In this document: positions 1-64,000 of the stretch, piece by piece
How the letters are laid out: each line of letters begins with the position of its first letter
Position numbering within the stretch: position 1 is the first letter of the stretch
DNA from: Naegleria gruberi
Taxonomy: Eukaryota
Reading direction: 5' to 3' (one strand)
DNA: 64,000 nt
NCBI GenBank assembly: GCA_000004985.1
Contig: GG738906.1
Made by a program: the position numbers and the translations under genes
Notes under the pieces: model-generated
Told to the model about the DNA's origin: nothing
The model's input: the letters and a program-made list of their open reading frames with translations, nothing else
The model's database searches: none

Positions 1-274
1 GGTTTATGTTGAATTTCTTCTAGTGGATTTTCCATTTCCGGATAGTAGTTATTAATTAATTTTTCCACAGTTAATTCATAATCTCCATCGATATGTAAAT
101 CGTTTGGTTTATCAATAACAAGTACATCTCTACTTTTAAAAATAATTGGAATGTTTGGCAGGGACTGGTTCATAAATGAAGTCATCATTTTTTTGAGTTT
201 AAAAATCAGTTGGCTGCTGTTTGGAAAATGTGGAATTTATCTTAGAGATTTAACATCTCATTAATTTTATTTAA

Positions 275-3200
275 CTAGTTGAGGAATGACAAAAGACTGG
301 CACCAATAGTTTCATTTTTAAGGAATGGTGATTGATTACTTTGCATGTTAGGCGTACTGGCAGAATTTCTTTGGGTGGTTGGTTTGAGGAGAGAAGAGAA
401 ATTATTTGGGGAAAAGTGATTATTGTTTGTAGTGACTGTGAGTATTTTCTGGGCTGTATGAGGCGGTAACACAGGATAAAAAGTCATGAATTCTGAACAT
501 TTACAATCACAACCAGCAGGACAAGTAGAATGATTTTGGAACCAATTTTGCAAGTGCTCCACATGCCCACCATGGTTACAGTTAGGGCAATACGAAACAA
601 CACCTCTTACTGGAGACCTACAGAGGGAACAATGAATATACTTCTTTGGTAACTGTTGTTGATGTTGTTGCAAAGATAAATTTCGTCTATACTGCTCGTT
701 AAGTATTGGAACACTTTCAATATCTATTGAGCATTCAGAAGTTCCGTTCATAAATCTTTGAGTTGTTTGAGTCGAGACATTATACTTCATTATTTCACAT
801 CTTTGAAGATGTAAACCCCAACTTTGAAGTAGTTTTGCATAGCATTGTCTTACATGAGACATAATAGGTCTCATTTCCTTTTCGATTAGATCGCAACTCT
901 CATATACTTCTAGTTTTCTATTCAAAGAGACATCTTGATTAATTGGAATAAATTCGTGTGGTTTGTGTTTTGGATTAAATTCCAGTGCTAGGTCATCACT
1001 CTCTGTATTTCGTAAATTGAAATTAGAAATCTCCAATGAAATATCCTTCAATGCTTGTTGTAACACACAAGATATTACTGCACAGGTTTGAATATCGTGT
1101 TTGCTCAGAAAATGTGTTAATATTTTCTTGACAAATCTTCTTCCCAATGCATGGTGAGTCCACACTGGTGATGGCTTGGCCACATTGTTCTTTGTTTCAT
1201 AATAGAGGCGTGGTTCAATTATCTGAGAAAGTATAACCCACATTTTGGAGAGATCTTTTCTTCCCTCCATCAGACAGATTTTAGAATTTTCCCTACAAAC
1301 CTCCACAGCATTAATTCCTACAACCCTGTATTGTTGTGCAAGGGAATACGAAACAGGTAATAAGTACTTGCTATCATAGATGTGTATTCTTGGGTCAGTT
1401 CTTGTATCATTGAATGAAATAAAACGTTGCTTTTGTTCGTTGGCAATATAGTGTTGGTCTTCTCCATGCTCGTAAATTTCACCAATATAACCGTTATGAT
1501 TTCCATAATATTGATTAACATCTTCTCCATACTCATCTTCATATTCTGAATAGTATGTATCATCCTCTGAAGACTCATCATGATATTCATTATAAACAGA
1601 TGAAAAGTAGTTATTATCTTGCTCCTTATTTGATAACTCATCAATTTCTTTCATATTATTTGGTGTCAATTCATCAGTAATGTCAGTAACATATTGTTTT
1701 GAGCTAGTATCGAGAGAATTTGTTTGAGTCTCAGCAGACATGTTAGAACTAACTTTAGAAGCTTCTTTCTTTTCCTTTTTCTGCTTCTTTTTTCTCTTGT
1801 CATTGTGATCTTCATTAAAATCTTTGTTTCTATTTCGTATAGTCATTTCAAATGGTGTCTTTAAATCGTTGACCATATCAACATAGTACCTATATCCAAA
1901 ATCAGAGTCATTCTTTTTCTTTTCACTTTTTTGTTTTGATTCTATTGACTCTTTAGGCTTTTTCATTGATCGTAAGCTAAATGAGTTGAAATAAATTAAA
2001 TCTCCAGAAGGAGAGAATCTTGCACCACTGATTGGATGAGCAATAAAAGATCCTTCGTCAACAGTTGTTTTTTTTAACACTTGAGCAACATTGTCATTGA
2101 CTGAATCAACATTATTTTTTGTATCCTGAGATTGAGGCTGGTCTTCAACCGTATTGCTGGAAGACATTGTAGCTAAATTTATACTACTTAAAACCTTTGG
2201 CATTCCAACGCTTGTTGGAGAGTTAAAAGTACTGGATTGACCTCCGATTATTGCAACACCATCTTGTTCGTTTTCCTTCCTTTCACGCCATCTTGTTTTA
2301 CCAAGAATAGAAATGATAGCTCTCAAACAGCTCAACATGCAATTTCTGTGTTTGAGTACATCTTCATGAGCTGCAGATGTGAGGGCTTGTTTGATAATTT
2401 TTAAATCATTCACTGATATGAATGATCTCGACTGAATAAATTCAAATGATGGAGGAGCACCAACTGGATATAATTTTGGGAAAGTAATCTTCAATTTGAG
2501 CTCATTAATAGTTGGAGGAGTATTTGGAACTGAGACAGATTTGATGATAAGTATTATATTCAATATACAAGATCTTGCCTGTTCACGCTTATCTATTTTT
2601 TCAATATTGAGTTTTAACTCGCATTCATTATTTTCTGGTTTTTCAGTTGCTCCAGTCTTAACTCGTGTACAAAACTTTAGATTATTAAGTATGGATTCTA
2701 ATTTTTCAACCTCGCTATCAAAGGACAAGCTGACTACTGGACTTCCCATTCCACCATTATTAGAACTAGGTTGATCACCAAGACCTGCAAATAATGCAGA
2801 TGGATCTGTCTCAAAAATATGATCCGGAATGCTAGTAATACTCCATTCATTTCCTAATAAATGATTACTCATCATTCCTATTGGAGATCTTGATAGTAAA
2901 AATCCCTTATCCAAGCTACCAGAAAGATTTTCCTTACTATTTGAAGGAGATGTCATCATCTCTGTTGATTTTAAATCATCTATTAATTGAGGAGAGAAGT
3001 TCCAAAATCTTATACTCATATCTTTGGACCAGGTTAGAAGTTGATTTCCTATATTATCTGTTACCCTAAAATCAAGACACCTAATTTCGTCGGTATGCCC
3101 TGAAAATAGACTAATATTTTCTATTGGCTCAATGCCTGTGGTTGGATTTGATGGACTTCCCATTGGTCTGTTTGATGCTTTCTGTGAAGGATAGTTCAAT

Positions 3201-4171
3201 TTCCAAACTCTTACTTGATGTTCCTTCTTTGATATTGAAACCAAACCCTTTCCAAATGGTGTATATCTAATTTTTGATACTGGGAAAGCCACTCGTTGTG
3301 TCATTATTAATTTTTGTTCGGTATAGTCCCATATCTTTACTAATTTATCCATTGATCCTGCTGTCACAATTTCATGTGCATTTGTTGGACTCCAATCCAT
3401 AGAAGAAATGAGAGGATGGTGAGCAGAAATAAATGTAGTAAACTTGTTGGATGGTGTTGAAGAGGAAGAACAATTTCTAATATCCCAAATTCTTAAATCT
3501 ACATTATGTGCAGAGGCGATTATATTGGAATCTATTGGATTCCAACAAACAATACTTGGAAAATCTGTATAGGAAATAAAACTTGCCACTTTACATTGGT
3601 TTCTTTCAAATTAAATCATTTGTAAATATGAGATTGGAAAAACTTACGAAGGTAATCTGGTATCCCAAATATTAACGAATCCATCACCACTACAAGTTGC
3701 AATTTTACTGTTCGTTAAATCATGTGGAGACCAAGAGATTGAATTGATGCTTCTTTGATGAGCTTGGAAAGATCTATCCCTATCCGTATCATTGGATGTG
3801 AATGATGTTATAGACCCAATAGTTGAAGTATTAGATGATGTACGGCCTCTGACACCAGAACTTCCTCCAGCAATTGATGATATCGAAGAATTAGGAATGG
3901 TACTAGATGTTACTCCCTTTGATAAATCTAAAATTTGAAGACTATCAGATGTTGTATAGGCCAATATTGGTTTTGCAATGTCATGACTAAATTGAACACA
4001 AGAAACTTCATTCTTTTTACTTTTGTGTAATAAAAGGGATGGTTGGGAGGAGGTTGATGAAATGTTTGTTGCTGAAGAAATGTGTGAAGAAGTGCTATTT
4101 AATGATGATGAAAGAGTTGAAGAGGTATTTGTTGATGAACCTGTAGGTGTGATATTGTTTGGATTTGGCAA
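275..4171 (-). CDS. GATOR2/SEA-complex WD40-RWD-RING protein (WDR59/Sea3-like). Two exons, complement(join(275..3598,3644..4171)), with a ~45-nt intron at 3599..3643.
   Basis: Two ORFs (3644..4171 and 275..3589) are joined in frame across a GTAAGT...AG intron. The N-terminus has WD40 repeats (VNIWDTRLPS, IWDIRN, VKIWDY). A central segment is RWD-like (KITFPKLYPVGAPPSFEFIQ). The C-terminus is the RING-like motif CSLCRSPVRGVVSYCPNCNHGGHVEHLQNWFQNHSTCPAGCDCKC, which matches the WDR59/WDR24 C-terminus. The protein is S/N-rich and low-complexity. Confidence 0.6.
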
Positions 4172-4619
4172 TCTAAATACTATTAGACCATTCCGACTAG
4201 AAAATAATTTTTACTAACAATAATAATTGATCAACCTACCTCCCCAATGCCATCAGTTCTCCACTCGTGTCTACAGACAAGTCGTTAACACTTTGTACTT
4301 GTCTTAGTGTAAATTTGTTACTTTCCTCATTCCGAATGGAAGAGGTATTTACTCTTTGTTGGTTTGAAGAAAATATTGCTGATAACATTTTAAAGTGATG
4401 TTTTGATCAACATTAAATTTTACTGATGTTATTTGGTGGATATTTTTTGTGGTAAGTCCTTGAAAGATACTGCACTATGTGCTTTAAAACCACTGAAACA
4501 TCAATAGTTTTAATAACGTTAATTTTGTACTAATATACTGTCATTTAGGAATGTTATCAAATTCTTAACTACCCGCCAAAAGTTGTAATAATAGATCCAT
4601 CATTCTACAGAAAACAAAG

Positions 4620-4626
4620 TTGGCGC
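4620..4626. promoter_or_regulatory. E2F-like core TTGGCGC about 35 bp upstream of the RABL2 ATG
   Basis: The motif fits the E2F consensus TTTSGCGC. The same family of motifs recurs upstream of other genes in this window. Confidence 0.3.
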
Positions 4627-4660
4627 TCAAAGTAGTGAGAACAACAACTTTATTAAAAAA

Positions 4661-5304
4661 ATGAGCAACAAGGTAATTAAGGTCATTCTTCTTGGGGATT
4701 CTGCAGTTGGAAAATCAAAGTTAGTTGAAAGATTCATGATTGATGGATTTCGAGAGCAACAACAATCTACGTTTGCAGTAAACATCTTCCCATACAAAGC
4801 CAAAATTGATGGTGAAGACTGCGATGTTGAATTCTGGGTAAGTGTTCCGATTTGATCATTTATGATAGAAAATCATTAAAGGATACAGCTGGTCAGGAGA
4901 GGTTTAATAATGTGCATCCATCTTACTATGACAGAGCCCATGCTTGTATTTTCGTTTTTGATGATAGACAAATTACATACAAGAATTTAGAAAAGTGGTA
5001 CAACGAATTGCAAACTTATCGAAAGGGTATTCCTTCGATAGTGATCTGTAACAAGATAGATTGTAGGTTTTCTGATTTGAATTAATAATGAATAACAACT
5101 AATTTTCTTGGAATAGTAAACATGGAGGCAACAAAAACCACTTTCAATTTTGCCTCAAAGAGAGAACTTCCATTATATTATGCCTCTGCTGCTGATGGAA
5201 CCAATGTAGTTAAGGCTTTTACAGATGCCCTCAAACTAGCAAAGAAATGTAGAGACAACCCAGAAAAGGAATTTGTGGATGATGTTCTAGAATTACTAAA
5301 TTAA
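4661..5304 (+). CDS. RABL2: RABL2 (Rab-like protein 2, ciliary/IFT-associated small GTPase). Three exons, join(4661..4837,4882..5062,5117..5304).
   Basis: The sequence VILLGDSAVGKSKLVERFMIDGF...DTAGQERF...HACIFVFD...NKID...LPLYYASAADGTNVVKAF aligns closely with human RABL2 (IICLGDSAVGKSKLMERFLMDGF...LPLYFVSAADGTNVV). There is no C-terminal prenylation motif, as in RABL2. Introns are 44 and 54 nt with GTAAGT and GTAGGT donors. Confidence 0.85.
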
Positions 5305-5383
5305 ATATTTTTACATTTCTGTTCAACATTTTTTAAATATTTTACAACTTTAATAAATTTAGAATAATAGCAATTATTAAAAA

Positions 5384-5764
5384 ATGAGTTTGTTGACACA
5401 AGATTTGAGTAAAAAATCCGTTTTTAATCTGCATAGTTTGAACAAAATTGATGGTCAAATAGGTTATGGAGTAATAGAGTGTACCAGTGGAATTATTCAA
5501 CATGTAGGTATTTAAAAGAATAATTAATGATAAATCAAACGATCGGAAAAGAATGAAGGAAAATTTAAAGATCAACCTGAATTATTGGAACACGTACATG
5601 GCATGTTGCAGGATATTAATGGACTGTTTACTTCATCCTCCAATGATGAATCAATTAAAAAATTAACTGTCCGTATTGAAAATGACTCTCAAAGTGGAAA
5701 AAATTTACTCTACCATATTTCCATATCTAAGAGCAATGTATTTGTTGTTCTAACAACATGCTAA
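5384..5764 (+). CDS. Small (~105 aa) roadblock/LC7-like protein, possibly a dynein light chain or a LAMTOR-type subunit. Two exons, join(5384..5507,5571..5764).
   Basis: The ATG at 5384 opens MSLLTQDLSKKSVFNLHSLNKIDGQIGYGVIECTSGIIQHV. A 63-nt intron (GTATTT...AAAG) joins in frame to DQPELLEHVHGMLQDINGLF...NLLYHISISKSNVFVVLTTC. The G..G-ii-..-G and alternating-strand pattern resembles the roadblock fold. The assignment is tentative. Confidence 0.3.
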
Positions 5765-5844
5765 ATTCCTGTAAATAAAATTAAATTATAATACATTAAA
5801 TAATTATTAAATTTAAATTAAAAATTATTAGCAAACAAAAAAAA

Positions 5845-7441
5845 ATGAGACTATCAAAGAAACTTTTGAGCGTAGCAAGAATGCACGCCCAAGCTACATT
5901 ACCAATCAACAGATGTTTCAATTCTTCTCGATACTATCAAATTGGTAGGTTTATAAAAAACTAAAAAAGCTAACATTCCGAAAGATATTGGAAAAGTATC
6001 TTCAACTTTCCAAATTCCTTCACTTTCTGCTCTTCAAAGTAAAACATTGGAGGTTGTATCAAAGGATAATAGTAAGGATGTCTTCATTGAAGCACCAATT
6101 TTTTCTGGTAAGACTTTGGCCTATCTTGTTCCAACCTTTGAATTAGTTTCTCAAGCAATCAAATCAGAGAGATGGGCAGAAAGACCAGGCTTCCGTGCCC
6201 TCATTGTTGTTCCAACTCGTGAAGCAGCTATTGCTGTTGGTTTCCAAATTGACAAATATATTTCATCACTCCCTGTTGAAGAACGTCCTTTGGCTCCTGT
6301 AACTAAAGGAAATACAGACACTTACACATTCAAGTCAACAAAGAAGGAAGGACACGAAATTATTGAAGACCACCAAGGATATTCCGCTTATGAAAAGTCT
6401 ATTACTCGTAGAGAAAATGTTTATGGACTTTCATATGCTGTTATTTGCGGAGGAAAGAGTATGGAACAAGAAATTACTATGCTTGATGCAAGCGAGCCAG
6501 AAATTATTGTTGCAACACCAGGCAGACTTTTGGACCACATGAAGAATTCTGATTACTTCCGTAATTGTAAGATTGTTGTTGTTGATGATTGTCAACTCTT
6601 CAAGGGTGATGTCGAAGGAGTTATGGATAAGGTTTTTGAAAATATTCCACAAACAACCCAAAGAGTTTTTGTTGGAACCGCCGAACCTTTCAAGAAATAT
6701 TTGAGAAATAGTGATAATGTAGAACTCATCTCATCTACTGAATCAGTTTCAAAGAGTGACGTTAAACAATCAATCATCAAGACACAAAATACTGCTGAAT
6801 CTTTGAAAGTTTTACACCAAATTTTGTCTCAAAACAAGCACAAGAAGGTTGCTGTTTTTGGTGAAAACTCTCAAATTATTCACACACATTACTTGATGGC
6901 TGAAAATGGAATCTTTTCTCTCCTAATTGCTAGTAAGATTGCTCCTTCCAGATCATTGACAAGTTTTAGTAATTTTAATCAACAACAAAATGGTATTGCA
7001 TTCTGTTCAAATATTGCCTGCCAAATGACTCCTGATGTGGATTTGGTCATTCATTTAGGAGCTCCAGAAACTCAAGAAAAGTACGAAAGTAGACTTTCTC
7101 GAACCTATTCTAAGAATCAATCTCAATCTATTGTCTTGGCCTCCCAAATTCCAGACTTTTTGAGCAATGTACAAATTGTTCAAACACCATCTGCATCTTC
7201 TGATTTTATTGCTAAACAACTCAGAGTTCCTTCAATCCAAAAAGTTAACGGTGAGAATTTGTTGATCTCTTTAATTTTGAGAAGACAAACTACTACACCA
7301 GAAGAAAAGAAACAAGCTGTAGAGCAAGCTATTAAGGATTTGAAAGATTTTGGTTTTGTGGAATTACCTAAATTGCCAAAACAACAAGCTATCAAACTTG
7401 GTTTTGAAAAAGAATTGCTTGACGCAGGATTGCTGGAATAA
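5845..7441 (+). CDS. Divergent DEAD-box-helicase-like protein with a probable mitochondrial presequence. Two exons, join(5845..5944,5985..7441).
   Basis: Exon 1 encodes MRLSKKLLSVARMHAQATLPINRCFNSSRYYQI, which is basic and hydroxylated with no acidic residues, like a mitochondrial presequence. A 40-nt intron follows (GTAGGT...gCTAACattccgaaAG). Exon 2 carries a Q-motif-like TFQIP, a degenerate motif I (APIFSGKTLAY), Ia (PTREAA), Ib (VATPGRLLDH) and motif II degenerated to VVDDCQ. No clear motif VI is present, so the protein is probably catalytically impaired. Confidence 0.55.
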
Positions 7442-7586
7442 ATGACCATTTATTTTTTCTGCACACCTCCATTGTTGTGTCTAACCAAGTATTTGAATAA
7501 TTTGATTTTTTCTGAATAATTAAGGCAGTTTATATTAAAAAAGGAATGTTAAAATATAATGTTACAACTGTTTTTATTAAAATAAT

Positions 7587-7867
7587 TTAGATGATACCTT
7601 TGTACTTCATGTCAGATCCCTTAATATGATCAACCAACCATTGCCTTATGAATTGCTTTCAGCATCACCAACTGAGGTCAAACCTAAAGCATCTTTAACG
7701 AATTTGTCGTGAATTTCCATGTGAGCAGCTGATTCAGACCATGCTTTGCGAACAAATCTTCTTCAGTCTTGAAGTGCATAACAACATAGTCCAACAAGTG
7801 GTACACACAAGTTCTGTTGGCATCCAAAGCATTGATCAATTCAAAGAGCTTCTCAATGAAGTTTCAT
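7587..7867 (-). pseudogene. Hemerythrin-like pseudogene, N-terminally truncated with three single-nucleotide frameshifts
   Basis: The minus-strand reading switches frame three times. It reads MKLH, then [+1] EKLFELINALDANRTCVYHLLDYVVMHFKTEEDLFAK, then [-1] AWSESAAHMEIHDKFVKDALGLTSVGDAE, then [-1] KQFIRQWLVDHIKGSDMKYKGII*. This aligns to animal and protist hemerythrins (HKKIF...HFTHEE...HKKMHKDF...WLVNHIKGTDFKYKGKL) and retains every His/Glu/Asp iron ligand. Both -1 shifts fall in AAAG-CA contexts. About 25 N-terminal residues are missing. The element sits in the 276-bp spacer between two convergent genes. Confidence 0.5.
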
Positions 7868-7870
7868 GAA

Positions 7871-9718
7871 CTAGAGTTTATTGTTTTGTCTTGAGAATGT
7901 ATCTCTAATATCAAGCTCTAGCATTAAATTTGAAAATGAGGGTAATACAAGATCGTTTGATTGGGGTTCACTAATTTTTTGTTCGCTTCGTAAATAGTTT
8001 CCTGCACTGGATACACTTGAGATTTGAGAATTAAAACTAGATCCAATAGAATCTGAAATGGATGATGTATTAGAAATTGGTGTTGCACCGAAAGAGGAGA
8101 CACTCGATTGAGAACCAATTGAAGCCAAAGATATTTTCAAAAGAGATGATGGTGAACTGTTGGAGGATACTGATGAAACTACACTACTTGGGGTAGCCGA
8201 ACTGAGAGTATTATTCATTTGTCTAACCTTATCAATTTTCTTTGGTCTACCTCTCTTCTTTTCTGGAAGGTCAACACATTTCTTTCCCAATCTTACACAT
8301 CTCAAACAGGGCCTTTCCTTAGAGCATCTCTTGTGAACTCTTCTACATTCAGAGCATGATCTTTTCCCTTCACTAGTTGAGGGTTGATCATAATCATCAC
8401 CAGCTTCTTTTGAACTTGAAGGATAATAGTTAAAGTCCATGGTTTCAGCACTCTCATCCTTTTCAACCATTCCACTTTGGGAATCAAGTGCCATCTTTAA
8501 CTTTGATGCACTTATTTCAGGAGCATTGGGTTTTGCAAATATTTCTGTATTCTTAATTGTAGATGGAAGTGGCTTAAAAGATTTATCCTCTAAACTCTTT
8601 TCGTCTAATCTCATTCTTTGGAAGGTGGTTGAAAACGATGGTTGGTGAGGAGACTCGAATTCTTCTGTTGACAGAGGAGTTAGTGGGGAAATTGTGTCCT
8701 GAGAACTATTTTCCCTGCAAATTGTATAGACTGAGAGCCTGTTTGGCTGATTCAAAGGTGTATTGCTTGGTTGGTTGGTAACATATAGAGGTTGGTGCAG
8801 AGTGGTAACAAACTGCTTATCTTCTTCGACTTTGTAGGAATGAATTTGGTGAGGAGAATTGAGAACGGGTGAGAAGGTTGTTTGTTGAGTGATTGGTGTT
8901 TTAAGAGAAGTAAGAACTGGAACATATTTTACATCTTCTCTTTGGAAGTGGAGAGATCCTCTTGTTTGAGGATGATAGATTGTTCTTGGATCATTGGTTG
9001 GAATTATTCTATTGTGGTGAACAGGGTGATTGGAAGGTGTATTGGAGTGGACCACCTGTATAGTTTGGGTTGGGACAGAGTGATGAAAATGATGAGCCTG
9101 AGCTGGCACCTGAGATACAGTAGTGGTTGGTTGCGAGTATGCCACGTGGGTTTGATGAAGTACAGTTGCTCCTTGTGGCAAGTTGGTGTAATAAGGCTGG
9201 TTCTGCTGAAGAGTAACATGTCCGTTTTCCAATGAATAAGCATTACTTGCTGAAGAAACAATGATTGGTTGTGGAGAGACTTGTACTCGTTGAGGGTGAA
9301 TAGAATTTTGAGGTGTTGTGGTGCCATTTTCAATGAACCTAGTCGTGCCATTAATGGATGCGCTCAACAAGGATGAATTACTTTGCGTTCTAGTAGTTGG
9401 GTGGGCAATGAGAGATTGGCCACTTTGAATAGGTGTTGCTGAAGAGTAGATAGGAGAGCTAATATTGGATTGACTTTGAGGTTGGATTAATTGTTGATGT
9501 GTAATTATTTGAGGTTGGTAATGGTGATGTGCAGGAATAACATGAATATTAGTTGGTGTGTGACTGATAACCTGTCCAGAATTTGGTAATTGATGAGAAG
9601 GAATAATACCTGTTGATGATGATTGTGTTGAATAAACAGTACCCGGTTGTTGAAAACCACTGTTTGATGTTGCCATTCTTGTGTGAGCATTTTGAGAATA
9701 ATAATATTGAGAAGACAT
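7871..9718 (-). CDS. Zn(II)2Cys6 (GAL4-type) binuclear-cluster transcription factor, Q/H/S/T/N-rich
   Basis: The ORF is 615 aa. It contains CSECRRVHKRCSKERPCLRCVRLGKKCVDLPEKKRGRPKK, which is the exact C-x2-C-x6-C-x5-C-x2-C-x6-C spacing followed by a basic linker. The rest is Q/H/P/S/T-rich and low-complexity. Confidence 0.7.
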   Translation of the reverse strand: MSSQYYYSQNAHTRMATSNSGFQQPGTVYSTQSSSTGIIPSHQLPNSGQVISHTPTNIHVIPAHHHYQPQIITHQQLIQPQSQSNISSPIYSSATPIQSGQSLIAHPTTRTQSNSSLLSASINGTTRFIENGTTTPQNSIHPQRVQVSPQPIIVSSASNAYSLENGHVTLQQNQPYYTNLPQGATVLHQTHVAYSQPTTTVSQVPAQAHHFHHSVPTQTIQVVHSNTPSNHPVHHNRIIPTNDPRTIYHPQTRGSLHFQREDVKYVPVLTSLKTPITQQTTFSPVLNSPHQIHSYKVEEDKQFVTTLHQPLYVTNQPSNTPLNQPNRLSVYTICRENSSQDTISPLTPLSTEEFESPHQPSFSTTFQRMRLDEKSLEDKSFKPLPSTIKNTEIFAKPNAPEISASKLKMALDSQSGMVEKDESAETMDFNYYPSSSKEAGDDYDQPSTSEGKRSCSECRRVHKRCSKERPCLRCVRLGKKCVDLPEKKRGRPKKIDKVRQMNNTLSSATPSSVVSSVSSNSSPSSLLKISLASIGSQSSVSSFGATPISNTSSISDSIGSSFNSQISSVSSAGNYLRSEQKISEPQSNDLVLPSFSNLMLELDIRDTFSRQNNKL

Positions 9719-10087
9719 TTTTCATCACCAAGTACTTGTGCTCCACAAGATAATGACTGTAAGCGTATTAAGGGTGATTTTTTGAACGAACAATGTATTA
9801 TGAGGCAAATACGTTGCGTCTTTTTTTCGCAGAATAAAGTACAGTATTACGCTGTAATAGGTTGTTCTTTTACAGCTCTAACTATTTTTCTCCCTTTCTC
9901 CTTTGAAAATTTTCAACTCCACAACTTTCCATAACCTAAAGCTTATAACATGTTTTAGTGAGGTATCGAGCACACAGTAGTAGGTATCTTGATCTGTGTC
10001 AAAATTTTACAAGCTGTCATAACAGGAAATAGTTATTTGATACAAATTGAAAGAGAATGATAATGGAATTTTAAAATTTTAAAAAAA

Positions 10088-12094
10088 ATGCAAAAATCTG
10101 TTGGTGTAGGAAGAAAAGTGTTGGTAACTTCCGGTTTAACAAGACTACTCCAACAACCAAAACATGCCAACTATTCAACCAATAGCAAAAGTTGTAATAG
10201 TAGATGGTTTGATCCTAAAGACTCACAACATATAACAACCCCGGTTGCTCTTTATAACACTCTCTCCAAGAGTAAAGTATCATTAAAAATTGCTAAGCGA
10301 TTATCGGATGTGCCAGTTATAAATTGGTATTCTTGTGGACCAACAGTTTATGATGATACACATTTGGGTCATGCTCGTAATTATGTTTGTCTTGACATTA
10401 TTTATAGAATTTTAGCCCATTATTTTAACTATCCTGTATTACATGTTATGGGAATTACAGATGTTGATGATAAAATACTTAAAAGAGCAGCTGAGCTTGG
10501 AAAACAACCTTCGGAAATTTCTCGTAAATATGAATTTGATTTTATTGAGGATATGAAAAAATTGAATGTAATTCAACCTTATGTGTACACAAGAGTAACA
10601 GAACACATTGAAGAAATTAAACAGTTTGTTGAAGAAATGGAAAAAAATGGTTTTACCTATACTACTGCAAATGGTGGTGTTTATTTCGATTCTAAGAAGT
10701 TTGAACAAAATGATCATTACTATGGAAAACTTTCTCCAAATAATGCACAAGAATCAATTCAACAGGAACACATTGAACATAGGGAGGAGAAAAAGGATCC
10801 TAGAGATTTTGCACTTTGGAAATTCACATCTAGGGATTATTTGGGTTGGGAAAGCAAATGGGGATATGGTAGACCAGGATGGCATATTGAGTGTAGTGCC
10901 ATGATTGACCATATTTTTAATAATAAGAGTGGTGCTGCAACTATTGATATTCACTCTGGTGGAATTGATTTGGCTTTTCCACATCATAACAATGAAATAG
11001 CCCAGAGTGAAGCAAAGAATCATGCTCATTTTTGTTGCAGTAGAGAAACAAATTGGTGTAATTATTTTATTCATGTTGGACACTTACACATTAAGGGACT
11101 CAAAATGTCAAAATCTTTAAAAAATTTTATTACTATTAAGGACTTTTTGAAAAGGTATAGCCCAGACCAATTTAGAATATTCTGTTTGCTACATCAATAT
11201 AATCAAACTTTGGATTATAATGAAGATGCCATTGGAGAAGCAATTAAGGTTGAAAAGAGAATACTTGATTTTTTACATAATGTTTCATTTTATAAGCAAG
11301 AATGTGAGGAAAGTAATACTATTATAAGAAAATGGAATACCGAGATTATCAATTATATGGAGAAACTAGCTATTTTAAAGCAAGAAATACACAATGCTAT
11401 TTGTGATGATTTTAATACTCCTACAATAATGTCAAAAATATGTGAAATAATTAACATTACTAATGCCCTTTTTTTCACAAATAACAATATTCAAAAAGAT
11501 TTCAAAGCTGCTGAACTTCTCGAAAACACCTCTTCATACATTATTAATTTATTAAATATGTTGGGATTACAGATATCAACCATCAAAACAATCCCTTCTA
11601 AAATTGAATCAGAAGAACAGGTGGCTAACCATCCATTCACTTCTAGAATCATTGATACGCTAATGGAGTTTAGAGCTACAATAAGAAAAGAGGCTCTGCT
11701 CTCAGATCCAAAACAGACAAAAATCTTACAACTCATTGACGATTTGAGGGATCACAAGTTGAGAGAATTGGGTATAAGGATAGACGACAGAAGTGGAGAG
11801 AAAAGTGTTTGGAGGTTTGATGTCAGTAATCAAGATATTGGCTCAAATGTTGCCGACCATCACACCCTCAAATTAGCTCAGAGACAACAAGAGGTTGAAC
11901 TAAAACTCTCCATTTCAGTTTCTGACTATTTCAAGAAAATACCCCAACACAAAGACAAGCATTATTCTCAATATGACCAAAACGGTATTCCCACACATGA
12001 TGCTGAAGGACAACCACTCTCCAAGTCTGCTCTCAAAAAGTTACATAAGGAAGTAGAAAAACATGCAGAATTTTTAGCCAAACACAAAAATTAA
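10088..12094 (+). CDS. CARS: Cysteinyl-tRNA synthetase (class I)
   Basis: The HIGH motif is present as CGPTVYDDTHLGHARNYV, and the KMSKS motif as KMSKSLKNF. The zinc/Cys-binding region WHIECSAM is also present. An N-terminal extension (MQKSVGVGRKVLVTSGLTRLLQQPKH) may be a targeting sequence. The stop codon overlaps the 3' end of the convergent gene by 4 bp. Confidence 0.9.
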   Translation: MQKSVGVGRKVLVTSGLTRLLQQPKHANYSTNSKSCNSRWFDPKDSQHITTPVALYNTLSKSKVSLKIAKRLSDVPVINWYSCGPTVYDDTHLGHARNYVCLDIIYRILAHYFNYPVLHVMGITDVDDKILKRAAELGKQPSEISRKYEFDFIEDMKKLNVIQPYVYTRVTEHIEEIKQFVEEMEKNGFTYTTANGGVYFDSKKFEQNDHYYGKLSPNNAQESIQQEHIEHREEKKDPRDFALWKFTSRDYLGWESKWGYGRPGWHIECSAMIDHIFNNKSGAATIDIHSGGIDLAFPHHNNEIAQSEAKNHAHFCCSRETNWCNYFIHVGHLHIKGLKMSKSLKNFITIKDFLKRYSPDQFRIFCLLHQYNQTLDYNEDAIGEAIKVEKRILDFLHNVSFYKQECEESNTIIRKWNTEIINYMEKLAILKQEIHNAICDDFNTPTIMSKICEIINITNALFFTNNNIQKDFKAAELLENTSSYIINLLNMLGLQISTIKTIPSKIESEEQVANHPFTSRIIDTLMEFRATIRKEALLSDPKQTKILQLIDDLRDHKLRELGIRIDDRSGEKSVWRFDVSNQDIGSNVADHHTLKLAQRQQEVELKLSISVSDYFKKIPQHKDKHYSQYDQNGIPTHDAEGQPLSKSALKKLHKEVEKHAEFLAKHKN

Positions 12095-14492
12095 TCTCTT
12101 TCTGTAATGCCATTCCTAATAAATTTGCTAACAACGGCAGCAGAAGGATTGAAATTTTCCTGGTCTTGTTTCATATTTACAAGTAAATCACGAAGCTTTG
12201 AGGTAACACTCTTTTGCTCAAGCAATTTTTCCAAATCTTGTTCTAGTTTGATATTGGTTCGTTTAAGCTTGTCGTTTTCTTTTTTAAAATGTTTCAAGTC
12301 CTTTTCAATAACTTTGAATTCCTTTCTCATCAACTCTACTTCTCTGTCTTTGTCTTCAAGAGAAGTGACGAGATAGTTGTATGGTTTTGATGAGGTTTCA
12401 AATTGTTTTTTCATTTTGTTCAATCTTTCAGTGAGCATTGAAATAGTTGATTGGTCTTTCTTCTCTTTCTCTCTTTTTTCTGTTAATTGTTTCTCCAAGT
12501 CAGAAACTTTTCTGGCCAGGTAAAGACTGTACTTTACTCTTCTTCCCATATTTGTTGGTACTAGCGCAGTTAACTCACTAAGTATTCTTTCATGACCATC
12601 TTTTTCTTGATAATCTGGAGAGTATGTTTCAATAACTTTGTCCAAATCTCTTTCAAGGTCTCTGTATTGGTTCAATTCCTTAGTTACAGCACTGAGAGTT
12701 GTTTCCAGCTCTGTTATTTTTTTTCCAGTTGAATTCTGCAAAGAATAATATTCTGTTTTGAGAACATCTAATTTTTTCTTCATAATCTCACTTTCAATCT
12801 TTGATTGCTTCAGATTTTCTGCATGTTCCATAAGAGACACTTGCAATCTTTCATTATCAAAAATTTTAAGGTTTGCTTGTGTCCTAATCTCACTGATTTG
12901 CTTTTCCAGGGTACTTTGGAGGGTTCTAAACTCCATCATAACATTAGTATTAGTTTCCTTTAGGTCTTCCACTTGTCTCTTTAACTTTTCTACTTGAGCT
13001 TCGGCCCCATCTTTTGATTCTTTTAACATTCTATTCTCTCTTTCATAATTTTCTTGTGAGTTTTGCTTGATAATATCCAAATCTTTTTGAGTTTTTTCCT
13101 TTAGCTTTTGAATTTCTTCTTGAAGACTTCTTTCATATTCAGTTTTAGACTCCTCTCTTGTTGATAATAGTTTATCATAAAGTGTCTTTTTTTCTTTTCT
13201 CATTTCTTTCAACTTATTTTCTAATCTCAAAATGTCATCCTCATTCTTACTCGATTTGTTTGAGTTATTTTCAATTTCTTTTGTTAGATACATTTTATCA
13301 TTCTTAAGTAGTTCAACTTGTTGTTTAAGGTTTGTAAGCTCCAAATTAAGTGTTTCTTTTTCCTCTCTTGCAATATCAAGGGATCTCTTTACCAATTCTA
13401 ATTCTGATTGACATTTTCTGGCTTCTTCTTCATAGTTTGAGGCTTTTAGCTTTACTGCATCAAACATTTCACTTTTGGTTTTAATTTCTTCCACCATTAC
13501 AGTTTTTCCATTTAGTTCATCCAATAACTTTTGGCATTTTGTTTCAAGCATATCTATTTGAATCAAATAATCTCTTTTCATATCGTCATTCAATCTTTTT
13601 TGGTGATCAGAATCTCGCACGATTTTCTCGTACTTTTCATTAATTAATCTAAGATTATCATGAAGTATCTCATTCTCTTCTTGATATTTCGAAATACTTT
13701 CTCTTGTTTCTCTCCTGACTTGATCTATAATCTTTGTATTTGCATCTGTAACCTCATTACTTTTTTGATTTAACAAAACCTGATATTGATTTTGGAGTTG
13801 AACAAGTTTTTTTTCATTTCTACAAGGGTTATTAATCAAAGTTGTTCTGCTACTTACTGTTCGAGTTGAGTTTTAAATTTGAGAATTTCCATTTCTAAAA
13901 AATGTTTTTCGTTTTCCTTCTCCTGCTCTAATTGGGCTAATTGCATTTGAGCTTCTCTCCTTATTCTCTCACATTCTAATTTTTTCTTTTGTAATTCTAA
14001 TTTAAGAGATGACACATTGGATTGAACCTCTCTTGTGTGGTAAGAGTTGATGGATGTGATATCAGTACTAATTGATATTTCCTCTTCTGATAAAAGAGGT
14101 GATGACAATAAACTAGTATCTACAGTTTTCGCTCTCTTTTTCTTTGGACTTGGTGTTGAAAGTAAATTTGATGAAATTGGACTACTAATTGTTGAAATTT
14201 CACTCGCTAGTTTATCTAATTCATCATCATCAAAACAAGTATTAAGGTTTGCTTTTTTCATCATTTTTCCTAAAAGTCTCTTCCCTTGATCTTTGGGAGA
14301 GGAAGTACTATCCGAAGAACATCCGGTAATTGGTGATGAAAAATAAGAAGGGACATTAAAGTAATTTGTATCGGTTTTTGAATAGTTATTCTTGATTGGG
14401 GTCCGAAGAATATCTTCTCCAAACAACCCACCTTCAAATTCTGACATTTTTTTTTGTTTGCAAAAAGTACAAAATTTGGCGGGAGAATACAT
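12091..14492 (-). CDS. Long coiled-coil protein (~790 aa) of unknown identity. Two exons joined by a 38-nt intron at 13820..13857.
   Basis: ORFs 13854..14492 and 12091..13839 join in frame (LEQ|NEKKLVQLQ) across GTAAGTAG...CCCTTGTAG. The N-terminal part is S/T-rich, followed by ~600 aa of heptad-rich E/K/L sequence. The true start may be the internal Met (MSEFEGG) near 14447, because an E2F-like site lies in the first 45 nt. Confidence 0.5.
14475..14487. promoter_or_regulatory. E2F-like site TTTGGCGGGAGAA in the 5' region of the coiled-coil gene
   Basis: The motif matches the E2F consensus TTTSGCGC / TTTGGCGGGAA. It lies in the tiny spacer, under 60 bp, between two tandem minus-strand genes. 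Confidence 0.35.
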
Positions 14493-14501
14493 AGTTGAGT
14501 T

Positions 14502-16394
14502 TTATTTGGTATTTAAACTTAACCATACAACTTTGCCTGAATTGGTACCAATAGCAAGATAACCAGTTGATTCCTTTGGCTGTGTTGGATCTTTTAGATC
14601 TGGACAATAAGATATACAGGTAGCATAGTCATTCGAAAGGGTGGTCAAGGTACTTCTTGGTAACAAGTTTGGAGTGGTAACAACCTGTATTTCACCATTC
14701 GTCTTACCATAAAATATATATGATCCATCATGGCTGAAACAAATGCATGTTAAATCTGGAATATCTTTGGAGTGTTGTTTCGAAAACTGAACTACTCCAG
14801 CATTTGGTTTTTTTCCACATGTAATTATTTGAATGGAATTACCACATCTAAGAACTAGCTCTGTCTTCTTGTCAGGATTAATGTGCAGTTCTGGAATTTC
14901 ATTTCCTTGACAAATGTTTGAGTCATACTTCACCACTGTATTTGGTAGAACCTCCCCTTTGGCATTAATATCAACCCTATAAATGCACCCATTTCTTGCA
15001 AGAGCATACTTAAGATTAAGATCACCCTCAGAACAATCTAGTAATCTAATGATTGGACTATCTCCAAGTTTAATCAAAGAAGTGAATTCGTGTTCGTACT
15101 TCATATATGCCAATCTACCATCAAATGTTCCAACAAGAGGCTTGCTTGTATCTTTTTCTACTAAAATTGATGTCATGTTAACATCAACCATTTGTGCATC
15201 CCATAAAAAGTACTTGTCTGTTTCCAATTTAAATAATAAAAATTTGTCATCCTTCACTGCTTCCATAAACACTGTATTGACACCAAATGTGTAGGCTGGA
15301 AGTAAATCATTCTTGGTTTGTAAAAAGTTAGCATATTTTGCATCCAGTAGATAATTTGGAACATCCTGTAATTTTTCATTTGCTGTCTTGAAGGTCTTTG
15401 CAGACAAGTTATTTCCTTGCTTTGATAAGAACATTAACCTAGAATTTGATTTTGGTGGTTTTTGAGGAGGTGCATAAATAATAGTATGCACAGGTGCTTT
15501 GAACACCTCAGCAGTATCCAAAATGGAGATAGAGTATTTGTGCTTTTGTTGATTTAAGGAAGGAGTTGACGGTTCTGGAATATTAGCAACAATATTTCCT
15601 GGATTTTCGGTGGCATATTCATAATAAGATCTCTTCTTTTTAGTAGAAGATCTATCAGTACGAGAATAGTCACTCCAAATACTGGAAGGTTGATTGTCAA
15701 CTACCATTTGATATGTATTGCCTGTTTGTGTGAAAGAGGGAGGCTCTGCGTTGAATACATTACTCATATTTAAGATTAATGAAGTAGGATCTAGTTTCTC
15801 ATATTTTGTTGGAATGTCTTGGTTTTCTGCTCCGTAATGATCTTCAATATTTTCCAAATCTTTTGTGACAACCTCTGCACATTTACTGATTACCATTTCT
15901 CTTGAGATCACATTCGAAAGTTTTTCGAATTTTAACAAATCTCCATACTTGAGTTTAGCTTCCTGATCATAAAGACCCATATTTTCCATGTCAGTAATCA
16001 ACTTCATAGCTCTGGCAGTCTCTCCTTTTAACATTAAACACGGAAAGTATGCATAGAGAATTCTACGCATAACAGTGTTAAATTCAGCATCTCGTATAAA
16101 TTTTTTGCATTGGTTAAGGTAATTAATAGCCTTTTCAAAATCACCACCTTGGATAAATCGGATCAATCTTCTCTTATTGAACAAGTTTAACGCTACTTCC
16201 AGACTAACTGAATTATTATTTTCAATGGTTAAAACAACATACCTTTCAATTACGTTATGAAAGCCTCTTTCGTGGAGATAGTGGAACATGAATGTGTCTA
16301 TTTGATCGATAACTTCAGGGTTCGGATTTTGCACCAATCTCTTTCTGATGTCTTCTCTTATCAGCCTGCGTGATGGACGATTGTCTGTGCTCAT
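14502..16394 (-). CDS. LisH-CTLH domain protein with C-terminal WD40-like repeats (WDR26/SMU1/GID-type scaffold)
   Basis: The ORF is 630 aa. The N-terminus has a LisH-like segment (IDQIDTFMFHYLHERGFHNVIERYV). A CTLH-like segment follows (LEVALNLFNKRRLIRFIQGGDFEKAINYLNQC). The C-terminus has beta-propeller-like repeats (FSHDGSYIFYGKTNGEIQVV, LAIGTNSGKVVWLSL). Confidence 0.5.
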   Translation of the reverse strand: MSTDNRPSRRLIREDIRKRLVQNPNPEVIDQIDTFMFHYLHERGFHNVIERYVVLTIENNNSVSLEVALNLFNKRRLIRFIQGGDFEKAINYLNQCKKFIRDAEFNTVMRRILYAYFPCLMLKGETARAMKLITDMENMGLYDQEAKLKYGDLLKFEKLSNVISREMVISKCAEVVTKDLENIEDHYGAENQDIPTKYEKLDPTSLILNMSNVFNAEPPSFTQTGNTYQMVVDNQPSSIWSDYSRTDRSSTKKKRSYYEYATENPGNIVANIPEPSTPSLNQQKHKYSISILDTAEVFKAPVHTIIYAPPQKPPKSNSRLMFLSKQGNNLSAKTFKTANEKLQDVPNYLLDAKYANFLQTKNDLLPAYTFGVNTVFMEAVKDDKFLLFKLETDKYFLWDAQMVDVNMTSILVEKDTSKPLVGTFDGRLAYMKYEHEFTSLIKLGDSPIIRLLDCSEGDLNLKYALARNGCIYRVDINAKGEVLPNTVVKYDSNICQGNEIPELHINPDKKTELVLRCGNSIQIITCGKKPNAGVVQFSKQHSKDIPDLTCICFSHDGSYIFYGKTNGEIQVVTTPNLLPRSTLTTLSNDYATCISYCPDLKDPTQPKESTGYLAIGTNSGKVVWLSLNTK

Positions 16395-16510
16395 TTTTTT
16401 TGTTTTTAATTTTTAAATTATTTTTGAAAATTTATTTTATTTTAAAACGAACAAATAAATTTGTGAATCAAAAGAGTTTGTTTATTCAACAAATATGATG
16501 TCAGAAAAGA

Positions 16511-17751
16511 CTAAAAATCAAGGGAGGACTTAAAACTCTTGGAAAGTGACTGTACGTGTTCCTTGAAAATCTTTACACTGTCACTAAACTTATTCTTGTC
16601 ATTATTTGAGAGAAGATCATGTAAACGTGCTCCATGAGTATCTGGATAGAAATTATAGTGTTGATGCTTGATAGGAACACAAATATTACCTGTATCTGGG
16701 TGAACACAAAAAGGACTTTTTAACAAGTGATTAAAACCCTTTGATACGTTAACATCCAAACGAGGGTAAACAAATGAATAAACTATTTCCCATAAAAAGT
16801 GTTTGTTTTTCTTGTCACGTAATAACTTGTCTCTGATTTGAGAATAAATATCAGTACCACTCTTTCCAGATTCTAGTATTTCTTGTATCATTGTCTTTAC
16901 CTCGCTGATATATATGAGATTCAATAAATAAGGTATTGATTGTTGCATGATCAATTCATCGTCAAAAATTCCCATATCATTAATAAATATCTCAATGAAA
17001 TATTTTTCACAGGTGGTGAAAACAATAGAATCAATATCAAAGGAAGGATGAGCATTTCCAGTTAGATTGACTCTTCTTGATTGTTTTTCTCCTGCGATAG
17101 AGCTACTTTGATAAATGTGTATAAACCTAGAAATTGAAGATCTGCCTTCGTTATTCATTTTCTTAAGAAGTTCATCACTTGCCCAACAGTGAATACCTCT
17201 TCTACCACTGTAAACCCAAATCAAATGTTTAGTACCAAATACATCAACTAGCAAATGATCCAAAATTTCCATAGCACAATTCATCAATCTCCAACATTGT
17301 TTACAATACTTTCCTCCTGTGCAACCACAAAATCTAACGTCATCATAGTCGGAAATATCAATATCAATACAATATTCTTTTTCTACAGGTATCAAAACAG
17401 TTTGGTTTTGGTTTTTTTTGGCTACTGGCAGATTGTAGACAGGACCAATGTCCAGCTTTACAGGTACATTAGAATACTTTGTAACCTGCTCTTTTAAATC
17501 GGTGGCATTCTTTATGCTTTTATATCTTGAAAATATGGTATCCATTTGATTGGTTTTGGGATTCACAACTTTAAACGAGTAGGACATTTCTCTGTTCACT
17601 ATTTGATTACCATCCGGATGGAGCCATTGTACAAGCAAATCAAAAGGAAAGTGTTTCTCTGTTTGGTCAATATTTAAATATTGTTGATAAATTAATTTCA
17701 TCAAAACCTACCATAATACTGTTTGAGTTGATCGTTGGTAACTGAAGCCAT
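16511..17751 (-). CDS. PRIM1: DNA primase small (catalytic) subunit PRIM1/Pri1. Two exons, complement(join(16511..17658,17712..17751)).
   Basis: Exon 1 (MASVTNDQLKQYYG) matches the PRIM1 N-terminus (LLKLYYRRLFP). A 53-nt intron (GTAGGT...CAG) joins it to the main exon. The main exon contains LKSPFCVHPDTGNICVPI and other primase small-subunit blocks. Confidence 0.85.
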
Positions 17752-17781
17752 TTTTTTTTTAATTTTTTAAATGTGATAAAG

Positions 17782-17806
17782 TTGGCGGGTGATGACTGGC
17801 GGGAGA
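17782..17806. promoter_or_regulatory. Two adjacent E2F-like sites (TTGGCGGG and CTGGCGGGAG) in the divergent PRIM1 / eIF2B-delta promoter
   Basis: The sequence is GTTGGCGGGTGATGACTGGCGGGAGATG, about 30 bp upstream of the PRIM1 ATG. PRIM1 is a classic E2F target in other eukaryotes. Confidence 0.4.
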
Positions 17807-18146
17807 TGAAAGAATGATTTATTAAAGATTTTTAATGTACAACAAATTAGCTTCCGGCAATCTATGTATTGAACTAGAGCCTTGATCACTTGCTGGGTGT
17901 GATGAACATTTCCATCTTACTCTTATATTGTATTTTATTAATGATTACTTCATTAACTGTACTCTAATATTTTCTATATTTTTAAATATTATACTTGTAA
18001 AACATGTTAAAGTGTACAATCAACCTTCTTTAATTATTTAACCAAATAATATCTATGCATTCTAAAATTTACTTCTAATAATATTTCCTTGAATTATAAA
18101 AACAAGATTGACAATAATAAAATATTAAAACGTTTATTAATTAAAA

Positions 18147-19670
18147 ATGCAACAAACACAAAACGCTCCAGAGGAAGGCGACAATTCGGAAGGTAGAACA
18201 ATGACTGCCGACGAAAAGAAAAAACAAAGAGAAGCTAAAAAGATGGAAAAGAAACAAGCAAAGGAACAAAAAGGTGGATTGTCTAAAGAGGAAAGAAAGA
18301 AATTGTTTGAAACAAACGAAAATAATAAGAGACAAGAACGATTAAAAGCCAAAGAAGAAGCAGAAAATATCACCACTCCGACAATGCCATCAAATGTTAC
18401 GAATAATAGTACCAACCCAACAACAAGTCAACAAACAAACGCTTCCGATCAAAGGTTGAGAGAAGAAAACGAGAGATTAAAGAAGGAATTGTTACAAAGA
18501 GACAAACTTTATCTAGATTTGAAGAAGAAATATCAGGAAAATAGAATTTCTTCTCACTTGCCAGAATATCAACCTCCAAAACAAACAGAAATCAACACTG
18601 GAAAACTTCATCCTCAAGTGATTCAACTCGGAATTCAATATGCAAGTGGTCAAATTACTGGATGCAATGCTAGAACTCTTGCTATGTTCACTGTTTTGAA
18701 ACAGCTTGTTAATGATACTGAAATTCCTGAAGATAAGCAATTCAGTAGATGTTTGGATCCGCTTGTTTCTTCTGTAATTGACCACTTAAAACAATGTAGA
18801 CCAATGAGCGTGGGAATGAAAAATGCTTTGAGAAGATTTAAATATTGTTTGCATCAAATTGACAAGGAATCTTACATTCGTACACATCAACAGAGAAAAG
18901 AAGCTCTTTCAGAATATGTTGATAGATATATTGAAGAACGTATTTCAGTTCCTGAAAAAGAAATTGTTAAGAAAGGAGTTAATGGTATTAAGGATGGTGA
19001 TACAATTTTAACATATGCACTAAGTGAGGTTTTAGAAAAAATGATTATAGAGGCTGCTCAAAGCAAGAAAATATCTGTAATTGTTGTTGATAGCAGACCA
19101 AAGAATGAAGGTAAAGAGCTCGTAAAACGTTTGACAAGAGCTGGTGTGAAATGTTCGATTGTTCTCGTTAATGCTGTTACATATGTCATGAAGGATGTTT
19201 CAAAGGTGTTCTTGGGTGCAAATTCAATTTTGTCCAATGGTAATGTTTATTCACGTGTAGGTACAGCTGTTGTTGCCATGACTGCAAAGGCTTTTAATAT
19301 TCCAGTGGTTGTTTGTTGTGAGACATACAAATTTAGTGCTCATTCTCAATTGGATTCCATTACAACTAACGAGTTGGGAGATCCATATGATTTAGTAGAT
19401 TTAAGTACAACACCTCAAAGACACCACACTGTTAATTATTTGTCTAGTAATGAAATTGGACAATTGGAGGTTGAAGGAGTAACCAAGTTTGATGACAAGG
19501 AAACAGTGTATAACATGGAAAATTTTGAATCTATTCCTAACCTTCATATCGTAAATTTAACTTATGACCTTACTCCTTGTCATTATGTAGATATGGTTTT
19601 GTGTGAATTTGGTGCTATTCCACCAACATCTGTTTCAGTCATTTTGAGAGAGTACGTCGATTATCAATAA
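18147..19670 (+). CDS. EIF2B4: Translation initiation factor eIF-2B subunit delta
   Basis: The C-terminal domain belongs to the eIF2B alpha/beta/delta family (IVLVNAVTYVMKDVSKVFLGANSILSNGNVYSRVGTAVVAMTAKAFNIPVVVCCETYKFS). A K/E-rich N-terminal extension is typical of the delta subunit. Confidence 0.8.
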   Translation: MQQTQNAPEEGDNSEGRTMTADEKKKQREAKKMEKKQAKEQKGGLSKEERKKLFETNENNKRQERLKAKEEAENITTPTMPSNVTNNSTNPTTSQQTNASDQRLREENERLKKELLQRDKLYLDLKKKYQENRISSHLPEYQPPKQTEINTGKLHPQVIQLGIQYASGQITGCNARTLAMFTVLKQLVNDTEIPEDKQFSRCLDPLVSSVIDHLKQCRPMSVGMKNALRRFKYCLHQIDKESYIRTHQQRKEALSEYVDRYIEERISVPEKEIVKKGVNGIKDGDTILTYALSEVLEKMIIEAAQSKKISVIVVDSRPKNEGKELVKRLTRAGVKCSIVLVNAVTYVMKDVSKVFLGANSILSNGNVYSRVGTAVVAMTAKAFNIPVVVCCETYKFSAHSQLDSITTNELGDPYDLVDLSTTPQRHHTVNYLSSNEIGQLEVEGVTKFDDKETVYNMENFESIPNLHIVNLTYDLTPCHYVDMVLCEFGAIPPTSVSVILREYVDYQ

Positions 19671-19704
19671 ATTATTATTATTTTTATAAAATTCTCATTC
19701 TAGA

Positions 19705-20805
19705 TTATATTACTTTCTTGTTTGGTGGTACCATTCTGGAATTAACCAAACCTTTGAGAACGAAAATCCTTTTCACCCACCAACCCAAATACCAAATTAG
19801 AGGCAAAAAGGCCACATATTGAATCCAAGCAAACTTTGCTTTTTCAAACCATTCCACCTCATACAAATAGCTCTGAATTGGAATTTTAATATTAATATTA
19901 ATTTCCAAAGAATCTGTCGAAGTGTCTGGTCCTTTCTTGCAAAACGATGATTCTTGAGAAAATACTCCAGCAACTTATCAACTTAATGAATTGACTAGTT
20001 TCCAAAAACTTACTGTCTCTGTCATGTAATGTTTGAATAAAATTTGAAATAGATAATTCATCCATAGAATTAATTTGAGAAAAGTCAATAATAGGATCAG
20101 CATATGTTAAAACTTGATCAGTTCCATGAAAAGCATAATTTTGTCTCAATTTTAATGCTCCATTGATGAGTATTTGAGAACATCTTGTTGTGTCTGTCTT
20201 GATATGAGCTAGACCGGTGACATTTAAATTTTTGTATCTCTTTTGGGATTGTATTTCCAAAGAAAAAGAGAACTTACAGCCAGAAGTATTCCAAATTCCA
20301 TCAAAATGTCAATACTAGAAAAAGAGTCAGAAGACAACCTAGGTATTTGAAATTGGTATTGAAAAGTTTCTACATCGTCTGGATAATAATCTCCATATCT
20401 TATGTGTAATTTAGTAAGATCCACTAAACGATCCGCCAAACTAATGTGAGTTGAAGTAAATACAGGAAATACGAAATTATTGTTAGGTATTAATGAATTA
20501 GCATTTTTGTTGCTAGTCCATAACTTGTAACCTGAGTTAAAACTTGATGGTGAAAGGAAGGTAATCACTCTCTGCGTAAAGGTGACTCTAGGTCTTTCAA
20601 CAATATTGGAGTAATCAATCCACAATTCTGCACAAACTTATTCTGAAATCTGTTCCGAAATAAGTTACTTACTGTTTGTCAATAACGGAACAACATAGGG
20701 CATCACTAAAACAAAAATTGCATACAATATTATTAAAATAATAGAACCCTTCGATCCATAACTAGAGAACTTGGTTGTCACATACTCTTCGTGAATTACT
20801 GGCAT
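19705..20805 (-). CDS. Multi-exon gene for a polytopic membrane protein of unknown function. The exon structure is only partly resolved.
   Basis: The ATG at 20805 (minus) opens MPVIHEEYVTTKFSSYGSKGSIILIILYAIFVLVMPYVVPLLTN. A GTAAGT intron follows, and three further frame-shifted ORFs (20224..20625, 19898..20260, 19705..19908) contain hydrophobic segments (FAWIQYVAFLPLIWYLGWWVKRIF). No confident family assignment could be made. Confidence 0.35.
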
Positions 20806-20823
20806 TTTTTTGTATGTTGTTTG

Positions 20824-20833
20824 AGCGGGAAAG
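20824..20833. promoter_or_regulatory. E2F-like GAGCGGGAAA about 25 bp upstream of the armadillo-repeat gene ATG
   Basis: The motif fits GCGGGAAA. Confidence 0.25.
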
Positions 20834-20856
20834 TCTAAAAATATTCATCGAAAAGA

Positions 20857-22528
20857 ATGCCATTATCAAATAAGCGGGGATCAGGCACCCTTGATTACTA
20901 TGTTTCGATGGCCACAAAAGGAGGAGAGGATGCAAAGCTTGAAAGTAGTAAAATTTTTCTTGAACTTTCGGAGGAGAGTAAGTATGAAATTAACATTTAC
21001 TAATTTAAAATAGAGAAATTTGCACTTGTTGTTGATGCAGTAGATGCCCTCTTTCATCTAATTGAAACAAGTGAAAATGTGGAAATTATTAAAAATTCGT
21101 TGATGACAATGGTAAATCTTTGCAAAGAAAAGGCTCAGGTTGATTACTTGATTGCTGAAAAAAATTGTTTCAGACGTCTGGCATCTGCAGTATCTTTCCA
21201 TAATGTTCCTTGTCAAATTCTTGCAACAAGATGCATTGGATTATTAGCAAAATATCCTACAAGTGGAATCAGATTTGTAAGTGATGGAGGGTTGTTACCT
21301 ATATTATGTTCCCTTAAACCAGACCAAAATACGGAAATGTTAATAGAAATTTGTAAAACTCTAGCTACATGTAATATAAGAGGTGAGTTTTAAACAATTT
21401 AAAGGTTTTTAACAATATGTAGGAGAATGTGCAACAAGAATTGTGGAAGTTTGGGGATTGGAGTCTCTGGGAGAGCTAATTTCAAAATTTATCAGAGGAA
21501 AGGATTCAAAATCAGTAAAGATACTAACCCACCTTTCGTTGGTATTGTCTAACCTATCTCGTTTTAAAAGTATTGGGGCGAACATGTTTAAAAATGAAAA
21601 ACTTCAATTAATTAATATTCTAACAAATATTTTGAGTGCATCTCATGTCACTATGGAAGCTAAGAGGGCCGCAGCAAAAACTTGCTACAATCTTGTAAAT
21701 AATCAATATATTAATGACAGTATTGTTGTAGATGAAGTACTGATATCACTATTAATGAGAAAGCATTTTGAAACGGATTATCTGTTCAAACATACTGTTG
21801 TAAAGACTCTCGATTGTGCTGTGAAGGAATGTATTGAATTGAAGAAGGAGGAATTAATGATTAGGATTATAAAAAAGTATCAAAGTTTGAGCTTTACAGA
21901 ATGGATAATCAACTCTATTGGATGTGATAACGTTCAAATTATAGTACTAAAAGTTTTTATTGCAAGTAAGTGGGCAGTACATGATAATGAAAATATGTTC
22001 AGTAATACCTTTCTCCACTCTCTATTAGTTTGTATGCGAGAAACTATTAGTACAACAGTAAGGAGGGTTTGTGATGAAGTTCTCTATCAGTTTTGCAATA
22101 TGGAAAGGTTTAAAAAAGAGATTATTGAATATAGAGGTGTAGATATTCTAATTCCCCAATTGACCTTTAAGGAAATCAAATCAAAGCTTTGGGGAGTTAA
22201 GGCATTAGCTAGGATAATGACAAATAGAGATTATGCTTTGAGTTTCGTAAAAAATTATGGTATTGTTAAACCAGCTGTAAAATGTTTCATGATAACTCCA
22301 GCAAAATCACTAGAATATCAAGATATTTTTATGAGTACCCTACTAATAATATCTGCTATTTCTGAAACAACAGAATTTAGAGAACATTTTCTTCAATCTG
22401 GTGCTATCAACAAACTACTGGATATATTGGAAAGAGCCGATCGATCTGAGCATAGGACATTAATCTATTGCCTTAATATTATTATTGCGTATGTAAATAG
22501 TGGTAAGTTATTATTGGAAAATCATTAA
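20857..22528 (+). CDS. Armadillo/HEAT-repeat protein. Three exons, join(20857..20977,21014..21382,21423..22528).
   Basis: Introns are 36 and 40 nt (GTAAGT...TAG and GTGAGT...TAG). ARM-like repeats are visible (LIAEKNCFRRLASAVSFHNVPCQILATRCIGLLAKYP, GGLLPILCSLK). A GGTAAGT donor-like site lies 27 nt before the stop, so a longer spliced isoform reaching the downstream ORF is possible. Confidence 0.6.
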
Positions 22529-22844
22529 AAATTTAACTTGAATGATAGCAAACTACGAAAGCTCTGGTAATGCAAACTTGAAAATTGTAAGTGAGAAGAG
22601 ATTATGTAGGGTTATTGAAAATGTTACCTCAAACGATTTTTCATTATCTGGACGAGTGGTCTTGTTAATTCAAGCCTACTCACAGCATTGTATGTTTTGA
22701 TTTTGATTTTTTGAATTAATTATTTAATTAGCCAATTCTCCAATATTCGATTTTTGGAATATACTCTACAACAAAGCTCTTGAGGTAATTAGATGCAATG
22801 AAGATTACAACAGCTATTTATATCAGAGAATAACTTGTTTTCAA

Positions 22845-24062
22845 ATGCTTACATCTATTCTTTGTAAACCATATATTTTTTCAAATTTAAACCCAGAAAT
22901 AATCATTAATCATTATCTCAATATTTTTTCAAAGAGTAATCCTTTGAGTTATTTGAAAGAAACATCAGCTAAAGGACTTCTCTACTTTTGTAAGCAAACA
23001 CCGTCAGTATTTAGATCTATTCTTTTGGAATATGAGGAAGATTTAGTAGCTAGTCATAAGGAATTTTCATTTGGAAACAATACTTGTTTCTCCAATGTTG
23101 GGTCATTCAGAGAATTTTTAACTAGATATCTTATCTTTTTTAAAAAGGAAAAGGCAAAGAAAATAAGACGATATTTAATTTTGACTAGAATTCAGAGATT
23201 TCTATTGTTTCTTCTAGCATTTGTTAGAAGTAAGAATGAAAATGCACAATTTGTGGACACGCTAATTAGTCAAGCTAGTTCAAAATATTTGAAGATGGAA
23301 GGGGAAAAGAGAACTATAAATCCTTTGATGTATATACCTCTTGCCCACAAGCATCACTATGATATTGACACAGCTTTGATTGGACAAACCATACCATTCC
23401 AACCATCCAGCAATGATACACAAAAACGATTGAAAGAATTGGTTCTCCAAAAGTACTCTAATACTACCCCTTCAAATAGTCCCCTTAATAGAAGAAGATC
23501 AAATTCAGGATTCAGTTTTGGAACAAGAAGTTCTTCGATGTGCTCGACCCATAGTCCAGTTATTCTCATGGGTGACAAGTTTAGCTCAAATAATTGTATT
23601 ACGGATGAATCAATATTCTCACTAGGCAGTACTGGAGAGTTTGGCTTAACGGTCCAAAGTAATATCAAAAAAACTCAAAAGAAAGATTCAAGTCATTCCC
23701 CTACACCTACTGTATCGCTATTAGAAATGTGGCAAGATGAATACGGAACTAAAGAGATTCTTCGGGAAACAAACTTTAAGAGTTTTAGAACTGGTTCAAG
23801 CTCTTCAACATTGCCACATATAAACTCGATGAGTACATCGACAACACCAATCCCTCACCAAACCAACAACAACAGATCACATGCTCAACGGCCAGCATCT
23901 GCTCTCTCATACAGCAAGCCAAGGAAAGAAGTGACCGATTTGAATCCAGAATTGGAACGAAGATATCTGAACAAGAGCAAAGAAATGGGAATCATTAAGC
24001 AGGGTACTACTTTCCCTTTCGAAAATCTTCTTTCTTCCAAATACAAGCAGATATTAAAATAG
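22845..24062 (+). CDS. Hypothetical protein with a Ser-rich C-terminus. This is the source of the fragment duplicated at 33893..33990.
   Basis: The ORF is 405 aa with no recognisable domain. The C-terminal half is S/T/N-rich (RRRSNSGFSFGTRSSSMCSTHSP). It may have additional 5' exons or be fused with the upstream ARM gene. Confidence 0.4.
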   Translation: MLTSILCKPYIFSNLNPEIIINHYLNIFSKSNPLSYLKETSAKGLLYFCKQTPSVFRSILLEYEEDLVASHKEFSFGNNTCFSNVGSFREFLTRYLIFFKKEKAKKIRRYLILTRIQRFLLFLLAFVRSKNENAQFVDTLISQASSKYLKMEGEKRTINPLMYIPLAHKHHYDIDTALIGQTIPFQPSSNDTQKRLKELVLQKYSNTTPSNSPLNRRRSNSGFSFGTRSSSMCSTHSPVILMGDKFSSNNCITDESIFSLGSTGEFGLTVQSNIKKTQKKDSSHSPTPTVSLLEMWQDEYGTKEILRETNFKSFRTGSSSSTLPHINSMSTSTTPIPHQTNNNRSHAQRPASALSYSKPRKEVTDLNPELERRYLNKSKEMGIIKQGTTFPFENLLSSKYKQILK

Positions 24063-24089
24063 TTCCTATTAATAAAACTATGTACAAGG

Positions 24090-24101
24090 TTTGGCGGGAA
24101 A
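24090..24101. promoter_or_regulatory. Canonical E2F site TTTGGCGGGAAA 15 bp upstream of the CEP290-like ATG
   Basis: The sequence is a perfect match to TTTGGCGGGAAA. Confidence 0.4.
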
Positions 24102-24116
24102 TAAAAAAAGAAAAAA

Positions 24117-27100
24117 ATGGACACTATAAAGATTGAGCCAAAGCTCATAGATATCAATTCTGAAACGTATTGGGGTATGATAGATAGGTTGTATGCTCAA
24201 TGTGAGAGAGCTATGGTAAGTAAATTACATAATTATAAGATTCCGAATGGTTTTATCATTACAGGATAACGGTTATATTGAAGAAAACAAAGCTGGTAGT
24301 TTTGAAGACTTTTTTCCAAAGCTGCTGCAACTCCAAGTTCCTGTTCTTGAGGGAACATCAATTGATGACCTTATAAAATTATTCTACGTTACACAAATGT
24401 CATTGGAGTAGGTATTCAAAAATTATTGAGTGATAATTATGTAAAAGAATTTCGCAGGATAGGGAGAAATCTTCAGAAGGGGAAATAATGGAGTTGGAAA
24501 AACAAAGTAAGAAAATACAAAAAGAATTGGAAAATGAAGTGAGGAGTCATCAAGATACAAAATCGTTACAGGAACAACAAACAGTTACAATTTCTAACAT
24601 GGAAAGAAGTGTTAGAGAAGCTAATGAAAAAATCAAACGACTACAAAGTGAAGTAAATGAACTCAATGTGCAAAATAAGGATTTGGATTTGAGACTTAAA
24701 ACTGACATGGATCAAAATGTAAAAAGTAAAAAGGGAATTGAACGAGCTCAAGAAGAAAGACAAAATTTACTATATGAAATCAAAGCGTTAGATGAAAAAT
24801 TAAGAAATGCAACAAAGGTTAACGAGAGAAAAACTAAAGATATGGAAGAAATGACAACAAAAATAACAAAGTAAGTGATTTTAGAAATGTGAATTGTTCA
24901 AACCAATCTAGTTTCGAGAGAGACCTCCAAGAAAGTAAGATTCTCACAAGAGAAATGAGTAGAACAAACAAGAAATTAGAGGAAGAATTGGACATTTTAA
25001 GATCAAACATTGTTGAGCTTGAAAAGGAGAAACAATCCATCACTTCAGCAGTACAGAAAAAAGTTAAAACTTTGGAAGAACACTCTTCAAATAGTACTAA
25101 TGAAATCAAAGAGCTTCAGACATATATTTCCCAACTCGAAAGAGATTTGAATATTGAGAAGGAGAAATTTGAAAAAGTTCAACTGCTGTCATCAGATAAT
25201 GAATCCAGGATTACAGAACTAGAAGAAAAGATCTATCAAAAGGAAGCAATTATTTACAAGTTAGAAAACGAAATTGAGGAGATTCATCATCAGCACCAAG
25301 TTCAGAGTCAAGGAAAAGTTGATTCGGATGGAAGAAGCGAGGGTGAAAACACCTCTATTAATCAGATCAACACATATCAGGAGCAAATACGAAAACTCAA
25401 TTCACAATTAGAAGCTATCACCTCGACTCTGGACGAAACAGTTTCTGAAAGTGCAAGAAAATCTAAAACTGTTGAAGAGTTGACAAAGAGTGTGTCCGAC
25501 AGAGAGAATGAGGTGGCCACAATCAAAGCAAAATTACGTGAATATGAAAAAGGTGTTTCAGGTCTAGATCAAGCCTTGAAAGAAATTAGATATTTACGAG
25601 AGCAAATATCTCTAAGAGATAAGGATATAGAGGAGTATAAAACTAAGCTTAACACTTATATTATGGGAATACAAGAATACGAAGAAGACAACAAGTATTT
25701 GAGGAACAAGCTGGGAATACCACTGAATGAAAATTTGAAAAAGTATGCTCTTAAAAACTTTGCTGAAATTCAAATACAGACAGATACTATACCTCCCGAA
25801 ATTATTGAAAAAGAGGTTGTGAAAGAAGTTATTAAGGAAGTCCCAGTTGTAAAGTATGTTCAAAAGGATGCTCATAAACCAAAGGCAATTGATAAATCGG
25901 TACAGGTACAGATAGTACTACACCCAACAACCCCACCACCACCAATACAGAAAGTTGAAACCGTAACCAGCCAAAGAAATGTAGAAACAAATAATACCGA
26001 ATCTCAAACTGAAAATAACTATAGAAACTCTCAGACGCAAACATTAATTGTAAATGATACCCAAAATGAAGATCTTATTGCAAATTTGAGAAGAAAGATT
26101 GCCTATCTGGAATCACTATTATCTGCTACTGCTAACACAAGAGAAAATTGTTGCCAGACTATTCAATACGAGGAAGAGCCTCGAATTAATCATGAAGCTC
26201 TCGAATTGAGGAAAATTATTTTGGAGAGAGAAGAATACTATAAAAATATTATCAAAAAATTGAATGAGGCCATCGAGAAACTTAAATCCAACAATGAATC
26301 CCTCATAGAAGATGCAACAAAAATACAGACATATTATCATGGAGAGCATTCAGTCTTGGAAAGTACAATAGATGTAGTGAAAAGAGAGTCAGAAAAACGA
26401 ATGGCGGATATGAATGAGGAAATACAATTCCTCAATAATGAGATTTCAAGGTTGCAATCTGCGCTTAAAAGTGAAATTTTAGAAAAGAGAAGTTTACAAG
26501 ATGAGAAAAAACAAACGGATGTTGTAATTTCACAACTTCAATCTTCAAATTCAGACAAGGATTCTCAACTTGGAAAGTTACAACATCGTTTGGAGAGTTA
26601 TAGAGTTTCTTGCAAATCAATGGAAAGAAGTTTGGAAGAAAAAATAGACACCATCGAGGAATTAACACTAGCTAAACTCAAACTTGAAAATAAGATCAAG
26701 AGTTTGGAATCAAAATTAAAAGAAACTGAAGAAAAATTAGAAGCATTTACCGACCATACAAGATTACTTCTAGAAAAGGAAGCTATTATAGAGAATTTAA
26801 TCCTAGATAAGGACCAGATTGTGCATGAACATGAGGTTGACCTTGAATCAATTAACAAGTTCTCTGAAAATATGAAAAAAACAATAGAAAATTTGAATGA
26901 AATGCTTGACCAAAAAGAGACCACCATACGGGAGTATGAGCAGAAAATAAATGAAATAAGAGAAGAACACATGAAAGACAAGTTTGAATCACAACAAGAA
27001 TTGTCTAGACTCCAATCAAGACTTAATAATGACAACAGTGATCTCTTGCAAAACTTGAAGAAGAATATTAAGAAAATAGAAAATCAGGAAGAACCTGAAA

Positions 27101-28894
27101 TTCCACCAGAGGCTGGGTAAGTTGTTTGCTTTCTTTTAAATTTCAATTATTAAGAGTTCGTATTGAGGAGGTGGAGGAAATGATTGCAGCAAAGACAAAT
27201 GATATTAAAATATTAACAGGAAGAATTTCAAGATTAGAGAATCTACTCAAGGAAAAAGATGTAATGCTACATGAGGCTATGAAGACTGTAAGTACATAAT
27301 TACTAATTAAGAACTTAACATTTTCCAGTTTGATGAGATGAAGTCAAGACTAGATCAAGAAATTGAGGAGCACAAACAAGCAGCAAATGAAATGCATATT
27401 CAGCTCATCTCAGAACGAGACGAGTGCCAAAAACTTAAGAGACAACTCTCTGAACATGCAATGAAAAAGCAGCTCACTCTCCAACAAAAAAAGATGGAAA
27501 AACTCAACCAACAAAAGGAAAATCTTGAACAAACTGTTAAAAACATTTCCAACAAGCTAGTCAAGGCAGAAGAAAAAATAATGGCTTTCGAACTCCACAA
27601 AACTAATGTGGATAAATTTGAAATAGAGAGACTCAAAAGAAAAGAGGAAAAACTCCAAGAAAAGCTCCAAGACCAACTCAAAACCAGCATCAACCAAAAT
27701 ACGCACTACCAAGTTGTAACCGAGAATCAAAAACTGAAAAGCAAGTTAGAAGAACTTTCAAAGAAAGAAGAAATTTTAAACAAAGATAGGCAGGAATGGA
27801 CCAAAAAGTTAGAGGAAATAGGAAAGGAACTTGATGAAACAAAAAAGGGTAGACAAGAAAAAGCAAACAAGATCATTGACCTTCAAAAAGAAATACAGGT
27901 CCATATCAAAGCAAAAAAAGCCCTAAAAATTGAACTTGAAAAACTACAAAAGGAGAATGAAGAGCTCTCAAAAACAAAAGTTGGATTCCACGAAGAAAAG
28001 AAATTGCATAGCCAACAAGTATCTAAATTAATGAAAAAGTATAGTGAACTTCAAGAGGAAAAAAACAGAATATCTGATGAACTAGGAAATGTAAAGAAAG
28101 AACTTTCAGAGCTTTCAAGTGATAAAGAAATAGAGAAGAGACATGCAATTGAAAAGGTGAGAGTTGAATATCAGAAAATGTTGAATAATGCCAATTCTGA
28201 AATTGATAGATTGAGAAAAGAAAAAGAAGTAGTTGAATTGGATAATAATGAAAACAAAGAGTTCCTCGAGAAGAAACAACAAGAAATGTATGGAAACATC
28301 TCCAAAGCACTCAAGGAGAAAGATGACGCTCTTAAAGAAAAAAACAAGCTTGTAGGTGAAACAAAGGAGCTTCGAAAAGAAAATGAGGAGCTAAAGAATG
28401 CTCTCACTACACTGCAGCAAGAAATATCTGAAATAAGTAAGGAGAAAGATTTAGAAAGAAAAAGAGCAGTAGAAAAAGTTAAACAAGAATACCAAAAACA
28501 ATTACTTCAAACTAATTCAGAAATTGATAAGATGAAAAAAGAAAAAGAAGTAAGTGAACAAGAGGAACAAAAATCATCTGCCAAACTGAAAAGTCAACAA
28601 TATTTTGAAAGAAAACAACAGGAAATGTCTTTAAATTTATCCAAAGCTCTTAGAGAAAAGGAGGAAGCTATCAAGGAGAGAAACAAGCTTCTCAATGAAG
28701 CTAAGGAGTTGAGAACCGAAAATGAAGAATTGAAAAACGAGTTGAATGCATTTGATCCAGAATTTTTCGAAGACATTGAAGATCTAAAATATAATTATGT
28801 TCAAGCATTAGAAGAGAACAAATTGTTCAGGAAGAAACTCCAAGAATTAAATGTTTCAATAGAGGAGGATATTCCCAAAAGAAGAGGAAGATAA
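24117..28894 (+). CDS. CEP290: CEP290 homolog (centrosomal/ciliary transition-zone coiled-coil protein). Multi-exon with at least six exons, including 24117..~24215, ~24265..~24410, ~24461..24871, 24912..27116, ~27153..~27289 and ~27331..28894.
   Basis: In-frame joins occur across short GTAAGT/GTAGGT...AG introns of 40-50 nt. The protein is almost entirely heptad coiled coil. The C-terminal motif ELKNELNAFDPEFFEDIEDLKYNYVQALEENKLFRKKLQEL matches the conserved CEP290 C-terminus (ELENFDPSFFEEIEDLKYNYKEEVKKNILLEEKVKKL). At about 1500 aa it is shorter than the ~2480-aa human protein. Confidence 0.7.
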
Positions 28895-28909
28895 TCATTA
28901 CCAATTAAA

Positions 28910-29992
28910 TTACTTTCTTTCTATCTCTATTTTAATATCCCAAAATGCCTTAATAAGTGAATCAAGAGCTTTCTTTTCTCTATCGTTCAATCTATCGATA
29001 AGAGGTTTGAATTTTTCTGGATGTTTCTTATAGACTTTAAAGTGTGTCAAAATTTCTTTAAATACATGGGCAACGAGATCATCATCAAAAACCTGCATTT
29101 CCTTCTCTTTTTCCTTTTTGTGGTCCTCTCTTTCTCTGTCTTTGAGTCTTTTAGTCATTTTGTCTGGGGTGTAATCTCTAAATAAAATATCAAGAAATAG
29201 AGATTGGTCCGATTCTGATAACTTTTCACATAATTGCAGTAATTGTTGAGGATTTTGGGTGTAGTGAATTAAATTACCCTCAAAAATTTGCAGAGCCTCT
29301 TTCACAGAATCTGAAGCATTTTCTAATAACTTTTTTGTTACACTCTCATCACCAATATTATCCAAATCATCTTCCAGATCATCTTCAGTCAAGTTTTTCC
29401 ATATTTTAGAATTAATATCACTCCCAATCATGGCTGTATTTTTTACAGCTTCTATAACTTGAGGATCATTGTTAAAATATTTAATTGCATCATCAGGTTC
29501 TTTTTGTAATAAATCCATCAATGAAGACAACTCGTTTGGAAGTAATTTTGATATGAAATGGTCGGCTGCGTTCTTGTCTGTAATCATGGATTGTCCTGAT
29601 TTTAATAATTCAATATAAATTTGTTTCAGTTTAGATTTGGTCACATTTTGTTTGTCTTGTGTGAGAGTATTTAAATTTTTGAATTCTTGAAGTAATTGTT
29701 GTTTAAATTCTTCATCATCTGATAAATCATCAAATACATCATCCGAGTCATCGGAATCATTTAAAAATCCTTTTGAAGAAAGATCCTTAGCAAGTTTTTG
29801 TGTAAGTAAATCAACAGTTTTAGTGTCAATTTCGGAAATTTCTTCATCATCAAATTTTAGAGTGCTACTTGTTGATTTTGATCCTAAAGATTTTTTTTCT
29901 GCGTTTGAATCTCTATTCTTCTCCTTGTTGAGTGATTCCATCAGATTTTGCATAAAAGAATCCGAAGGATTGTTGTTCAACCTTTTGCTCAT
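28910..29992 (-). CDS. Acidic D/E/S-rich protein of unknown function
   Basis: The ORF is 360 aa and includes DSDDSDDVFDDLSDDEEFKQQLL. No recognisable catalytic motifs are present. It shares a ~100-bp divergent promoter with the next gene. Confidence 0.4.
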   Translation of the reverse strand: MSKRLNNNPSDSFMQNLMESLNKEKNRDSNAEKKSLGSKSTSSTLKFDDEEISEIDTKTVDLLTQKLAKDLSSKGFLNDSDDSDDVFDDLSDDEEFKQQLLQEFKNLNTLTQDKQNVTKSKLKQIYIELLKSGQSMITDKNAADHFISKLLPNELSSLMDLLQKEPDDAIKYFNNDPQVIEAVKNTAMIGSDINSKIWKNLTEDDLEDDLDNIGDESVTKKLLENASDSVKEALQIFEGNLIHYTQNPQQLLQLCEKLSESDQSLFLDILFRDYTPDKMTKRLKDREREDHKKEKEKEMQVFDDDLVAHVFKEILTHFKVYKKHPEKFKPLIDRLNDREKKALDSLIKAFWDIKIEIERK

Positions 29993-30004
29993 TTTTTTGG
30001 TTCG

Positions 30005-30014
30005 TTTTCCCGCC
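30005..30014. promoter_or_regulatory. E2F-like TTTTCCCGCC in the divergent promoter between 28910..29992(-) and 30092..(+)
   Basis: The motif is the reverse complement of GGCGGGAAAA. Confidence 0.35.
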
Positions 30015-30091
30015 TTGTTTTTTCGTTTTCATTTTTTGATTCTTTTGCAGCAGTTACCTGAAAACTACAGCAAAAATCCAGATTAAAAAAA

Positions 30092-33000
30092 ATGAGCTTA
30101 GAAGCCTCCCTACTCTCTAAGAAGATTACTCTTTCTCCGAGAGTAAATTCTGATGAGAAGGATTTCTTTTCGGAAGATTATGGAGAGGAATTCGAAAAGC
30201 CAATTATTATGCAAGAGGAGATATTATTGGATGGGAATAATAGTAATTTTTTTGATTTTAAACCAAATCAAGAAGAGGATCAAGTTCTAATTCCAAAATA
30301 TAAAAAAAACAGAAATGCAATACCAGGCAAATCAATTGAGTTACAAGGAGTAGATAATAGTAAACTAGTCAGGGGTAAGGATACCATTGAAAAAATTAAA
30401 CGAAAGCACAATATTGCAAAAAATACTTCTCCCCTTAGGCCTAGAGTCACTTCTCAAACACCTGATCCTATTCCCCAACAAAATTCAATTGTACATGTCC
30501 CATTGAGTGAATTTTCAGCAACACGGTTAGAAGTTCATTTGCCACAGTCACTAAATCAAAAAACTAAACCTGTCAAACATCTTATAAATAACCAAGAAGA
30601 AATGATTAGTATTGAGGTTGTTAAAGATGTTTATGCATCCTATATGAGTGAATCAAATTACGAAAACGATGATGAATATGTTATTAATATTACTAAGGAC
30701 GATAGTTCCACAGTTTCAAGTGGTAGTGAAGTTGGAGGTGACAACTTTGAAATAATCAAAAGCAAAGTGTCAATCCAACCAGATTATTCGACTGTAAAAA
30801 TGGAAACAAAACAGATTATGGAGGAGGAAATTAAAACTATGAAAAATATGAAAAAAAAGGTACCCTCAATTGCAACTCAACAATTGGATTTTTTTAAACG
30901 AAAGAGCAGAGATCTTTTTACAGACAACTTTAAAGACTCATCATTCAAGAAAAAGAATTATTCCCAGGTAAAGAGCAAGGTAAATTCAATGTTATATACT
31001 TCTGACGAGGAAAACGAGGATATAGATATAGAAAGAAGAGATGACTCCCAACTTTCAATTAAACTGCCTTTTCTTGACAAGAAGAAAAAGAAGAGAAAGA
31101 CAAAGACAGATTTGACTCCAGAAAAAGTACCAAAACCAGAACTCACAACAACATTCAGTGTTCAATCATTTTCAGAGTTTGAAGAAGTTGATTTTTTCGA
31201 TGGAAACGAGGATATGGGAATTGTTGACGATGTCATTAAAGCAGCAAGTGCTCGAGGGTGTTCCAATCTCCCAAAAACAAAAATCCCAAAAAAATATCAC
31301 ATCATTGAAACAACCCCAATAGCTACAAGAGATGAATTAGACAAGAATTCACAATATAATATCGAGAAAAAACTATGGGAAACAACTTTATTTCCCTCCA
31401 ACAAACCAACATCTAGAATTGAGGTTGTTCAACTGGCTAGAACTTTTGAACAGATGCTTTCTGAATTGAAAGAAAAGAAGAAGGATGAGGCATCAGAAGT
31501 TAACGAGGAAATAACGATATTGGATGTGATAGCATCAGAAATATCAAGACAAATAAGTGGACAATGTGCTGAAAGAGGTATTCTTCTGGATAAACTCGTT
31601 TCGAGATTCAAAAGATTAACTTCAAAATCAACAAAGATAAGCAAAGAAGCTGCTAGTAAACTAGAAGATATACAAGCTAGAGAAAAGCAAGTTAATTCTA
31701 TGGTTGATTTTTATACAGATTTGGCTAAATCGAAAGAAGACCAATTAGCAAAGAAGGAAGAAGAAATAATAGAACTATTGGATCAAATTGAGCGCCTTAA
31801 ATCACAACTAAGACAAACAAAAAAGGGAATACATGCAATGACAAGTGAATATTTTCAAGAAAGAATTCGACAAGAAATGGTATCCAAAAGTTTGCAGGTA
31901 ACTCCAAGAGAAAACCCTAACTATATCATGGAACCAATTAAGATACCAACACCAAGAATAATAGAAGAAGAACTGAAAGAAAGTCTTTCTCATTCAAATA
32001 TTGAAAAGAAAAAAATTCAAACTGAAGAAAGATCTGTAAATACCCCAACAATTGAGGGAATCAGTTTGGATAGCATTAAGGAGATTGAGAGATTTAATTC
32101 TCTATTTGTTAAAACCCAAGTTGAAGAGGATGAAGTAGATATTTTCCAAAGGCACAAACCTAAACCAAAACCAGAACCAAAACCACCTCAAGAAGTACTC
32201 AAAGCAAAAACAAAAGAAAAGGAAACTCAAACAGCCCCCGTTATCATGAAAAAACCAGAAGCTGAAAAACCCGTTCATTCACCTCGTACTGTTTATGAAA
32301 CAAAGTACAAACAAGGATCCATTAGAGACAAAGCAGTGCAGGTAATAACAGCAATTAAACCACCTACACCTCCACCTCCACCTGTAGTTGTTGTTCAACC
32401 AAAACCTGTTCAAATACTCCCTCCTCAACCTCCACCTGTTGTTGTTGCAAGTGTATCAACCCAAACATTCCTTGCAGGAGAGGTAATTAAACCCTCTACA
32501 GAACGTCAGAAATCTGAATCTGAAAGAAATCCATCTCCAACAACTATCAGATCTGTTTCACCTGTTATCTCCCAAATGAGGTCAAGTTTGGACAAAAATG
32601 AGGTTATCAAGAAGAGAATAGATAGTAACGTAAATTCGCAACCAGAATCAAGAAATAGTAAGAGAGATAGCATCGACTTTTTAAAGTACAAGATGAAACT
32701 TGTAAAGCCAGAAGATATCTATAGTCTTTTCAAGGAAATCTTAAGCTCTGATAAGAGTGTGAGAAAACAAACATTGAGATGGATGAACAAGATGATTTTG
32801 GATATTTTTTTGGAATTATCAGCTAGTGATTTTTTATTCCATAATAATGAGCTAGTTCTGATTAGAAAATTTGTTTATGATTTCTTCCTTCTAAAATTTG
32901 GTTTACCCACAATTGCTTTAAATGTAAGTTAAATATTTTAGTCACATTCACAAAGGATTAATTAGCATTTGGCAGAGTTTTTGATTAATATTAAAAGCAA

Positions 33001-33892
33001 ATTTAGGGAGAGTATTAGAGTTCAAATGTTTACGCAGTATTGTGTATTATCTGAATGGATTGGTAAAAATATTTCACCAGAATATACAATTCCTACTCTC
33101 CAATTTTACTTGTAAGTATACATGATGCTTTCTACAAACTAACTTGCAAACAGAAAGGTATTAAATTTTACCAGAGGTGTTCTCAACAAGAGAGCTTTAC
33201 ACGAGTTAGAAGATGGTTCGCTTTTTGTTTCACTTTCTTTTGTACATAATTTAATGGAACGAATGCAACTACCTCTTCAAATGGACGAATTGCAAGAATT
33301 TATTATCCAAATCAAGGAACAATCTGAAGATAATTTGTAAGTTTTATGAATAGTTTTATTGATTATTATATATAGCGTGTATTTTGATTATTTGCTTAAA
33401 TTATTGATTGAGTTATATCACAATAAGGTGATTATTAAAAAACGAAAATTGGCACCAGCAGCACATGACTCTATTGGAAACAAACAGGCTGCAAAACCAC
33501 AAAACCAACAAATATCGATAACAATTTCTTCCTTTAAGAAAATGCTTAAAACTTATTTCAAAAAACTCTACATAGTACGAGATAGAATTGCAGGTCCAAA
33601 CGAATTTATTACAAAGAATGAAAAAATATCAAAGTCCAATCTATTAGAAGTTTATCACCAAACAACAACTATTTTCCATGAATTGATTGAAAAACGAGTG
33701 AAAGAAGAAGAAAGATTCAGAGTATTACAATCACACAATAATCTTTGGTCAACTTTGGAAAGACAAAACTTAGAGGATGGCATGAATTCATATAGAATGT
33801 TTGTCATAGATGCACTTTCCAATATGCACGATGAAACCTTCAAAGTGTTTGCGATTATGATTCAAAAACTTGTTCCTGTTGTTGGTAAATAA
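30092..33892 (+). CDS. Large multi-exon gene (>1150 aa) for a protein with a K/E/P-rich low-complexity body and a conserved C-terminal domain. Exons: 30092..32929, ~32983..~33117, ~33165..~33346, ~33389..33892.
   Basis: The long ORF 30092..32932 runs into a GTAAGT donor. Three further exons join in frame through introns of 40-55 nt (one has an ACTAAC branch site) and end at the TAA at 33890. The body contains PKPKPEPKPP and PPTPPPPPVVVVQPKPVQILPPQPPPVVV. The family could not be assigned. Confidence 0.5.
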
Positions 33893-33990
33893 ATAATCCT
33901 TTGAGTTATTTGAAACATCAGCTGGGGACTTCTCTACGTCAGTATTTAGATATCTATTCTTTTGGAATATGAGGAAGATTTAGTATGAGT
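33893..33990. repeat. Degenerate ~100-bp duplicate of coding segment 22939..23050 from gene 22845..24062
   Basis: The copy reads aataatcctttgagttatttgaaa-catcagctggggacttctctac-gtcagtatttagatatctattcttttggaatatgaggaagatttagta. The source reads agtaatcctttgagttatttgaaagaaacatcagctaaaggacttctctacttttgtaagcaaacaccgtcagtatttagatctattcttttggaatatgaggaagatttagta. They are about 90% identical with a 17-nt deletion and small indels. The copy is non-coding and sits in the 3' spacer directly after the stop of gene 30092..33892. Confidence 0.6.
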
Positions 33991-34016
33991 TGTTTCATCA
34001 AAATACAATTTTTTAT

Positions 34017-36797
34017 TTAGATTTTACATTTGCTAACAGAAACAAGTTGCTTAACAACCTTCTTTCCGAGAGTAGTGACAGTATCCTTATTTCTAATTGG
34101 ACATTTTCCTGCAAGCTTCAATTTTCTTACCAACTTGAGAATTCGTTTAGGAAGGTGCTTCTTTGGATCAAACTTTCTGCCCAATCTTCTCTTTAATCTG
34201 AGGACACGTCTCAACATTCTCTTGATTCTCTTAACAGTCTTCTTCTTTACAACAACAGCGGAAGCTCTCTTGATAGCAATGGTCAACCTACGTGGGGTTG
34301 GTTTCAATGCTCTCTTCAAAGTCTTCTTTTGGGCCTTCTTGGCAGCTTTGTTGGCAGACTTCTTAGCCTTCTTGACAAGTTTGTTAATCTTTTTAGCTTT
34401 CTTGTTGACTCTATTGCAAGCTCTTTTGGCAGCTCTTCTAGCACGTCTAGCATTCTTTTTAGCAAGTTTATAAGCACGAATATCACTCTTCTTACCAGTC
34501 TTTTCAGCACGTCTCAAGAGTTTCTTGACAAGTTTTCTGGCCTTTCTAGCTTGCTTCTTCAATCTTCTAGCAATTCTTCTCAATTTTCTGATAAATCTCT
34601 TTTGCTTCTTGATGGCAGCACGTTTCTTCTTCAAAACAGCCTTCTTAGCTTGCTTGGCAGCCTTCTTTGCCTTCTTAATAGCAGCACGTCTCTTCTTTTG
34701 TTGAGAACGTTTAAGTGCCTTCTTGGCCTTTCTAACTCTTCTCTTTTGCTTTCTTTCAGAACGCTTGATTGACTTCTTTTGAGACTTTTTAACTACACGC
34801 TTCTTTTGTTGTTTCTTTTGAGAATTCTTCTTAGCAGCTCTTCTGGCAAGTCTAGCAGCTTTTCTAGCAATTCTTCTTTGTCTGACAAGTCTTCTCTTAG
34901 CCTCTCTTCTAGCACGTCTAGCAGCTCTTTCAGCATTTCTTCTACGAAGTCTAGCAGCTCTCTTGGCTTGTCTAGCACGTCTTCTAGCAATTCTTATGGC
35001 ACGTCTAGAAGCTTGATCACCAGTTGGCTTTTGTTTCTTTTGTTTCTTTTGTTTCTTTTGAGCCTTCTTGGCGGCCTTCTTAGCCTTCTTTTCAGCCTTT
35101 TTAATCTTCTTTGTCCATTTCTTGGTCTTCTTATCATGGAGTTTTTCAAGTTTAGCAATAACCTTAGCAATCTTCTTACCAATCTTATCACCAGTTTGAA
35201 CTTGATCAGCAACACAAGCTCTGAAAGCCAATGGATGGAGTCTGGCAGAAATACCAGCCTTCTTACAAGTCTTGGTGGCCTTCTTCACAGCTTTCTTAGT
35301 GGCCTTCTTTGGTTTAGTATTTCTTTCAATTTGTCTATTAATATGATCATGTAAAACACCAGTAGCTGATTTTTCAATAAAAGCCTTACTGACACACAAA
35401 CCAGATTCAAATTCAACATCCTTTGGTGAGTCAACAATCAAAGAAATATGACCAAATGAACCCATAGATTGTTTCCATGAAGGAGCTCTATACCAAGTAG
35501 CAGTCAAGTGAACATCATTGAGAGAAACAATCATTGAAGTTTGAGAAACTCTCTTGAATGAAGCACCATTACCCAAGTCATTGACCTTACCTACTTCAAC
35601 AACAGCTTCCTTACCATCAACATAGAATTTGTCATCTTCAACATTATATTCAACAATTCTATCGTTATTGAGTTTAACAGCAACAGCAGTATTGACACTG
35701 ACAGCACCCCATCTACCAGTTCTAGAGTGAGCAACAAATTTACCATCTTTAGTAGCAGCCAAAACGTAATCACCCTTTCCGTAGAAATCGTATGCACGTC
35801 CTCTGAAGTCGACATAATGTGGATCTCCTTCTGATTTACACTTTACAAATACTTGCTTCTTCTTAATCTTCTTTTCCAATTTCTTTTGCTTCTTATCAGC
35901 AGCCTTTTCAACCTTCTTAATTACCTTGGCAATAGTTTCACCAATTTTAGTACCAGATTGAATTTGATCAGTGACGCAAGCCTTGTAAGCTCTGGCATGG
36001 ACAGATTTATGAATACCAACCTTCTTACAGGTTTCCTTAGCTTTTTCAAGTTGTTCTGGTGTAGCCTTTTTTGGTTTCTTACTTCTGACAATTTGTCTTG
36101 AAATATGATCATGCAACAAACCATTTGCAGACTTGTTAACATCATTCTTGTTAACACACATGCCTTCAGTGAATTTAACAGTACGTGGAGCTTCAACAAC
36201 CAAAGAAATATGTCCAAATGAACCCATAGATTGTTTCCAACCTGGATTTCTATACCAGGTAGCAATTAATGAAGCTTGATTCTTAGCAACAACAGTTAAT
36301 TGAGTTGCAGAATTACGGGTAGCAGAAGCTTCACCACCCAAAGTAACTTTTTCACCAACACCAATATTCATTTCCTTTCCATCAAGATAGAACTTATCAT
36401 CTTCAACATTGTATTCAATAGTGTTCATATTATTAACACGAACAGCAATAGCAGTATTGACACTAACTCTTCCCCATTGGCCAGTTCTAGAGTGAGCAAT
36501 AAAATTACCATCTTCAGTTGAAGCTAAAATATAATCTCCCTTTCCATAATGATCATAATAAACACCACCAAAGGTAGTAAGATGTGGATCTCCTTCAGAT
36601 TTACATTTTTGAATAGATGTTTCAACAATTGGTTGACTTGCTGAAATTTTGGTAGCTCTTTTTCCAATAATTCTTCGTAAAACTTGACCAATTTTACCAC
36701 CTCTTCTAGATTCAACTTGGTTTGATGAGAAGATAACTAACAAAACCAAGGAAACAAGAAGGAGAGCGGTGACAGTTTTAAAGTTGGCACCTCTCAT
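34017..36797 (-). CDS. Secreted or membrane protein with two tandem GDPH/VWD-like domains and a ~430-aa polybasic K/R/A-rich C-terminal tail
   Basis: The ORF is 926 aa. The N-terminus is a hydrophobic signal (MRGANFKTVTALLLVSLVLLVIFSS). Repeat 1 starts CKSEGDPHLTTFGGVYYDHYGKGDYILASTEDGNFIAHSRTGQWG. Repeat 2 starts CKSEGDPHYVDFRGRAYDFYGKGDYVLAATKDGKFVAHSRTGRWG. Each repeat is followed by a conserved TCKK[VA]GI...ACV[TA]DQ[IV]Q[ST]G.KIG..IAKVI linker. The tail is almost pure K/R/A, for example RRARQAKRAARLRRRNAERAARRARREAKRR and KKAKKAAKQAKKAVLKKKRAAIKKQKRFIRKLRRIARRLKK. Confidence 0.6.
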   Translation of the reverse strand: MRGANFKTVTALLLVSLVLLVIFSSNQVESRRGGKIGQVLRRIIGKRATKISASQPIVETSIQKCKSEGDPHLTTFGGVYYDHYGKGDYILASTEDGNFIAHSRTGQWGRVSVNTAIAVRVNNMNTIEYNVEDDKFYLDGKEMNIGVGEKVTLGGEASATRNSATQLTVVAKNQASLIATWYRNPGWKQSMGSFGHISLVVEAPRTVKFTEGMCVNKNDVNKSANGLLHDHISRQIVRSKKPKKATPEQLEKAKETCKKVGIHKSVHARAYKACVTDQIQSGTKIGETIAKVIKKVEKAADKKQKKLEKKIKKKQVFVKCKSEGDPHYVDFRGRAYDFYGKGDYVLAATKDGKFVAHSRTGRWGAVSVNTAVAVKLNNDRIVEYNVEDDKFYVDGKEAVVEVGKVNDLGNGASFKRVSQTSMIVSLNDVHLTATWYRAPSWKQSMGSFGHISLIVDSPKDVEFESGLCVSKAFIEKSATGVLHDHINRQIERNTKPKKATKKAVKKATKTCKKAGISARLHPLAFRACVADQVQTGDKIGKKIAKVIAKLEKLHDKKTKKWTKKIKKAEKKAKKAAKKAQKKQKKQKKQKPTGDQASRRAIRIARRRARQAKRAARLRRRNAERAARRARREAKRRLVRQRRIARKAARLARRAAKKNSQKKQQKKRVVKKSQKKSIKRSERKQKRRVRKAKKALKRSQQKKRRAAIKKAKKAAKQAKKAVLKKKRAAIKKQKRFIRKLRRIARRLKKQARKARKLVKKLLRRAEKTGKKSDIRAYKLAKKNARRARRAAKRACNRVNKKAKKINKLVKKAKKSANKAAKKAQKKTLKRALKPTPRRLTIAIKRASAVVVKKKTVKRIKRMLRRVLRLKRRLGRKFDPKKHLPKRILKLVRKLKLAGKCPIRNKDTVTTLGKKVVKQLVSVSKCKI

Positions 36798-37182
36798 TGT
36801 TTTGTATTGTGTGTATTTTTACGTTTTTTTTAATGATGTTTTTTCTCTCTTGTGAAATGGGCATTTTAACGAAACAAGTGACAAGAAACGAATCCAGTGA
36901 TTTTAAATAGGGTGACACGACATTTGATTGGGTCAACTGTTGATGATTTTATTGTGGGCTTTTCTTACAATAGTTCAGTATTTTACCAGGATCAATGGAT
37001 AGTTTGTTGGTCTTACCAGACCATGTTGAAATAATATTAAAATAAATAATTTAAATAATTAATTCTAGTAATTTATTACAAAATGAAATATTTACAAATT
37101 ATTCTTCAGTAATCTACAAACAGTACTAGTGAATGATGACACTTCTGAACAAACCTAGGTGTTGAAAAAAAATTGGAATTGT

Positions 37183-38199
37183 TTAAAAGTCATCATCCAA
37201 TCTGAAAACCTTATCCTTCTTTGAGGACATGATATTTGCCTTGGCATATTCACCAACTTTCTTTTCAAAGAAGTTTGTCTTACCACTAACAGAAATAATG
37301 TTCATCCAATCGAATGGATTTGGAGAATTGTAAATCTTATCATAACCAAGGGATACCAAAAGTCTATCAGCAACCATTTCAATGTATTGTTGCATTAAAC
37401 GAGAGTTCATACCAATCAAATCTACTGGCAAACTTTCACAAATGAATTCCTTTTCAATTTCAACAGCTTCAGAAACTAGTGAGTGAACAACTTGTTGCGG
37501 CAATTTGGTAAACTTCAATGTGGAATATAATAAACAGGCAAAATCAGTGTGTAATCCTTCATCACGGGAGATTAATTCATTGGAGAATGCCAAACCAGGC
37601 ATGAGACCACGTTTCTTCAACCAAAAAATGGAACAGAAAGAACCAGAGAAGAAAATACCTTCAACACAAGCAAAGGCCAATAAACGTTCGGCAAATAAAT
37701 TCTCATTATTGATCCATTTCATAGCCCAACGTGCCTTCTTTTGTACAGATGGAACAGTATCAATGGCATTGAACAAACGATGTCTTTCTCTTTGATCCTT
37801 TATCAAAGTTTCAATGAGTGTACTATACATTTCAGCATGGATATTTTCAATAGCAATTTGGAAACCGTAGAAACATCTCGCTTCTGGTATTTGTACCTCA
37901 GCCATAAATTGTTGGCACAAATTTTCATTGACAATACCGTCGGACGCAGCAAAGAAAGCTAAAACACTCTTGATAAAGTGTTGTTCGTTTGGTGTCAAGG
38001 TGGTCCATTGTGTAATATCAGTGTGAAGATCAACTTCTTCAGCAGTCCAGAAGGATGCCATGGCCTTCTTATACATTTCCCAAATCTTTGGATATTCGAG
38101 AGGGAATAAGACAAAACGGTGTGGATTTTCCTTCAAGAGGGCTTCTTCCTTTTCTAATTGCTTGTATTGGTCAAATAATTTGGGATCCATAAAATTCAT
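37183..38199 (-). CDS. RRM2: Ribonucleoside-diphosphate reductase small subunit (R2)
   Basis: The ORF is 338 aa. It contains [30 protein letters not shown], an iron-ligand region ([38 protein letters not shown]) and a C-terminal FRLDDDF, all typical of R2. Confidence 0.9.
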
Positions 38200-38779
38200 C
38201 TTGTATGATGCTGGAGTAACTCTATTCGGATATCTTTTGTTTTTTCACCACAAAGTGTTATTGTGTTTTTTTTTTGGATTTTGTTTGTTACGAGTGTAGG
38301 CTGGAAGTGTTTTAAAGTTGCAAAGTTTGTAACGGTTTTGTAATGATTAAAAAACTAACCGTTATAAAATTGAATTTCGATACCATCTAAAAATATTTTT
38401 CTTTGTCTCAATTTATTGGTGCATATTTTGTTTATCACACCTCATTCCTTTATTATTTGATAAAACTAATAATCTTGTTCATTAATGCCTAAAGCTCTTT
38501 GTCAGGATTCTTTGGTATTGTATCAAAAATTGAACTCCATTATTACGTCTGCAAAACACAACAGAATTTCAAAGGTTGCGTGCTGATGTGAACAAGAGAA
38601 AACTTTTTCTTTACAGTTATAATACGAAAAAAATTACATCTCTCCTTCGTACTTCAAATTCAAAATCATCTCTGTTGTCTATATGGCAAAAAGCTTTAAG
38701 GAAAACTCTTGCTACCAGTAGAAATACTTGTTCTAGTAGTGTAGTAATTTGTATTGTTGCATCGGCTGGGTGATACACA

Positions 38780-40819
38780 ATGGGAGGAGCTCTATTTAGA
38801 ACATGTGGAGCTCAGGACAATAACATTATAACACACAAACCCTTAGTAAATGTTGATGACTCTCCAAATCTTTCCTCAACAACACCCTTAAAACAACAAC
38901 GAAAATCTATTGTTGATTCTAGGACATCCCTCCTAAAATCATCTCTTTCATCTCCTTCTAAACTTTCAATAGGGCACTCTACTCACAAACATGACCCTGA
39001 CCTAAATCCTCTTGTAAATAAGACCTCCAGGCATGATAGGCATCTTGCAGCAATAGCTGCAATTGCAAATAGCACCGAAATGATCTCTAACACCTATCCT
39101 CAAATGAATGATGAAGTGCTATCATTCTCTCAATCAAAACAACCGGTTTTGAGAAAGGGAAGAACCCTTTCTATTCTTTCCTCTTCAGTAACTACAGAAA
39201 CTCTGAAGGATGTATCTCCTCTACTCAACGAGACTACAACAATAGAATTGAATCCAGGAAATAGTTGTTCAAACCATCCAATTTCACAACCAATTCAAAT
39301 AGTTGCAATTAATCCTAATTTCACCAATCCTTCTGATGTTTCAAGCAATACTAGTGGTGGTGGTACAGGTGGCGGAGGAAAAATAAGAGTTGTAAATTTG
39401 ACAGACACAGAAGATACTCTAACTGAGGATGGATATGTTTATTACGGAACTCTTAATGACAAGTTTAAAAATTTTAGGGCATCACTAACAAACTCTCATT
39501 CCTTTACATTATCATCAAGTATTAATAGGCAATCAATGGGCTCTCTAAAGAGAGGAACCACTCCAACACCCGTTTCGGCTGGCTTGACAATGTTTGTTAA
39601 TAATCATGAAACTCCTGATGAAGAAGGGTTAGACTTTTCCTCAATAAGTACATCTTCCCTTGTGAGTGATGCTGAAAATGATATTTGTAACTTTGTTCCG
39701 TCTTCCTCCTCAAACTCTACATCAGGAACAAGTGACACACCTCTTTTTGAACCTCAATCATCTCAAGAACTTCCAATGTTTAATAGAAAAAGTGTTGATC
39801 TAAGGACATCCCAGAAATCTGATACTGTAAGGTCTTCAACTGGAAAAAGAATACCACTAAGTAAGAGATATGGTACAGTTACTGATTTAAATCAGGCGAT
39901 CATGGAAGAAGAGCAACATATTAGATCTATTTCTGTTACACATTCTCTATCTTTAAAATCAAAACTGAACAAGCTACAAAAAGAAGTACAAACAGTTTCT
40001 CAACTCAATCACTCAATGAACGAAGATGCCTCTCTCAAATCTCTAAAAGATTCATCCAACATATCCTCTAAGCGAACAACAACTCCCAACAAAAATAATA
40101 GAAGAAAAGCAATGACTCCAAATCCAGAATCTAAACGAATTCCAATGACTGATGAAAAACCGATGGTCATGAGTATGAGTTTAACTAATTTATTCTCCAA
40201 TACAAAATCAGTTTCCTGTTCTCCTGAGATCAGTCTATCTCCTTCTTTAGACAATCCCAGGGACTCATTCAAGAAAAGATCAATGTTTTATAACAGCACT
40301 CAAAACTTTTGGAATGAGAACCATTCCAATGACACATTCAAAGAACCCTCTGTCAAAAAGTCCCTTGATCATTTTAACTCTAATGTTAGGTCATCCGTTT
40401 CAATGATAACTACTGGCCCAATAAGACCAACTCTCCCTTCAATAGGAAAAAAGAAAGAACTTCCCCTAATAATTGATACTTTAACTAACAGGATTACAAC
40501 GTCATCACCCACCCAATTAAGTGTTTTCAAATCATTCAATAATGAAACACCAGAGAGATCGACCGCTCCTACCACAGATACCAATGTTGGAAATTTAGAA
40601 GTGAAAATAATAATAGAATCACCAAATGAATCACCCTCTCTACAACCAAATAGAAAAGCTCCTCTTACATTAAAACAATTGAAAAAACAACGTCTTCAAC
40701 AATTAAAAGAAAAGAAGGAAACAGAGGAAAGAATGATGGAATCTTTGATGGAAGAACAATCTGAAATTAACAACTACCTCAAAGCAATATACAACCATGA
40801 ATATTACGACATTTCATAA
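38780..40819 (+). CDS. S/T/N-rich low-complexity protein of unknown function
   Basis: The ORF is 679 aa and starts MGGALFRTCG. It has long S/T/N/P tracts and a GGGTGGGG run, with no recognisable domain. Confidence 0.4.
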   Translation: MGGALFRTCGAQDNNIITHKPLVNVDDSPNLSSTTPLKQQRKSIVDSRTSLLKSSLSSPSKLSIGHSTHKHDPDLNPLVNKTSRHDRHLAAIAAIANSTEMISNTYPQMNDEVLSFSQSKQPVLRKGRTLSILSSSVTTETLKDVSPLLNETTTIELNPGNSCSNHPISQPIQIVAINPNFTNPSDVSSNTSGGGTGGGGKIRVVNLTDTEDTLTEDGYVYYGTLNDKFKNFRASLTNSHSFTLSSSINRQSMGSLKRGTTPTPVSAGLTMFVNNHETPDEEGLDFSSISTSSLVSDAENDICNFVPSSSSNSTSGTSDTPLFEPQSSQELPMFNRKSVDLRTSQKSDTVRSSTGKRIPLSKRYGTVTDLNQAIMEEEQHIRSISVTHSLSLKSKLNKLQKEVQTVSQLNHSMNEDASLKSLKDSSNISSKRTTTPNKNNRRKAMTPNPESKRIPMTDEKPMVMSMSLTNLFSNTKSVSCSPEISLSPSLDNPRDSFKKRSMFYNSTQNFWNENHSNDTFKEPSVKKSLDHFNSNVRSSVSMITTGPIRPTLPSIGKKKELPLIIDTLTNRITTSSPTQLSVFKSFNNETPERSTAPTTDTNVGNLEVKIIIESPNESPSLQPNRKAPLTLKQLKKQRLQQLKEKKETEERMMESLMEEQSEINNYLKAIYNHEYYDIS

Positions 40820-41108
40820 ATATGAAGTTGATTTATTGGATCTTATATCTTATAATTAACCCATCTAAAACCACAAAATGGCAATAATGCAGTTCGTACG
40901 TTCCAGCAATGAGTTTCAAAAAAAAACGCTCAATAAGCTTCTTCATCTCCTAAGGTTTTTAAAATAATCAGAGAAGATTTTAAAACACCTTTTCAAAATA
41001 TTAAATATTTAATATGAAAGAAAAATTCTTTCAATTCATCATTTCATAACAGCAAATACATCAAAACATTAATATATTTATCAAACGAGGATTGGGAAAA
41101 ATTTTAAT

Positions 41109-42050
41109 ATGGGTTCTTGCATTTCTTCAACTTCATCAATTGGAAGACAATATAGATCCTCAAAAACCAAGTCACCTTATTTCGAAAAAACCCCTACTAG
41201 AGCACCTTCTAAGAAGGGTAGTATGAAAAGAACACTTTCATCTTCAAGGAAGGCTCTCGAATGTTACTTGACGACAAGAAGAGAGGAAACAACAAATGAT
41301 ACACTTCCGGAAACTCTATCAAGAGCCTCTTCAAATATTTCTCCAATTACACCAAGTAGTAATTCTTCTCTTGTGGTATCAAGATTTAATACATTCAACA
41401 GCAATGTTGGAGGAAGTGAAATGTCTAGGAAGAGCTCATCAAACACAAAACCTCTTGACATTGATACAAAAAGAGAGGAAACACTTAAAAAAAGGAGAAA
41501 ATCTACCCTTAATATTGCAGATTCATTCATTACATCATCTTCACCTTTAAATAATAGCTCTGATAAACCTCCAACAATTTTCATTGGAAATAGTAATTCC
41601 TTATCGGACACTCCAATGATAAGGGTTGAGTCTGCAGAGAATAATCTAGATGAACCAGAGAGTCCAGAGGAAGAAAACGAAGATTGTTACATCTTTGCAG
41701 ATTCTTTTTGGTTTAACAGAGAAATTGATCCTGCTGGTGATTTGAGAGGTAGAGCAAAATCAATTGATGAAACTCTACCAAAAATCATACCAGCATTTAC
41801 ATTGAAACATCCTTATATGGATGGAGAAGAGGAATATTATGGAATAGAAGAAGGAGCTTCTGAAATGTCAAAAACATTTTCATTCAATTCTTCAAATAAT
41901 GAAACATGCTACACTGCAGGTGCTATTGGTGTTTTTGCAACAGAAGATGAACTGAAAAGACACGAAATGGATGAGCTCATTAATTTAAGGACAACAATAG
42001 CAAATGAAGAGCTAGAGCAGCTTAAATTGTACGAGTTTCCAACATGGTAA
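41109..42050 (+). CDS. Ser-rich protein with a predicted N-myristoylation/palmitoylation motif (MGSCIS)
   Basis: The ORF is 313 aa. It begins MGSCISSTSS, with Gly2, Cys4 and Ser6, which is an SH4-like dual-lipidation pattern. The ORF ends at a GTAAGC-like site, so a further 3' exon is possible. Confidence 0.4.
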   Translation: MGSCISSTSSIGRQYRSSKTKSPYFEKTPTRAPSKKGSMKRTLSSSRKALECYLTTRREETTNDTLPETLSRASSNISPITPSSNSSLVVSRFNTFNSNVGGSEMSRKSSSNTKPLDIDTKREETLKKRRKSTLNIADSFITSSSPLNNSSDKPPTIFIGNSNSLSDTPMIRVESAENNLDEPESPEEENEDCYIFADSFWFNREIDPAGDLRGRAKSIDETLPKIIPAFTLKHPYMDGEEEYYGIEEGASEMSKTFSFNSSNNETCYTAGAIGVFATEDELKRHEMDELINLRTTIANEELEQLKLYEFPTW

Positions 42051-42300
42051 GCAGCCAATTTTAAAGTGCAAAAAAGAAATGCACTGGTTTGGAAAAATCG
42101 TGATAGATTTAGAATTGTGGAAATTGAGTCGAAAATACTATAGTTTTTTAACTCAGAACAATTCAAAAAAATTATATTTTTGAATTTTACATTAATGTCA
42201 TTCATTTCTTTTGATAATGAAATGCTAACTTTCTGCAATTATTCAAATCCAATAAAATTGTAAACACTATCTCTGAGATTAAACTCTTAATTGTAAACTG

Positions 42301-42561
42301 TTAAATATCGTCATCAGTTGTTTTAGGTTTGGCTGACTCTTCCAATTTTTTAGTTCCTTTAAGTCTAAACCTTCTATCAATAAGAGATCTTTTACATAGG
42401 TTTAAACGCTCTCTTTCATTCATACACTCCGATGGAAATAATTCAGGTTTTAAACAATCAGTAAAAGTTGTTCCAGGTTTTCTAATACACTCCGAATATT
42501 TTAAAACACAATCAATGAAATCCTGACGAGCTCCAGCACAAGGAACCTTTTCACTGCTCAT
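42301..42561 (-). CDS. CHCH-fold small protein with three Cx9-10C pairs, probably in the mitochondrial intermembrane space (MTCP1/CMC4-like)
   Basis: The protein is 86 aa. It contains CAGARQDFIDC (Cx9C), CIRKPGTTFTDC (Cx10C) and CMNERERLNLC (Cx9C). Confidence 0.5.
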   Translation of the reverse strand: MSSEKVPCAGARQDFIDCVLKYSECIRKPGTTFTDCLKPELFPSECMNERERLNLCKRSLIDRRFRLKGTKKLEESAKPKTTDDDI

Positions 42562-42668
42562 TTTTTTTATGTGAGAAATTGATTGAGTTTTGTTTTTGGT
42601 TTAAGTTGTGTGTCTATTGTTGGGAGGGAAAATGCAGTCTCCAACTTTTAATTTGTTGAATATATAAA

Positions 42669-42935
42669 CTATTTCCAAGTGAAAATTGAAAAACCACTCG
42701 TATGAATACTTTGTTGACTAGTTGCAATTCTGTCGGCAATTTTCTTTTTTTCAAATTCCAAAGTGGACATACAATTTTTGTATTCATCGAAGAGAGTAGA
42801 GCATTGCCTAGTTGTTCTATTCGCAAAAACTTCATCTTGTTTTGACTGTTCTACACATAATAACGCTCTCTTTCCACTTTCTTCGCATGGATTATTGTTG
42901 GTCCATCTACTGATGGATATTGGAGTGAGCGACAT
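42669..42935 (-). CDS. Twin Cx9C (CHCH) protein, probably a substrate of the mitochondrial IMS Mia40 pathway (COX-assembly / Mdm35-TRIAP1-like)
   Basis: The protein is 88 aa. It contains CEESGKRALLC and CSTLFDEYKNC, two Cx9C pairs about 20 residues apart. Confidence 0.5.
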   Translation of the reverse strand: MSLTPISISRWTNNNPCEESGKRALLCVEQSKQDEVFANRTTRQCSTLFDEYKNCMSTLEFEKKKIADRIATSQQSIHTSGFSIFTWK

Positions 42936-43094
42936 TTTTTAATAAATTGTTTGTTAATAAAAACACAATTATTTATTACTCTTGCATTCTAATAATTAAC
43001 AAACAATAATTAATTAATTATATTTATTCTCTCTTGGGCAGTGCAATTTCTACATAGAAAATTCTGTGGTGCATTAATAATTTTGAATTAAAAA

Positions 43095-44333
43095 ATGAGT
43101 GAACCAGAAAAGAAGAAATTAAAACCAAACGATAATTCAGCAGTGGCATCATCAATTGTGTCTGCATTATCATCATCAATTGCAGCATCATCAACAAAAG
43201 TAAATACAAGAAATGCCTTGCAAAAAACTGAAGATTTGGAACAAATTAGAAAGACTCTTTTACTTTCACTAGTTCCATCCATGAACGATAAAAGTGACAT
43301 TTATAATACTAAACAAATTATATCACTAGGAGATAAAAATTCTAATATAATTAGAGAAGGTGATTTGGTTGTTTTCTTTATTAATCATGATATTATGAAG
43401 GCCGAAGTAATTAAAAAAGGACATACTTTTGATTGTAGATTTGGATCCTTCTTACATGAAAATATTATTGGTAAACCTTTTGGATCTAAAATTTATAGTC
43501 ATGCAGAAAAACGCCCAACAAGAAGGAAGAAGGAAGATACTACAATGGATAATGCAGATAAGAAGCCATTTGTTTATGTTCTCAAACCAACACCACATTT
43601 GTGGACTCTAGTTTTGAAACATAGAACTCAAATTTTATATCATGCTGATATCAGTTTAATTCTTACACATTTTAAACTTCGTCCAGGAAGTGTAGTTATT
43701 GAGGCAGGAACTGGTAGTGGTTCTCTTTCAACAAGTATTTCTAGAGCTATTATGCCTAATGGACATCTTTTCACTTTTGAATATCACAAGGAAAGATATT
43801 TACATGCCATGAATGAATTTAAGAATAATGGTTTATATAATATTACAATAACTAATGGAGATGTTTGTCAAAATGGATTTACTCCAAACACTACAACAAC
43901 TCCAATCATATTGAGTGATACTTTGAGACCAAAATATGAACCATCTCAAATTCTTGGAGAAGACAAGTCAGGCACAGTGGACGGTGTCTTTTTGGATTTA
44001 CCAAAACCTTGGCTCTGTATTCCAAATGTTTTTAGACTATTAAGAGTTGGTGGTAAATTCTGTGGATTTAGTCCTTGTATTGAACAAATTCAAGAAACTG
44101 CAAATGCTCTTAGACAATTTGATTTTGTAGAAATTAAATGTGTTGAATGCCTAGTCAAGGAATATATGAGTAATAATGTTGAGGTTTCCACAGTTGACCA
44201 TTACTTTAAGAAATCTGATACTACAACTCAACAAACATCAACCACAGAGAAGAGATTATTCAGTGCAGTTCCTGAAATGAAAGGACACACCGGTTATTTG
44301 ATTTTTGCAACAAAATTCCAACTTAAAGAATAA
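43095..44333 (+). CDS. TRM61: tRNA (adenine58-N1)-methyltransferase catalytic subunit TRM61/GCD14
   Basis: The SAM-binding motif is present as VIEAGTGSGSLSTSISRAI (compare TRM61 VLEAGTGSGSFS). The N-terminal domain (GDLVVFFINHDIMKAEVIKKG) and the overall length of 412 aa also fit. Confidence 0.8.
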   Translation: MSEPEKKKLKPNDNSAVASSIVSALSSSIAASSTKVNTRNALQKTEDLEQIRKTLLLSLVPSMNDKSDIYNTKQIISLGDKNSNIIREGDLVVFFINHDIMKAEVIKKGHTFDCRFGSFLHENIIGKPFGSKIYSHAEKRPTRRKKEDTTMDNADKKPFVYVLKPTPHLWTLVLKHRTQILYHADISLILTHFKLRPGSVVIEAGTGSGSLSTSISRAIMPNGHLFTFEYHKERYLHAMNEFKNNGLYNITITNGDVCQNGFTPNTTTTPIILSDTLRPKYEPSQILGEDKSGTVDGVFLDLPKPWLCIPNVFRLLRVGGKFCGFSPCIEQIQETANALRQFDFVEIKCVECLVKEYMSNNVEVSTVDHYFKKSDTTTQQTSTTEKRLFSAVPEMKGHTGYLIFATKFQLKE

Positions 44334-44524
44334 ATCATTCAATCTTTCAAATTTAGATATTTCAATTATTAAAATTCTAATCTAATACAAAAAACATCTA
44401 ATATCATTCATCATTCTTGCACCACCAATTAAAAAAAGAACAAATTTTAGAAAGAGAGGGATTCTAATTAAAAGGAGGAGTAAGAGAACCGAAAATTTTT
44501 CAACGTCTATTCATCAGCAAAAAT

Positions 44525-45713
44525 ATGTCATCTGACAACCTAAAGTCCTCCACTAAAAAAATTGAAAAACTATCACTCCTACGAAACATTAGTGAAAACT
44601 ACGATAATAACATGGGTGCCGATGAAGGTTTAGGTTCAGCTGATGGTTACGTCAGTACTGTAGGATCCATCGATTTATTCAGAACATCACCTGGTATGGC
44701 TGATTTATTCCGTCGGTTATATCAAATTAGAATTGATTGTGGAGAAGTTGTTGATAATAATATGGATAAACAAAAGCAAATTGAAATGCAAGAGTTTCAG
44801 AAAAAACTTAAAAAGCTAGATAAATTTGAAAGACAAAAAGGTAAGTTTAAAATTATTATTATAATAATATATTTATTTATAATATTATTATTGTATAACC
44901 ACTACTCGATCATCATTATACTTTCTTCAAATTATTTCTTGGACAATGTGTATATTTAAAAACAATTTTTATTCATTTTGAATAGTTATGGTCAAACAAG
45001 CAATTGATCAAGCTGAATCTTTGTTACAACAAAAGAAGAAACAAAGTGGTACTGATGCTCGTTTAAATAATGACATTAACAAGGCAATTTCAAAGATGGA
45101 TAAAGAAATGAAAGAATTGGATAAAATTCATCAAGAAGCTCTCAATAAGAAATTATTATGGAAGGAAATTCAAATGCCGGTTGAACTGAGAAAACAAAGA
45201 GAAAGTGATATTAAAAATTTTAGAGATTATATCAAATTTGTAAAAGCAGAACACAAAAAACTATTAACAGGAATGATGGATGACGATGATGATGACATTC
45301 CTAGAAGAGATGTTAAATTTGAATCAATTGATAATTTACAAAAAGCAAAGAATGAAGTTCCAACAGTTGACATCAGTGAAGGTTTAGAACAAATTGAACA
45401 AGCAAAGAGACAACAGGAAGAGAAGATTGATATTTTACTTAATCAAATTCAAAAAATTGGTGGAATTGCTAATTCCATTTCTGATGAATTGGATAAGCAG
45501 GCTCAATTATTAGACAAGATGAGCTCAGATGTAGACAAATATAACAAACAATTAGATGATACTAACAAAAGAATGGTTGAAGCTATTGAAAAGGCAGGAG
45601 GTGCAACTCGTCTCTTAATTATTCTTATTATTTTAATTGTCATAGTTGCCCTTTTAGGTATTGGTTGGTTGTTATTGGAATTATTTGTACCAAATCTTTC
45701 AACTATTATTTAA
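44525..45713 (+). CDS. Q-SNARE (syntaxin-6/8/Tlg1-like) with a C-terminal transmembrane anchor. Two exons, join(44525..44840,44986..45713).
   Basis: The intron is 145 nt (GTAAGT...TTGAATAG). The SNARE motif is ILLNQIQKIGGIANSISDELDKQAQLLDKMSSDVDKYNKQLDDTNKRM, with a Gln at the zero layer. The C-terminal TM helix is LLIILIILIVIVALLGIGWLLLELF. Confidence 0.65.
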
Positions 45714-45820
45714 ATTATTGTAAATTATTAAAACAGTCTCATTAATTTGTGTTTATTTCAATTATATATTATTAAAAGTTGGTTATTGTTAAATAAAAAA
45801 TAAATTTCAATCATAAAAAA

Positions 45821-48776
45821 ATGTTATCCAGAAACGAATCTTCATCGGCAGGAATTAATGCATCATCAGGATTGGAATCTAACAATTTTCAAATGGGTCT
45901 TGAAGCTGAAGCCATGTCTTTCTTGATAACATTAAAGAAAGGAGTACACTCAACAGTTGTTTCGCAACAAATACAAAGTATTGTTAGATTCACTGATCTT
46001 ATTACGGAATACCCTCTTCCTATTATTGCAAATACTGCTCTTTTAAAATTAGCTGATGTTTTTCGGGATTGTAATAATAATTTTGTACGATATTGGATCG
46101 TGAGTGTGTTCGAGGAGGTAAAGGGTGAATTGTTAAAAGTTTTAAACCATGATGAATTAATCAAAAGATTTTCTGCTGTATTAGGTTCAAATGATCCTAT
46201 TGCAAGATCATTGGCTCTTAGAATGTTTGGACATATGGCAGATATTCTCTCCGATAGGACAGATCTTCATCATCATATTGAAAAAAATTTATTAACTTGT
46301 ATTGAAGGATATGAGAGAGAATCATGTATTATTGCTATTGAACAAATATGCTCTACATCAAAGCATTTTGCTTCACAAATTCTCCCTCAACTAGAGACAT
46401 TACTTTCTGACATTAAAACCCCTCCAAATGCCAAGTTGTCATTGATAAGAGTGTTGAGATACATGCATACTGATGTTAACACAGTTAATAGAACTTTTAA
46501 ACTTTGTTCAGAAGTATTGTTGAAAACCTATCCTACAACACCTTTTATACTCGTAATACTTGAAACTGTAACACAGCTTACTCAAAATTCTATATTTATT
46601 GCTAAAGATACTTTCCAATTATTGTTTAATATATTTAAATATGAATCTAGAAAAAAGGTTAAAATCAGCGCAATTAATAATATTACAAATCTTTCAAAAA
46701 CGCTCTCTGACACCTACACATTCGAATTTCCCTTTAAGGTACGTATTACTATCATTTTTATTGAATTCTTACAAATTTTAAAGATTCTTCACGATTCACT
46801 TAATAATTCTCCGTTCGACTCTGTTAAACTGGCAGTATTGAGACTTTTAGCCTCCCTTTCTTACTCTCCTTTCAATGTCAAGAGATGGTTGAAATACTCT
46901 GAAGAGAATAACATTATACATATTGTAGAATTATTGCTATTTTATAGGAACTTACAAATTTCTGATTTGGCTTTTGAAATTCTTATAAATGCGGCAAGAC
47001 ACTCAAATGAATCTGAAGAGGTAATTGAACCATTGTTATCAACTCTTTTAAGAGCATTTTGCTTCTCAGTTACTTATAGAGTATCAAACAATGATAATTT
47101 ATTATATGTTGTAAGTATTTATTCAATATTGATTGAAAAAATTTCAATTATTTAAGAAAAAACTTTGTGAATATATTGTAAGATTTGTAAAATCATTTTC
47201 AAACAAGTCCTCAACCATTACAAAAACTATTATTGGTGATATTGAAAAAATGTGTACCTGTTTAAATTCAAATACTCAACCAGAAAAAATTGAATTTTTC
47301 AAAGCTAGTAGTATTTACTTTTCAAAATGTTTACTTAAATATTCTAAATATTGTCCAAACTCAGTTAAGGATCTACTGAAAACAATTTCTAGTATTGCAA
47401 TGATATCCAATCTACCTGATGATATTGTTGTGAATTTATGTGGAGTTATTTTCCATTCACTCTATATTAATAAGCAAAAAGATTTTAATGTGGACTTTAA
47501 TACAAAGATTATTGATCTATTATTTGAAAAAAAGAGGTATTGGTGTTTATATTTACTCTCTAGGGAAGCTATGATTTATAGCCATCATTCATTATCTGTA
47601 GCTATTTTGAAAAAGATAGAAGACAAGGTTGAATGTGAAACAAACGCCTTCTATCTTAAATCTCTTCGCCTATTGTCAGAATCAGAAAATTCCTTAAATA
47701 CAGAGGATAAATTCCAAAAAGAAATATCAAGCTCTGCATTGGAAAAATGTAAAAATACTCTAGACGAAACTTTAATGTTTTTAAAAGCTAGTGGAGTTAA
47801 TAATTGTGGATTCCAAATATCATGGATAACCCTTAGAAAGAAACTTATTGAAACTATTAATAACTTTATTCACCATATGGCAAATCATAACAAACCTACT
47901 TCTTTGAATGATACAATTTTTCATCATCAAGCACAATTATTCATTGTTCTCAATGACAAATTTAATGACATGATCAATTCGTTTTTCGATATTGATCATA
48001 ATAGTGCAAGATTATTGGGCCTTCAAGCATTAATGTGTAGAGTCTTGGCCAAATCTATTTCAACTATTATGGTTGAGCAACACATTCCACATCCAGTTTT
48101 TTCCAAGATTATTCAATCTAACACTGATTCTAAATTAGACCCTTTATATGTGCAATGTGAACACATCCTGTCCCAAATTGAAAAATATGAACAAAAGAAA
48201 TCCATTAATAGCTACCTAGTAATTCATCAAATTTTGAATGCACTTTTAAGAATAAGTACACCAATACCTCAATTCTTCTTCACCACCACTTCAAATACAG
48301 CTCTCAAACTAGAAATTGAAATTAATAACAATCACAACATCTTTAACAGACCAATAAGTGGAATTCTGGGTCAAGGGTTGGTTGCCAAATTTTCTGGATA
48401 CATCACCCAACATAAACACACAAAAAGAAAGGTTAAGGCTATCCATCTAACAATTGAAAAGAGATTAGTTACTTCTGATCTGAATATTTTCCAACCACTC
48501 CAACAGGAAAATGTACAAAATTTTATTGTTCCAGTTATTGAGCAATCATTCCAAAAGAAATGTATTTGTCATTTCAACACTGAAGGAAGATATCAATTAG
48601 TAATCAAAACTCAAATGATTGATGAAAATGATTGTTATATTTGGTGGTCCAGCAACTTGGCCAACTCTGATTCAACTTCGTATGGAAATGATGAAAGGAA
48701 ACACATTTCAATCCTAGTTGACGTAAAACCATATCAACCAACAGCTAATAGATCTGTGATGGGTAGTGTTTTGTAA
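45821..48776 (+). CDS. INTS7: Integrator complex subunit 7 (INTS7). Two exons, join(45821..47110,47157..48776).
   Basis: ORFs 45821..47155 and 47133..48776 join in frame across a 46-nt GTAAGT...TTTAAG intron. The N-terminus has IVRFTDLITEYPLPIIANTALLKLADVF, SNDPIARSLALRMFG and LIRVLRYMHTD. These match human INTS7 (VVRFPRLFQKYPFPILINSAFLKLADVF, SNDPVARAITLRMLG, LIPILQHMHHD). Confidence 0.8.
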
Positions 48777-48925
48777 TATTTTAATGATATAAATTTTTAT
48801 TCCTTTCAACGATTTACAGAATCCTTAATGTATTGTAATAATGGTTAATTGTAATGAGAAATAATCAACAAGACAACGATGGTAAATGAGTGACGCTAAT
48901 TTCCAATTAATTTTAACCAATTAAA

Positions 48926-49330
48926 TTACTCCAATTTACTGTCTGACTTGACACTACTCTCAATGGCAGAAATATTTGCAATAGTTTCATCCTTTGGTGC
49001 AATTCCAATAATTCTTTCCAAATCCCTGTCTCTTTGGTCTTCTTCATTATACTCCGACATAATTTCCTTAGCTATTGCTTCTCTTTGTTTCTAATCAATA
49101 TGATAATAAATAAATCTGCAATACAAATAATTACATACTCTCTTTTCGGACCAAGTTGAGAAGTTTTGAATAAAGTTCTTAGTTTCCCATCCAACAGCAG
49201 CAAAACATGCTACAGTAAAACCGACCATAGCAGTGGTAGCAGTTTTCCTAAAATATTTTGTATATTATTCAGCATATTAACACCTTTTTACCTACCAAAT
49301 AGCATTAAATACTTTATCAAGCTTTGACAT
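48926..49330 (-). CDS. Small (~110 aa) single-pass membrane protein, probably three exons, identity unknown
   Basis: The minus strand reads ATG MSKLDKVFNAIW, then intron GTAGGT...TTTTAG, then KTATTAMVGFTVACFAAVGWETKNFIQNFSTWSEKR, then intron GTATGT...AG, then EAIAKEIMSEYNEEDQRDRDLERIIGIAPKDETIANISAIESSVKSDSKLE*. The exact acceptor of intron 2 is ambiguous. Confidence 0.3.
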
Positions 49331-49534
49331 TTTTTAATAAAATTAATTACATTTATTAATTTTATTAAAAAACGTTAAATAATTGTGAAAGTAACTTGCT
49401 GTTTTAATGAATAATACTAACCTTTGCATTCATGAAGTTAGTAGAATCAACAATAAACTAAATATTTTCAACAGGTTTAAAATTGAATCAAATAAATTGA
49501 TGATACAATTCCGATAAAACAATCAGAAAAAATA

Positions 49535-51832
49535 ATGAAGAAGGACAATATTCTCAAAAGACACCACAAACAAATTTCCTCCTCCAGCAAGCAAGGAAAA
49601 AAGAAGAAGAGGAAACAAGAAAAGGATGACTCATCGGAAATTGTTGAATTTAACAATAATGAAATTTCCGAATTAAACCATGATGAAATTTATCAAGAGG
49701 AGGAACCATTTCTTGTTGGGCAGGTCCAACATCATGTTGAAGAAACAATCACAGAACAAATCCATAATGAAACAGAGAATGAAGAGGAGGAAGAAGAATC
49801 AGAAAAAGAACAAGAAATAGTAAAATCTAAGGAGAAGTCAAAGAACATATTCCCAAAGCCAAAAACAAATTATAGGATTGATTTGGGAAAAGAATGGAAA
49901 TCAATGAAGAACCCATCAATTCATCCTGAGTTGCTTTCTGTTATTGAAAATGATTTGAAATTTACACACATGTCTCCTGTACAAGAAAATACAATTCCCT
50001 TGTTACTAAATAATAAGGATGTTGTAGTTCAAGCTCTCACTGGTTCAGGAAAAACTCTTGCTTTCATTATTCCAATATTTCAATATATTATCGCAAGGCA
50101 ATTCGAAGGAAAAATACCTAGTATGGAAGAAATGATGCCAAGAAGAAAGAATGTCTATTCAATTGTGTTATTACCAACAAGAGAGTTGGCAAGACAGGTT
50201 TATGATGTTGCTTGTAAATTTGCGCCAAAAACTAATCTCAATGTCAAGTTGTTCATAGGAGGAGAAGAAAGAGAAACTCTGCAACCTGCCACTGGTTTTG
50301 ATTCCTCAGAAAAGTCAGGTTTAAACGCAAGTGAAAATTTATTTCTGGATTGTAATATTGCCATTGGAACTCCAGGTAGAATTTTGGATTATTTAAACTC
50401 TAAACTATTGAAAGTGAGGTGTTTGGAAATTTTAATTATTGATGAAGCTGATATTATTTTAAATATGGGATTTAGACAACAGGTTGACCAAATTTTGTCA
50501 CATCTTCCAAAACAAAGAAGAACAGGTCTATTTAGTGCAACTCAAACAAGCGAATTAGATGACTTGGTTAGATCTGGATTAAGAAATCCAATGAAAGTTG
50601 CCGCAAGTGAACATGCTGAAAATAAGAAAAAGGCAACAGTCCCTTCACAGCTTGCAAACTTTTACATGTATTGCGATTATAGACAAAAACTGAATTATTT
50701 GATACATCTTATTAAGAATGATGATCCTATACCGAGTGGTAATTCTGTAATTGTTTATTTTTTGACATGTGCTGCTGTTGATTTTTTTTCCAAATTGTTA
50801 AAAGAAGTGTTAGGGAAAAACGAAGAAACTATTCAATTATTTTCTCTTCATGGCCAGATGGTACAAAAGAGAAGAAATGCAGAACATCAATCATTCAAGG
50901 AGGCCTGTGAGAATATTGCCAAACAACTCGATCAATCAGTCGTATCAAAGAAAGCAGTCTTGTTTTGTACAGATGTTGCTGCCAGAGGTTTGGATTTCCC
51001 AAATATTGCTACCATTGTACAATTTGATGCTCCTACTAATCCAGATCAATTTGTGCATCGTGTTGGAAGAACAGCTAGAATGGGTAAAGAGGGTCAATCC
51101 TTACTCTTCTTGTCTAAGCCAGAGCATGACTATATTGATTATTTGACATTCAAAAAGATTAGTATGCACGAATTGGAACCAACAGATGAAATGAAAAAGA
51201 CCAATTATGTGAATAAGGATGTTCTCAAAAAGATTATCAAAAGTGATCGAGATGTCTTTGAAAAAGGTGAGGAGGCACTCAAGAGCTTTGTTAGATCTTA
51301 CAAGGAACACCAGTGTTCATATATTTTCAAGTTTGCCAAATTGAGATTTGATCAATTATTAGAAGCCTACTGTATTTTGACAAAGCCAACCATTAGAGAG
51401 ATTAAACAACAAATGGAATCAATCAAATTACCTTTTGAAGATATTGATATTAATTCTATTCCATACAAAGATGCTAGAAGAGAAAAGGCAAGAAAAGAAA
51501 GACTGAAAAAACAAGAAGAGAATGAAAAGATTTGGGAAGAAAAAAGACTTCAAAAAATTGCAGAAAAGAAAGAAGAGAAGAAAAGTTCAGTTAACTATCT
51601 AAAAGACAAAGTTAGAAATCGATCAGATATTTCAACCCATGAAAAGAAACGACTGTATAATCAATTAGAAAATCAACAATTCAATGATGAAGCTCTATTA
51701 CTGAAAAGATTAAAGAGAGGAAAAATTAGTGAAGAAGAATATGAACGTTTATCAGGTGAATCTAAATTGGAAGGAGAAATAATGAAAAAGCTTTCAGAAA
51801 GAAAGAGAAAACAACTTCAAAAGAGAAAATAA
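49535..51832 (+). CDS. Nucleolar DEAD-box RNA helicase, Spb4/DDX55-like (DDX10/Dbp4 not excluded)
   Basis: The ORF is 765 aa. An acidic/K-rich N-terminal extension precedes the helicase core. Motifs: Q-motif ...FTHMSPVQENTIPLLL, motif I ALTGSGKTLAF, Ia LPTRELA, II IIDEAD, III SAT, V-VI LFCTDVAARGLDFP...QFVHRVGRTARMG. The C-terminal extension is K/E-rich. Confidence 0.75.
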   Translation: MKKDNILKRHHKQISSSSKQGKKKKRKQEKDDSSEIVEFNNNEISELNHDEIYQEEEPFLVGQVQHHVEETITEQIHNETENEEEEEESEKEQEIVKSKEKSKNIFPKPKTNYRIDLGKEWKSMKNPSIHPELLSVIENDLKFTHMSPVQENTIPLLLNNKDVVVQALTGSGKTLAFIIPIFQYIIARQFEGKIPSMEEMMPRRKNVYSIVLLPTRELARQVYDVACKFAPKTNLNVKLFIGGEERETLQPATGFDSSEKSGLNASENLFLDCNIAIGTPGRILDYLNSKLLKVRCLEILIIDEADIILNMGFRQQVDQILSHLPKQRRTGLFSATQTSELDDLVRSGLRNPMKVAASEHAENKKKATVPSQLANFYMYCDYRQKLNYLIHLIKNDDPIPSGNSVIVYFLTCAAVDFFSKLLKEVLGKNEETIQLFSLHGQMVQKRRNAEHQSFKEACENIAKQLDQSVVSKKAVLFCTDVAARGLDFPNIATIVQFDAPTNPDQFVHRVGRTARMGKEGQSLLFLSKPEHDYIDYLTFKKISMHELEPTDEMKKTNYVNKDVLKKIIKSDRDVFEKGEEALKSFVRSYKEHQCSYIFKFAKLRFDQLLEAYCILTKPTIREIKQQMESIKLPFEDIDINSIPYKDARREKARKERLKKQEENEKIWEEKRLQKIAEKKEEKKSSVNYLKDKVRNRSDISTHEKKRLYNQLENQQFNDEALLLKRLKRGKISEEEYERLSGESKLEGEIMKKLSERKRKQLQKRK

Positions 51833-51853
51833 ACTTTCTACACGTTCAAAAAA

Positions 51854-54800
51854 ATGTCCCAACAAGGTACAAACAATAACAGCAGAGGAGGTAATTCTGA
51901 TAAATCACAAAAAAGACATGCCGTATCTGATCCGTACTATGTTCCATCAACACCTGAAAGAGTAGGATCATCATACAAAAACGATACTGGTTTATTAATA
52001 TCAAATAACTCTAGGAAAAATAATAGGGAGGAAAATTCTAGGGATTTAATGCCAGCACCTAAAAGTTATAATCACCATAGACAAAACAAATTTCAAACTA
52101 CAACCAAGAATGAAAATTATCACAATTGGGAAGCAAATATTACACCAATTAGAGATTACGACAGAGATGATAGACGAAAAATATCAACTTCAAGAAGATC
52201 CGATTGGGAAAAATCTCCACACAGGGAATCCAACGATTACAGACAATATTCATCATCATCAAATAGATCAAGTAATTCAAGCTTTCGGTCTTCATCTAGC
52301 ACTCACTCAACTGATATTAAAAAAGTAGAATTGGATTGGAGAAATGAAGAAAATGTACCTGAAGAGGATATTATCGATTTAGAAAGACAATGGTACGCAG
52401 AGGATAGTGAAGTTGTAGATTTTTCAGAAGGATCTCTCTACTTGGGTGATGAAAATAAGAATAGAAAAAAGGAGGATGACTATAAAAATAAGAATAGACA
52501 ATTCAAAAACAAGGAAAAGAGAATGTCTGCCCAAAAGTCACAACAAATGAAAGATAATGATGCATGGGAAAGAAATAGATTACTATTAACTGGAAATGCA
52601 AGAACTTTTGATTTTGACAATTTGGATGAATCTAATGAACAAGAACAATCAACTCAAATTATTTACCATGATGTCAAACCTCCATTCCTCGATGGAAATG
52701 TTTCATTTACTAAACAAATAGAGCCAGTTTTACCTGTAAAAGACGTGACGAGCGATATTGCTACAGCTTCAAGAAAAGGAAGTGCCCTTCTAAAAGATAT
52801 GAGATCAAAGAGAGAGAGAATGAGGGCAGTAAAGGACAAATTCAAAAATAAGGGAACACTAGGTAAGATTCTCAATGAAACTACTCAAGAGGATGAAGAT
52901 GACGAAAGATTAATTCACAAAAAACTACAATCCCAAGAAAGTAATACCAGCAAATTACAAAATACTAAGGAAGAATTAAAACAGGCGGCCAAATTGAAAA
53001 GAGAAAAACTTCCGATTTACCATTGCAAAAATGAATTATTACAAATCATTAAGGAACATAACGTGGTAATTATTGTTGGAGAAACAGGTAGTGGTAAAAC
53101 TACCCAACTTACACAATACCTTTACGAATCAGGATTTGCTCAATATGGAAAAATTGGATGCACACAACCAAGACGTGTTGCTGCAATGTCTGTAGCAAAG
53201 AGAGTTGCCGAAGAAATGGGTGTCGATTTGGGAAGTACTGTCGGTTACTCTATTCGTTTTGAAGATGTAACAAGTGACAATACGGTAATCAAGTATATGA
53301 CTGATGGCGTTTTGTTAAGAGAGTCATTGCATGACACTTATTTGGATCAGTATAGTGCTATTATTATGGACGAAGCTCACGAAAGATCTCTGAACACTGA
53401 TGTTTTGTTTGGAATATTGAAAAAAGTGGTGGCTAGAAGAAGAGATTTGAAACTTATTGTTACCTCTGCTACTATGGATTCCAATAAGTTTTCTTCATTT
53501 TTCGGTAATGTTCCAATCTATACTATTCCTGGTAGAACATTCCCTGTTGATACTCTTTACACAAAGACTCCAGTTCAGGATTATGTTGAAGCGGCAGTTA
53601 AACAAGCTATCAATATCCATACTTCAACACCTACAGATGGTGATATTCTAATATTCATGACAGGTCAAGAAGATATTGAAGTAACTTGTTATGCTCTCGA
53701 AGATAGAGTAGCAGAGTTAAAAAAGGATGATGAAAATGTTTCTGAAAAGAGCAAAGTTCCCCCACTACTTGTTCTTCCAATCTATTCAATGTTGCCATCT
53801 GAACTTCAAGCAAAGATTTTCGAAAGAGCGCCATCAGGACAGAGAAAATGCATTGTTGCTACCAATATTGCAGAAACCTCTCTCACTGTTGATGGAATTT
53901 TATATGTTATTGATACAGGCTTTTGTAAATTAAAAGTTTATAATCCAAAAGTAGGTATGGATATGCTTCAGGTTTATCCAGAAAGTCAGGCAGCAGCTGA
54001 TCAAAGAACTGGTAGAGCTGGTAGAACAGGACCAGGTAAATGCTTTAGATTATTTACTGAGCAACAATACAAGACTGAAATGCTGAAAACAACCATACCA
54101 GAAATTCAAAGAACCAATCTTGGTAATGTAGTATTACTTCTCAAGTCTCTAGGAATCAAAAATTTGTTAGAATTTGATTTTATGGACCCACCTCCTCAGG
54201 AAAATATGAAAAATTCAATGTATCAACTTTGGGTTCTTGGAGCCATTGGTAATAATGGAGAACTTACAGAGCTGGGAAAGAAAATGGTAGAATTACCTTT
54301 GGATCCTCCACTCTCAAAAATGTTAATTTACTCGGAAAAACTGGGTTGTACATCGGAAGTTCTTACAATAGTTTCAATGCTCTCGGTTCCTACAGTATTT
54401 TATAGGCCTAAGGACAGAGAGGAGGAGGCTGATGCTGTAAGGGAGAAATTCTTTGTTGCTGAGAGTGATCATCTTACCCTTTTAAATATTTACAATCAGT
54501 GGAAAGTTAATGGATATTCTTCATCTTGGTGCTCGGAGCATTTTATCCATTTTAAAGCAATGAGAAAGGTAAAAGAAGTTAGAATTCAAATGGAAGACAT
54601 AATGAAAAAAAATGGAATTCAAATTATTACCTGTAATAATGAATGGGATGTAGTTAGGAAAGCTATTTGTTCTGGTTACTTCCATCATGCCGCAACTCTC
54701 AAAGGGATTGGAGAGTATGTCAACATGATGACAGGCATGCCTTGCAGTTTGCATCCAACTAGTGCATTATATGGAATGGGGTATACTCCCGATTTTGTTG

Positions 54801-55150
54801 TATATCATGAATTGGTAATGACAACAAAAGAATATATTCTCATTTCTACTGCCGTAGAGGGTAGTTGGTTAGCTGAATTAGCTCCAACCTTCTTCTCCGT
54901 AAAGATTCCTCACCAAACAAGAGAAGCAAAAAGAAAGGAAATCAAACAAAAAATCGAGCAAGAATATTTGGATAGTAATAATTTGGAGACGACCTCAATA
55001 ACTCCAAGTGCCTCAACACAAAGAAGAAAATCTTCCAATATTGTTACGCCTGGTGTTAGTTCAACAAGAAGACCTTCAAGCAATGTTTCCACAACACGAG
55101 ATTCGCTAGAAGAAAGAAGAAAAACAACACCTAGAAGGATTGGTTTATAA
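51854..55150 (+). CDS. DHX38: Pre-mRNA splicing DEAH-box helicase PRP16/DHX38
   Basis: The ORF is 1098 aa. The N-terminus is R/S/D-rich. The helicase core ([85 protein letters not shown]) and the C-terminal OB/HA2 region ([22 protein letters not shown]..., [10 protein letters not shown], ending ...PRRIGL) align block for block with human DHX38. The ATG lies only 21 bp after the upstream gene's stop. Confidence 0.85.
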
Positions 55151-55157
55151 AGAAAAT

Positions 55158-56834
55158 TTATTGATGCATCATGGAATGTTTCTTTACAGTACAATCTGTT
55201 GAACCAGAGAATAAATGATACTTGGATTGACCATTTTGACTTTGTTCCTTGATTTGACCTTCAGATGGAGTAAAACCTTCAATAGACAAAACCTTATCTG
55301 TGGAAATAGTCTTTCTTTCAGGATTGACAGAGTGTGGAGTACTGTGGATTGGAATACCACTTCTAATATCCCACAATTTGACAACATTATCATCACCACC
55401 AGAAATAAATTGAAAATCGCTCACCCACTTGACCTTTCTAACCCAACCTCTGTGGGATCTAAAAAGAGAGGCCTTCTTTGAACCGCCTTGTCTGGCATCC
55501 CACATTCTAATCAAAAAGTCAGGATGAGAACTTAAAACAGTAGTACTTTCAGACTTTTCCCTAACAGATATCGAGGTGACAACCTTACTACCATTGAGTG
55601 TTATGGAATTGGTTCCTGTTGTAACATCCCAAACACGAATAGTGTGATCAGAACTTCCTGATACAATTCTACCTCCTTCTATCCAGCTAACACAATTGAT
55701 TCCAAGCAAGTGTCCATTTTGGTTTTCATTCTCATTTCTTTCCAATGTTCCAATGCAAGCATATTGTTGAATTTGAGATGGCATCTTTTTCTTCTTTTTT
55801 GATGGTTCCTTATAATCCTCATTATCATCATCTTTAGTTTGTACATGGTTATTTTCGTAGAAGAGGTTTTCCCTAGTTCTAGCCAAATCAACTTCCCACA
55901 ATTTAAGAGAACGATCTTCTGATGCAGTACAAATCATGGTTCCACGTGGATGCAAGCAAATATCATTAACGTTATCAGTGTGACCATTCAATAACATTTT
56001 CATTCTCATCTTTGAATCTGTTGGATTTGAAACCCAAACTCTACCAAATTCATCTTTACCACCACCTGCTATTATTATATCACCGGATGAGTATGTCTTA
56101 TCAGAATCACTTAAATGTTGGGATGTAACATAACAAGTTGCTAAGGATGTAATTGGTACCTTAGATTGCTTAGTTTGGTGAACAATTTTACCCAAAGAAG
56201 TATCAATAACTCTAACAACACCATCATAACATCCTGAAACTAAATATTGATTATCTTTTGAGTTGGAAGAAAGAATATCAGCTCCACTCGGATGTGTTAC
56301 TAATGAAAGTGCACTAACCCAATCATCATGAGGAATACTATCAACACACTTTGGTGCAGGTTGTGCTTCAATGTATTCTAATGTGATAGATGATTCTGGC
56401 CATATTTGAAGTTTAGTAAAAAACTTGGCAAGACTTGTTCTCAAGAAGATTTTCTTTCCTGGTTTATATTCAATCAAGAATTCAAATGGAACATGTTTAT
56501 GTTCATCATTTTCTTGAGCAATAAGTTGATTAATGACTTCCGACAAACCAAATCTAGTGAAATTTGATGGTACTTTAAAAGCATTTTCAGAAACTTTAAT
56601 TGGATATTGTTCAGTGGTAAATTTAACTTCCATTTCTGAAGGAAATTGGCTGAGTAAGAATATTGGTTTGTCATCGTCAGTTTTATCTAACATTTCTTTA
56701 ATGTTATTTTCTGTAGAATTTTGTTGTTCCATTCCATCTTGTTCTTGATCGGAGGAATCATCAAGGTCTGGTTTATTTACACTGGTTGGTTCTTGGTCGT
56801 CATCGCTACTGTCCCAAAAATCGTTGTTGCTCAT
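55158..56834 (-). CDS. WDR12: Ribosome biogenesis WD40 protein WDR12/Ytm1
   Basis: The N-terminus has an NLE/ubiquitin-like domain (IKVSENAFKVPSNFTRFGLSEVINQLI...FEFLIEYKPGKKIFLRTSLAKFF...EYIEAQPAP). Seven WD repeats follow. The stop lies 7 bp from the PRP16 stop on the opposite strand. Confidence 0.8.
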   Translation of the reverse strand: MSNNDFWDSSDDDQEPTSVNKPDLDDSSDQEQDGMEQQNSTENNIKEMLDKTDDDKPIFLLSQFPSEMEVKFTTEQYPIKVSENAFKVPSNFTRFGLSEVINQLIAQENDEHKHVPFEFLIEYKPGKKIFLRTSLAKFFTKLQIWPESSITLEYIEAQPAPKCVDSIPHDDWVSALSLVTHPSGADILSSNSKDNQYLVSGCYDGVVRVIDTSLGKIVHQTKQSKVPITSLATCYVTSQHLSDSDKTYSSGDIIIAGGGKDEFGRVWVSNPTDSKMRMKMLLNGHTDNVNDICLHPRGTMICTASEDRSLKLWEVDLARTRENLFYENNHVQTKDDDNEDYKEPSKKKKKMPSQIQQYACIGTLERNENENQNGHLLGINCVSWIEGGRIVSGSSDHTIRVWDVTTGTNSITLNGSKVVTSISVREKSESTTVLSSHPDFLIRMWDARQGGSKKASLFRSHRGWVRKVKWVSDFQFISGGDDNVVKLWDIRSGIPIHSTPHSVNPERKTISTDKVLSIEGFTPSEGQIKEQSQNGQSKYHLFSGSTDCTVKKHSMMHQ

Positions 56835-57058
56835 TTTTTTTTCTTCATTCCTTCATATTTTTTGTGGATTGTCTTTTTTTAAATTCAAATAGTTTCGATT
56901 GCAAAGTAATATTTAATTCTTTGCATTATGACGGTCTAGTAGTAATACAGTTTGATAATAATACTAATTGGTATTACAAAAAGAGAAAGTAAAACACTCA
57001 CTAATAATTTTAAAAAATTGAGTCCAAAAATAACCAGCGAACAACACTTCGGAATTAA

Positions 57059-59809
57059 ATGATCACAAAACAATCAACAAACCAACAAGCGCCAAGAAGA
57101 AGAACAAGAGCTACGTTGGCCATCAAATCTGTTGATTTTAACAAATTGTGGATATCTTTGGAATACGACTTGGCACAAGTTTTAACTGACCCTTTAAATG
57201 CCACACTTAAGAATGACACGGAAAAATTACATAATATTGTTTACAAGTTGAGTACTGGGCAATGTTTTAATTTGCCAGATGGTAGTATTCTCTCCCAAAA
57301 TCCACACTCACCATCAATACCACAAGATGGAGATATTCAGCCATACACTCTGTATTTCATGTTGAAAAGATTAATTTCCAATCACTTAAAATTGTTCATT
57401 TCAAAATTGAACAACTTGACTGGAATTCCTCTCTTGAAACAATATTTTACGTTATGGAATAATTATTTAATCGCTTGCGATTTTATAATGAAGGTTTTTC
57501 ATTACCTGAATTCAGATTGGATTACAGAACAGGAGATTAAGAGAAAATCAAAAGCTAATCAACCAGAAAAATATACAGAAAGATCTGCAAATCAAATAGT
57601 CCATTTCAGTGAGAGTAATCATGTATGCAACACTAAACTGACATGCTTACTATTATGGAGGGAATGGTTTTTTGAAAGATGTGAAAATTTATCAAAACCC
57701 CTAGGTTATCAAGAGGCTGATTCTCCACTAATTGAAGAAAAGGAAGTAACTTTTGATAAGTTTGGATTTTATGATGTAATAATGAAAATAATAGAAATGG
57801 ATAGGAATTACAATAATCCATATTTAAAGAATTCATTTTGTGTGGAGGAATTTTATCCTATTTTAAAAAGTGTAATTGGTTCTCTGCTTTATTTAAGTTT
57901 GGACTCGGAAGAGGATTTTTATTTCTCTGTAAAATACAAATACTATCCATCAATGAATTTATTCGAATCTCTCAACGTTCACATTGAGGATTATTATTCA
58001 AAAATTTTAGATCAAACCATGACATGGAAATATCCTATTTTTTACCTCTATGATTTTGAAAGAATATTTCTGGAGACTTCTAAAAGGTATTATTGTGCTG
58101 AAATTGATTCGCTCCTTATTACATACCTATCAGGAGAAAATCATCATGATTCTGTAAGAAAATACATTCAACATGTATCAGCAAGATTGGATCAAGAAAC
58201 TAATAAGAATATTCTTCATTATTTACCACAAATTACAAGGGATAATATTCAAAAGATTATGTGTGACCTATTTATTGAGGGTATCAAGGAAAATATGTCA
58301 TCATTGAATTTTATCTTGTCAGACATAGAGGCTTGGATCAATGAACCAGAGGTATACAAGGATAATTTAGAGCTTTTATACAAAGTAATAACGAAATCAA
58401 ATAGAAAAATAGCTCTTAATGAGCTTGGAACAAGAATTAGAAATAGAATACTTTTTTCTTTAAATTCCGATATGAGAAAGGTAAAAATGATTTCACAAGA
58501 CACATATGATCCAATTCAGTTCATTGATGTAATCATTGATAATTATAATATATTTAGCTCTATAATAAGGCAATACTTTTCAAATAATTACGAGTTGAAT
58601 ATTTGTAAAGATAAGACATTTAAGGAGTTTTTCAATAATGCACCGATATTCACTTCAGATCCCAATATGAAGTGTGCTGAATATCTTTCCAGATATATCA
58701 ACCATCTTCTTAAAGGTTCTAGTAGACCTACACTAAATTGCTATTCAGATAATTTGGATATTGAATCGAGAATGGATTATGCTGTTTATTTGTGCAGATT
58801 GTTAAATGATGTCGATGTTTTCATTCAATATTATAAGGTTTTACTCGCTAAACGATTGTTAATTTTTAAATATGAAGGTGAAGCAACACAAGAAGAGCTG
58901 GAGTATACAATGATAACTAAACTGAAAAAAGTGTGTACCTTTGGCCACATTTACAAAATCCAAACCATGTTGAATGATTTAAATAATGCAAAATCATTAG
59001 CCGAGCGATTTACAAAGTGGAATGAAAATGGAGAGGCAAGAATACAATTCACTGCTAAAGTACTTACGAAAGGGTATTGGCCTCTGAATAATTCATCACT
59101 CATTACACCAAGTAATGCTTTTTGTATTCCCACAACAATTAGTGAGAGAATGAATTCATTCACAGAGTATTATTCAAAACTCTATAATGGAAGACATTTA
59201 ACCTGGTTGAATATTCTTTCAAAAGGTGTTGTAAGAGGTCATTTCACAAACTCTTCAATGCCTTACTATGATATTACTGTTTCCCTTATTCAATTATCTA
59301 TTTTTTTACAATTTAATAATGGAGAAAATTCTAAAACAATACAAGATTTGAGTCTGGCAGTTGGTATTCCAATAGAAGAGTTGATCCAAACTCTTGTTCC
59401 TATTATTAATTTTAAAATATTTACCTCTTCTTCTGCTATTACCAGTTTAGATCAAAGCAGTATCATAACAATCAATGACAGTTTTAACTATCAAAGAAAT
59501 AAGATTTCTCTTTTCCAACACTCAATCAAGCAATACTATGAAGAGGGAAAATCCAATCCAGCCAACCAAAAAATTCTAGCACAAATCAAGGAGGATAGAA
59601 AATATACACTACAGGCTGCAATAGTGCGTATTCTAAAAACTAGAAAACAAATTGAACACAAACAATTGGTGAATCTATTGCTTGCTCAACTCTCTTCAAA
59701 CTTTAAACCAACAAATAGTGATATTAAGAGAGCTATTGATTCTCTCCTCCAACAAGAATACATCAAAAGAGTCAGTGAGGATTCGAGTTGGTATCAATAT
59801 ATTGCCTAA
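57059..59809 (+). CDS. Cullin-family protein (divergent; subtype not assignable)
   Basis: The ORF is 916 aa. The C-terminus has a cullin neddylation domain with the conserved neddylation lysine (AAIVRILKTRKQIEHKQLVNLLLAQLSSNFKPTNSDIKRAIDSLLQQEYIKRV...YQYIA). A cullin homology region lies upstream. Confidence 0.75.
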   Translation: MITKQSTNQQAPRRRTRATLAIKSVDFNKLWISLEYDLAQVLTDPLNATLKNDTEKLHNIVYKLSTGQCFNLPDGSILSQNPHSPSIPQDGDIQPYTLYFMLKRLISNHLKLFISKLNNLTGIPLLKQYFTLWNNYLIACDFIMKVFHYLNSDWITEQEIKRKSKANQPEKYTERSANQIVHFSESNHVCNTKLTCLLLWREWFFERCENLSKPLGYQEADSPLIEEKEVTFDKFGFYDVIMKIIEMDRNYNNPYLKNSFCVEEFYPILKSVIGSLLYLSLDSEEDFYFSVKYKYYPSMNLFESLNVHIEDYYSKILDQTMTWKYPIFYLYDFERIFLETSKRYYCAEIDSLLITYLSGENHHDSVRKYIQHVSARLDQETNKNILHYLPQITRDNIQKIMCDLFIEGIKENMSSLNFILSDIEAWINEPEVYKDNLELLYKVITKSNRKIALNELGTRIRNRILFSLNSDMRKVKMISQDTYDPIQFIDVIIDNYNIFSSIIRQYFSNNYELNICKDKTFKEFFNNAPIFTSDPNMKCAEYLSRYINHLLKGSSRPTLNCYSDNLDIESRMDYAVYLCRLLNDVDVFIQYYKVLLAKRLLIFKYEGEATQEELEYTMITKLKKVCTFGHIYKIQTMLNDLNNAKSLAERFTKWNENGEARIQFTAKVLTKGYWPLNNSSLITPSNAFCIPTTISERMNSFTEYYSKLYNGRHLTWLNILSKGVVRGHFTNSSMPYYDITVSLIQLSIFLQFNNGENSKTIQDLSLAVGIPIEELIQTLVPIINFKIFTSSSAITSLDQSSIITINDSFNYQRNKISLFQHSIKQYYEEGKSNPANQKILAQIKEDRKYTLQAAIVRILKTRKQIEHKQLVNLLLAQLSSNFKPTNSDIKRAIDSLLQQEYIKRVSEDSSWYQYIA

Positions 59810-59909
59810 CAAATTGATTTTTTGTCCTACATTATTATTAATCAAACTTAACTTGTTCAAATAAAAACGAAATTCAAAAATATTTTGATATTATTTTTTA
59901 ATTAAAAAA

Positions 59910-60671
59910 ATGCAAGTTTATTCGGAGAAGGTAAATCATGCTGTTCTGCCTGGTGATGTAATTGGTTCACTCGATGAAAAACTAGCATCAACTCTTCAAC
60001 AATCATCAATAGTAAAAATCGGACATGGTTTATTACAATTAGAAAGTAATATTATTGCCACTAAAGCTGGTTTATTAAGATTTATACCACCAAACAGATA
60101 CTTTGTAGAAAATAATCAACACCGTTATGTACCTATGGTTGGAGATATGGTAATTGGTGTTGTTAAAGATAAAGTACCTGTTGAACAATATAGCGTGGAT
60201 ATATTTGCTCATCAAGGATTGGCATTGTTGCCATTCATCGGATTTGATGGTGCTACAAGAAGAAATAGACCAGACTTGGGACCAGGATCACTCGTTTATG
60301 GACGTGTCACACTGGCTAACAAGGATTTAGATTTAGAAATTACTTGTGAAAGTTCTCCTGGAATGAAAAAAAAGGATTGGAGTACAGGAAAGTCAGTTTT
60401 TGGTGAACTCAAAGGAGGATATGTGACTGAATGTTCTTTGGGAATGGCAAGAAAATTACTTGATCCAAATTGTTACTTACTCAAGTTGCTCAGTGAACAT
60501 GTTAGCTTTGAAATCGCTATAGGTCTGAATGGAAGAGTATGGATAAACTCTGAAGCACCAAATGATATTGTTCTAATTTGTAATGCTATTCAAAATTCGG
60601 AACATTTAACACAAGATCAAGTCCAACAAATGTTAACATTCCTCTTCAAATCAAAGAAAAAGACAAAATAG
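59910..60671 (+). CDS. EXOSC3: Exosome complex component RRP40/EXOSC3
   Basis: The ORF is 253 aa. The sequence YVPMVGDMVIGVV...SVDIFAHQGLALLPFIGFDGATRRNRPDLGPGSLVYGRVTLANKD...LGMARKLLDPNCYLLKLL...EIAIGLNGRVWIN aligns with human EXOSC3 (YVPCERGDVVIGIV...[33 protein letters not shown]...LGLIRKLLAPDCEII...EIVFGMNGRIWVK). This covers both the S1 and KH domains. Confidence 0.85.
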   Translation: MQVYSEKVNHAVLPGDVIGSLDEKLASTLQQSSIVKIGHGLLQLESNIIATKAGLLRFIPPNRYFVENNQHRYVPMVGDMVIGVVKDKVPVEQYSVDIFAHQGLALLPFIGFDGATRRNRPDLGPGSLVYGRVTLANKDLDLEITCESSPGMKKKDWSTGKSVFGELKGGYVTECSLGMARKLLDPNCYLLKLLSEHVSFEIAIGLNGRVWINSEAPNDIVLICNAIQNSEHLTQDQVQQMLTFLFKSKKKTK

Positions 60672-60809
60672 TTGAGATTTTGATGAAAAAAGTAACTTGG
60701 CGAGCAAAAAGAGGTGAAAAGTTTCCTTACAATAGGAATCGAATCACCACACAAGAATCCTCTAATTTATTATTACTGATTATTGATCGAAATAAAATCT
60801 ATTCCAAAA

Positions 60810-62681
60810 TTAATTAAACAGAAACAATTGTAATAAGGGAATAACTTGAATTACAGTAAAATCTGAGAAAATATCAAAAATCTCTTGCCTGGATGTAACT
60901 TTTAGCAGATATTTAGATCTGAAGAGGAATATCGAAACAGCCAACACAGGTATTATGTACAAATTGGAGAAACCAATTATTCTATCCCAGAGCAGTAATA
61001 ATTGATCTACAGCAAGAAATCCAGAAAAAGCGTGGAAAATCCAATTAAATGCAATGTCGAGAGGTTGAATTTTTAAATGGAGCAAGTGGTAGAATAACTG
61101 TGGATCTTTGTCTTGTAGAAGGTCCTCAAAGAGTCTACATAGTGAAATCAGTCCTTCAGGTCTTGATGAAATAGTATTTAGTTTACAAAATAACCTTGTG
61201 TACAGATTTCGCCACAAAAAGAATGCCTCTTTTGTATCATTTGTCAAGTAGCATATTGGGGCAGCTAGAGTGGATAAACCCTCAAATGGAATCACTCCAC
61301 TTGGAGGATAAACTTCACAACTATCCACAAGTGTAATCTCATCCACTCCATTAACAAATTTTGGAGGGTGTTCCATATTTTCTGCTACTTGTGGATCTCT
61401 TGAAAATACAATCATCATTTCATCAATAACATCCTCAAAAACGAAAAAATTCTCATCATCCACAGTTTTTTTTACATCATTGTGTACCATATGATCAATT
61501 AAAAATTCCCGTCTCCTCACATCTTTTTTGAGTAATTCAAAATAACTTATATCATTTTCGTCCATATTAACTTCAAGTATTTTACCCCATATCTTAGCTC
61601 TCATTGAGGTTGGAACCCCTTTTTTTGCAATTTCATACACCATCCTCAAGTTTTTTTGAGACTTTTTTGATTTTTCCAATACCTCCCTAGAAAACTTTTC
61701 ATCCACAATATCATCGAGACCAACTTGAAAGTTCTCTGGATCTAGCTCTTTAAATATACTTTGTAACTCTTTGATTGTGGGTGTTCTAACTTCAAGTTTG
61801 ATTTGTCCCCAACCTGCATTTGTAAGTAATTCGCTTGAATTGGGATTTGTAATACTTGTACACATTTCCATCAATTTTTTGCTATCAAAAACTCCAGTGT
61901 ATCTTGGTTTTACAGTTAATGATGATAATAGAGGGGAATCAGAGTCGTCTATTTCTTCTGGTTTTTTTGTTGTAATTTTCATTCCTGATAATTCATCAAG
62001 AATTTCAGAAATATTACTTATAGGACCCTTCACTTTTTCTCTTCTTGGTTTAATAAAACACAAACCAACTTGGGAGGAAATTGTAACAAGTTGATCTTTT
62101 AAAAAGTTAGCCCATGAGCTTCTTGCCTCTTGAACAATAGATAACTTTTCTTCCTCATATGGAAGAGGTGGAAGTACAAGACCTGTATCTTCATCTTCTG
62201 TTCCTTCAGTTGACGGCACATGCTTTTGTCTAAGTCTGGTATTTCTAGAAGCCTCCATATTTAATTTAAAGATCTCATTATCTAACTCTATATCCCACTC
62301 CTCTTGTTCCAATATTTGATTAACAACATTTTTCTCTCCTTTTGATTTAGTGGGAGTAAAACTTGGGGGTAAAGAGGTTGGAGAAAGGAACTGAAATAAA
62401 TTGCTCCTCACGTCATCAAGAGAATATTTTGATTTTGCAATTTCCGATTTTACTTTTCGTTTAAAGGTCCAATAGAGATGATCGGATTTCAGAGCTTGTT
62501 GTATTATTTTAGCTCGTTCTTGAAGGGAACTATTGAGACTAGCTGCAAATTATTCAGAACAATACAATTAACTTCTCAATGACTTACGGTATCTTATTGG
62601 ATTTATTGAGGCAGGTTCTCTTTCATCTCTGTATCCTGCTAAAATATCAGATGATGTTGTTGATTCTGTTACGGTGGACAT
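60810..62681 (-). CDS. TBC (Rab-GAP) domain protein, possibly non-catalytic. Two exons, complement(join(60810..62542,62588..62681)).
   Basis: Exon 1 (MSTVTESTTSSDILAGYRDEREPASINPIRY) is joined by a 45-nt GTAAGT...TTTGCAG intron. A TBC-like core follows (SMRAKIWGKILEVNMDENDISYFELLKK...). The canonical IxxDxxR and YxQ fingers are not evident. Confidence 0.5.
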
Positions 62682-62728
62682 TAAACGAGGTTAAATAAAC
62701 ATTATTTTTTTTGTATTGATTGGTATTA

Positions 62729-62737
62729 TTTCCCGCC
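62729..62737. promoter_or_regulatory. E2F-like TTTCCCGCC about 50 bp upstream of the TBC-gene ATG
   Basis: The motif is the reverse complement of GGCGGGAAA. Confidence 0.35.
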
Positions 62738-62943
62738 AGTTTTGTTTCAAGCATAATGGAACAATCAATCACAAATATTATTCACCACAATATTCCAACC
62801 CACTAAACGACGAAAAAGCTTGAGTACGGCTGATTATCTAAATAAAGAACCGTAGTGACGTCAACTGTAGTGGTAATTTTTCAATTCAAACACGTACCTT
62901 CCACATCAACAATAAGAAGTACCAACATTGAGTAAAATTTGTT

Positions 62944-63545
62944 TTATTTTGATTTATTCTTCTTTGTTCTCTTATTTGCAGTGTTGTTCAGTTCCTGAGT
63001 GCTTTCCTGCTTTCTCTTTTGTTCTTGACGGATTTTCTTCTTGGCCAGTCTTTGTCTTCGTTCGGCTGCCNNNNNNNNNNNNNNNNNNNNNNNNNNNNNN
63101 NNNNNNNNNNNNNNNNNNNNATCTTTGACCATAATCCCGTATAAATCGTCCTTTTTGTTTTTTCCGACTCCTTCATCCTTAACCTGTAGGCTTGCAAAAA
63201 CAATTGCTCCAACTCCACAACCAACTCCTCCTGCAGAATGCTTTTAAAAAAAGCAACATCAACATCGCCAACATCATTGCAAATGATCACGTTGTTGTCA
63301 TATAGGTCTTCTTTGTATTCACCATTGGTGTACAACACCTTTGCCTTTTCTAGGTTTTGTGTGTTAACTTTTGAATTATCCTCAAATAACTTTCGTAGTT
63401 TTTTAAAAATGTTGTGTTGTCTGGTGTATAGGTTTGTTTTTTGAGTCGGGTGGTAGTATATGGTGTCTTTTGGAATCTTCTTGGCCCTGGCTTGTGCTTC
63501 ACGTGGCATTTTTTGAGACTTGGCTGTGAAGGACAAGGCACACAC
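62944..63545 (-). CDS. Small basic K/R-rich protein (nucleolar/ribosome-biogenesis-like?) interrupted by the assembly gap
   Basis: The ORF reads MPREAQARAKKIPKDTIYYHP...LQAYRLRMKESEKTKRTIYTGLWSK, then the N-gap, then ...AAERRQRLAKKKIRQEQKRKQESTQELNNTANKRTKKNKSK. The family is unknown and the model is incomplete. Confidence 0.3.
63071..63120. other. Assembly gap (50 N)
   Basis: A literal run of n characters. Confidence 1.
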
Positions 63546-63797
63546 CTACAGTAGGCTTTCTCTCAACTCCCGTTGTATTCTTGTTGTTCAAACATCCAAC
63601 CCTCGAGTTCTTCTTCGTTTACCCCCTTGGGACACGAAGCCTGACCAAGGGTTAGTCCCACCACTTCGTGAAGTGGTGAGAATGGAAAACTACTGAACCA
63701 AGAGTTGGATGTGTGTGTGTTGTTGGTGAATGTCATGGAGTTAATTTTTTTAATTTGAAATTTAATTATAAATTTAATTGTATTGTTGATGGCAGGA

Positions 63798-64000
63798 ATG
63801 AATTCTTATCATCAATAATCATCAGAGGCATTGAGGGTTTCGTTGACAATGCAGTGGTTGGCTATTGAATGATTCAAGTGATTGCCTTCGGTTCCAGTAT
63901 TGGTAATCATGTACTTGTTGTTGTTGTACATTACTTGAACTCTTGTTGAACAGTTAATGCCATCACAGCAGTGATCTGCAATACAACCCTTGGGAAGTAA
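63798..64000 (-). CDS. 3' end of a gene running off the window, for a Cys-containing N-glycosite-rich protein (partial)
   Basis: The minus-strand ORF reads ...LPKGCIADHCCDGINCSTRVQVMYNNNKYMITNTGTEGNHLNHSIANHCIVNETLNASDDY* and is truncated by the window edge. Confidence 0.2.

Follow-up and report, generated by a model that had tools for sequence, protein, structure and literature searches.

The question raised by this locus is whether a short G/C-rich element that recurs just before start codons, T(T)GGCGGG(A)(A), also written TTGGCGGGA, is an E2F-type site, and which genes it may serve. We analyzed one 64-kb window (the whole stretch of Naegleria gruberi DNA) and ~118 kb of DNA from relatives. 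The window is compact, with spacers of ~54-270 nt. As the DNA is that of a heterolobosean, we set aside the framing in the earlier note, which had an early-diverging fungus in mind and invoked zoosporogenesis and Dikarya.

Sites and adjoining genes

Positions are given as distances between G/C core and ATG, for 27 curated ATGs whose choice was partly a matter of judgement. The sites identified in the window are:

4569..4581, minus strand: E2F-type site CTTTTGGCGGGTA(G), core GGCGGG at 4572-4577, 83 nt 5' of the RABL2 ATG at 4661
4619..4626, plus strand: weaker E2F-type variant GTTGGCGC, 34 nt 5' of the RABL2 ATG; copies of this looser form are found in coding DNA too
14475..14487, plus strand: E2F-type site TTTGGCGGGAGAA, core 30 nt from the start (ATG 14447) of a coiled-coil gene on the minus strand
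17781..17789, plus strand: E2F-type site GTTGGCGGG, 32 nt 5' of the PRIM1 ATG at 17751 (minus strand)
17796..17805, plus strand: second PRIM1 site CTGGCGGGAG, 46 nt 5' of the PRIM1 ATG
20823..20832, plus strand: variant site GAGCGGGAAA with a GCGGGAA core, 19 nt 5' of the TMEM231 ATG at 20805 (minus strand)
24090..24101, plus strand: perfect E2F optimum TTTGGCGGGAAA, 15 nt 5' of ATG 24117 of a long coiled-coil gene
30005..30014, minus strand: E2F-type site GGCGGGAAAA (plus strand TTTTCCCGCC), 16 nt 5' of ATG 29992 of an acidic 360-aa gene
62729..62738, minus strand: E2F-type site TGGCGGGAAA (plus strand TTTCCCGCCA), 50 nt 5' of the likely TBC/RabGAP ATG at 62681 (minus strand)

The principal adjoining genes are:

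4661..5290 (end approximate), plus strand: RABL2-like small GTPase, spliced, for which Pfam gives the Ras/Roc fold alone; putative target
16511..17751, minus strand: PRIM1, DNA primase small subunit, two exons; putative target
19705..20805, minus strand: TMEM231, ciliary transition-zone protein, spliced (Pfam TM231, 116 bits, cutoff 23.2); putative target
24117..28894, plus strand: long coiled-coil gene joining the ORFs 24117.., 24437-24874, 24838-27120 and 27311-28894; putative target
28910-29992, minus strand: acidic 360-aa gene, which shares its spacer with the AXDND1-like gene
30092..32932, plus strand: AXDND1-like gene, 946 aa, in whose interior lies a p28-type axonemal dynein light chain domain; putative target
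60810..62681, minus strand: TBC/RabGAP-domain gene, 609 aa, with a 44-nt intron (62544-62587) and ATG 62681 as its most likely start; putative target

The assignment of the GTPase to RABL2 is tentative and draws on signature residues. Most of the site-bearing genes in the window are not cell-cycle genes.

The settings of the sites are varied. The site at 4569..4581 lies in a 272-nt divergent spacer between RABL2 and a WD40/RWD/RING gene, and that at 14475..14487 in a gap of 54 nt that separates ATG 14447 from the end (stop codon at 14502) of a LisH/WD40 gene; an alternative in-frame ATG at 14492 would place the 14478 site within the first codons of the gene. At 17781..17789 the C-rich strand is the coding strand of PRIM1, an arrangement shared by the orthologues of N. 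fowleri and Willaertia. The site at 24090..24101 occupies a 54-nt spacer that follows the stop codon (24062) of the neighbouring upstream gene, and the site at 30005..30014, in a bidirectional spacer of 99 nt, is also 77 nt 5' of the AXDND1-like ATG at 30092.

All strings quoted in the earlier note were found where it placed them. Its list was incomplete, as the exact minus-strand site at 4572-4577 had been overlooked, and some of its gene attributions have to be revised. Specifically, the two sites described as a PRIM1/eIF2B-delta promoter do lie close to the PRIM1 ATG, but the eIF2B-delta ATG (18147) is more than 340 nt away; the site given to an ARM gene is indeed 76 nt 5' of an ARM-like ATG (20908, plus strand), but within this 102-nt bidirectional spacer it is only 19 nt from the opposite-strand ATG of TMEM231. 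We find no support for assigning sites to eIF2B-delta, or to the ARM gene rather than TMEM231, nor is there Pfam or PDB support for the label CEP290 for the gene at 24117.

Sequence identity, conservation and the candidate factor

An alignment of 11 sequences gave the consensus nTTTGGCGGGAAAT, in which ~9 core columns are conserved and the flanks beyond the core do not align. As the sites have only the core in common and similarity stops there, we reject a dispersed repeat or a mobile element, or a remnant of either, as their origin. The sites fit the E2F consensus (TTTSSCGC; optimum TTTGGCGGGAAA), with four exact TTTSSCGC matches in the spacers of the window: the site at 24090-24101 matches the optimum exactly, and the remaining sites depart from it at 1-3 flank positions. 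The Naegleria consensus is identical to the HT-SELEX seeds NTTTGGCGGGAAAN (E2F8) and WWWTGGCGGGAAA (E2F2-DP1) and to the DNA of the E2F8 co-crystal (PMC4686757), bearing out the initial description of the element as E2F-type. The same sequence is known from plants, as the sites TTTCCCGCC/TTTGGCGGG, and from Cryptosporidium, as the motif TTTGGCGGGAAV (PMC3734150).

The element is conserved in three orthologous promoters. The 21.3 kb analyzed from N. fowleri contain just one GGCGGG, which is 54 nt 5' of the PRIM1 ATG, and one of the two copies in 21.2 kb of Willaertia magna DNA (24% GC) lies 56 nt 5' of the PRIM1 ATG there, both in the orientation seen in N. gruberi; the PRIM1 N-terminus, MASVTNDQLKQYY, is kept in N. 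fowleri and Willaertia. In a Naegleria-like relative (locus L002), the ATG of the coiled-coil orthologue is preceded by TTTGGCGCAAAG at a distance of 13 nt, against 15 nt for TTTGGCGGGAAA in N. gruberi, and the change from GGCGGG to GGCGCA remains inside E2F degeneracy (TTTSGCGS). This conservation in related species makes it very likely that the element is a genuine regulatory site, and PRIM1, proposed from the outset as an E2F target, has kept its site across genera.

Among replication and G1/S genes, the site is found at PRIM1 in three species and at RFC in Willaertia (TTTGGCGC, 11 nt 5' of the ATG). RNR-small, which E2F classically controls in animals and plants, has no E2F-type site in its promoter in four heterolobosean species, where Myb-like AACGG elements occur instead, so that the regulon is not simply the animal G1/S set.

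Naegleria presumably has an Rb-type pocket protein, which could provide cell-cycle gating. In a passage phrased in general terms, pRb and E2F families are reported for Excavata (PMC4862756). E2F and DP homologs, whose presence had been proposed as a check, are both listed for N. gruberi: it and N. fowleri each have two E2F_TDP proteins and one E2F_TDP+DP protein, and in N. fowleri the DP protein has RRRVYDALNVL and the tandem-domain E2F has RRIYDILNVLE (PMC8296547 Table S3). The presence of a cognate E2F/DP with the RRxYD helix is therefore taken from the literature, by table count for N. gruberi and from N. fowleri for the helices (PMC8296547). We propose that the sites are probably promoter-proximal binding sites for the E2F/DP winged-helix family in N. 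gruberi, an identification of the bound factor that draws on sequence.

An alternative that we consider unlikely is that the cis-site is genuine and its likeness to an E2F site coincidental, the reader being a lineage-specific factor of another family (one of 78 Zn2Cys6 proteins, a C2H2 protein or some other). The Zn_clus, Myb and RWP-RK repertoires of Naegleria are indeed very large (PMC8296547 Table S3), GGCGGG includes a CGG triplet of the type read by Zn2Cys6 proteins, most putative targets in the window fall outside the classic E2F set, and the RNR-small promoters are free of the site. However, the match to the E2F optimum extends over a 12-nt consensus including the flanking T-run and A-run, and the TTTGGCGC variants (L002 and Willaertia RFC) drop the CGG triplet and stay within E2F degeneracy. 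The cross-genus retention at PRIM1 and RFC and the E2F/DP proteins with intact recognition helices also argue against such a factor, and the sites lack the GGGCGG (Sp1-type) register.

Enrichment and placement

The window contains seven copies of GGCGGG (1.13 expected) and five of GGCGGGA (0.34 expected); counts of at least seven and at least five, respectively, were reached in none of 100 shuffles. All seven GGCGGG copies lie within 100 nt 5' of a curated ATG, in zones that make up 3.9% of the window, and after start-codon curation none remains in ~54 kb of ORF sequence, as anticipated if the motif is not equally frequent in coding DNA. An unbiased k-mer screen of the non-ORF DNA returned CCCGCCA/TGGCGGG as the top 7-mer (five copies against 0.07 expected), with one TGGCGGG copy (14478) in 54 kb of ORF-covered DNA. 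The copies at 14478 and 30009 fall within stop-to-stop extensions of ORFs, yet they are 5' of ATGs in A-rich context (14447 and 29992). GCGGGAA likewise occurs only in promoter spacers (4 of 4 copies). Relative to ATGs, the element is therefore promoter-proximal and enriched over both coding DNA and chance.

The initial claim of at least seven occurrences restricted to 5' spacers consequently stands for GGCGGG; it fails for the looser TGGCGC form, three of whose four copies in the window are in coding sequence. Similarly, the sites are close to start codons, as claimed, although the measured range from G/C core to ATG is 16-83 nt and not 15-60 bp. Positions are ATG-based, and the sites could sit in 5' leaders.

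The constant proximity to start codons, together with the fact that the site is sometimes the sole conspicuous feature of a 54-nt spacer, might suggest a general core-promoter or initiator-like element imposed by short spacers, as the earlier note had allowed. We regard this as very improbable. The site is present in ~7 of ~27 curated spacers, oriented either with or against the gene and at variable distances from the ATG, which contradicts a general core-promoter role within the window. The other ~20 spacers lack it, and the housekeeping genes for CysRS, eIF2B-delta, cullin, helicases, Rrp40 and NLE1 are without a site. Also, no site was found upstream of any of nine genes at the N. lovaniensis locus L001, PRIM1 alone has one among 12 genes at locus L004, and most genes at L001, L004, L005 and L006 are without one.

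We give almost no credence to chance or composition (G/C-rich islets near gene starts, or dispersed-repeat remnants), for although the window is small and the curation of gene starts involved judgement, the observed counts did not arise in the shuffles, the flanks are unrelated, sites have kept their positions in three other species, and, of the 21 pure-G/C hexamers in the window, only one of the 14 that are not GGCGGG lies within 100 nt 5' of a curated ATG, against seven of seven for GGCGGG.

Cilium genes and known systems

If the E2F/DP family does read these sites, one such element, T(T)GGCGGG(A)(A), 16-83 nt before the start codon and present in about a quarter of the spacers of the window, would be bound at its G/C core by an E2F-DP heterodimer and/or a tandem-domain E2F7/8-like protein via RRxYD recognition helices. 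Binding would activate or silence the neighbouring gene (at a bidirectional spacer, the genes on both sides) within a jointly controlled group that includes replication genes (PRIM1 here; PRIM1 and RFC in relatives) and cilium genes (RABL2, TMEM231 and AXDND1-like in this window). We infer E2F/DP binding, the sign of regulation and its timing, which may be S phase, the amoeba-to-flagellate switch, or both.

The proposal that cilium genes are wired to E2F finds support within the window. All three identifiable cilium genes have a site, compared with one (PRIM1) of ~17 identifiable non-cilium, housekeeping genes; a hypergeometric probability of ~0.003, calculated by hand, should be read in light of the tiny sample, the partly weak gene labels and the location of two of the sites in bidirectional spacers. 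Because all three cilium genes are site-bearing, we consider the link suggestive. The cilium-type genes tend to have GCGGGAAA, and replication genes TTGGCGGG(T/A)G or GGCGC; with two site forms, two E2F complexes might tell two site classes apart. It is possible, if rather doubtful, that the GGCGGGAA-type element is the missing cis-signature of the Naegleria cilium and basal-body programme, in which an E2F-family factor would gate transition-zone, IFT-associated and axonemal genes along with replication genes. A candidate for this gating role is the tandem-domain E2F7/8-like protein, which might repress these genes while the amoebae are growing. The cilium-gene regulators RFX, FoxJ1 and XAP5 are reported absent from Naegleria (PMC12183034).

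We suggest that the element is a known kind of E2F-type site, now found in Heterolobosea, with the cilium role as a testable extension. No description of E2F sites in heteroloboseans (Discoba) was found in the literature searched. As in animals and plants (TTTSSCGC; TTTCCCGCC/TTTGGCGGG in Arabidopsis; TTTGGCGGGAAA by HT-SELEX), the sequence is identical, promoter-proximal, in either orientation and present at PRIM1 and RFC; unlike in those systems, RNR-small is not a target, many putative targets are cilium genes and spacers are as short as 54 nt. The conserved site at heterolobosean PRIM1 and RFC carries the link to replication genes into Discoba.

The E2F-like motifs of Cryptosporidium parvum (DTTGSCGCCH, TTTGGCGGGAAV) resemble this situation in that the genome is that of a protist, compact and AT-rich, with few E2F/DP genes, and a 12-mer with a GGCGGG core is over-represented upstream and used well beyond the classic cell-cycle set (PMC3734150). 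In C. parvum, however, the motif is the most widespread one upstream, at ribosomal, glycolytic and many other gene classes (PMC3734150), whereas in the Naegleria window most promoters lack it, and those that carry it seem skewed towards replication and cilium genes. The C. parvum result is genome-wide and linked to expression; ours comes from the sequence of one window.

The cilium aspect matters more than the replication aspect. Cilium genes are induced rapidly and synchronously in Naegleria, and an easily scanned motif before RABL2, TMEM231 and an axonemal-dynein-domain gene offers a concrete, testable hypothesis. Conceptually, the element resembles the RFX X-box/FoxJ1 regulon of animals and choanoflagellates, where one short promoter-proximal motif serves many cilium genes, but motif and factor family are unrelated and, as noted, those regulators are reported absent from Naegleria.

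Naegleria assembles basal bodies de novo. In vertebrates, E2F4/E2F5 with MCIDAS/GEMC1 drive centriole amplification and multiciliogenesis (review PMC12183034). Both cases would tie the E2F family to basal-body and cilium genes, with basal bodies built outside the division cycle, although the putative Naegleria targets, identified from sequence, appear to belong to the transition zone, the IFT-associated set and the axoneme and not to centriole duplication. If the cilium role is true, the link between E2F and ciliogenesis in vertebrate multiciliated cells would either go back to far more ancient wiring or have arisen by convergence.

A promoter-proximal G/C-rich element

Every motif string quoted in the earlier note is present in the window, which has 33% G+C, a very high gene density and few introns. 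We counted 5 copies of GGCGGGA (0.34 expected) and 7 copies of GGCGGG (1.13 expected), numbers that no shuffle of the window attains. A motif-blind k-mer screen returned TGGCGGG/CCCGCCA as the top over-represented 7-mer outside long open reading frames (ORFs; 5 copies versus 0.07 expected), with 1 copy in the 54 kb of ORF-covered DNA. ORFs, splice junctions and the A-rich stretch 5' of ATGs guided our curation of 27 start codons. All seven GGCGGG copies lie within 100 nt upstream of these starts, a zone covering 3.9% of the window, versus 1/14 for other pure-G/C hexamers, so general G/C-richness of promoters does not account for the placement. The four copies of GCGGGAA in the window are likewise all in spacers.

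Alignment of 11 sites revealed a conserved core of only ~9 nt, with the consensus nTTTGGCGGGAAAT, which is the published E2F optimum. The 12-mer scanned at 3 mismatches gives 52 matches against 52 expected, a chance result indicating that the signal resides in the G/C core and not in the A/T flanks. The earlier note had also considered a general core-promoter element. This reading is contradicted by the presence of the site in only ~7 of ~27 spacers, in either orientation and 16-83 nt from the start, and by its absence from the housekeeping genes of the window. A dispersed repeat is excluded by the unrelated flanks of the aligned sites, and Sp1-type GC boxes are rejected for lack of a GGGCGG register in the sites.

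Three very short spacers carry GTAC 8-10 nt 5' of the core (14466-14471 and 24081-24086 in the window; 9032-9037 in L002, a locus of a Naegleria-like relative), and each follows the stop codon of the upstream gene. The GTAC may belong to a 3'-end signal or act as another promoter element, a pattern hard to judge given how frequent words with GTAC are across the window. The spacers at 24063-24116 and in the 14447-14504 region share a length of exactly 54 nt and have a roughly central site.

Site-bearing genes and their source

Both the RNR small-subunit ORF (37183-38199, minus strand) and the primase ORF are 100% identical to N. gruberi proteins, which identifies the source as a heterolobosean amoeboflagellate; the primase shares 76% identity with N. 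fowleri and 53% with Willaertia magna. The early-diverging fungus implied by the earlier note, an idea probably prompted by a fungal-type Zn2Cys6 gene, is thereby set aside. That gene (7871-9718, minus strand) encodes a 'fungal' binuclear-cluster protein although the genome is non-fungal, and L002 has a comparable Zn_clus gene close to its coiled-coil orthologue.

The sites at two of the genes are placed as follows:
4572-4577, site overlooked by the earlier note, 83 nt upstream of RABL2
17784 and 17798, site pair, 32 and 46 nt from the PRIM1 ATG

The RABL2 product is a Ras-superfamily GTPase according to Pfam and presumably RABL2 itself, a specific label that comes from signature residues and serves as a lead, not a test. 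The PRIM1 ATG is at 17751, beyond a 52-nt intron, as its conserved N-terminus confirms. The site pair, assigned by the earlier note to a PRIM1/eIF2B-delta divergent promoter, is close to PRIM1 only; the eIF2B-delta ATG is >340 nt away. The GAGCGGGAAA site assigned to an 'ARM gene' does lie 76 nt from an ARM-like start on one side, but on the other the ATG of a minus-strand gene is nearer (19 nt). Against Pfam TM231 (cutoff 23.2), a spliced model of this gene reaches 116 bits, identifying it as the ciliary transition-zone protein TMEM231. A p28-type axonemal dynein light chain domain is present in the 946-aa product encoded from 30092 (E = 5e-6 versus PDB chains); the alignment covers the signature ...RQ(I/V)..CAERG(I/L)LL, and the protein therefore resembles AXDND1.

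Pfam and PDB sequence searches gave no support for the identity of the gene labelled 'CEP290', and returned generic matches or none for the 12091-14447 coiled-coil, acidic 360-aa and TBC genes. The seeming stop at 27118 of ORF 24838-27120 sits within a GTAAGT splice donor, so that 'CEP290' and the next ORF form a single coiled-coil gene of ~1,500 aa (24117-28894), in which a small exon between two short introns (region 27116-27337) connects the first ORF to ORF 27311-28894. The same ORF arrangement occurs in L002 (10001-12280 plus 12505-13971).

For the TBC gene the most likely start is 62681, which puts its site 50 nt upstream. Between the two is a mini-ORF of three codons (ATG 62702, M-F-I-stop; 62681-62702), which may be a tiny upstream ORF; alternatively, transcription may begin downstream of it. 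In the 14447-14504 region, ORFs 14502-16394 and 13854-14501 (minus strand) share a frame with one TAA between them, and an in-frame ATG (14492) lies upstream of the A-rich-context ATG at 14447 (minus strand). If 14492 were used as the start, the E2F-type site would code for residues 3-5 (S-P-A).

Conservation and candidate factors

In the 21.3-kb N. fowleri PRIM1 region, the sole GGCGGG precedes the PRIM1 ATG by 54 nt (CCCGCCAAAAA), and in 21.2 kb of Willaertia magna (24% G+C) one of two copies precedes PRIM1 by 56 nt (CTCCCGCCAAG). These two PRIM1 sites are oriented as in N. gruberi, and a hand calculation gives each placement a chance of <1%. The long coiled-coil gene has an orthologue in L002 (52% identical, first exon conserved), where a spacer of 45 nt carries TTTGGCGCAAAG 13 nt before the ATG, compared to TTTGGCGGGAAA 15 nt before the ATG in a 54-nt spacer in N. 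gruberi. In Willaertia, TTTGGCGC occupies a bidirectional spacer of 32 nt, at 11 nt from the ATG of an RFC small-subunit gene.

This spacer (within 17282-17321 of the Willaertia locus) is flanked by RFC (minus) and a 494-aa gene (plus) that starts ATGGCGGGAAC; a second GGCGGGAA overlaps the latter's start codon. L002 also contains a canonical TTTCGCGC (4960-4967), which precedes ATG 5000 by 32 nt. The 467-aa protein encoded from this ATG matches no Pfam family and contains recurring C-(T/P)-F-(Q/K)-P motifs; its gene forms a divergent pair with a CBF/NOC1-type gene. The other relatives' loci mostly consist of genes with no site, and none of the nine genes in the N. lovaniensis RNR locus has one; that locus is not syntenic with the window and served only for background and the RNR promoter. 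A metagenome scan for RABL2 returned 15 loci, none closer than 67% identity (most with 42-61% GC, one with 23% GC and merely 40% identity); all are from unrelated organisms, making comparison of their promoters not meaningful.

Zn2Cys6 proteins are reported to form the largest transcription-factor family in Naegleria (56-78 members; 78 in N. gruberi) (PMC8296547), and the sites might be read as their CGG-triplet targets. This is unlikely, as the orthologous TTTGGCGC variants have no CGG triplet; moreover, the substitution in the L002 coiled-coil site keeps the E2F consensus TTTSGCGS and loses the triplet, favouring E2F over a Zn2Cys6-type reader. The E2F/DP homologs called for by the earlier note are present: two E2F_TDP proteins and one E2F_TDP+DP protein are reported for N. 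gruberi and three N. fowleri strains (PMC8296547 Table S3). The N. fowleri DP has the canonical helix RRRVYDALNVL, and one of the E2Fs of that species carries a tandem pair of DNA-binding domains (RRIYDILNVLE), the E2F7/8 architecture. The DNA in the E2F8 crystal structure is TTTTTGGCGGGAAAA, and HT-SELEX gave the seeds NTTTGGCGGGAAAN for E2F8 and WWWTGGCGGGAAA for E2F2-DP1 (PMC4686757).

Judged from sequence, the site is a genuine, conserved, promoter-proximal E2F-type element in Naegleria. Such an element is expected within a well-known class, yet is apparently undescribed: full-text searches on Naegleria E2F, Naegleria promoter motifs and the 12-mer returned no account of these sites in Naegleria.

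Cilium genes, the G1/S set and other systems

Several cilium-related genes lie within the 64-kb window:
4661-5290, RABL2-like gene
19705-20805, TMEM231
30092-32932, AXDND1-like gene
24117-28894, long coiled-coil gene, possibly a further member

The first three all have a site ~20-85 nt from the start, versus 1 of ~17 identifiable non-cilium genes (PRIM1 only), a split with p ~0.003 by hand calculation, with small n and two of the sites in bidirectional spacers. The other site-bearing genes (two coiled-coil, acidic 360-aa, TBC) have no assigned role, and all four GCGGGAAA sites precede members of this group; at replication genes, the five sites have the form GGCGGG(T/A)(G/C) or GGCGC. Naegleria is reported to have no RFX, FoxJ1 or XAP5 and its cilium-gene regulators are unknown (PMC12183034), which makes the cilium idea worth testing. 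Some central-pair genes reportedly rise in mitosis and differentiation alike (PMC10802493). The apparent use of E2F-type sites at cilium genes is the interesting and still tentative part; if true, GCGGGAAA-type and TTGGCGGG-type sites would ideally split into differentiation and S/M clusters.

E2F-type sites are absent from the RNR-small promoter in all four species compared (N. gruberi, N. lovaniensis, Willaertia and Acrasis). Each of them has Myb-like (T/A)AACGG elements ~100-170 nt upstream, which suggests Myb-type rather than E2F control of this S-phase gene across Heterolobosea:
N. gruberi, 38330-38336 (+) and 38358-38364 (-), inverted TAACGGT pair at -136 and -165
N. lovaniensis (L001), ~9849 and ~9884, AACGG elements
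Willaertia magna (L006), ~9901, AACGG element
Acrasis kona (L022), ~9830 and ~9900, AACGG elements

With RNR-small site-less, the animal G1/S set is not simply reproduced in Naegleria. In Acrasis kona, GGCGGGCTTTGAAA (6918-6931 of L022) lies 61 nt upstream of a 150-aa gene; its GGCGGG with a CHR-like TTTGAA immediately after it recalls the CDE/CHR tandem of animal cell-cycle genes. The commonest E2F sites in Arabidopsis are TTTCCCGCC and TTTGGCGGG, and TTTGGCGGGAAV is over-represented upstream of Cryptosporidium parvum genes (PMC3734150). In vertebrates, multiciliogenesis is driven by E2F4/5 with MCIDAS/GEMC1 (PMC12183034).

What the first reader, a model, noticed from the sequence alone, without database searches (positions are those of the whole stretch)
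7587..7867. Hemerythrin-like gene remnant with three single-nucleotide frameshifts in the spacer between convergent genes
The minus strand encodes a clear hemerythrin homolog with every di-iron ligand in place (H...HF.TEE...HMEIH...WLVDHIKGSD). It can be read only by shifting frame three times (+1, -1, -1), and it lacks about 25 N-terminal residues, so the gene is inactivated. Both -1 events sit in the same AAAG-CA context.

This is either a young pseudogene or a local cluster of homopolymer sequencing errors. The rest of the window shows long intact ORFs, which argues against general error. Oxygen-binding hemerythrins have a patchy eukaryotic distribution, so loss in progress is biologically informative for oxygen ecology.
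Basis: seen in the sequence. Interest (0 to 1): 0.55.

Follow-up and report, generated by a model that had tools for sequence, protein, structure and literature searches.

The report
Decaying duplicate hemerythrin gene in Naegleria
This is a real but ordinary dead copy of an oxygen-binding hemerythrin gene in the amoeba Naegleria gruberi, which still keeps an intact copy elsewhere, so it shows turnover in a gene family and not loss of the function.

Summary
The window is Naegleria gruberi NEG-M nuclear DNA. On the minus strand, 7854..7563 is a 292-bp fragment of an Nfa1-type hemerythrin gene: codons 27-119, the stop codon, and 27 nt of 3' UTR including AATAAA. It is 92.9% identical in DNA to the intact N. 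gruberi gene NAEGRDRAFT_36233, which lies on another scaffold.

The damage is not three single-base frameshifts.
- The first 26 codons and the start codon are missing. Homology begins 17 nt after the stop codon of an orphan Zn2Cys6 gene.
- There is a +1 T at 7805 and a 10-nt deletion at 7798/7797. Together they restore the frame.
- There is a 4-nt deletion at 7742/7741.
- There is a 1-nt deletion at 7657/7656.

An independent de novo assembly carries every one of these lesions, so sequencing error is excluded.

Substitutions against the intact copy are mostly synonymous (14 synonymous, 5 nonsynonymous; dN/dS 0.07). The copy split off before two N. gruberi-complex lineages diverged. The most likely history is therefore a paralog that worked for a long time and died recently.

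N. gruberi keeps several hemerythrins, so the "loss in progress" reading fails. The finding is a new member of a known kind and of low interest.

The parts
7563..7854 (-). Homologous segment of the hemerythrin pseudogene: codons 27-119, the stop codon, and 27 nt of 3' UTR
   Evidence: blastn of L001:424-731 against window 7853-7563. Global alignment gives 248/267 identical aligned bases, 92.9%. No significant similarity upstream of 7855 or downstream of 7562.
7855..7870 (-). 16-nt junction between the Zn2Cys6 stop codon and the start of hemerythrin homology.
   Evidence: Similarity to the intact N-terminal codons is not above shuffled controls, so the status of this His codon is undecided.
7871..7873 (-). 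TAG stop codon of the upstream 615-aa Zn2Cys6 ORF (NAEGRDRAFT_73662)
7805..7805 (-). Inserted T (+1) after CDS nucleotide 127
7797..7798 (-). Site of the 10-nt deletion in codons 45-48. It can also be read as a 9-nt deletion between ACTTTG direct repeats plus the loss of one T. Together with the +1 at 7805 it restores the frame.
7741..7742 (-). Site of the 4-nt deletion (CGCT, codons 67-68), which shifts the frame
7656..7657 (-). Site of the 1-nt deletion (T of ATG97), which shifts the frame
7587..7589 (-). Ancestral TAA stop codon of the hemerythrin reading frame
7573..7578 (-). AATAAA conserved with the intact paralog. It is the first AATAAA downstream of the Zn2Cys6 stop codon on this strand.
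7568..7601 (-). Cluster of three differences between the reference and the independent assembly: +A at 7601, A/G at 7595 (I118/V118), +T at 7568

Best explanation
The feature is a non-functional remnant of a duplicated Nfa1-type (O2/NO-binding, di-iron) hemerythrin gene in Naegleria gruberi.

Inferred history:
1. The gene was duplicated before the lineages of the N. gruberi complex diverged.
2. The copy at this locus stayed under purifying selection, meaning it encoded a working protein, for most of its history.
3. It was disabled recently. A rearrangement or deletion removed its promoter, start codon and first 26 codons, leaving it 17 nt behind the stop codon of a lineage-specific Zn2Cys6 gene. 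Small indels (+1/-10, -4, -1) also accumulated.

It can no longer make a four-helix-bundle hemerythrin. It has no start codon, helix A is truncated, and there are two uncompensated frameshifts.

What is shown: the homology, the lesions, their presence in independent data, the substitution pattern, and the intact paralog.

What is inferred: the order of events; that the 5' truncation was a rearrangement, since collinearity with other Naegleria ends here; and that the remnant now serves passively as the 3' UTR and poly(A) signal of the Zn2Cys6 gene.
For: Source organism:
- The 615-aa neighbouring ORF is exactly XP_002671380.1 of N. gruberi.
- The helicase is 100% identical to the N. gruberi protein P0013.

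Homology:
- E 2e-45 to N. gruberi P0001, and PF01814.

Lesions:
- Lesion map against the intact CDS.
- The same lesions are present in the independent assembly L005.

Intact paralog:
- P0001 = XP_002678794.1 on a different scaffold of 536,960 bp. It is also present in the same independent assembly (L001).

Selection history:
- Nei-Gojobori on 86 shared codons gives Sd 14, Nd 5, dS 0.35, dN 0.024, dN/dS 0.07.
- Polarised with outgroups, the pseudogene branch has 8 synonymous and 4 nonsynonymous changes; the intact branch has 5 and 0.
- The neutral expectation is 73-81% nonsynonymous, and P(<=4 of 12) is 0.0005-0.005.
- K27E and K76M hit residues that are invariant in all seven intact sequences compared.
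- V118I is still polymorphic between the two assemblies.

Age of the duplication:
- The intact gene and its counterpart in a second N. gruberi-complex sample (L092) are sisters (84% bootstrap), with the pseudogene outside them.
- dS is 0.18 between those two, against 0.35-0.38 to the pseudogene.

Context:
- In N. lovaniensis, N. fowleri and an uncultured Naegleria, the orthologous helicase is followed convergently by an EML-like WD40 gene and a TTL gene. None of them has a hemerythrin, Zn2Cys6 or CysRS gene there.

Literature:
- N. gruberi has 5 single-domain copies (PMC4919030).
- Copy number varies between strains (PMC9928731).
Against: - Low dN/dS together with four or five indel events is unusual. 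A rough estimate puts only the last ~5-10% of the branch in the neutral phase, or about 3 expected substitutions, so indels would outnumber neutral substitutions. The same locus shows 3 indels against 2 substitutions between the two assemblies, so this may be normal for non-coding DNA in this genome. The sample is tiny.
- No intact orthologue of this particular copy was found in any database.
- The counts are small (19 differences) and bootstrap support is moderate (75-84%).
- There are no expression data.
- The full N. gruberi assembly could not be searched at the DNA level.
Confidence: 0.85

Rival explanations
1. Dead-on-arrival fragment. A 292-bp piece (codons 27-119 plus the start of the 3' UTR) of another functional hemerythrin paralog, now lost or unassembled, was copied here recently and was never functional at this locus. 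The copying could have been a 5'-truncated retrocopy or filler DNA captured at a double-strand-break or rearrangement junction.
For: - Both ends of the homology are abrupt.
- The 3' end lies about 10-15 nt past AATAAA, near where an mRNA would end.
- The fragment sits where collinearity with other Naegleria ends.
- An indel-rich, substitution-poor pattern would fit an error-prone copying event.
Against: - There is no poly(A) tract after the homology and no target-site duplication among the repeats found.
- The required source gene, closer than P0001, is absent from the annotated N. gruberi proteome and from all searched collections. The best hit is P0001 at 86%.
- Loss of 3' flank homology is equally expected after dS 0.35 of neutral divergence. 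Retention of the AATAAA block fits former constraint.
- This explanation needs one extra lost gene.
Confidence: 0.1
2. Sequencing or assembly artefact: the gene is intact and the indels are errors in the reference assembly.
For: The remnant has a strikingly low dN/dS.
Against: - An independent de novo assembly from a different read set has every lesion and also lacks the N-terminal 26 codons.
- The lesions include 4-nt and 10-nt deletions, and a single-base deletion outside any homopolymer.
- The neighbouring ORFs are intact.
- From my own knowledge, not from a tool: the N. gruberi reference was Sanger shotgun sequenced.
Confidence: 0.01
3. The gene is still expressed as protein through recoding, by programmed frameshifting or RNA editing that restores the frame.
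For: Only the low dN/dS.
Against: - There is no start codon and no N-terminal helix, because homology begins at codon 27 directly after another gene's stop codon.
- At least two uncompensated shifts of different kinds (-4 and -1) lie in non-slippery contexts.
- One lineage carries a further +1 near the C-terminus.
- From my own knowledge: no such mechanism is known for Naegleria nuclear genes.
Confidence: 0.01

Closest known systems
Naegleria gruberi hemerythrin NAEGRDRAFT_36233 (XP_002678794.1, 119 aa). It is the closest N. gruberi relative of N. fowleri Nfa1 found here; orthology was not tested.
   Same: 92.9% DNA identity over codons 27-119 and the first 27 nt of 3' UTR. Same ligand codons H56, E60, H75, H79, H107 and D112. 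Same stop codon and AATAAA.
   Different: The window copy lacks codons 1-26 and a start codon. It carries +1/-10, -4 and -1 indels and 4-5 amino-acid replacements, including two at otherwise invariant lysines. It lies on a different scaffold in a different gene neighbourhood.
Metazoan myohemerythrin (PDB 2MHR/1A7D) and Methylococcus bacteriohemerythrin (PDB 4XPX)
   Same: Same family by sequence (E 3e-10 and 7e-11). Same H-HxxxE-HxxxH-HxxxxD di-iron motif layout, with ligand numbering as given for the N. fowleri hemerythrin in PMC11964265.
   Different: Those are complete four-helix-bundle proteins. This is a truncated, frameshifted fragment that cannot fold into one.
Duplicated (non-processed) pseudogenes in birth-and-death multigene families
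   Same: Homology to a functional paralog in the same genome, disabling indels, loss of the 5' end, extra nonsynonymous changes on the dead branch, and polymorphic further decay.
   Different: The indel-to-substitution ratio is unusually high and the pairwise dN/dS is very low (0.07), implying a long functional phase. The remnant abuts the stop codon of an unrelated gene.

Membership tests
O2-binding hemerythrin (Pfam PF01814; Nfa1 / myohemerythrin type) | Significant sequence homology to family members | tested here: met
   PF01814 scores 27.5 bits against a cut-off of 25.3. E 2e-45 to N. gruberi P0001. PDB hits to 4XPX and 1A7D.
O2-binding hemerythrin (Pfam PF01814; Nfa1 / myohemerythrin type) | All seven di-iron ligands present (H26, H56, E60, H75, H79, H107, D112; numbering from PMC11964265) | tested here: inconclusive
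   Six codons are intact within secure homology. The CAT at 7858-7856, read as H26, lies outside demonstrable homology.
O2-binding hemerythrin (Pfam PF01814; Nfa1 / myohemerythrin type) | Continuous ORF of about 119 codons with a start codon, encoding the complete four-helix bundle | tested here: not met
   Codons 1-26 are absent and the frame changes at 7742/7741 and 7657/7656. The longest ORF is 51 aa. It is therefore a relic of the family, not a functional member.
Pseudogene (duplicated, non-processed) | Disabling lesions relative to a functional paralog, shown to be real in independent sequence data | tested here: met
   Lesions mapped. They are identical in the independent assembly L005.
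Pseudogene (duplicated, non-processed) | Relaxed selective constraint on the pseudogene branch | tested here: inconclusive
   4 nonsynonymous changes on the pseudogene branch against 0 on the intact branch, and 12 total changes against 5. The branch is still significantly below the neutral expectation. This fits recent relaxation, but the counts are small.
Pseudogene (duplicated, non-processed) | No protein product | not testable with these tools
   No transcript or proteome data are available here. No protein from this locus exists in the 5.8-billion-protein collection; the best N. gruberi hit is the paralog at 86%.
Processed pseudogene (retrocopy) | Poly(A) tract at the 3' end and flanking target-site duplications | tested here: not met
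   No A-rich tract follows 7563 on the minus strand. No flanking direct repeats bracket 7563-7854. Intron loss is uninformative because the parent gene has no introns.

The most novel reading that the evidence does not exclude
The remnant may not be inert. It may have been co-opted as the 3' UTR and polyadenylation signal of the orphan Zn2Cys6 transcription-factor gene, because the first AATAAA after that gene's stop codon is the hemerythrin-derived one at 7578-7573. The convergent helicase gene ends only 145 bp beyond the remnant's stop codon (121 bp beyond the end of homology). Read-through transcription could therefore produce double-stranded RNA across a segment that shares a 47-nt perfect match (7797-7751) with the intact hemerythrin mRNA. 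That would give pseudogene-derived small RNAs that tune expression of the iron- and stress-responsive hemerythrin in trans.
Probability: 0.05. Interest if true: 0.45.

Novelty: new member of a known kind. Interest (0 to 1): 0.12.

Why it matters
The finding matters little beyond annotation. It adds one unannotated pseudogene to the Naegleria hemerythrin (Nfa1) family. It gives a small worked example of birth-and-death turnover in a family whose copy number is already known to vary between strains.

It does not indicate loss of oxygen-binding capacity.

Two minor uses remain. The locus gives a first, very small estimate that indels are about as frequent as substitutions in neutral N. gruberi DNA. 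It also marks a point where collinearity with other Naegleria genomes ends, next to a lineage-specific Zn2Cys6 gene.

Tried and rejected
- **Missing N-terminal codons elsewhere in the window.** I tested whether an insertion of the Zn2Cys6 gene had split the hemerythrin. tblastn and blastn found no copy. There was only a weak out-of-frame hit at 9342-9169, which is not significant after correcting for the size of the window.
- **Synteny with hemerythrin loci of other Naegleria.** Neighbours of the intact genes in N. lovaniensis (L002/L003), a N. fowleri-like contig (L004) and others (L006, L008) have no counterparts in the window. The GTPase next to the L008 gene is Ran-like and only 29% identical to the window's Rab-like gene.
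- **Orthologues of the Zn2Cys6 protein**, sought to test whether its C-terminus is ancestral. None exist in the collection.
- **Intact orthologue of the pseudogene lineage in JGI metagenomes.** A degenerate DNA pattern requiring M76 and K84 gave 0 hits. A protein-guided scan gave 55% identity at best.
- **Retrocopy hallmarks.** No poly(A) tract and no target-site duplication.
- **Non-coding RNA in the spacer.** Only a chance-level Rfam hit, E 0.11.
- **The 'AAAG-CA' mutational-context idea.** Rejected as a coincidence.
- **Origin of the independent read set PRJEB11402.** No paper was found.
- **EML-like WD40 counterpart downstream.** There is only a 27%-identity match over 311 aa (E about 1e-3) to ORFs at 12091-16394, so this is left undecided.

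Full report
**What the window is.** The 615-aa minus-strand ORF at 7871..9718 is, residue for residue, N. gruberi XP_002671380.1 (NAEGRDRAFT_73662), on a 286,411-bp scaffold. The plus-strand helicase ORF at 6047..7441 is 100% identical to an N. gruberi protein. The window is therefore nuclear DNA of Naegleria gruberi NEG-M. It is about 33% G+C.

**Checking the observation.** The joined peptide reaches Pfam PF01814 above its gathering score. It matches solved myohemerythrin and bacteriohemerythrin. It finds a 119-aa N. gruberi protein at 86% identity, E 2e-45, followed by ten other Naegleria-type hemerythrins. The flanking genes are convergent as stated: a DEAD-box helicase (+) and a Zn2Cys6-domain ORF (-). 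The remnant is real and at the stated coordinates.

**What the lesions really are.**
- I fetched the DNA of the intact gene (L001:345-704, encoding P0001) and aligned it with the window.
- Homology runs from window 7854 (second base of codon 27) to about 7563. That is 27 nt past the TAA stop (7589-7587) and includes AATAAA (7578-7573).
- Identity is 248/267 aligned bases, 92.9%.
- Relative to the intact gene there are four changes inside the homologous segment.
  - An inserted T at 7805.
  - A 10-nt deletion between 7798 and 7797. It can also be read as a 9-nt deletion between two ACTTTG repeats plus the loss of one T.
  - A 4-nt deletion (CGCT) between 7742 and 7741.
  - A 1-nt deletion (the T of ATG97) between 7657 and 7656.
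It explains the odd 'VYH' where relatives have 'GTTLKT'.
- Upstream of 7855 and downstream of 7562 there is no similarity above shuffled controls.
The CAT read as ligand His26 cannot be shown to be homologous.
- The other six ligand codons (H56, E60, H75, H79, H107, D112; numbering as in PMC11964265) are intact.
None lies cleanly in a homopolymer; under the alternative reading of the 10-nt gap, one lost T falls in a TTT run. The common AAAGCA context is a coincidence (59 occurrences in the window).

**Artefact or real?**
- An exact look-up of the Zn2Cys6 protein returned a 3,647-bp contig from an independent de novo assembly (ENA ERZ929261, run ERR1078381, k127_426478 = L005).
- This contig aligns to window 10334..6688 at 99.84% identity. 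It differs at six positions, so it is not derived from the reference.
- Between 7602 and 7870 it is identical. The truncation and all indels are present.
- The same assembly also contains the intact paralog (L001).
- Sequencing error is excluded.
- Three of the six differences fall within 34 bp at the remnant's 3' end: +A at 7601, which adds a further frameshift in that lineage; A/G at 7595, which is I118/V118; and +T at 7568.

**History of the copy.**
- On 86 shared codons, the pseudogene and the intact gene differ by 14 synonymous and 5 nonsynonymous changes (dS 0.35, dN 0.024, dN/dS 0.07).
- Polarised with five outgroup genes, the pseudogene branch has 8 synonymous and 4 nonsynonymous changes, and the intact branch has 5 and 0. 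Two changes are ambiguous.
- Under neutrality, 73-81% of changes would be nonsynonymous. P(<=4 of 12) is 0.0005-0.005.
- The copy was therefore under purifying selection for most of its existence, and the neutral phase is short.
- Two of its replacements (K27E, K76M) hit residues that are invariant in all intact sequences. A third (V118I) is still polymorphic.
- I added the gene from a second N. gruberi-complex sample (P0018 / L092, Logan SRR19859333). The two intact genes are sisters (84% bootstrap) and the pseudogene branches just outside them (clade support 75%).
- dS is 0.18 between the two intact genes, against 0.35-0.38 to the pseudogene.
- The duplication is therefore older than that split, while the inactivation is recent.
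- One tension remains. Four or five indel events sit beside only about 3 expected neutral substitutions. The reference and the independent assembly differ by 3 indels and 2 substitutions over 3.6 kb, so a high indel share may be normal here. A single mutagenic repair event is an alternative that I cannot exclude.

**Genomic context.**
- The remnant fills 292 bp of the 429-bp spacer (7442-7870) and begins 17 nt after the TAG stop of the Zn2Cys6 ORF.
- That ORF has no detectable homolog other than itself.
- In N. lovaniensis, N. fowleri and an uncultured Naegleria, the orthologous helicase (59-61% identity) and its upstream 107-119-aa neighbour are conserved. Downstream, however, they have a convergent EML-like WD40 gene and then a TTL gene. 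None has a hemerythrin, Zn2Cys6 or CysRS gene there.
- Collinearity thus ends exactly at the spacer that holds the remnant.
- A weakly similar WD40-type reading frame at 12091-16394 (-) might be a diverged counterpart (27% identity over 311 aa). If so, the pseudogene, Zn2Cys6 and CysRS genes together form a block of about 4.7 kb specific to this lineage.
- Neighbours of intact hemerythrin genes in other Naegleria are not in the window.
- I infer that a rearrangement removed the 5' end of the paralog.
- There are no retrocopy hallmarks and no Rfam family.

**Comparison with what is known.** The remnant belongs by descent to the O2-binding hemerythrin family. N. fowleri Nfa1 and the biochemically characterised N. 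fowleri hemerythrin, which binds O2 and NO, are members (PMC11964265). N. gruberi is reported to have five single-domain copies (PMC4919030), and copy number varies among Naegleria strains (PMC9928731). A dead copy is what a birth-and-death family is expected to leave behind. I found no paper describing this particular pseudogene.

**Verdict.** This is a real, recently inactivated pseudogene of a duplicated hemerythrin. The finding is ordinary: a new member of a known kind, of low interest. The only less ordinary reading that remains open is untested. In it, the remnant now provides the 3' UTR and poly(A) signal of the orphan Zn2Cys6 gene. Being convergent with the helicase and sharing a 47-nt perfect match with the intact hemerythrin mRNA, it might also yield regulatory small RNAs.

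Noticed in passing
window 9169-9342 (-), inside the Zn2Cys6 ORF but in another frame (115-aa ORF 9004..9351 -): There is a weak hemerythrin-like match (about 23% identity over 61 aa) with QH.K.LF, H.KT..LF and HKE motifs in the right order and spacing. tblastn E is 0.01-0.1. Only 0-1 of 2000 shuffles reach the score, but about 1100 such segments exist in the window, so it is not significant after correction. It lies on the same strand, 1.3 kb upstream of the remnant.
   Followed up: partly
window 7871-9718 (-): The 615-aa protein carries a 'fungal' Zn(2)-Cys(6) binuclear cluster domain (PF00172, E 9e-7). It has no homolog other than itself among 5.8 billion proteins. It appears to be a lineage-specific, low-complexity (Q/S/T/N/P/H-rich) orphan in a heterolobosean.
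   Followed up: partly
window 7442-7870, compared with L009 (N. lovaniensis), L010 (N. fowleri) and L011: Collinearity with three other Naegleria genomes ends at the 3' end of the helicase. They have EML-like WD40 and TTL genes next, whereas N. gruberi has the pseudogene, the Zn2Cys6 gene and CysRS. ORFs at 12091-16394 (-) are only 27% identical to the EML-like gene over 311 aa.
   Followed up: partly
window 7568-7601: Three of the six differences between the reference and the independent assembly L005 fall within 34 bp at the 3' end of the remnant (two 1-nt indels and one substitution). About 0.06 would be expected if differences were spread evenly over the 3.6 kb. The cause could be a clustered mutation, haplotype divergence or a local assembly problem in L005.
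   Followed up: partly
L002 and L003 (N. lovaniensis GCA_003324165.2, contigs PYSW02000015.1 and PYSW02000084.1): The identical hemerythrin protein occurs on two contigs with the same neighbours (B-box/SPRY, F-box, a 184-aa gene, a kinase). These are either haplotigs or a recent segmental duplication.
   Followed up: no
L001 about 850-894 (downstream of the intact N. gruberi hemerythrin) and L004 8825-8896: The end of L001 looks like the 3' half of a tRNA gene on the opposite strand. It contains GGTTCAATTCCC when read on the opposite strand. It is cut off by the contig end and ARAGORN did not call it. In the N. fowleri-like contig a tRNA-Met lies 330 bp upstream of the hemerythrin gene.
   Followed up: no
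window 6047-7441 (+) and 4673-5304 (+): The helicase ORF listed from a TTG start is 464 aa, but the annotated N. gruberi protein is 523 aa, so an upstream exon or start is missing from the mechanical ORF. The Rab-like GTPase upstream is split over several ORFs, which implies introns.
   Followed up: no

What the first reader, a model, noticed from the sequence alone, without database searches (positions are those of the whole stretch)
33893..33990. Degenerate copy of a coding fragment from a gene 11 kb away, inserted between two convergent gene ends
About 100 bp immediately after the TAA of gene 30092..33892 is ~90% identical to codons ~30-70 of gene 22845..24062 (SNPLSYLKETSAKGLLYFCKQTPSVFRSILLEYEEDLVA). 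It carries a 17-nt deletion and small indels and has no ORF context, so it is a non-functional gene fragment. In a genome this compact, such debris marks a recent segmental duplication or repair-mediated insertion at this junction, right beside the unusual VWD/polybasic gene. It could also reveal that both loci carry a fragment of a dispersed repeat.
Basis: seen in the sequence. Interest (0 to 1): 0.5.

Follow-up and report, generated by a model that had tools for sequence, protein, structure and literature searches.

The report
Short gene scrap patched between genes
A 92-base scrap copied, with copying errors, from an exon of a gene 11 kb away sits in the tiny gap between two tail-to-tail genes of the amoeba Naegleria gruberi; it is most likely the scar of an old DNA-break repair, which is a known and ordinary kind of genomic debris.

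Summary
Window 33894..33985 (92 nt) matches 22937..23048 (112 nt) on the same strand, with E about 1e-19 to 1e-21, and it is the only dispersed repeat in the 64-kb window. The window is Naegleria gruberi NEG-M nuclear DNA.

The donor is conserved coding sequence in the last exon of a multi-exon armadillo-like gene (about 20908..24062) that the public gene model splices wrongly. The copy sits 1 nt after the stop codon of gene 30092..33892. It fills 92 of the 124 nt that separate that gene from the convergent VWD/polybasic gene. Three of the four other clear convergent pairs in the window overlap or lie 7-15 nt apart.

The copy is five colinear exact blocks (22, 12, 12, 15 and 34 nt). They are joined by a 4-nt slippage deletion, a complex AAA>GG change, a 17-nt deletion and a 2-nt back-slip, and there is no independent point substitution. 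It has no ORF, no target-site duplication, no terminal inverted repeat, no poly(A) tail and no RNA-structure signal.

Best reading: one young, error-prone, synthesis-dependent templated insertion ("filler DNA") at a repaired break or collapsed fork. The genome-wide copy number and the empty site could not be checked with the available collections. Interest is low.

The parts
33894..33985 (+). The inserted fragment (92 nt), a patchwork copy of the donor. Exact blocks are 33894-33915 (22 nt), 33912-33923 (12 nt, sharing GAAA with the first block), GG at 33924-33925, 33926-33937 (12 nt), 33937-33951 (15 nt, sharing C with the previous block) and 33952-33985 (34 nt).
   Evidence: alignment and exact-block list. 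One search shows stops in all six frames.
22937..23048 (+). Donor segment (112 nt). It encodes (S)NPLSYLKETSAKGLLYFCKQTPSVFRSILLEYEEDLV in the last exon of the armadillo-like gene, and it is intact and in frame.
   Evidence: Conservation of this stretch in P0004 and P0005 is shown.
20908..24062 (+). Donor gene, an armadillo/HEAT-like repeat protein with small introns. Its last exon is 22732..24062. The start and the first intron are approximate. The public model P0003 skips 21967..23217, which includes the donor segment.
   Evidence: frames and splice sites. One search shows that the 829-aa paralogue P0004 aligns along the reconstructed gene. One search gives P(443 stop-free codons) = 6e-16.
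30092..33892 (+). Upstream convergent gene (1225 aa after removing introns 32924..32965, 33112..33153 and 33337..33375). The stop TAA at 33890..33892 lies within an AATAAA at 33888..33893.
   Evidence: frame-preserving GTAAGT...AG introns. One search shows AATAAA at the stop. One search gives a weak match to axonemal dynein light chain.
33893..34016 (.). The whole convergent intergenic spacer (124 nt). Without the fragment it would be 32 nt.
   Evidence: Comparison with other convergent pairs in the window: -4, 7, 15 and 138 nt.
33986..34016 (.). Residual native spacer (31 nt) between the fragment and the stop of the VWD gene. It contains that gene's AATAAA on the minus strand.
   Evidence: One search shows its similarity to the donor region is no better than chance (97% of random windows score at least as high).
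34017..36797 (-). Downstream convergent gene, a VWD-domain protein with a polybasic tail. It is identical to N. gruberi XP_002671385.
   Evidence: VWD, E = 2.7e-12. One search gives an exact match to the N. gruberi protein.

Best explanation
The fragment is a scar of DNA repair. A chromosome break or collapsed replication fork occurred in the roughly 32-nt spacer between two convergent N. gruberi genes. It was healed by a short burst of DNA synthesis that used an exon 11 kb upstream on the same chromosome and strand as a template.

The polymerase copied about 112 nt with poor processivity. It slipped forward at a GAAA/GAAA repeat (-4 nt), scrambled AAA into GG, jumped 17 nt across a 1-nt microhomology, and slipped back 2 nt at the centre of a small palindrome (TAGATCTA became TAGATATCTA). 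The 92-nt product was then joined to the other end.

The donor stayed intact. The patch carries no function and survives because a convergent 3'-3' spacer tolerates insertions.

What is shown: the homology, the block structure, the donor being conserved coding sequence, the lack of transposon or retrocopy hallmarks, and the compact context. What is inferred: the break, the single-event origin, the polymerase behaviour and the neutrality.
For: - The homology is far beyond chance and unique in the window.
- The donor is genuine, conserved coding sequence that remains in frame, so the direction is gene to spacer.
- The copy consists of five colinear exact blocks. Three of the four junctions sit at 4-, 1- and 2-nt repeats or microhomologies and the fourth is a complex delins. 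There is no independent point substitution. With 4 indel events against 1 or 2 substitution events, gradual neutral decay is unlikely. P is 0.002-0.006 if indels make up 15% of events, an assumed ratio.
- Similarity ends abruptly at both edges. The flanks are unrelated, and there is no target-site duplication, terminal inverted repeat or poly(A) tail.
- Three other convergent gene pairs in the window overlap or lie 7-15 nt apart, so a 32-nt ancestral spacer is typical and 124 nt is an expansion.
- There is no ORF, no RNA-structure signal (z = 0.24 and -0.70) and no Rfam match.
- Patchwork templated insertions and 'patches' from distant loci without target-site duplication or poly(A) are documented outcomes of break repair (PMC12426944, read; PMC5110952, read; PMC2943611 and PMC2567098, seen only as search listings).
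- A donor only 11 kb away in cis is improbable if donors were drawn at random from a roughly 41-Mb genome. The genome size is from my own knowledge. The argument is weakened by the fact that only in-window donors could be seen.
Against: - No empty-site allele or sister-strain sequence was available. The pre-insertion sequence, the junction microhomologies and the single-event origin are therefore inferred.
- The insertion is longer (92 nt) and its template farther away (11 kb) than classical polymerase-theta insertions, which are generally under 25 bp and templated from the break flanks (PMC12426944). The specific enzyme is unknown, and I found no literature on POLQ in Naegleria.
- Genome-wide copy number was not checked.
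- The indel-to-substitution argument uses an assumed background ratio.
- Non-function is argued from absence of signals, not from expression data.
Confidence: 0.62

Rival explanations
1. An RNA-derived patch. A piece of the donor gene's mRNA or nascent transcript was reverse-transcribed, with template jumps, and the cDNA was used to fill the break. This would be equivalent to a human 'class 2 templated sequence insertion'.
For: The donor is an exon of a gene that is presumably transcribed, and the copy is in the sense orientation. There is no target-site duplication or poly(A) tail. Class 2 TSIPs have exactly these features and are enriched for transcribed donors (PMC5110952). Reverse transcriptases are prone to jumps and indels (own knowledge).
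Against: The donor segment contains no intron, so there is no splice signature either way. The 17-nt gap is not bounded by GT..AG. An RNA intermediate gives no reason for the donor to lie only 11 kb away in cis, unless a nascent transcript was used. No reverse-transcriptase source was examined.
Confidence: 0.12
2. Remnant of a larger recent duplication of the donor region. The duplicate landed at this junction and was then whittled down by deletions to 92 nt.
For: The internal differences are mostly deletions, which suits a compact genome with deletion bias.
Against: It requires two large flanking deletions plus four internal indels without a single independent point substitution. No residual similarity is seen in either flank. 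It is less parsimonious than a single short patch.
Confidence: 0.1
3. A functional element. The fragment lies in the 3' UTR or read-through of the two convergent genes. Read-through from the VWD gene would make RNA antisense to the donor mRNA, with perfect stretches of 34 and 22 nt, and could feed RNAi regulation of the armadillo-like gene. Alternatively the fragment acts as a spacer that separates two poly(A) sites.
For: Exact blocks of 34 and 22 nt are long enough for siRNA targeting. Both genes carry AATAAA at or beside their stop codons, so transcripts end in or near the fragment. The presence of RNAi genes in N. gruberi is from my own knowledge.
Against: There is no structure signal and no Rfam family. 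The AATAAA positions suggest both transcripts may be cleaved before covering much of the fragment (inference). It is a single instance with no conservation data. Frameshifting indels show no sequence maintenance beyond youth.
Confidence: 0.05
4. Assembly or cloning artefact. A chimeric or low-quality read placed donor-like sequence in the spacer.
For: The indel-rich differences superficially resemble poor read tails. Read-level data could not be inspected.
Against: The fragment is embedded in the middle of a 286-kb scaffold, between two intact gene ends with unique sequence on both sides. A clean 17-nt deletion and 34- and 22-nt perfect blocks are not typical base-calling errors. A consensus assembly would outvote a single chimeric clone (inference).
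Confidence: 0.04
5. Both loci carry a member of a short dispersed repeat or mobile element (for example a MITE) that happens to lie inside the exon.
For: Genome-wide copy number could not be checked. The donor gene has at least one paralogue in the genome.
Against: The donor stretch is conserved protein-coding sequence in the paralogue and in metagenomic relatives. There are only two copies in 64 kb, and no terminal inverted repeats or target-site duplication. The fragment's blocks encode the local gene's residues, not the paralogue's. Exact-word scans of metagenome and viral collections gave only chance hits.
Confidence: 0.03

Closest known systems
Filler DNA / synthesis-dependent templated insertions at repaired double-strand breaks (SD-MMEJ, polymerase-theta-mediated end joining)
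   Same: The inserted sequence is copied from an intact template elsewhere. It has a patchwork of colinear segments joined at short microhomologies with occasional untemplated bases, and no target-site duplication (PMC12426944; PMC2943611, listing).
   Different: Classical events are generally under 25 bp and templated from within the break's own flanks. This one is 92 nt, templated 11 kb away, and all segments come from one donor in order. The enzyme is unknown in Naegleria.
Class 2 templated sequence insertion polymorphisms (TSIPs) of the human genome
   Same: A short 'patch' from a distant, transcribed donor that stays intact. There is no target-site duplication, no poly(A) tract and no poly(A)-signal-dependent end, and the features are consistent with break repair (PMC5110952).
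   Different: Human TSIs are thought to be RNA-derived and their donors are scattered over the chromosomes. Here the donor is cis-proximal and no RNA signature can be read. The internal indel patchwork is not a described hallmark of TSIPs.
Microhomology-mediated break-induced replication / fork stalling and template switching (MMBIR/FoSTeS) templated insertions
   Same: Short templated segments copied from nearby (kilobase-scale) sequence on the same chromosome by a low-processivity, slippage-prone replisome (own knowledge of the model; PMC5110952, mentions template switching and break-induced repair as alternatives).
   Different: MMBIR is usually invoked for complex rearrangements with copy-number change. 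Here there is a simple insertion with no other rearrangement visible in 64 kb.
NUMT / organelle or extrachromosomal DNA capture at breaks
   Same: Insertion of unrelated DNA as a filler in a repaired break, tolerated in non-coding DNA (PMC2567098, listing).
   Different: The donor is nuclear and cis-linked. A captured fragment would be an exact copy, whereas this one carries synthesis-type slippage errors.

Membership tests
Templated insertion / filler DNA from break repair (broad sense) | The inserted sequence matches a donor elsewhere in the genome, and the donor remains intact | tested here: met
   88 of 92 bases are identical to 22937..23048, E about 1e-19 to 1e-21. The donor is in frame within a 443-codon open exon.
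Templated insertion / filler DNA from break repair (broad sense) | No target-site duplication, no terminal inverted repeats, no poly(A) tail | tested here: met
   The flanks GGTAAATAAA and TGAGTTGTTTC are unrelated to each other. The ends TAATCC... and ...TTAGTA are not inverted repeats. There is no A-tract at either end.
Templated insertion / filler DNA from break repair (broad sense) | Microhomology or untemplated bases at the junctions | tested here: inconclusive
   The internal junctions show 4-, 1- and 2-nt microhomology and one complex AAA>GG change. The outer junctions cannot be scored because the pre-insertion sequence is unknown.
Templated insertion / filler DNA from break repair (broad sense) | An empty (pre-insertion) site exists in an allele, strain or sister species | not testable with these tools
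   No eukaryotic genome collection was available. The look-up of encoding contigs had no N. gruberi record. Metagenome scans gave only chance hits.
Classical polymerase-theta (TMEJ) templated insertion | Small size (generally under 25 bp) and a template within the sequences flanking the break | tested here: not met
   The fragment is 92 nt and the template lies 10,957 nt upstream. The criterion is from PMC12426944.
Transposable element / MITE / dispersed repeat | Multiple copies with terminal inverted repeats and/or target-site duplications | tested here: not met
   There are only two copies in the window, and one is conserved coding sequence. No terminal inverted repeat or target-site duplication was found. 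Genome-wide count was not testable.
Processed pseudogene / retrocopy (LINE-mediated, class 1 TSIP) | Target-site duplication of at least 5 bp, poly(A) tract, and a poly(A) signal upstream of the tract | tested here: not met
   None of these is present at 33894..33985. The criteria are from PMC5110952.
Segmental duplication | A long (kilobase-scale) duplicated block whose similarity extends into the flanks and whose divergence is dominated by substitutions | tested here: not met
   Similarity is confined to 92/112 nt and the flanks are at chance level. The differences are 4 indel events against one substitution cluster.
Structured or known non-coding RNA | Match to an Rfam family, or folding energy below shuffled controls | tested here: not met
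   No Rfam match at E <= 1. Folding z-scores are 0.24 on the plus strand and -0.70 on the minus strand.

The most novel reading that the evidence does not exclude
The patch has been co-opted. Read-through transcription of the VWD/polybasic gene across the fragment would give RNA antisense to the armadillo-like gene's exon, with perfect 34- and 22-nt stretches. This would link expression of the two genes through RNAi. More broadly, N. gruberi may routinely heal breaks in its ultra-short convergent spacers with cis-templated exon patches, which would be a measurable source of new 3'-UTR sequence in a compact genome.
Probability: 0.05. Interest if true: 0.5.

Novelty: new member of a known kind. 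Interest (0 to 1): 0.15.

Why it matters
On its own the finding matters little. It is a single, probably neutral repair scar of a known general type.

Its modest value has three parts:
- It is a clean natural example of a long (92-nt), colinear, slippage-riddled templated patch copied from 11 kb away in a heterolobosean. I found no description of DNA-repair outcomes in that lineage, though I looked only briefly (one search found no paper linking Naegleria with polymerase theta).
- It gives a polymorphism candidate for N. gruberi strain comparison.
- Checking it exposed errors in the public gene models on both sides. The donor exon is spliced out of the public model, and the 3' exons of the upstream gene are missing.

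A genome-wide census of such patches and their donor distances could say which repair pathway operates in Naegleria.

Tried and rejected
- **Fetching N. gruberi loci or independent assemblies.** I tried look-up of encoding contigs with three exact N. gruberi proteins, and no record was found. Copy number, haplotypes and read support therefore could not be checked.
- **Exact-word scans.** I scanned metagenome and viral contigs with the 28-nt and 22-nt shared blocks. There were 0 hits for the 28-mer. There were two hits for the 22-mer in unrelated contigs, where only the 22-mer matches, so these are chance.
- **A possible second partial copy.** By eye, the right flank TGAGTTGTTTCATCA resembles the start of the fragment (TGAGTTATTTGAAACATCA). 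This could have meant a second partial copy or a priming homology. Local alignment against the donor region scored below the mean of random windows, and 97% of random windows scored at least as high, so I rejected the idea as chance.
- **A second template for the odd junctions.** I searched for GCTGGGGAC, CTCTACGTCAG and the outer junction words elsewhere in the window and found none.
- **Outgroup test of the ancestral spacer.** I looked for homologues of the upstream gene's C-terminal 354 aa. The search returned no hit at all, not even an annotated N. gruberi protein. The spliced 1225-aa product is also not in the collection.
- **Spliced-RNA origin of the 17-nt gap.** The donor contains GTAAGC...CAG nearby, but removing it would not give the observed junction. 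I rejected this from the sequence itself.
- **The paralogue P0004 as donor.** Its residues at the copied positions differ (NLLSHLK and ELLIRHERSIV, against NPLSYLK and SILLEYEEDLV), so I rejected it.
- **Literature on polymerase theta in Naegleria.** Nothing was found.

Full report
**Identity of the window.** Two proteins encoded in the window are exact matches to Naegleria gruberi RefSeq proteins on a 286,411-nt scaffold. They are the ribonucleotide reductase small chain (37183..38199, minus strand, XP_002671386) and the VWD/polybasic protein (34017..36797, minus strand, XP_002671385). The window has 33% G+C. Genes are densely packed and carry introns of about 40 nt with GTAAGT donors. Several products resemble flagellar proteins, which fits an amoeboflagellate.

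**The observation.** Reading both loci and aligning them shows that 33894..33985 (92 nt) is colinear with 22937..23048 (112 nt) on the same strand. 88 of the 92 bases are identical. BLASTN gives E = 9e-22 for the fragment against the window and 3.5e-19 in a window-against-window search. In that search this is the only non-local repeat pair down to E = 0.05. All other hits are repeats internal to single genes or one palindrome.

The copy starts 1 nt after the TAA at 33890..33892, and all six reading frames are closed.

**The donor.** Three-frame translation with splice sites shows one armadillo-like gene running from about 20908 to 24062 with small introns. Its last exon is 22732..24062, which is 443 open codons. 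The chance of that many open codons is 6e-16 at this base composition.

An exhaustive HMMER search found an 829-aa N. gruberi paralogue on another scaffold (P0004 = XP_002681873, 56% identity) and metagenomic relatives. In the alignment P0004 runs along the whole reconstructed gene. P0004 and P0005 cover and conserve the donor stretch: SNPLSYLKETSAKGLLYFCK aligns with SNLLSHLKSVSAKGLLEFCK and SNHLSYLKIHASKGFSKFCK.

The public model for the local gene (P0003, 385 aa) splices out 21967..23217, including the donor. That is almost certainly an annotation error. The fragment's blocks encode the local gene's residues and not the paralogue's, so the local gene is the donor.

**The target site.** Gene 30092..33892 becomes a single 1225-aa reading frame once three frame-preserving GTAAGT...AG introns are removed: 32924..32965, 33112..33153 and 33337..33375. 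Its last exon is a 172-177-codon open frame, which is very unlikely by chance at this base composition. These 3' exons are nonetheless missing from annotated proteomes.

The spacer to the convergent VWD gene is 124 nt (33893..34016), and the fragment fills 92 of them. Other convergent pairs in the window overlap by 4 nt (12094/12091) or lie 15 nt (28894/28910), 7 nt (55150/55158) or 138 nt (60671/60810) apart. A 32-nt ancestral spacer would therefore be typical. Both genes have AATAAA at or beside the stop codon.

**Anatomy of the copy.** The fragment is five exact blocks of 22, 12, 12, 15 and 34 nt in donor order. The junctions are:
- GAAAGAAA collapsed to GAAA, a 4-nt slippage.
- GCTAAAGGAC changed to GCTGGGGAC, a complex change.
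- A 17-nt deletion (TTTTGTAAGCAAACACC) across a 1-nt microhomology.
- A 2-nt AT back-slip at the centre of the palindrome TAGATCTA, giving TAGATATCTA.

There is no independent point substitution in about 88 aligned bases. Similarity stops abruptly at both ends. The flanks show nothing above chance, and my by-eye resemblance between the right flank and the start of the fragment failed a randomisation test. There is no target-site duplication, terminal inverted repeat or poly(A) tract. There is also no RNA-structure signal (z = 0.24 and -0.70) and no Rfam match.

**Interpretation.** The excess of slippage-type indels over substitutions argues that the differences arose during the copying event and not by slow decay. 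P is 0.002-0.006 if indels were 15% of neutral events, which is an assumed ratio. The zero-substitution count also makes the event young.

The most economical account has three steps. A break or fork collapse occurred in the convergent spacer. It was followed by invasion or annealing of one end at the exon 11 kb upstream. Low-processivity synthesis with repeated dissociation and re-annealing on the same template then produced a patch that was joined to the other end.

This is the known class of filler-DNA or templated-insertion repair products. Reviews describe such insertions as patchworks of segments joined at microhomologies (PMC12426944). 'Class 2' templated sequence insertions in humans share the intact distant donor and the lack of target-site duplication or poly(A) (PMC5110952).

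The fragment does not meet the narrow definition of a classical polymerase-theta insertion, which is under 25 bp and templated from the break's own flanks. I therefore file it only under the broad class and leave the enzyme open. A convergent 3'-3' spacer is also where an insertion is least likely to be harmful, which explains its survival (inference).

**Rivals.** These are set out with confidences in the report sections:
- an RNA/cDNA-derived patch (0.12);
- a pruned larger duplication (0.10);
- a functional 3'-UTR or antisense element (0.05);
- an assembly artefact (0.04);
- a dispersed repeat (0.03).

None could be excluded by direct test, because no eukaryotic genome, read or expression data were reachable.

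**Verdict.** 'Segmental duplication' and 'dispersed repeat' are not supported. It is a new instance of a known kind of event, with low interest.

Noticed in passing
window 21967..23217 (gene about 20908..24062, + strand): The public N. gruberi gene model (P0003, 385 aa) treats about 1.25 kb of continuous, conserved coding sequence as an intron. The real gene appears to be an armadillo-like protein of about 1000 aa with several small introns. It has an 829-aa paralogue (XP_002681873) on another scaffold.
   Followed up: partly
window 32924..33892 (+ strand): The last three exons of gene 30092..33892 follow introns 32924..32965, 33112..33153 and 33337..33375. They seem absent from every annotated proteome searched. 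A 354-aa query from them found no protein at all, and the spliced 1225-aa product is not on record.
   Followed up: partly
stop codons across the window, e.g. 7439..7441, 14502..14504, 19668..19670, 33890..33892, 44331..44333, 51830..51832, 55158..55160: AATAAA overlaps the stop codon (aaTAAa) at 7 of 30 long-ORF ends, against roughly 4% expected from base composition. It lies 2 nt after the start of the stop codon in the VWD gene. This suggests that poly(A) signals are fused to stop codons and that 3' UTRs are very short in this genome.
   Followed up: partly
window 12091..12094, 28894..28910, 55150..55158: Convergent genes overlap by 4 nt or are separated by only 7-15 nt. Their 3' ends or poly(A) sites must therefore lie inside the neighbouring gene's coding sequence.
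   Followed up: no
window 34017..36797 (- strand); internal repeat 35097..35844 against 35859..36609: The VWD-domain protein has two GDPH-containing VWD modules, produced by a tandem internal duplication of about 750 nt at 70% identity. It also has a C-terminal tail of about 400 aa made almost entirely of K, R and A, with further short internal repeats at 34324..35111.
   Followed up: no
window 49323..49379: A 57-nt AT-rich near-palindrome (84% self-complementary, E = 6e-10) lies in the spacer upstream of gene 49535..51832. Its function is unknown.
   Followed up: no
window 28193..28389 against 28514..28728 (+ strand): An internal direct repeat of about 200 nt (67% identity) lies within gene 27338..28894. 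That gene has a weak match to the sperm-tail/NYD-SP28 C-terminal domain.
   Followed up: no
L001 1863..1884 and L002 862..883: Two near-identical metagenome contigs share an exact 22-mer (TAATCCTTTGAGTTATTTGAAA) with the fragment, but nothing beyond it. This is a chance match and not a relative.
   Followed up: yes
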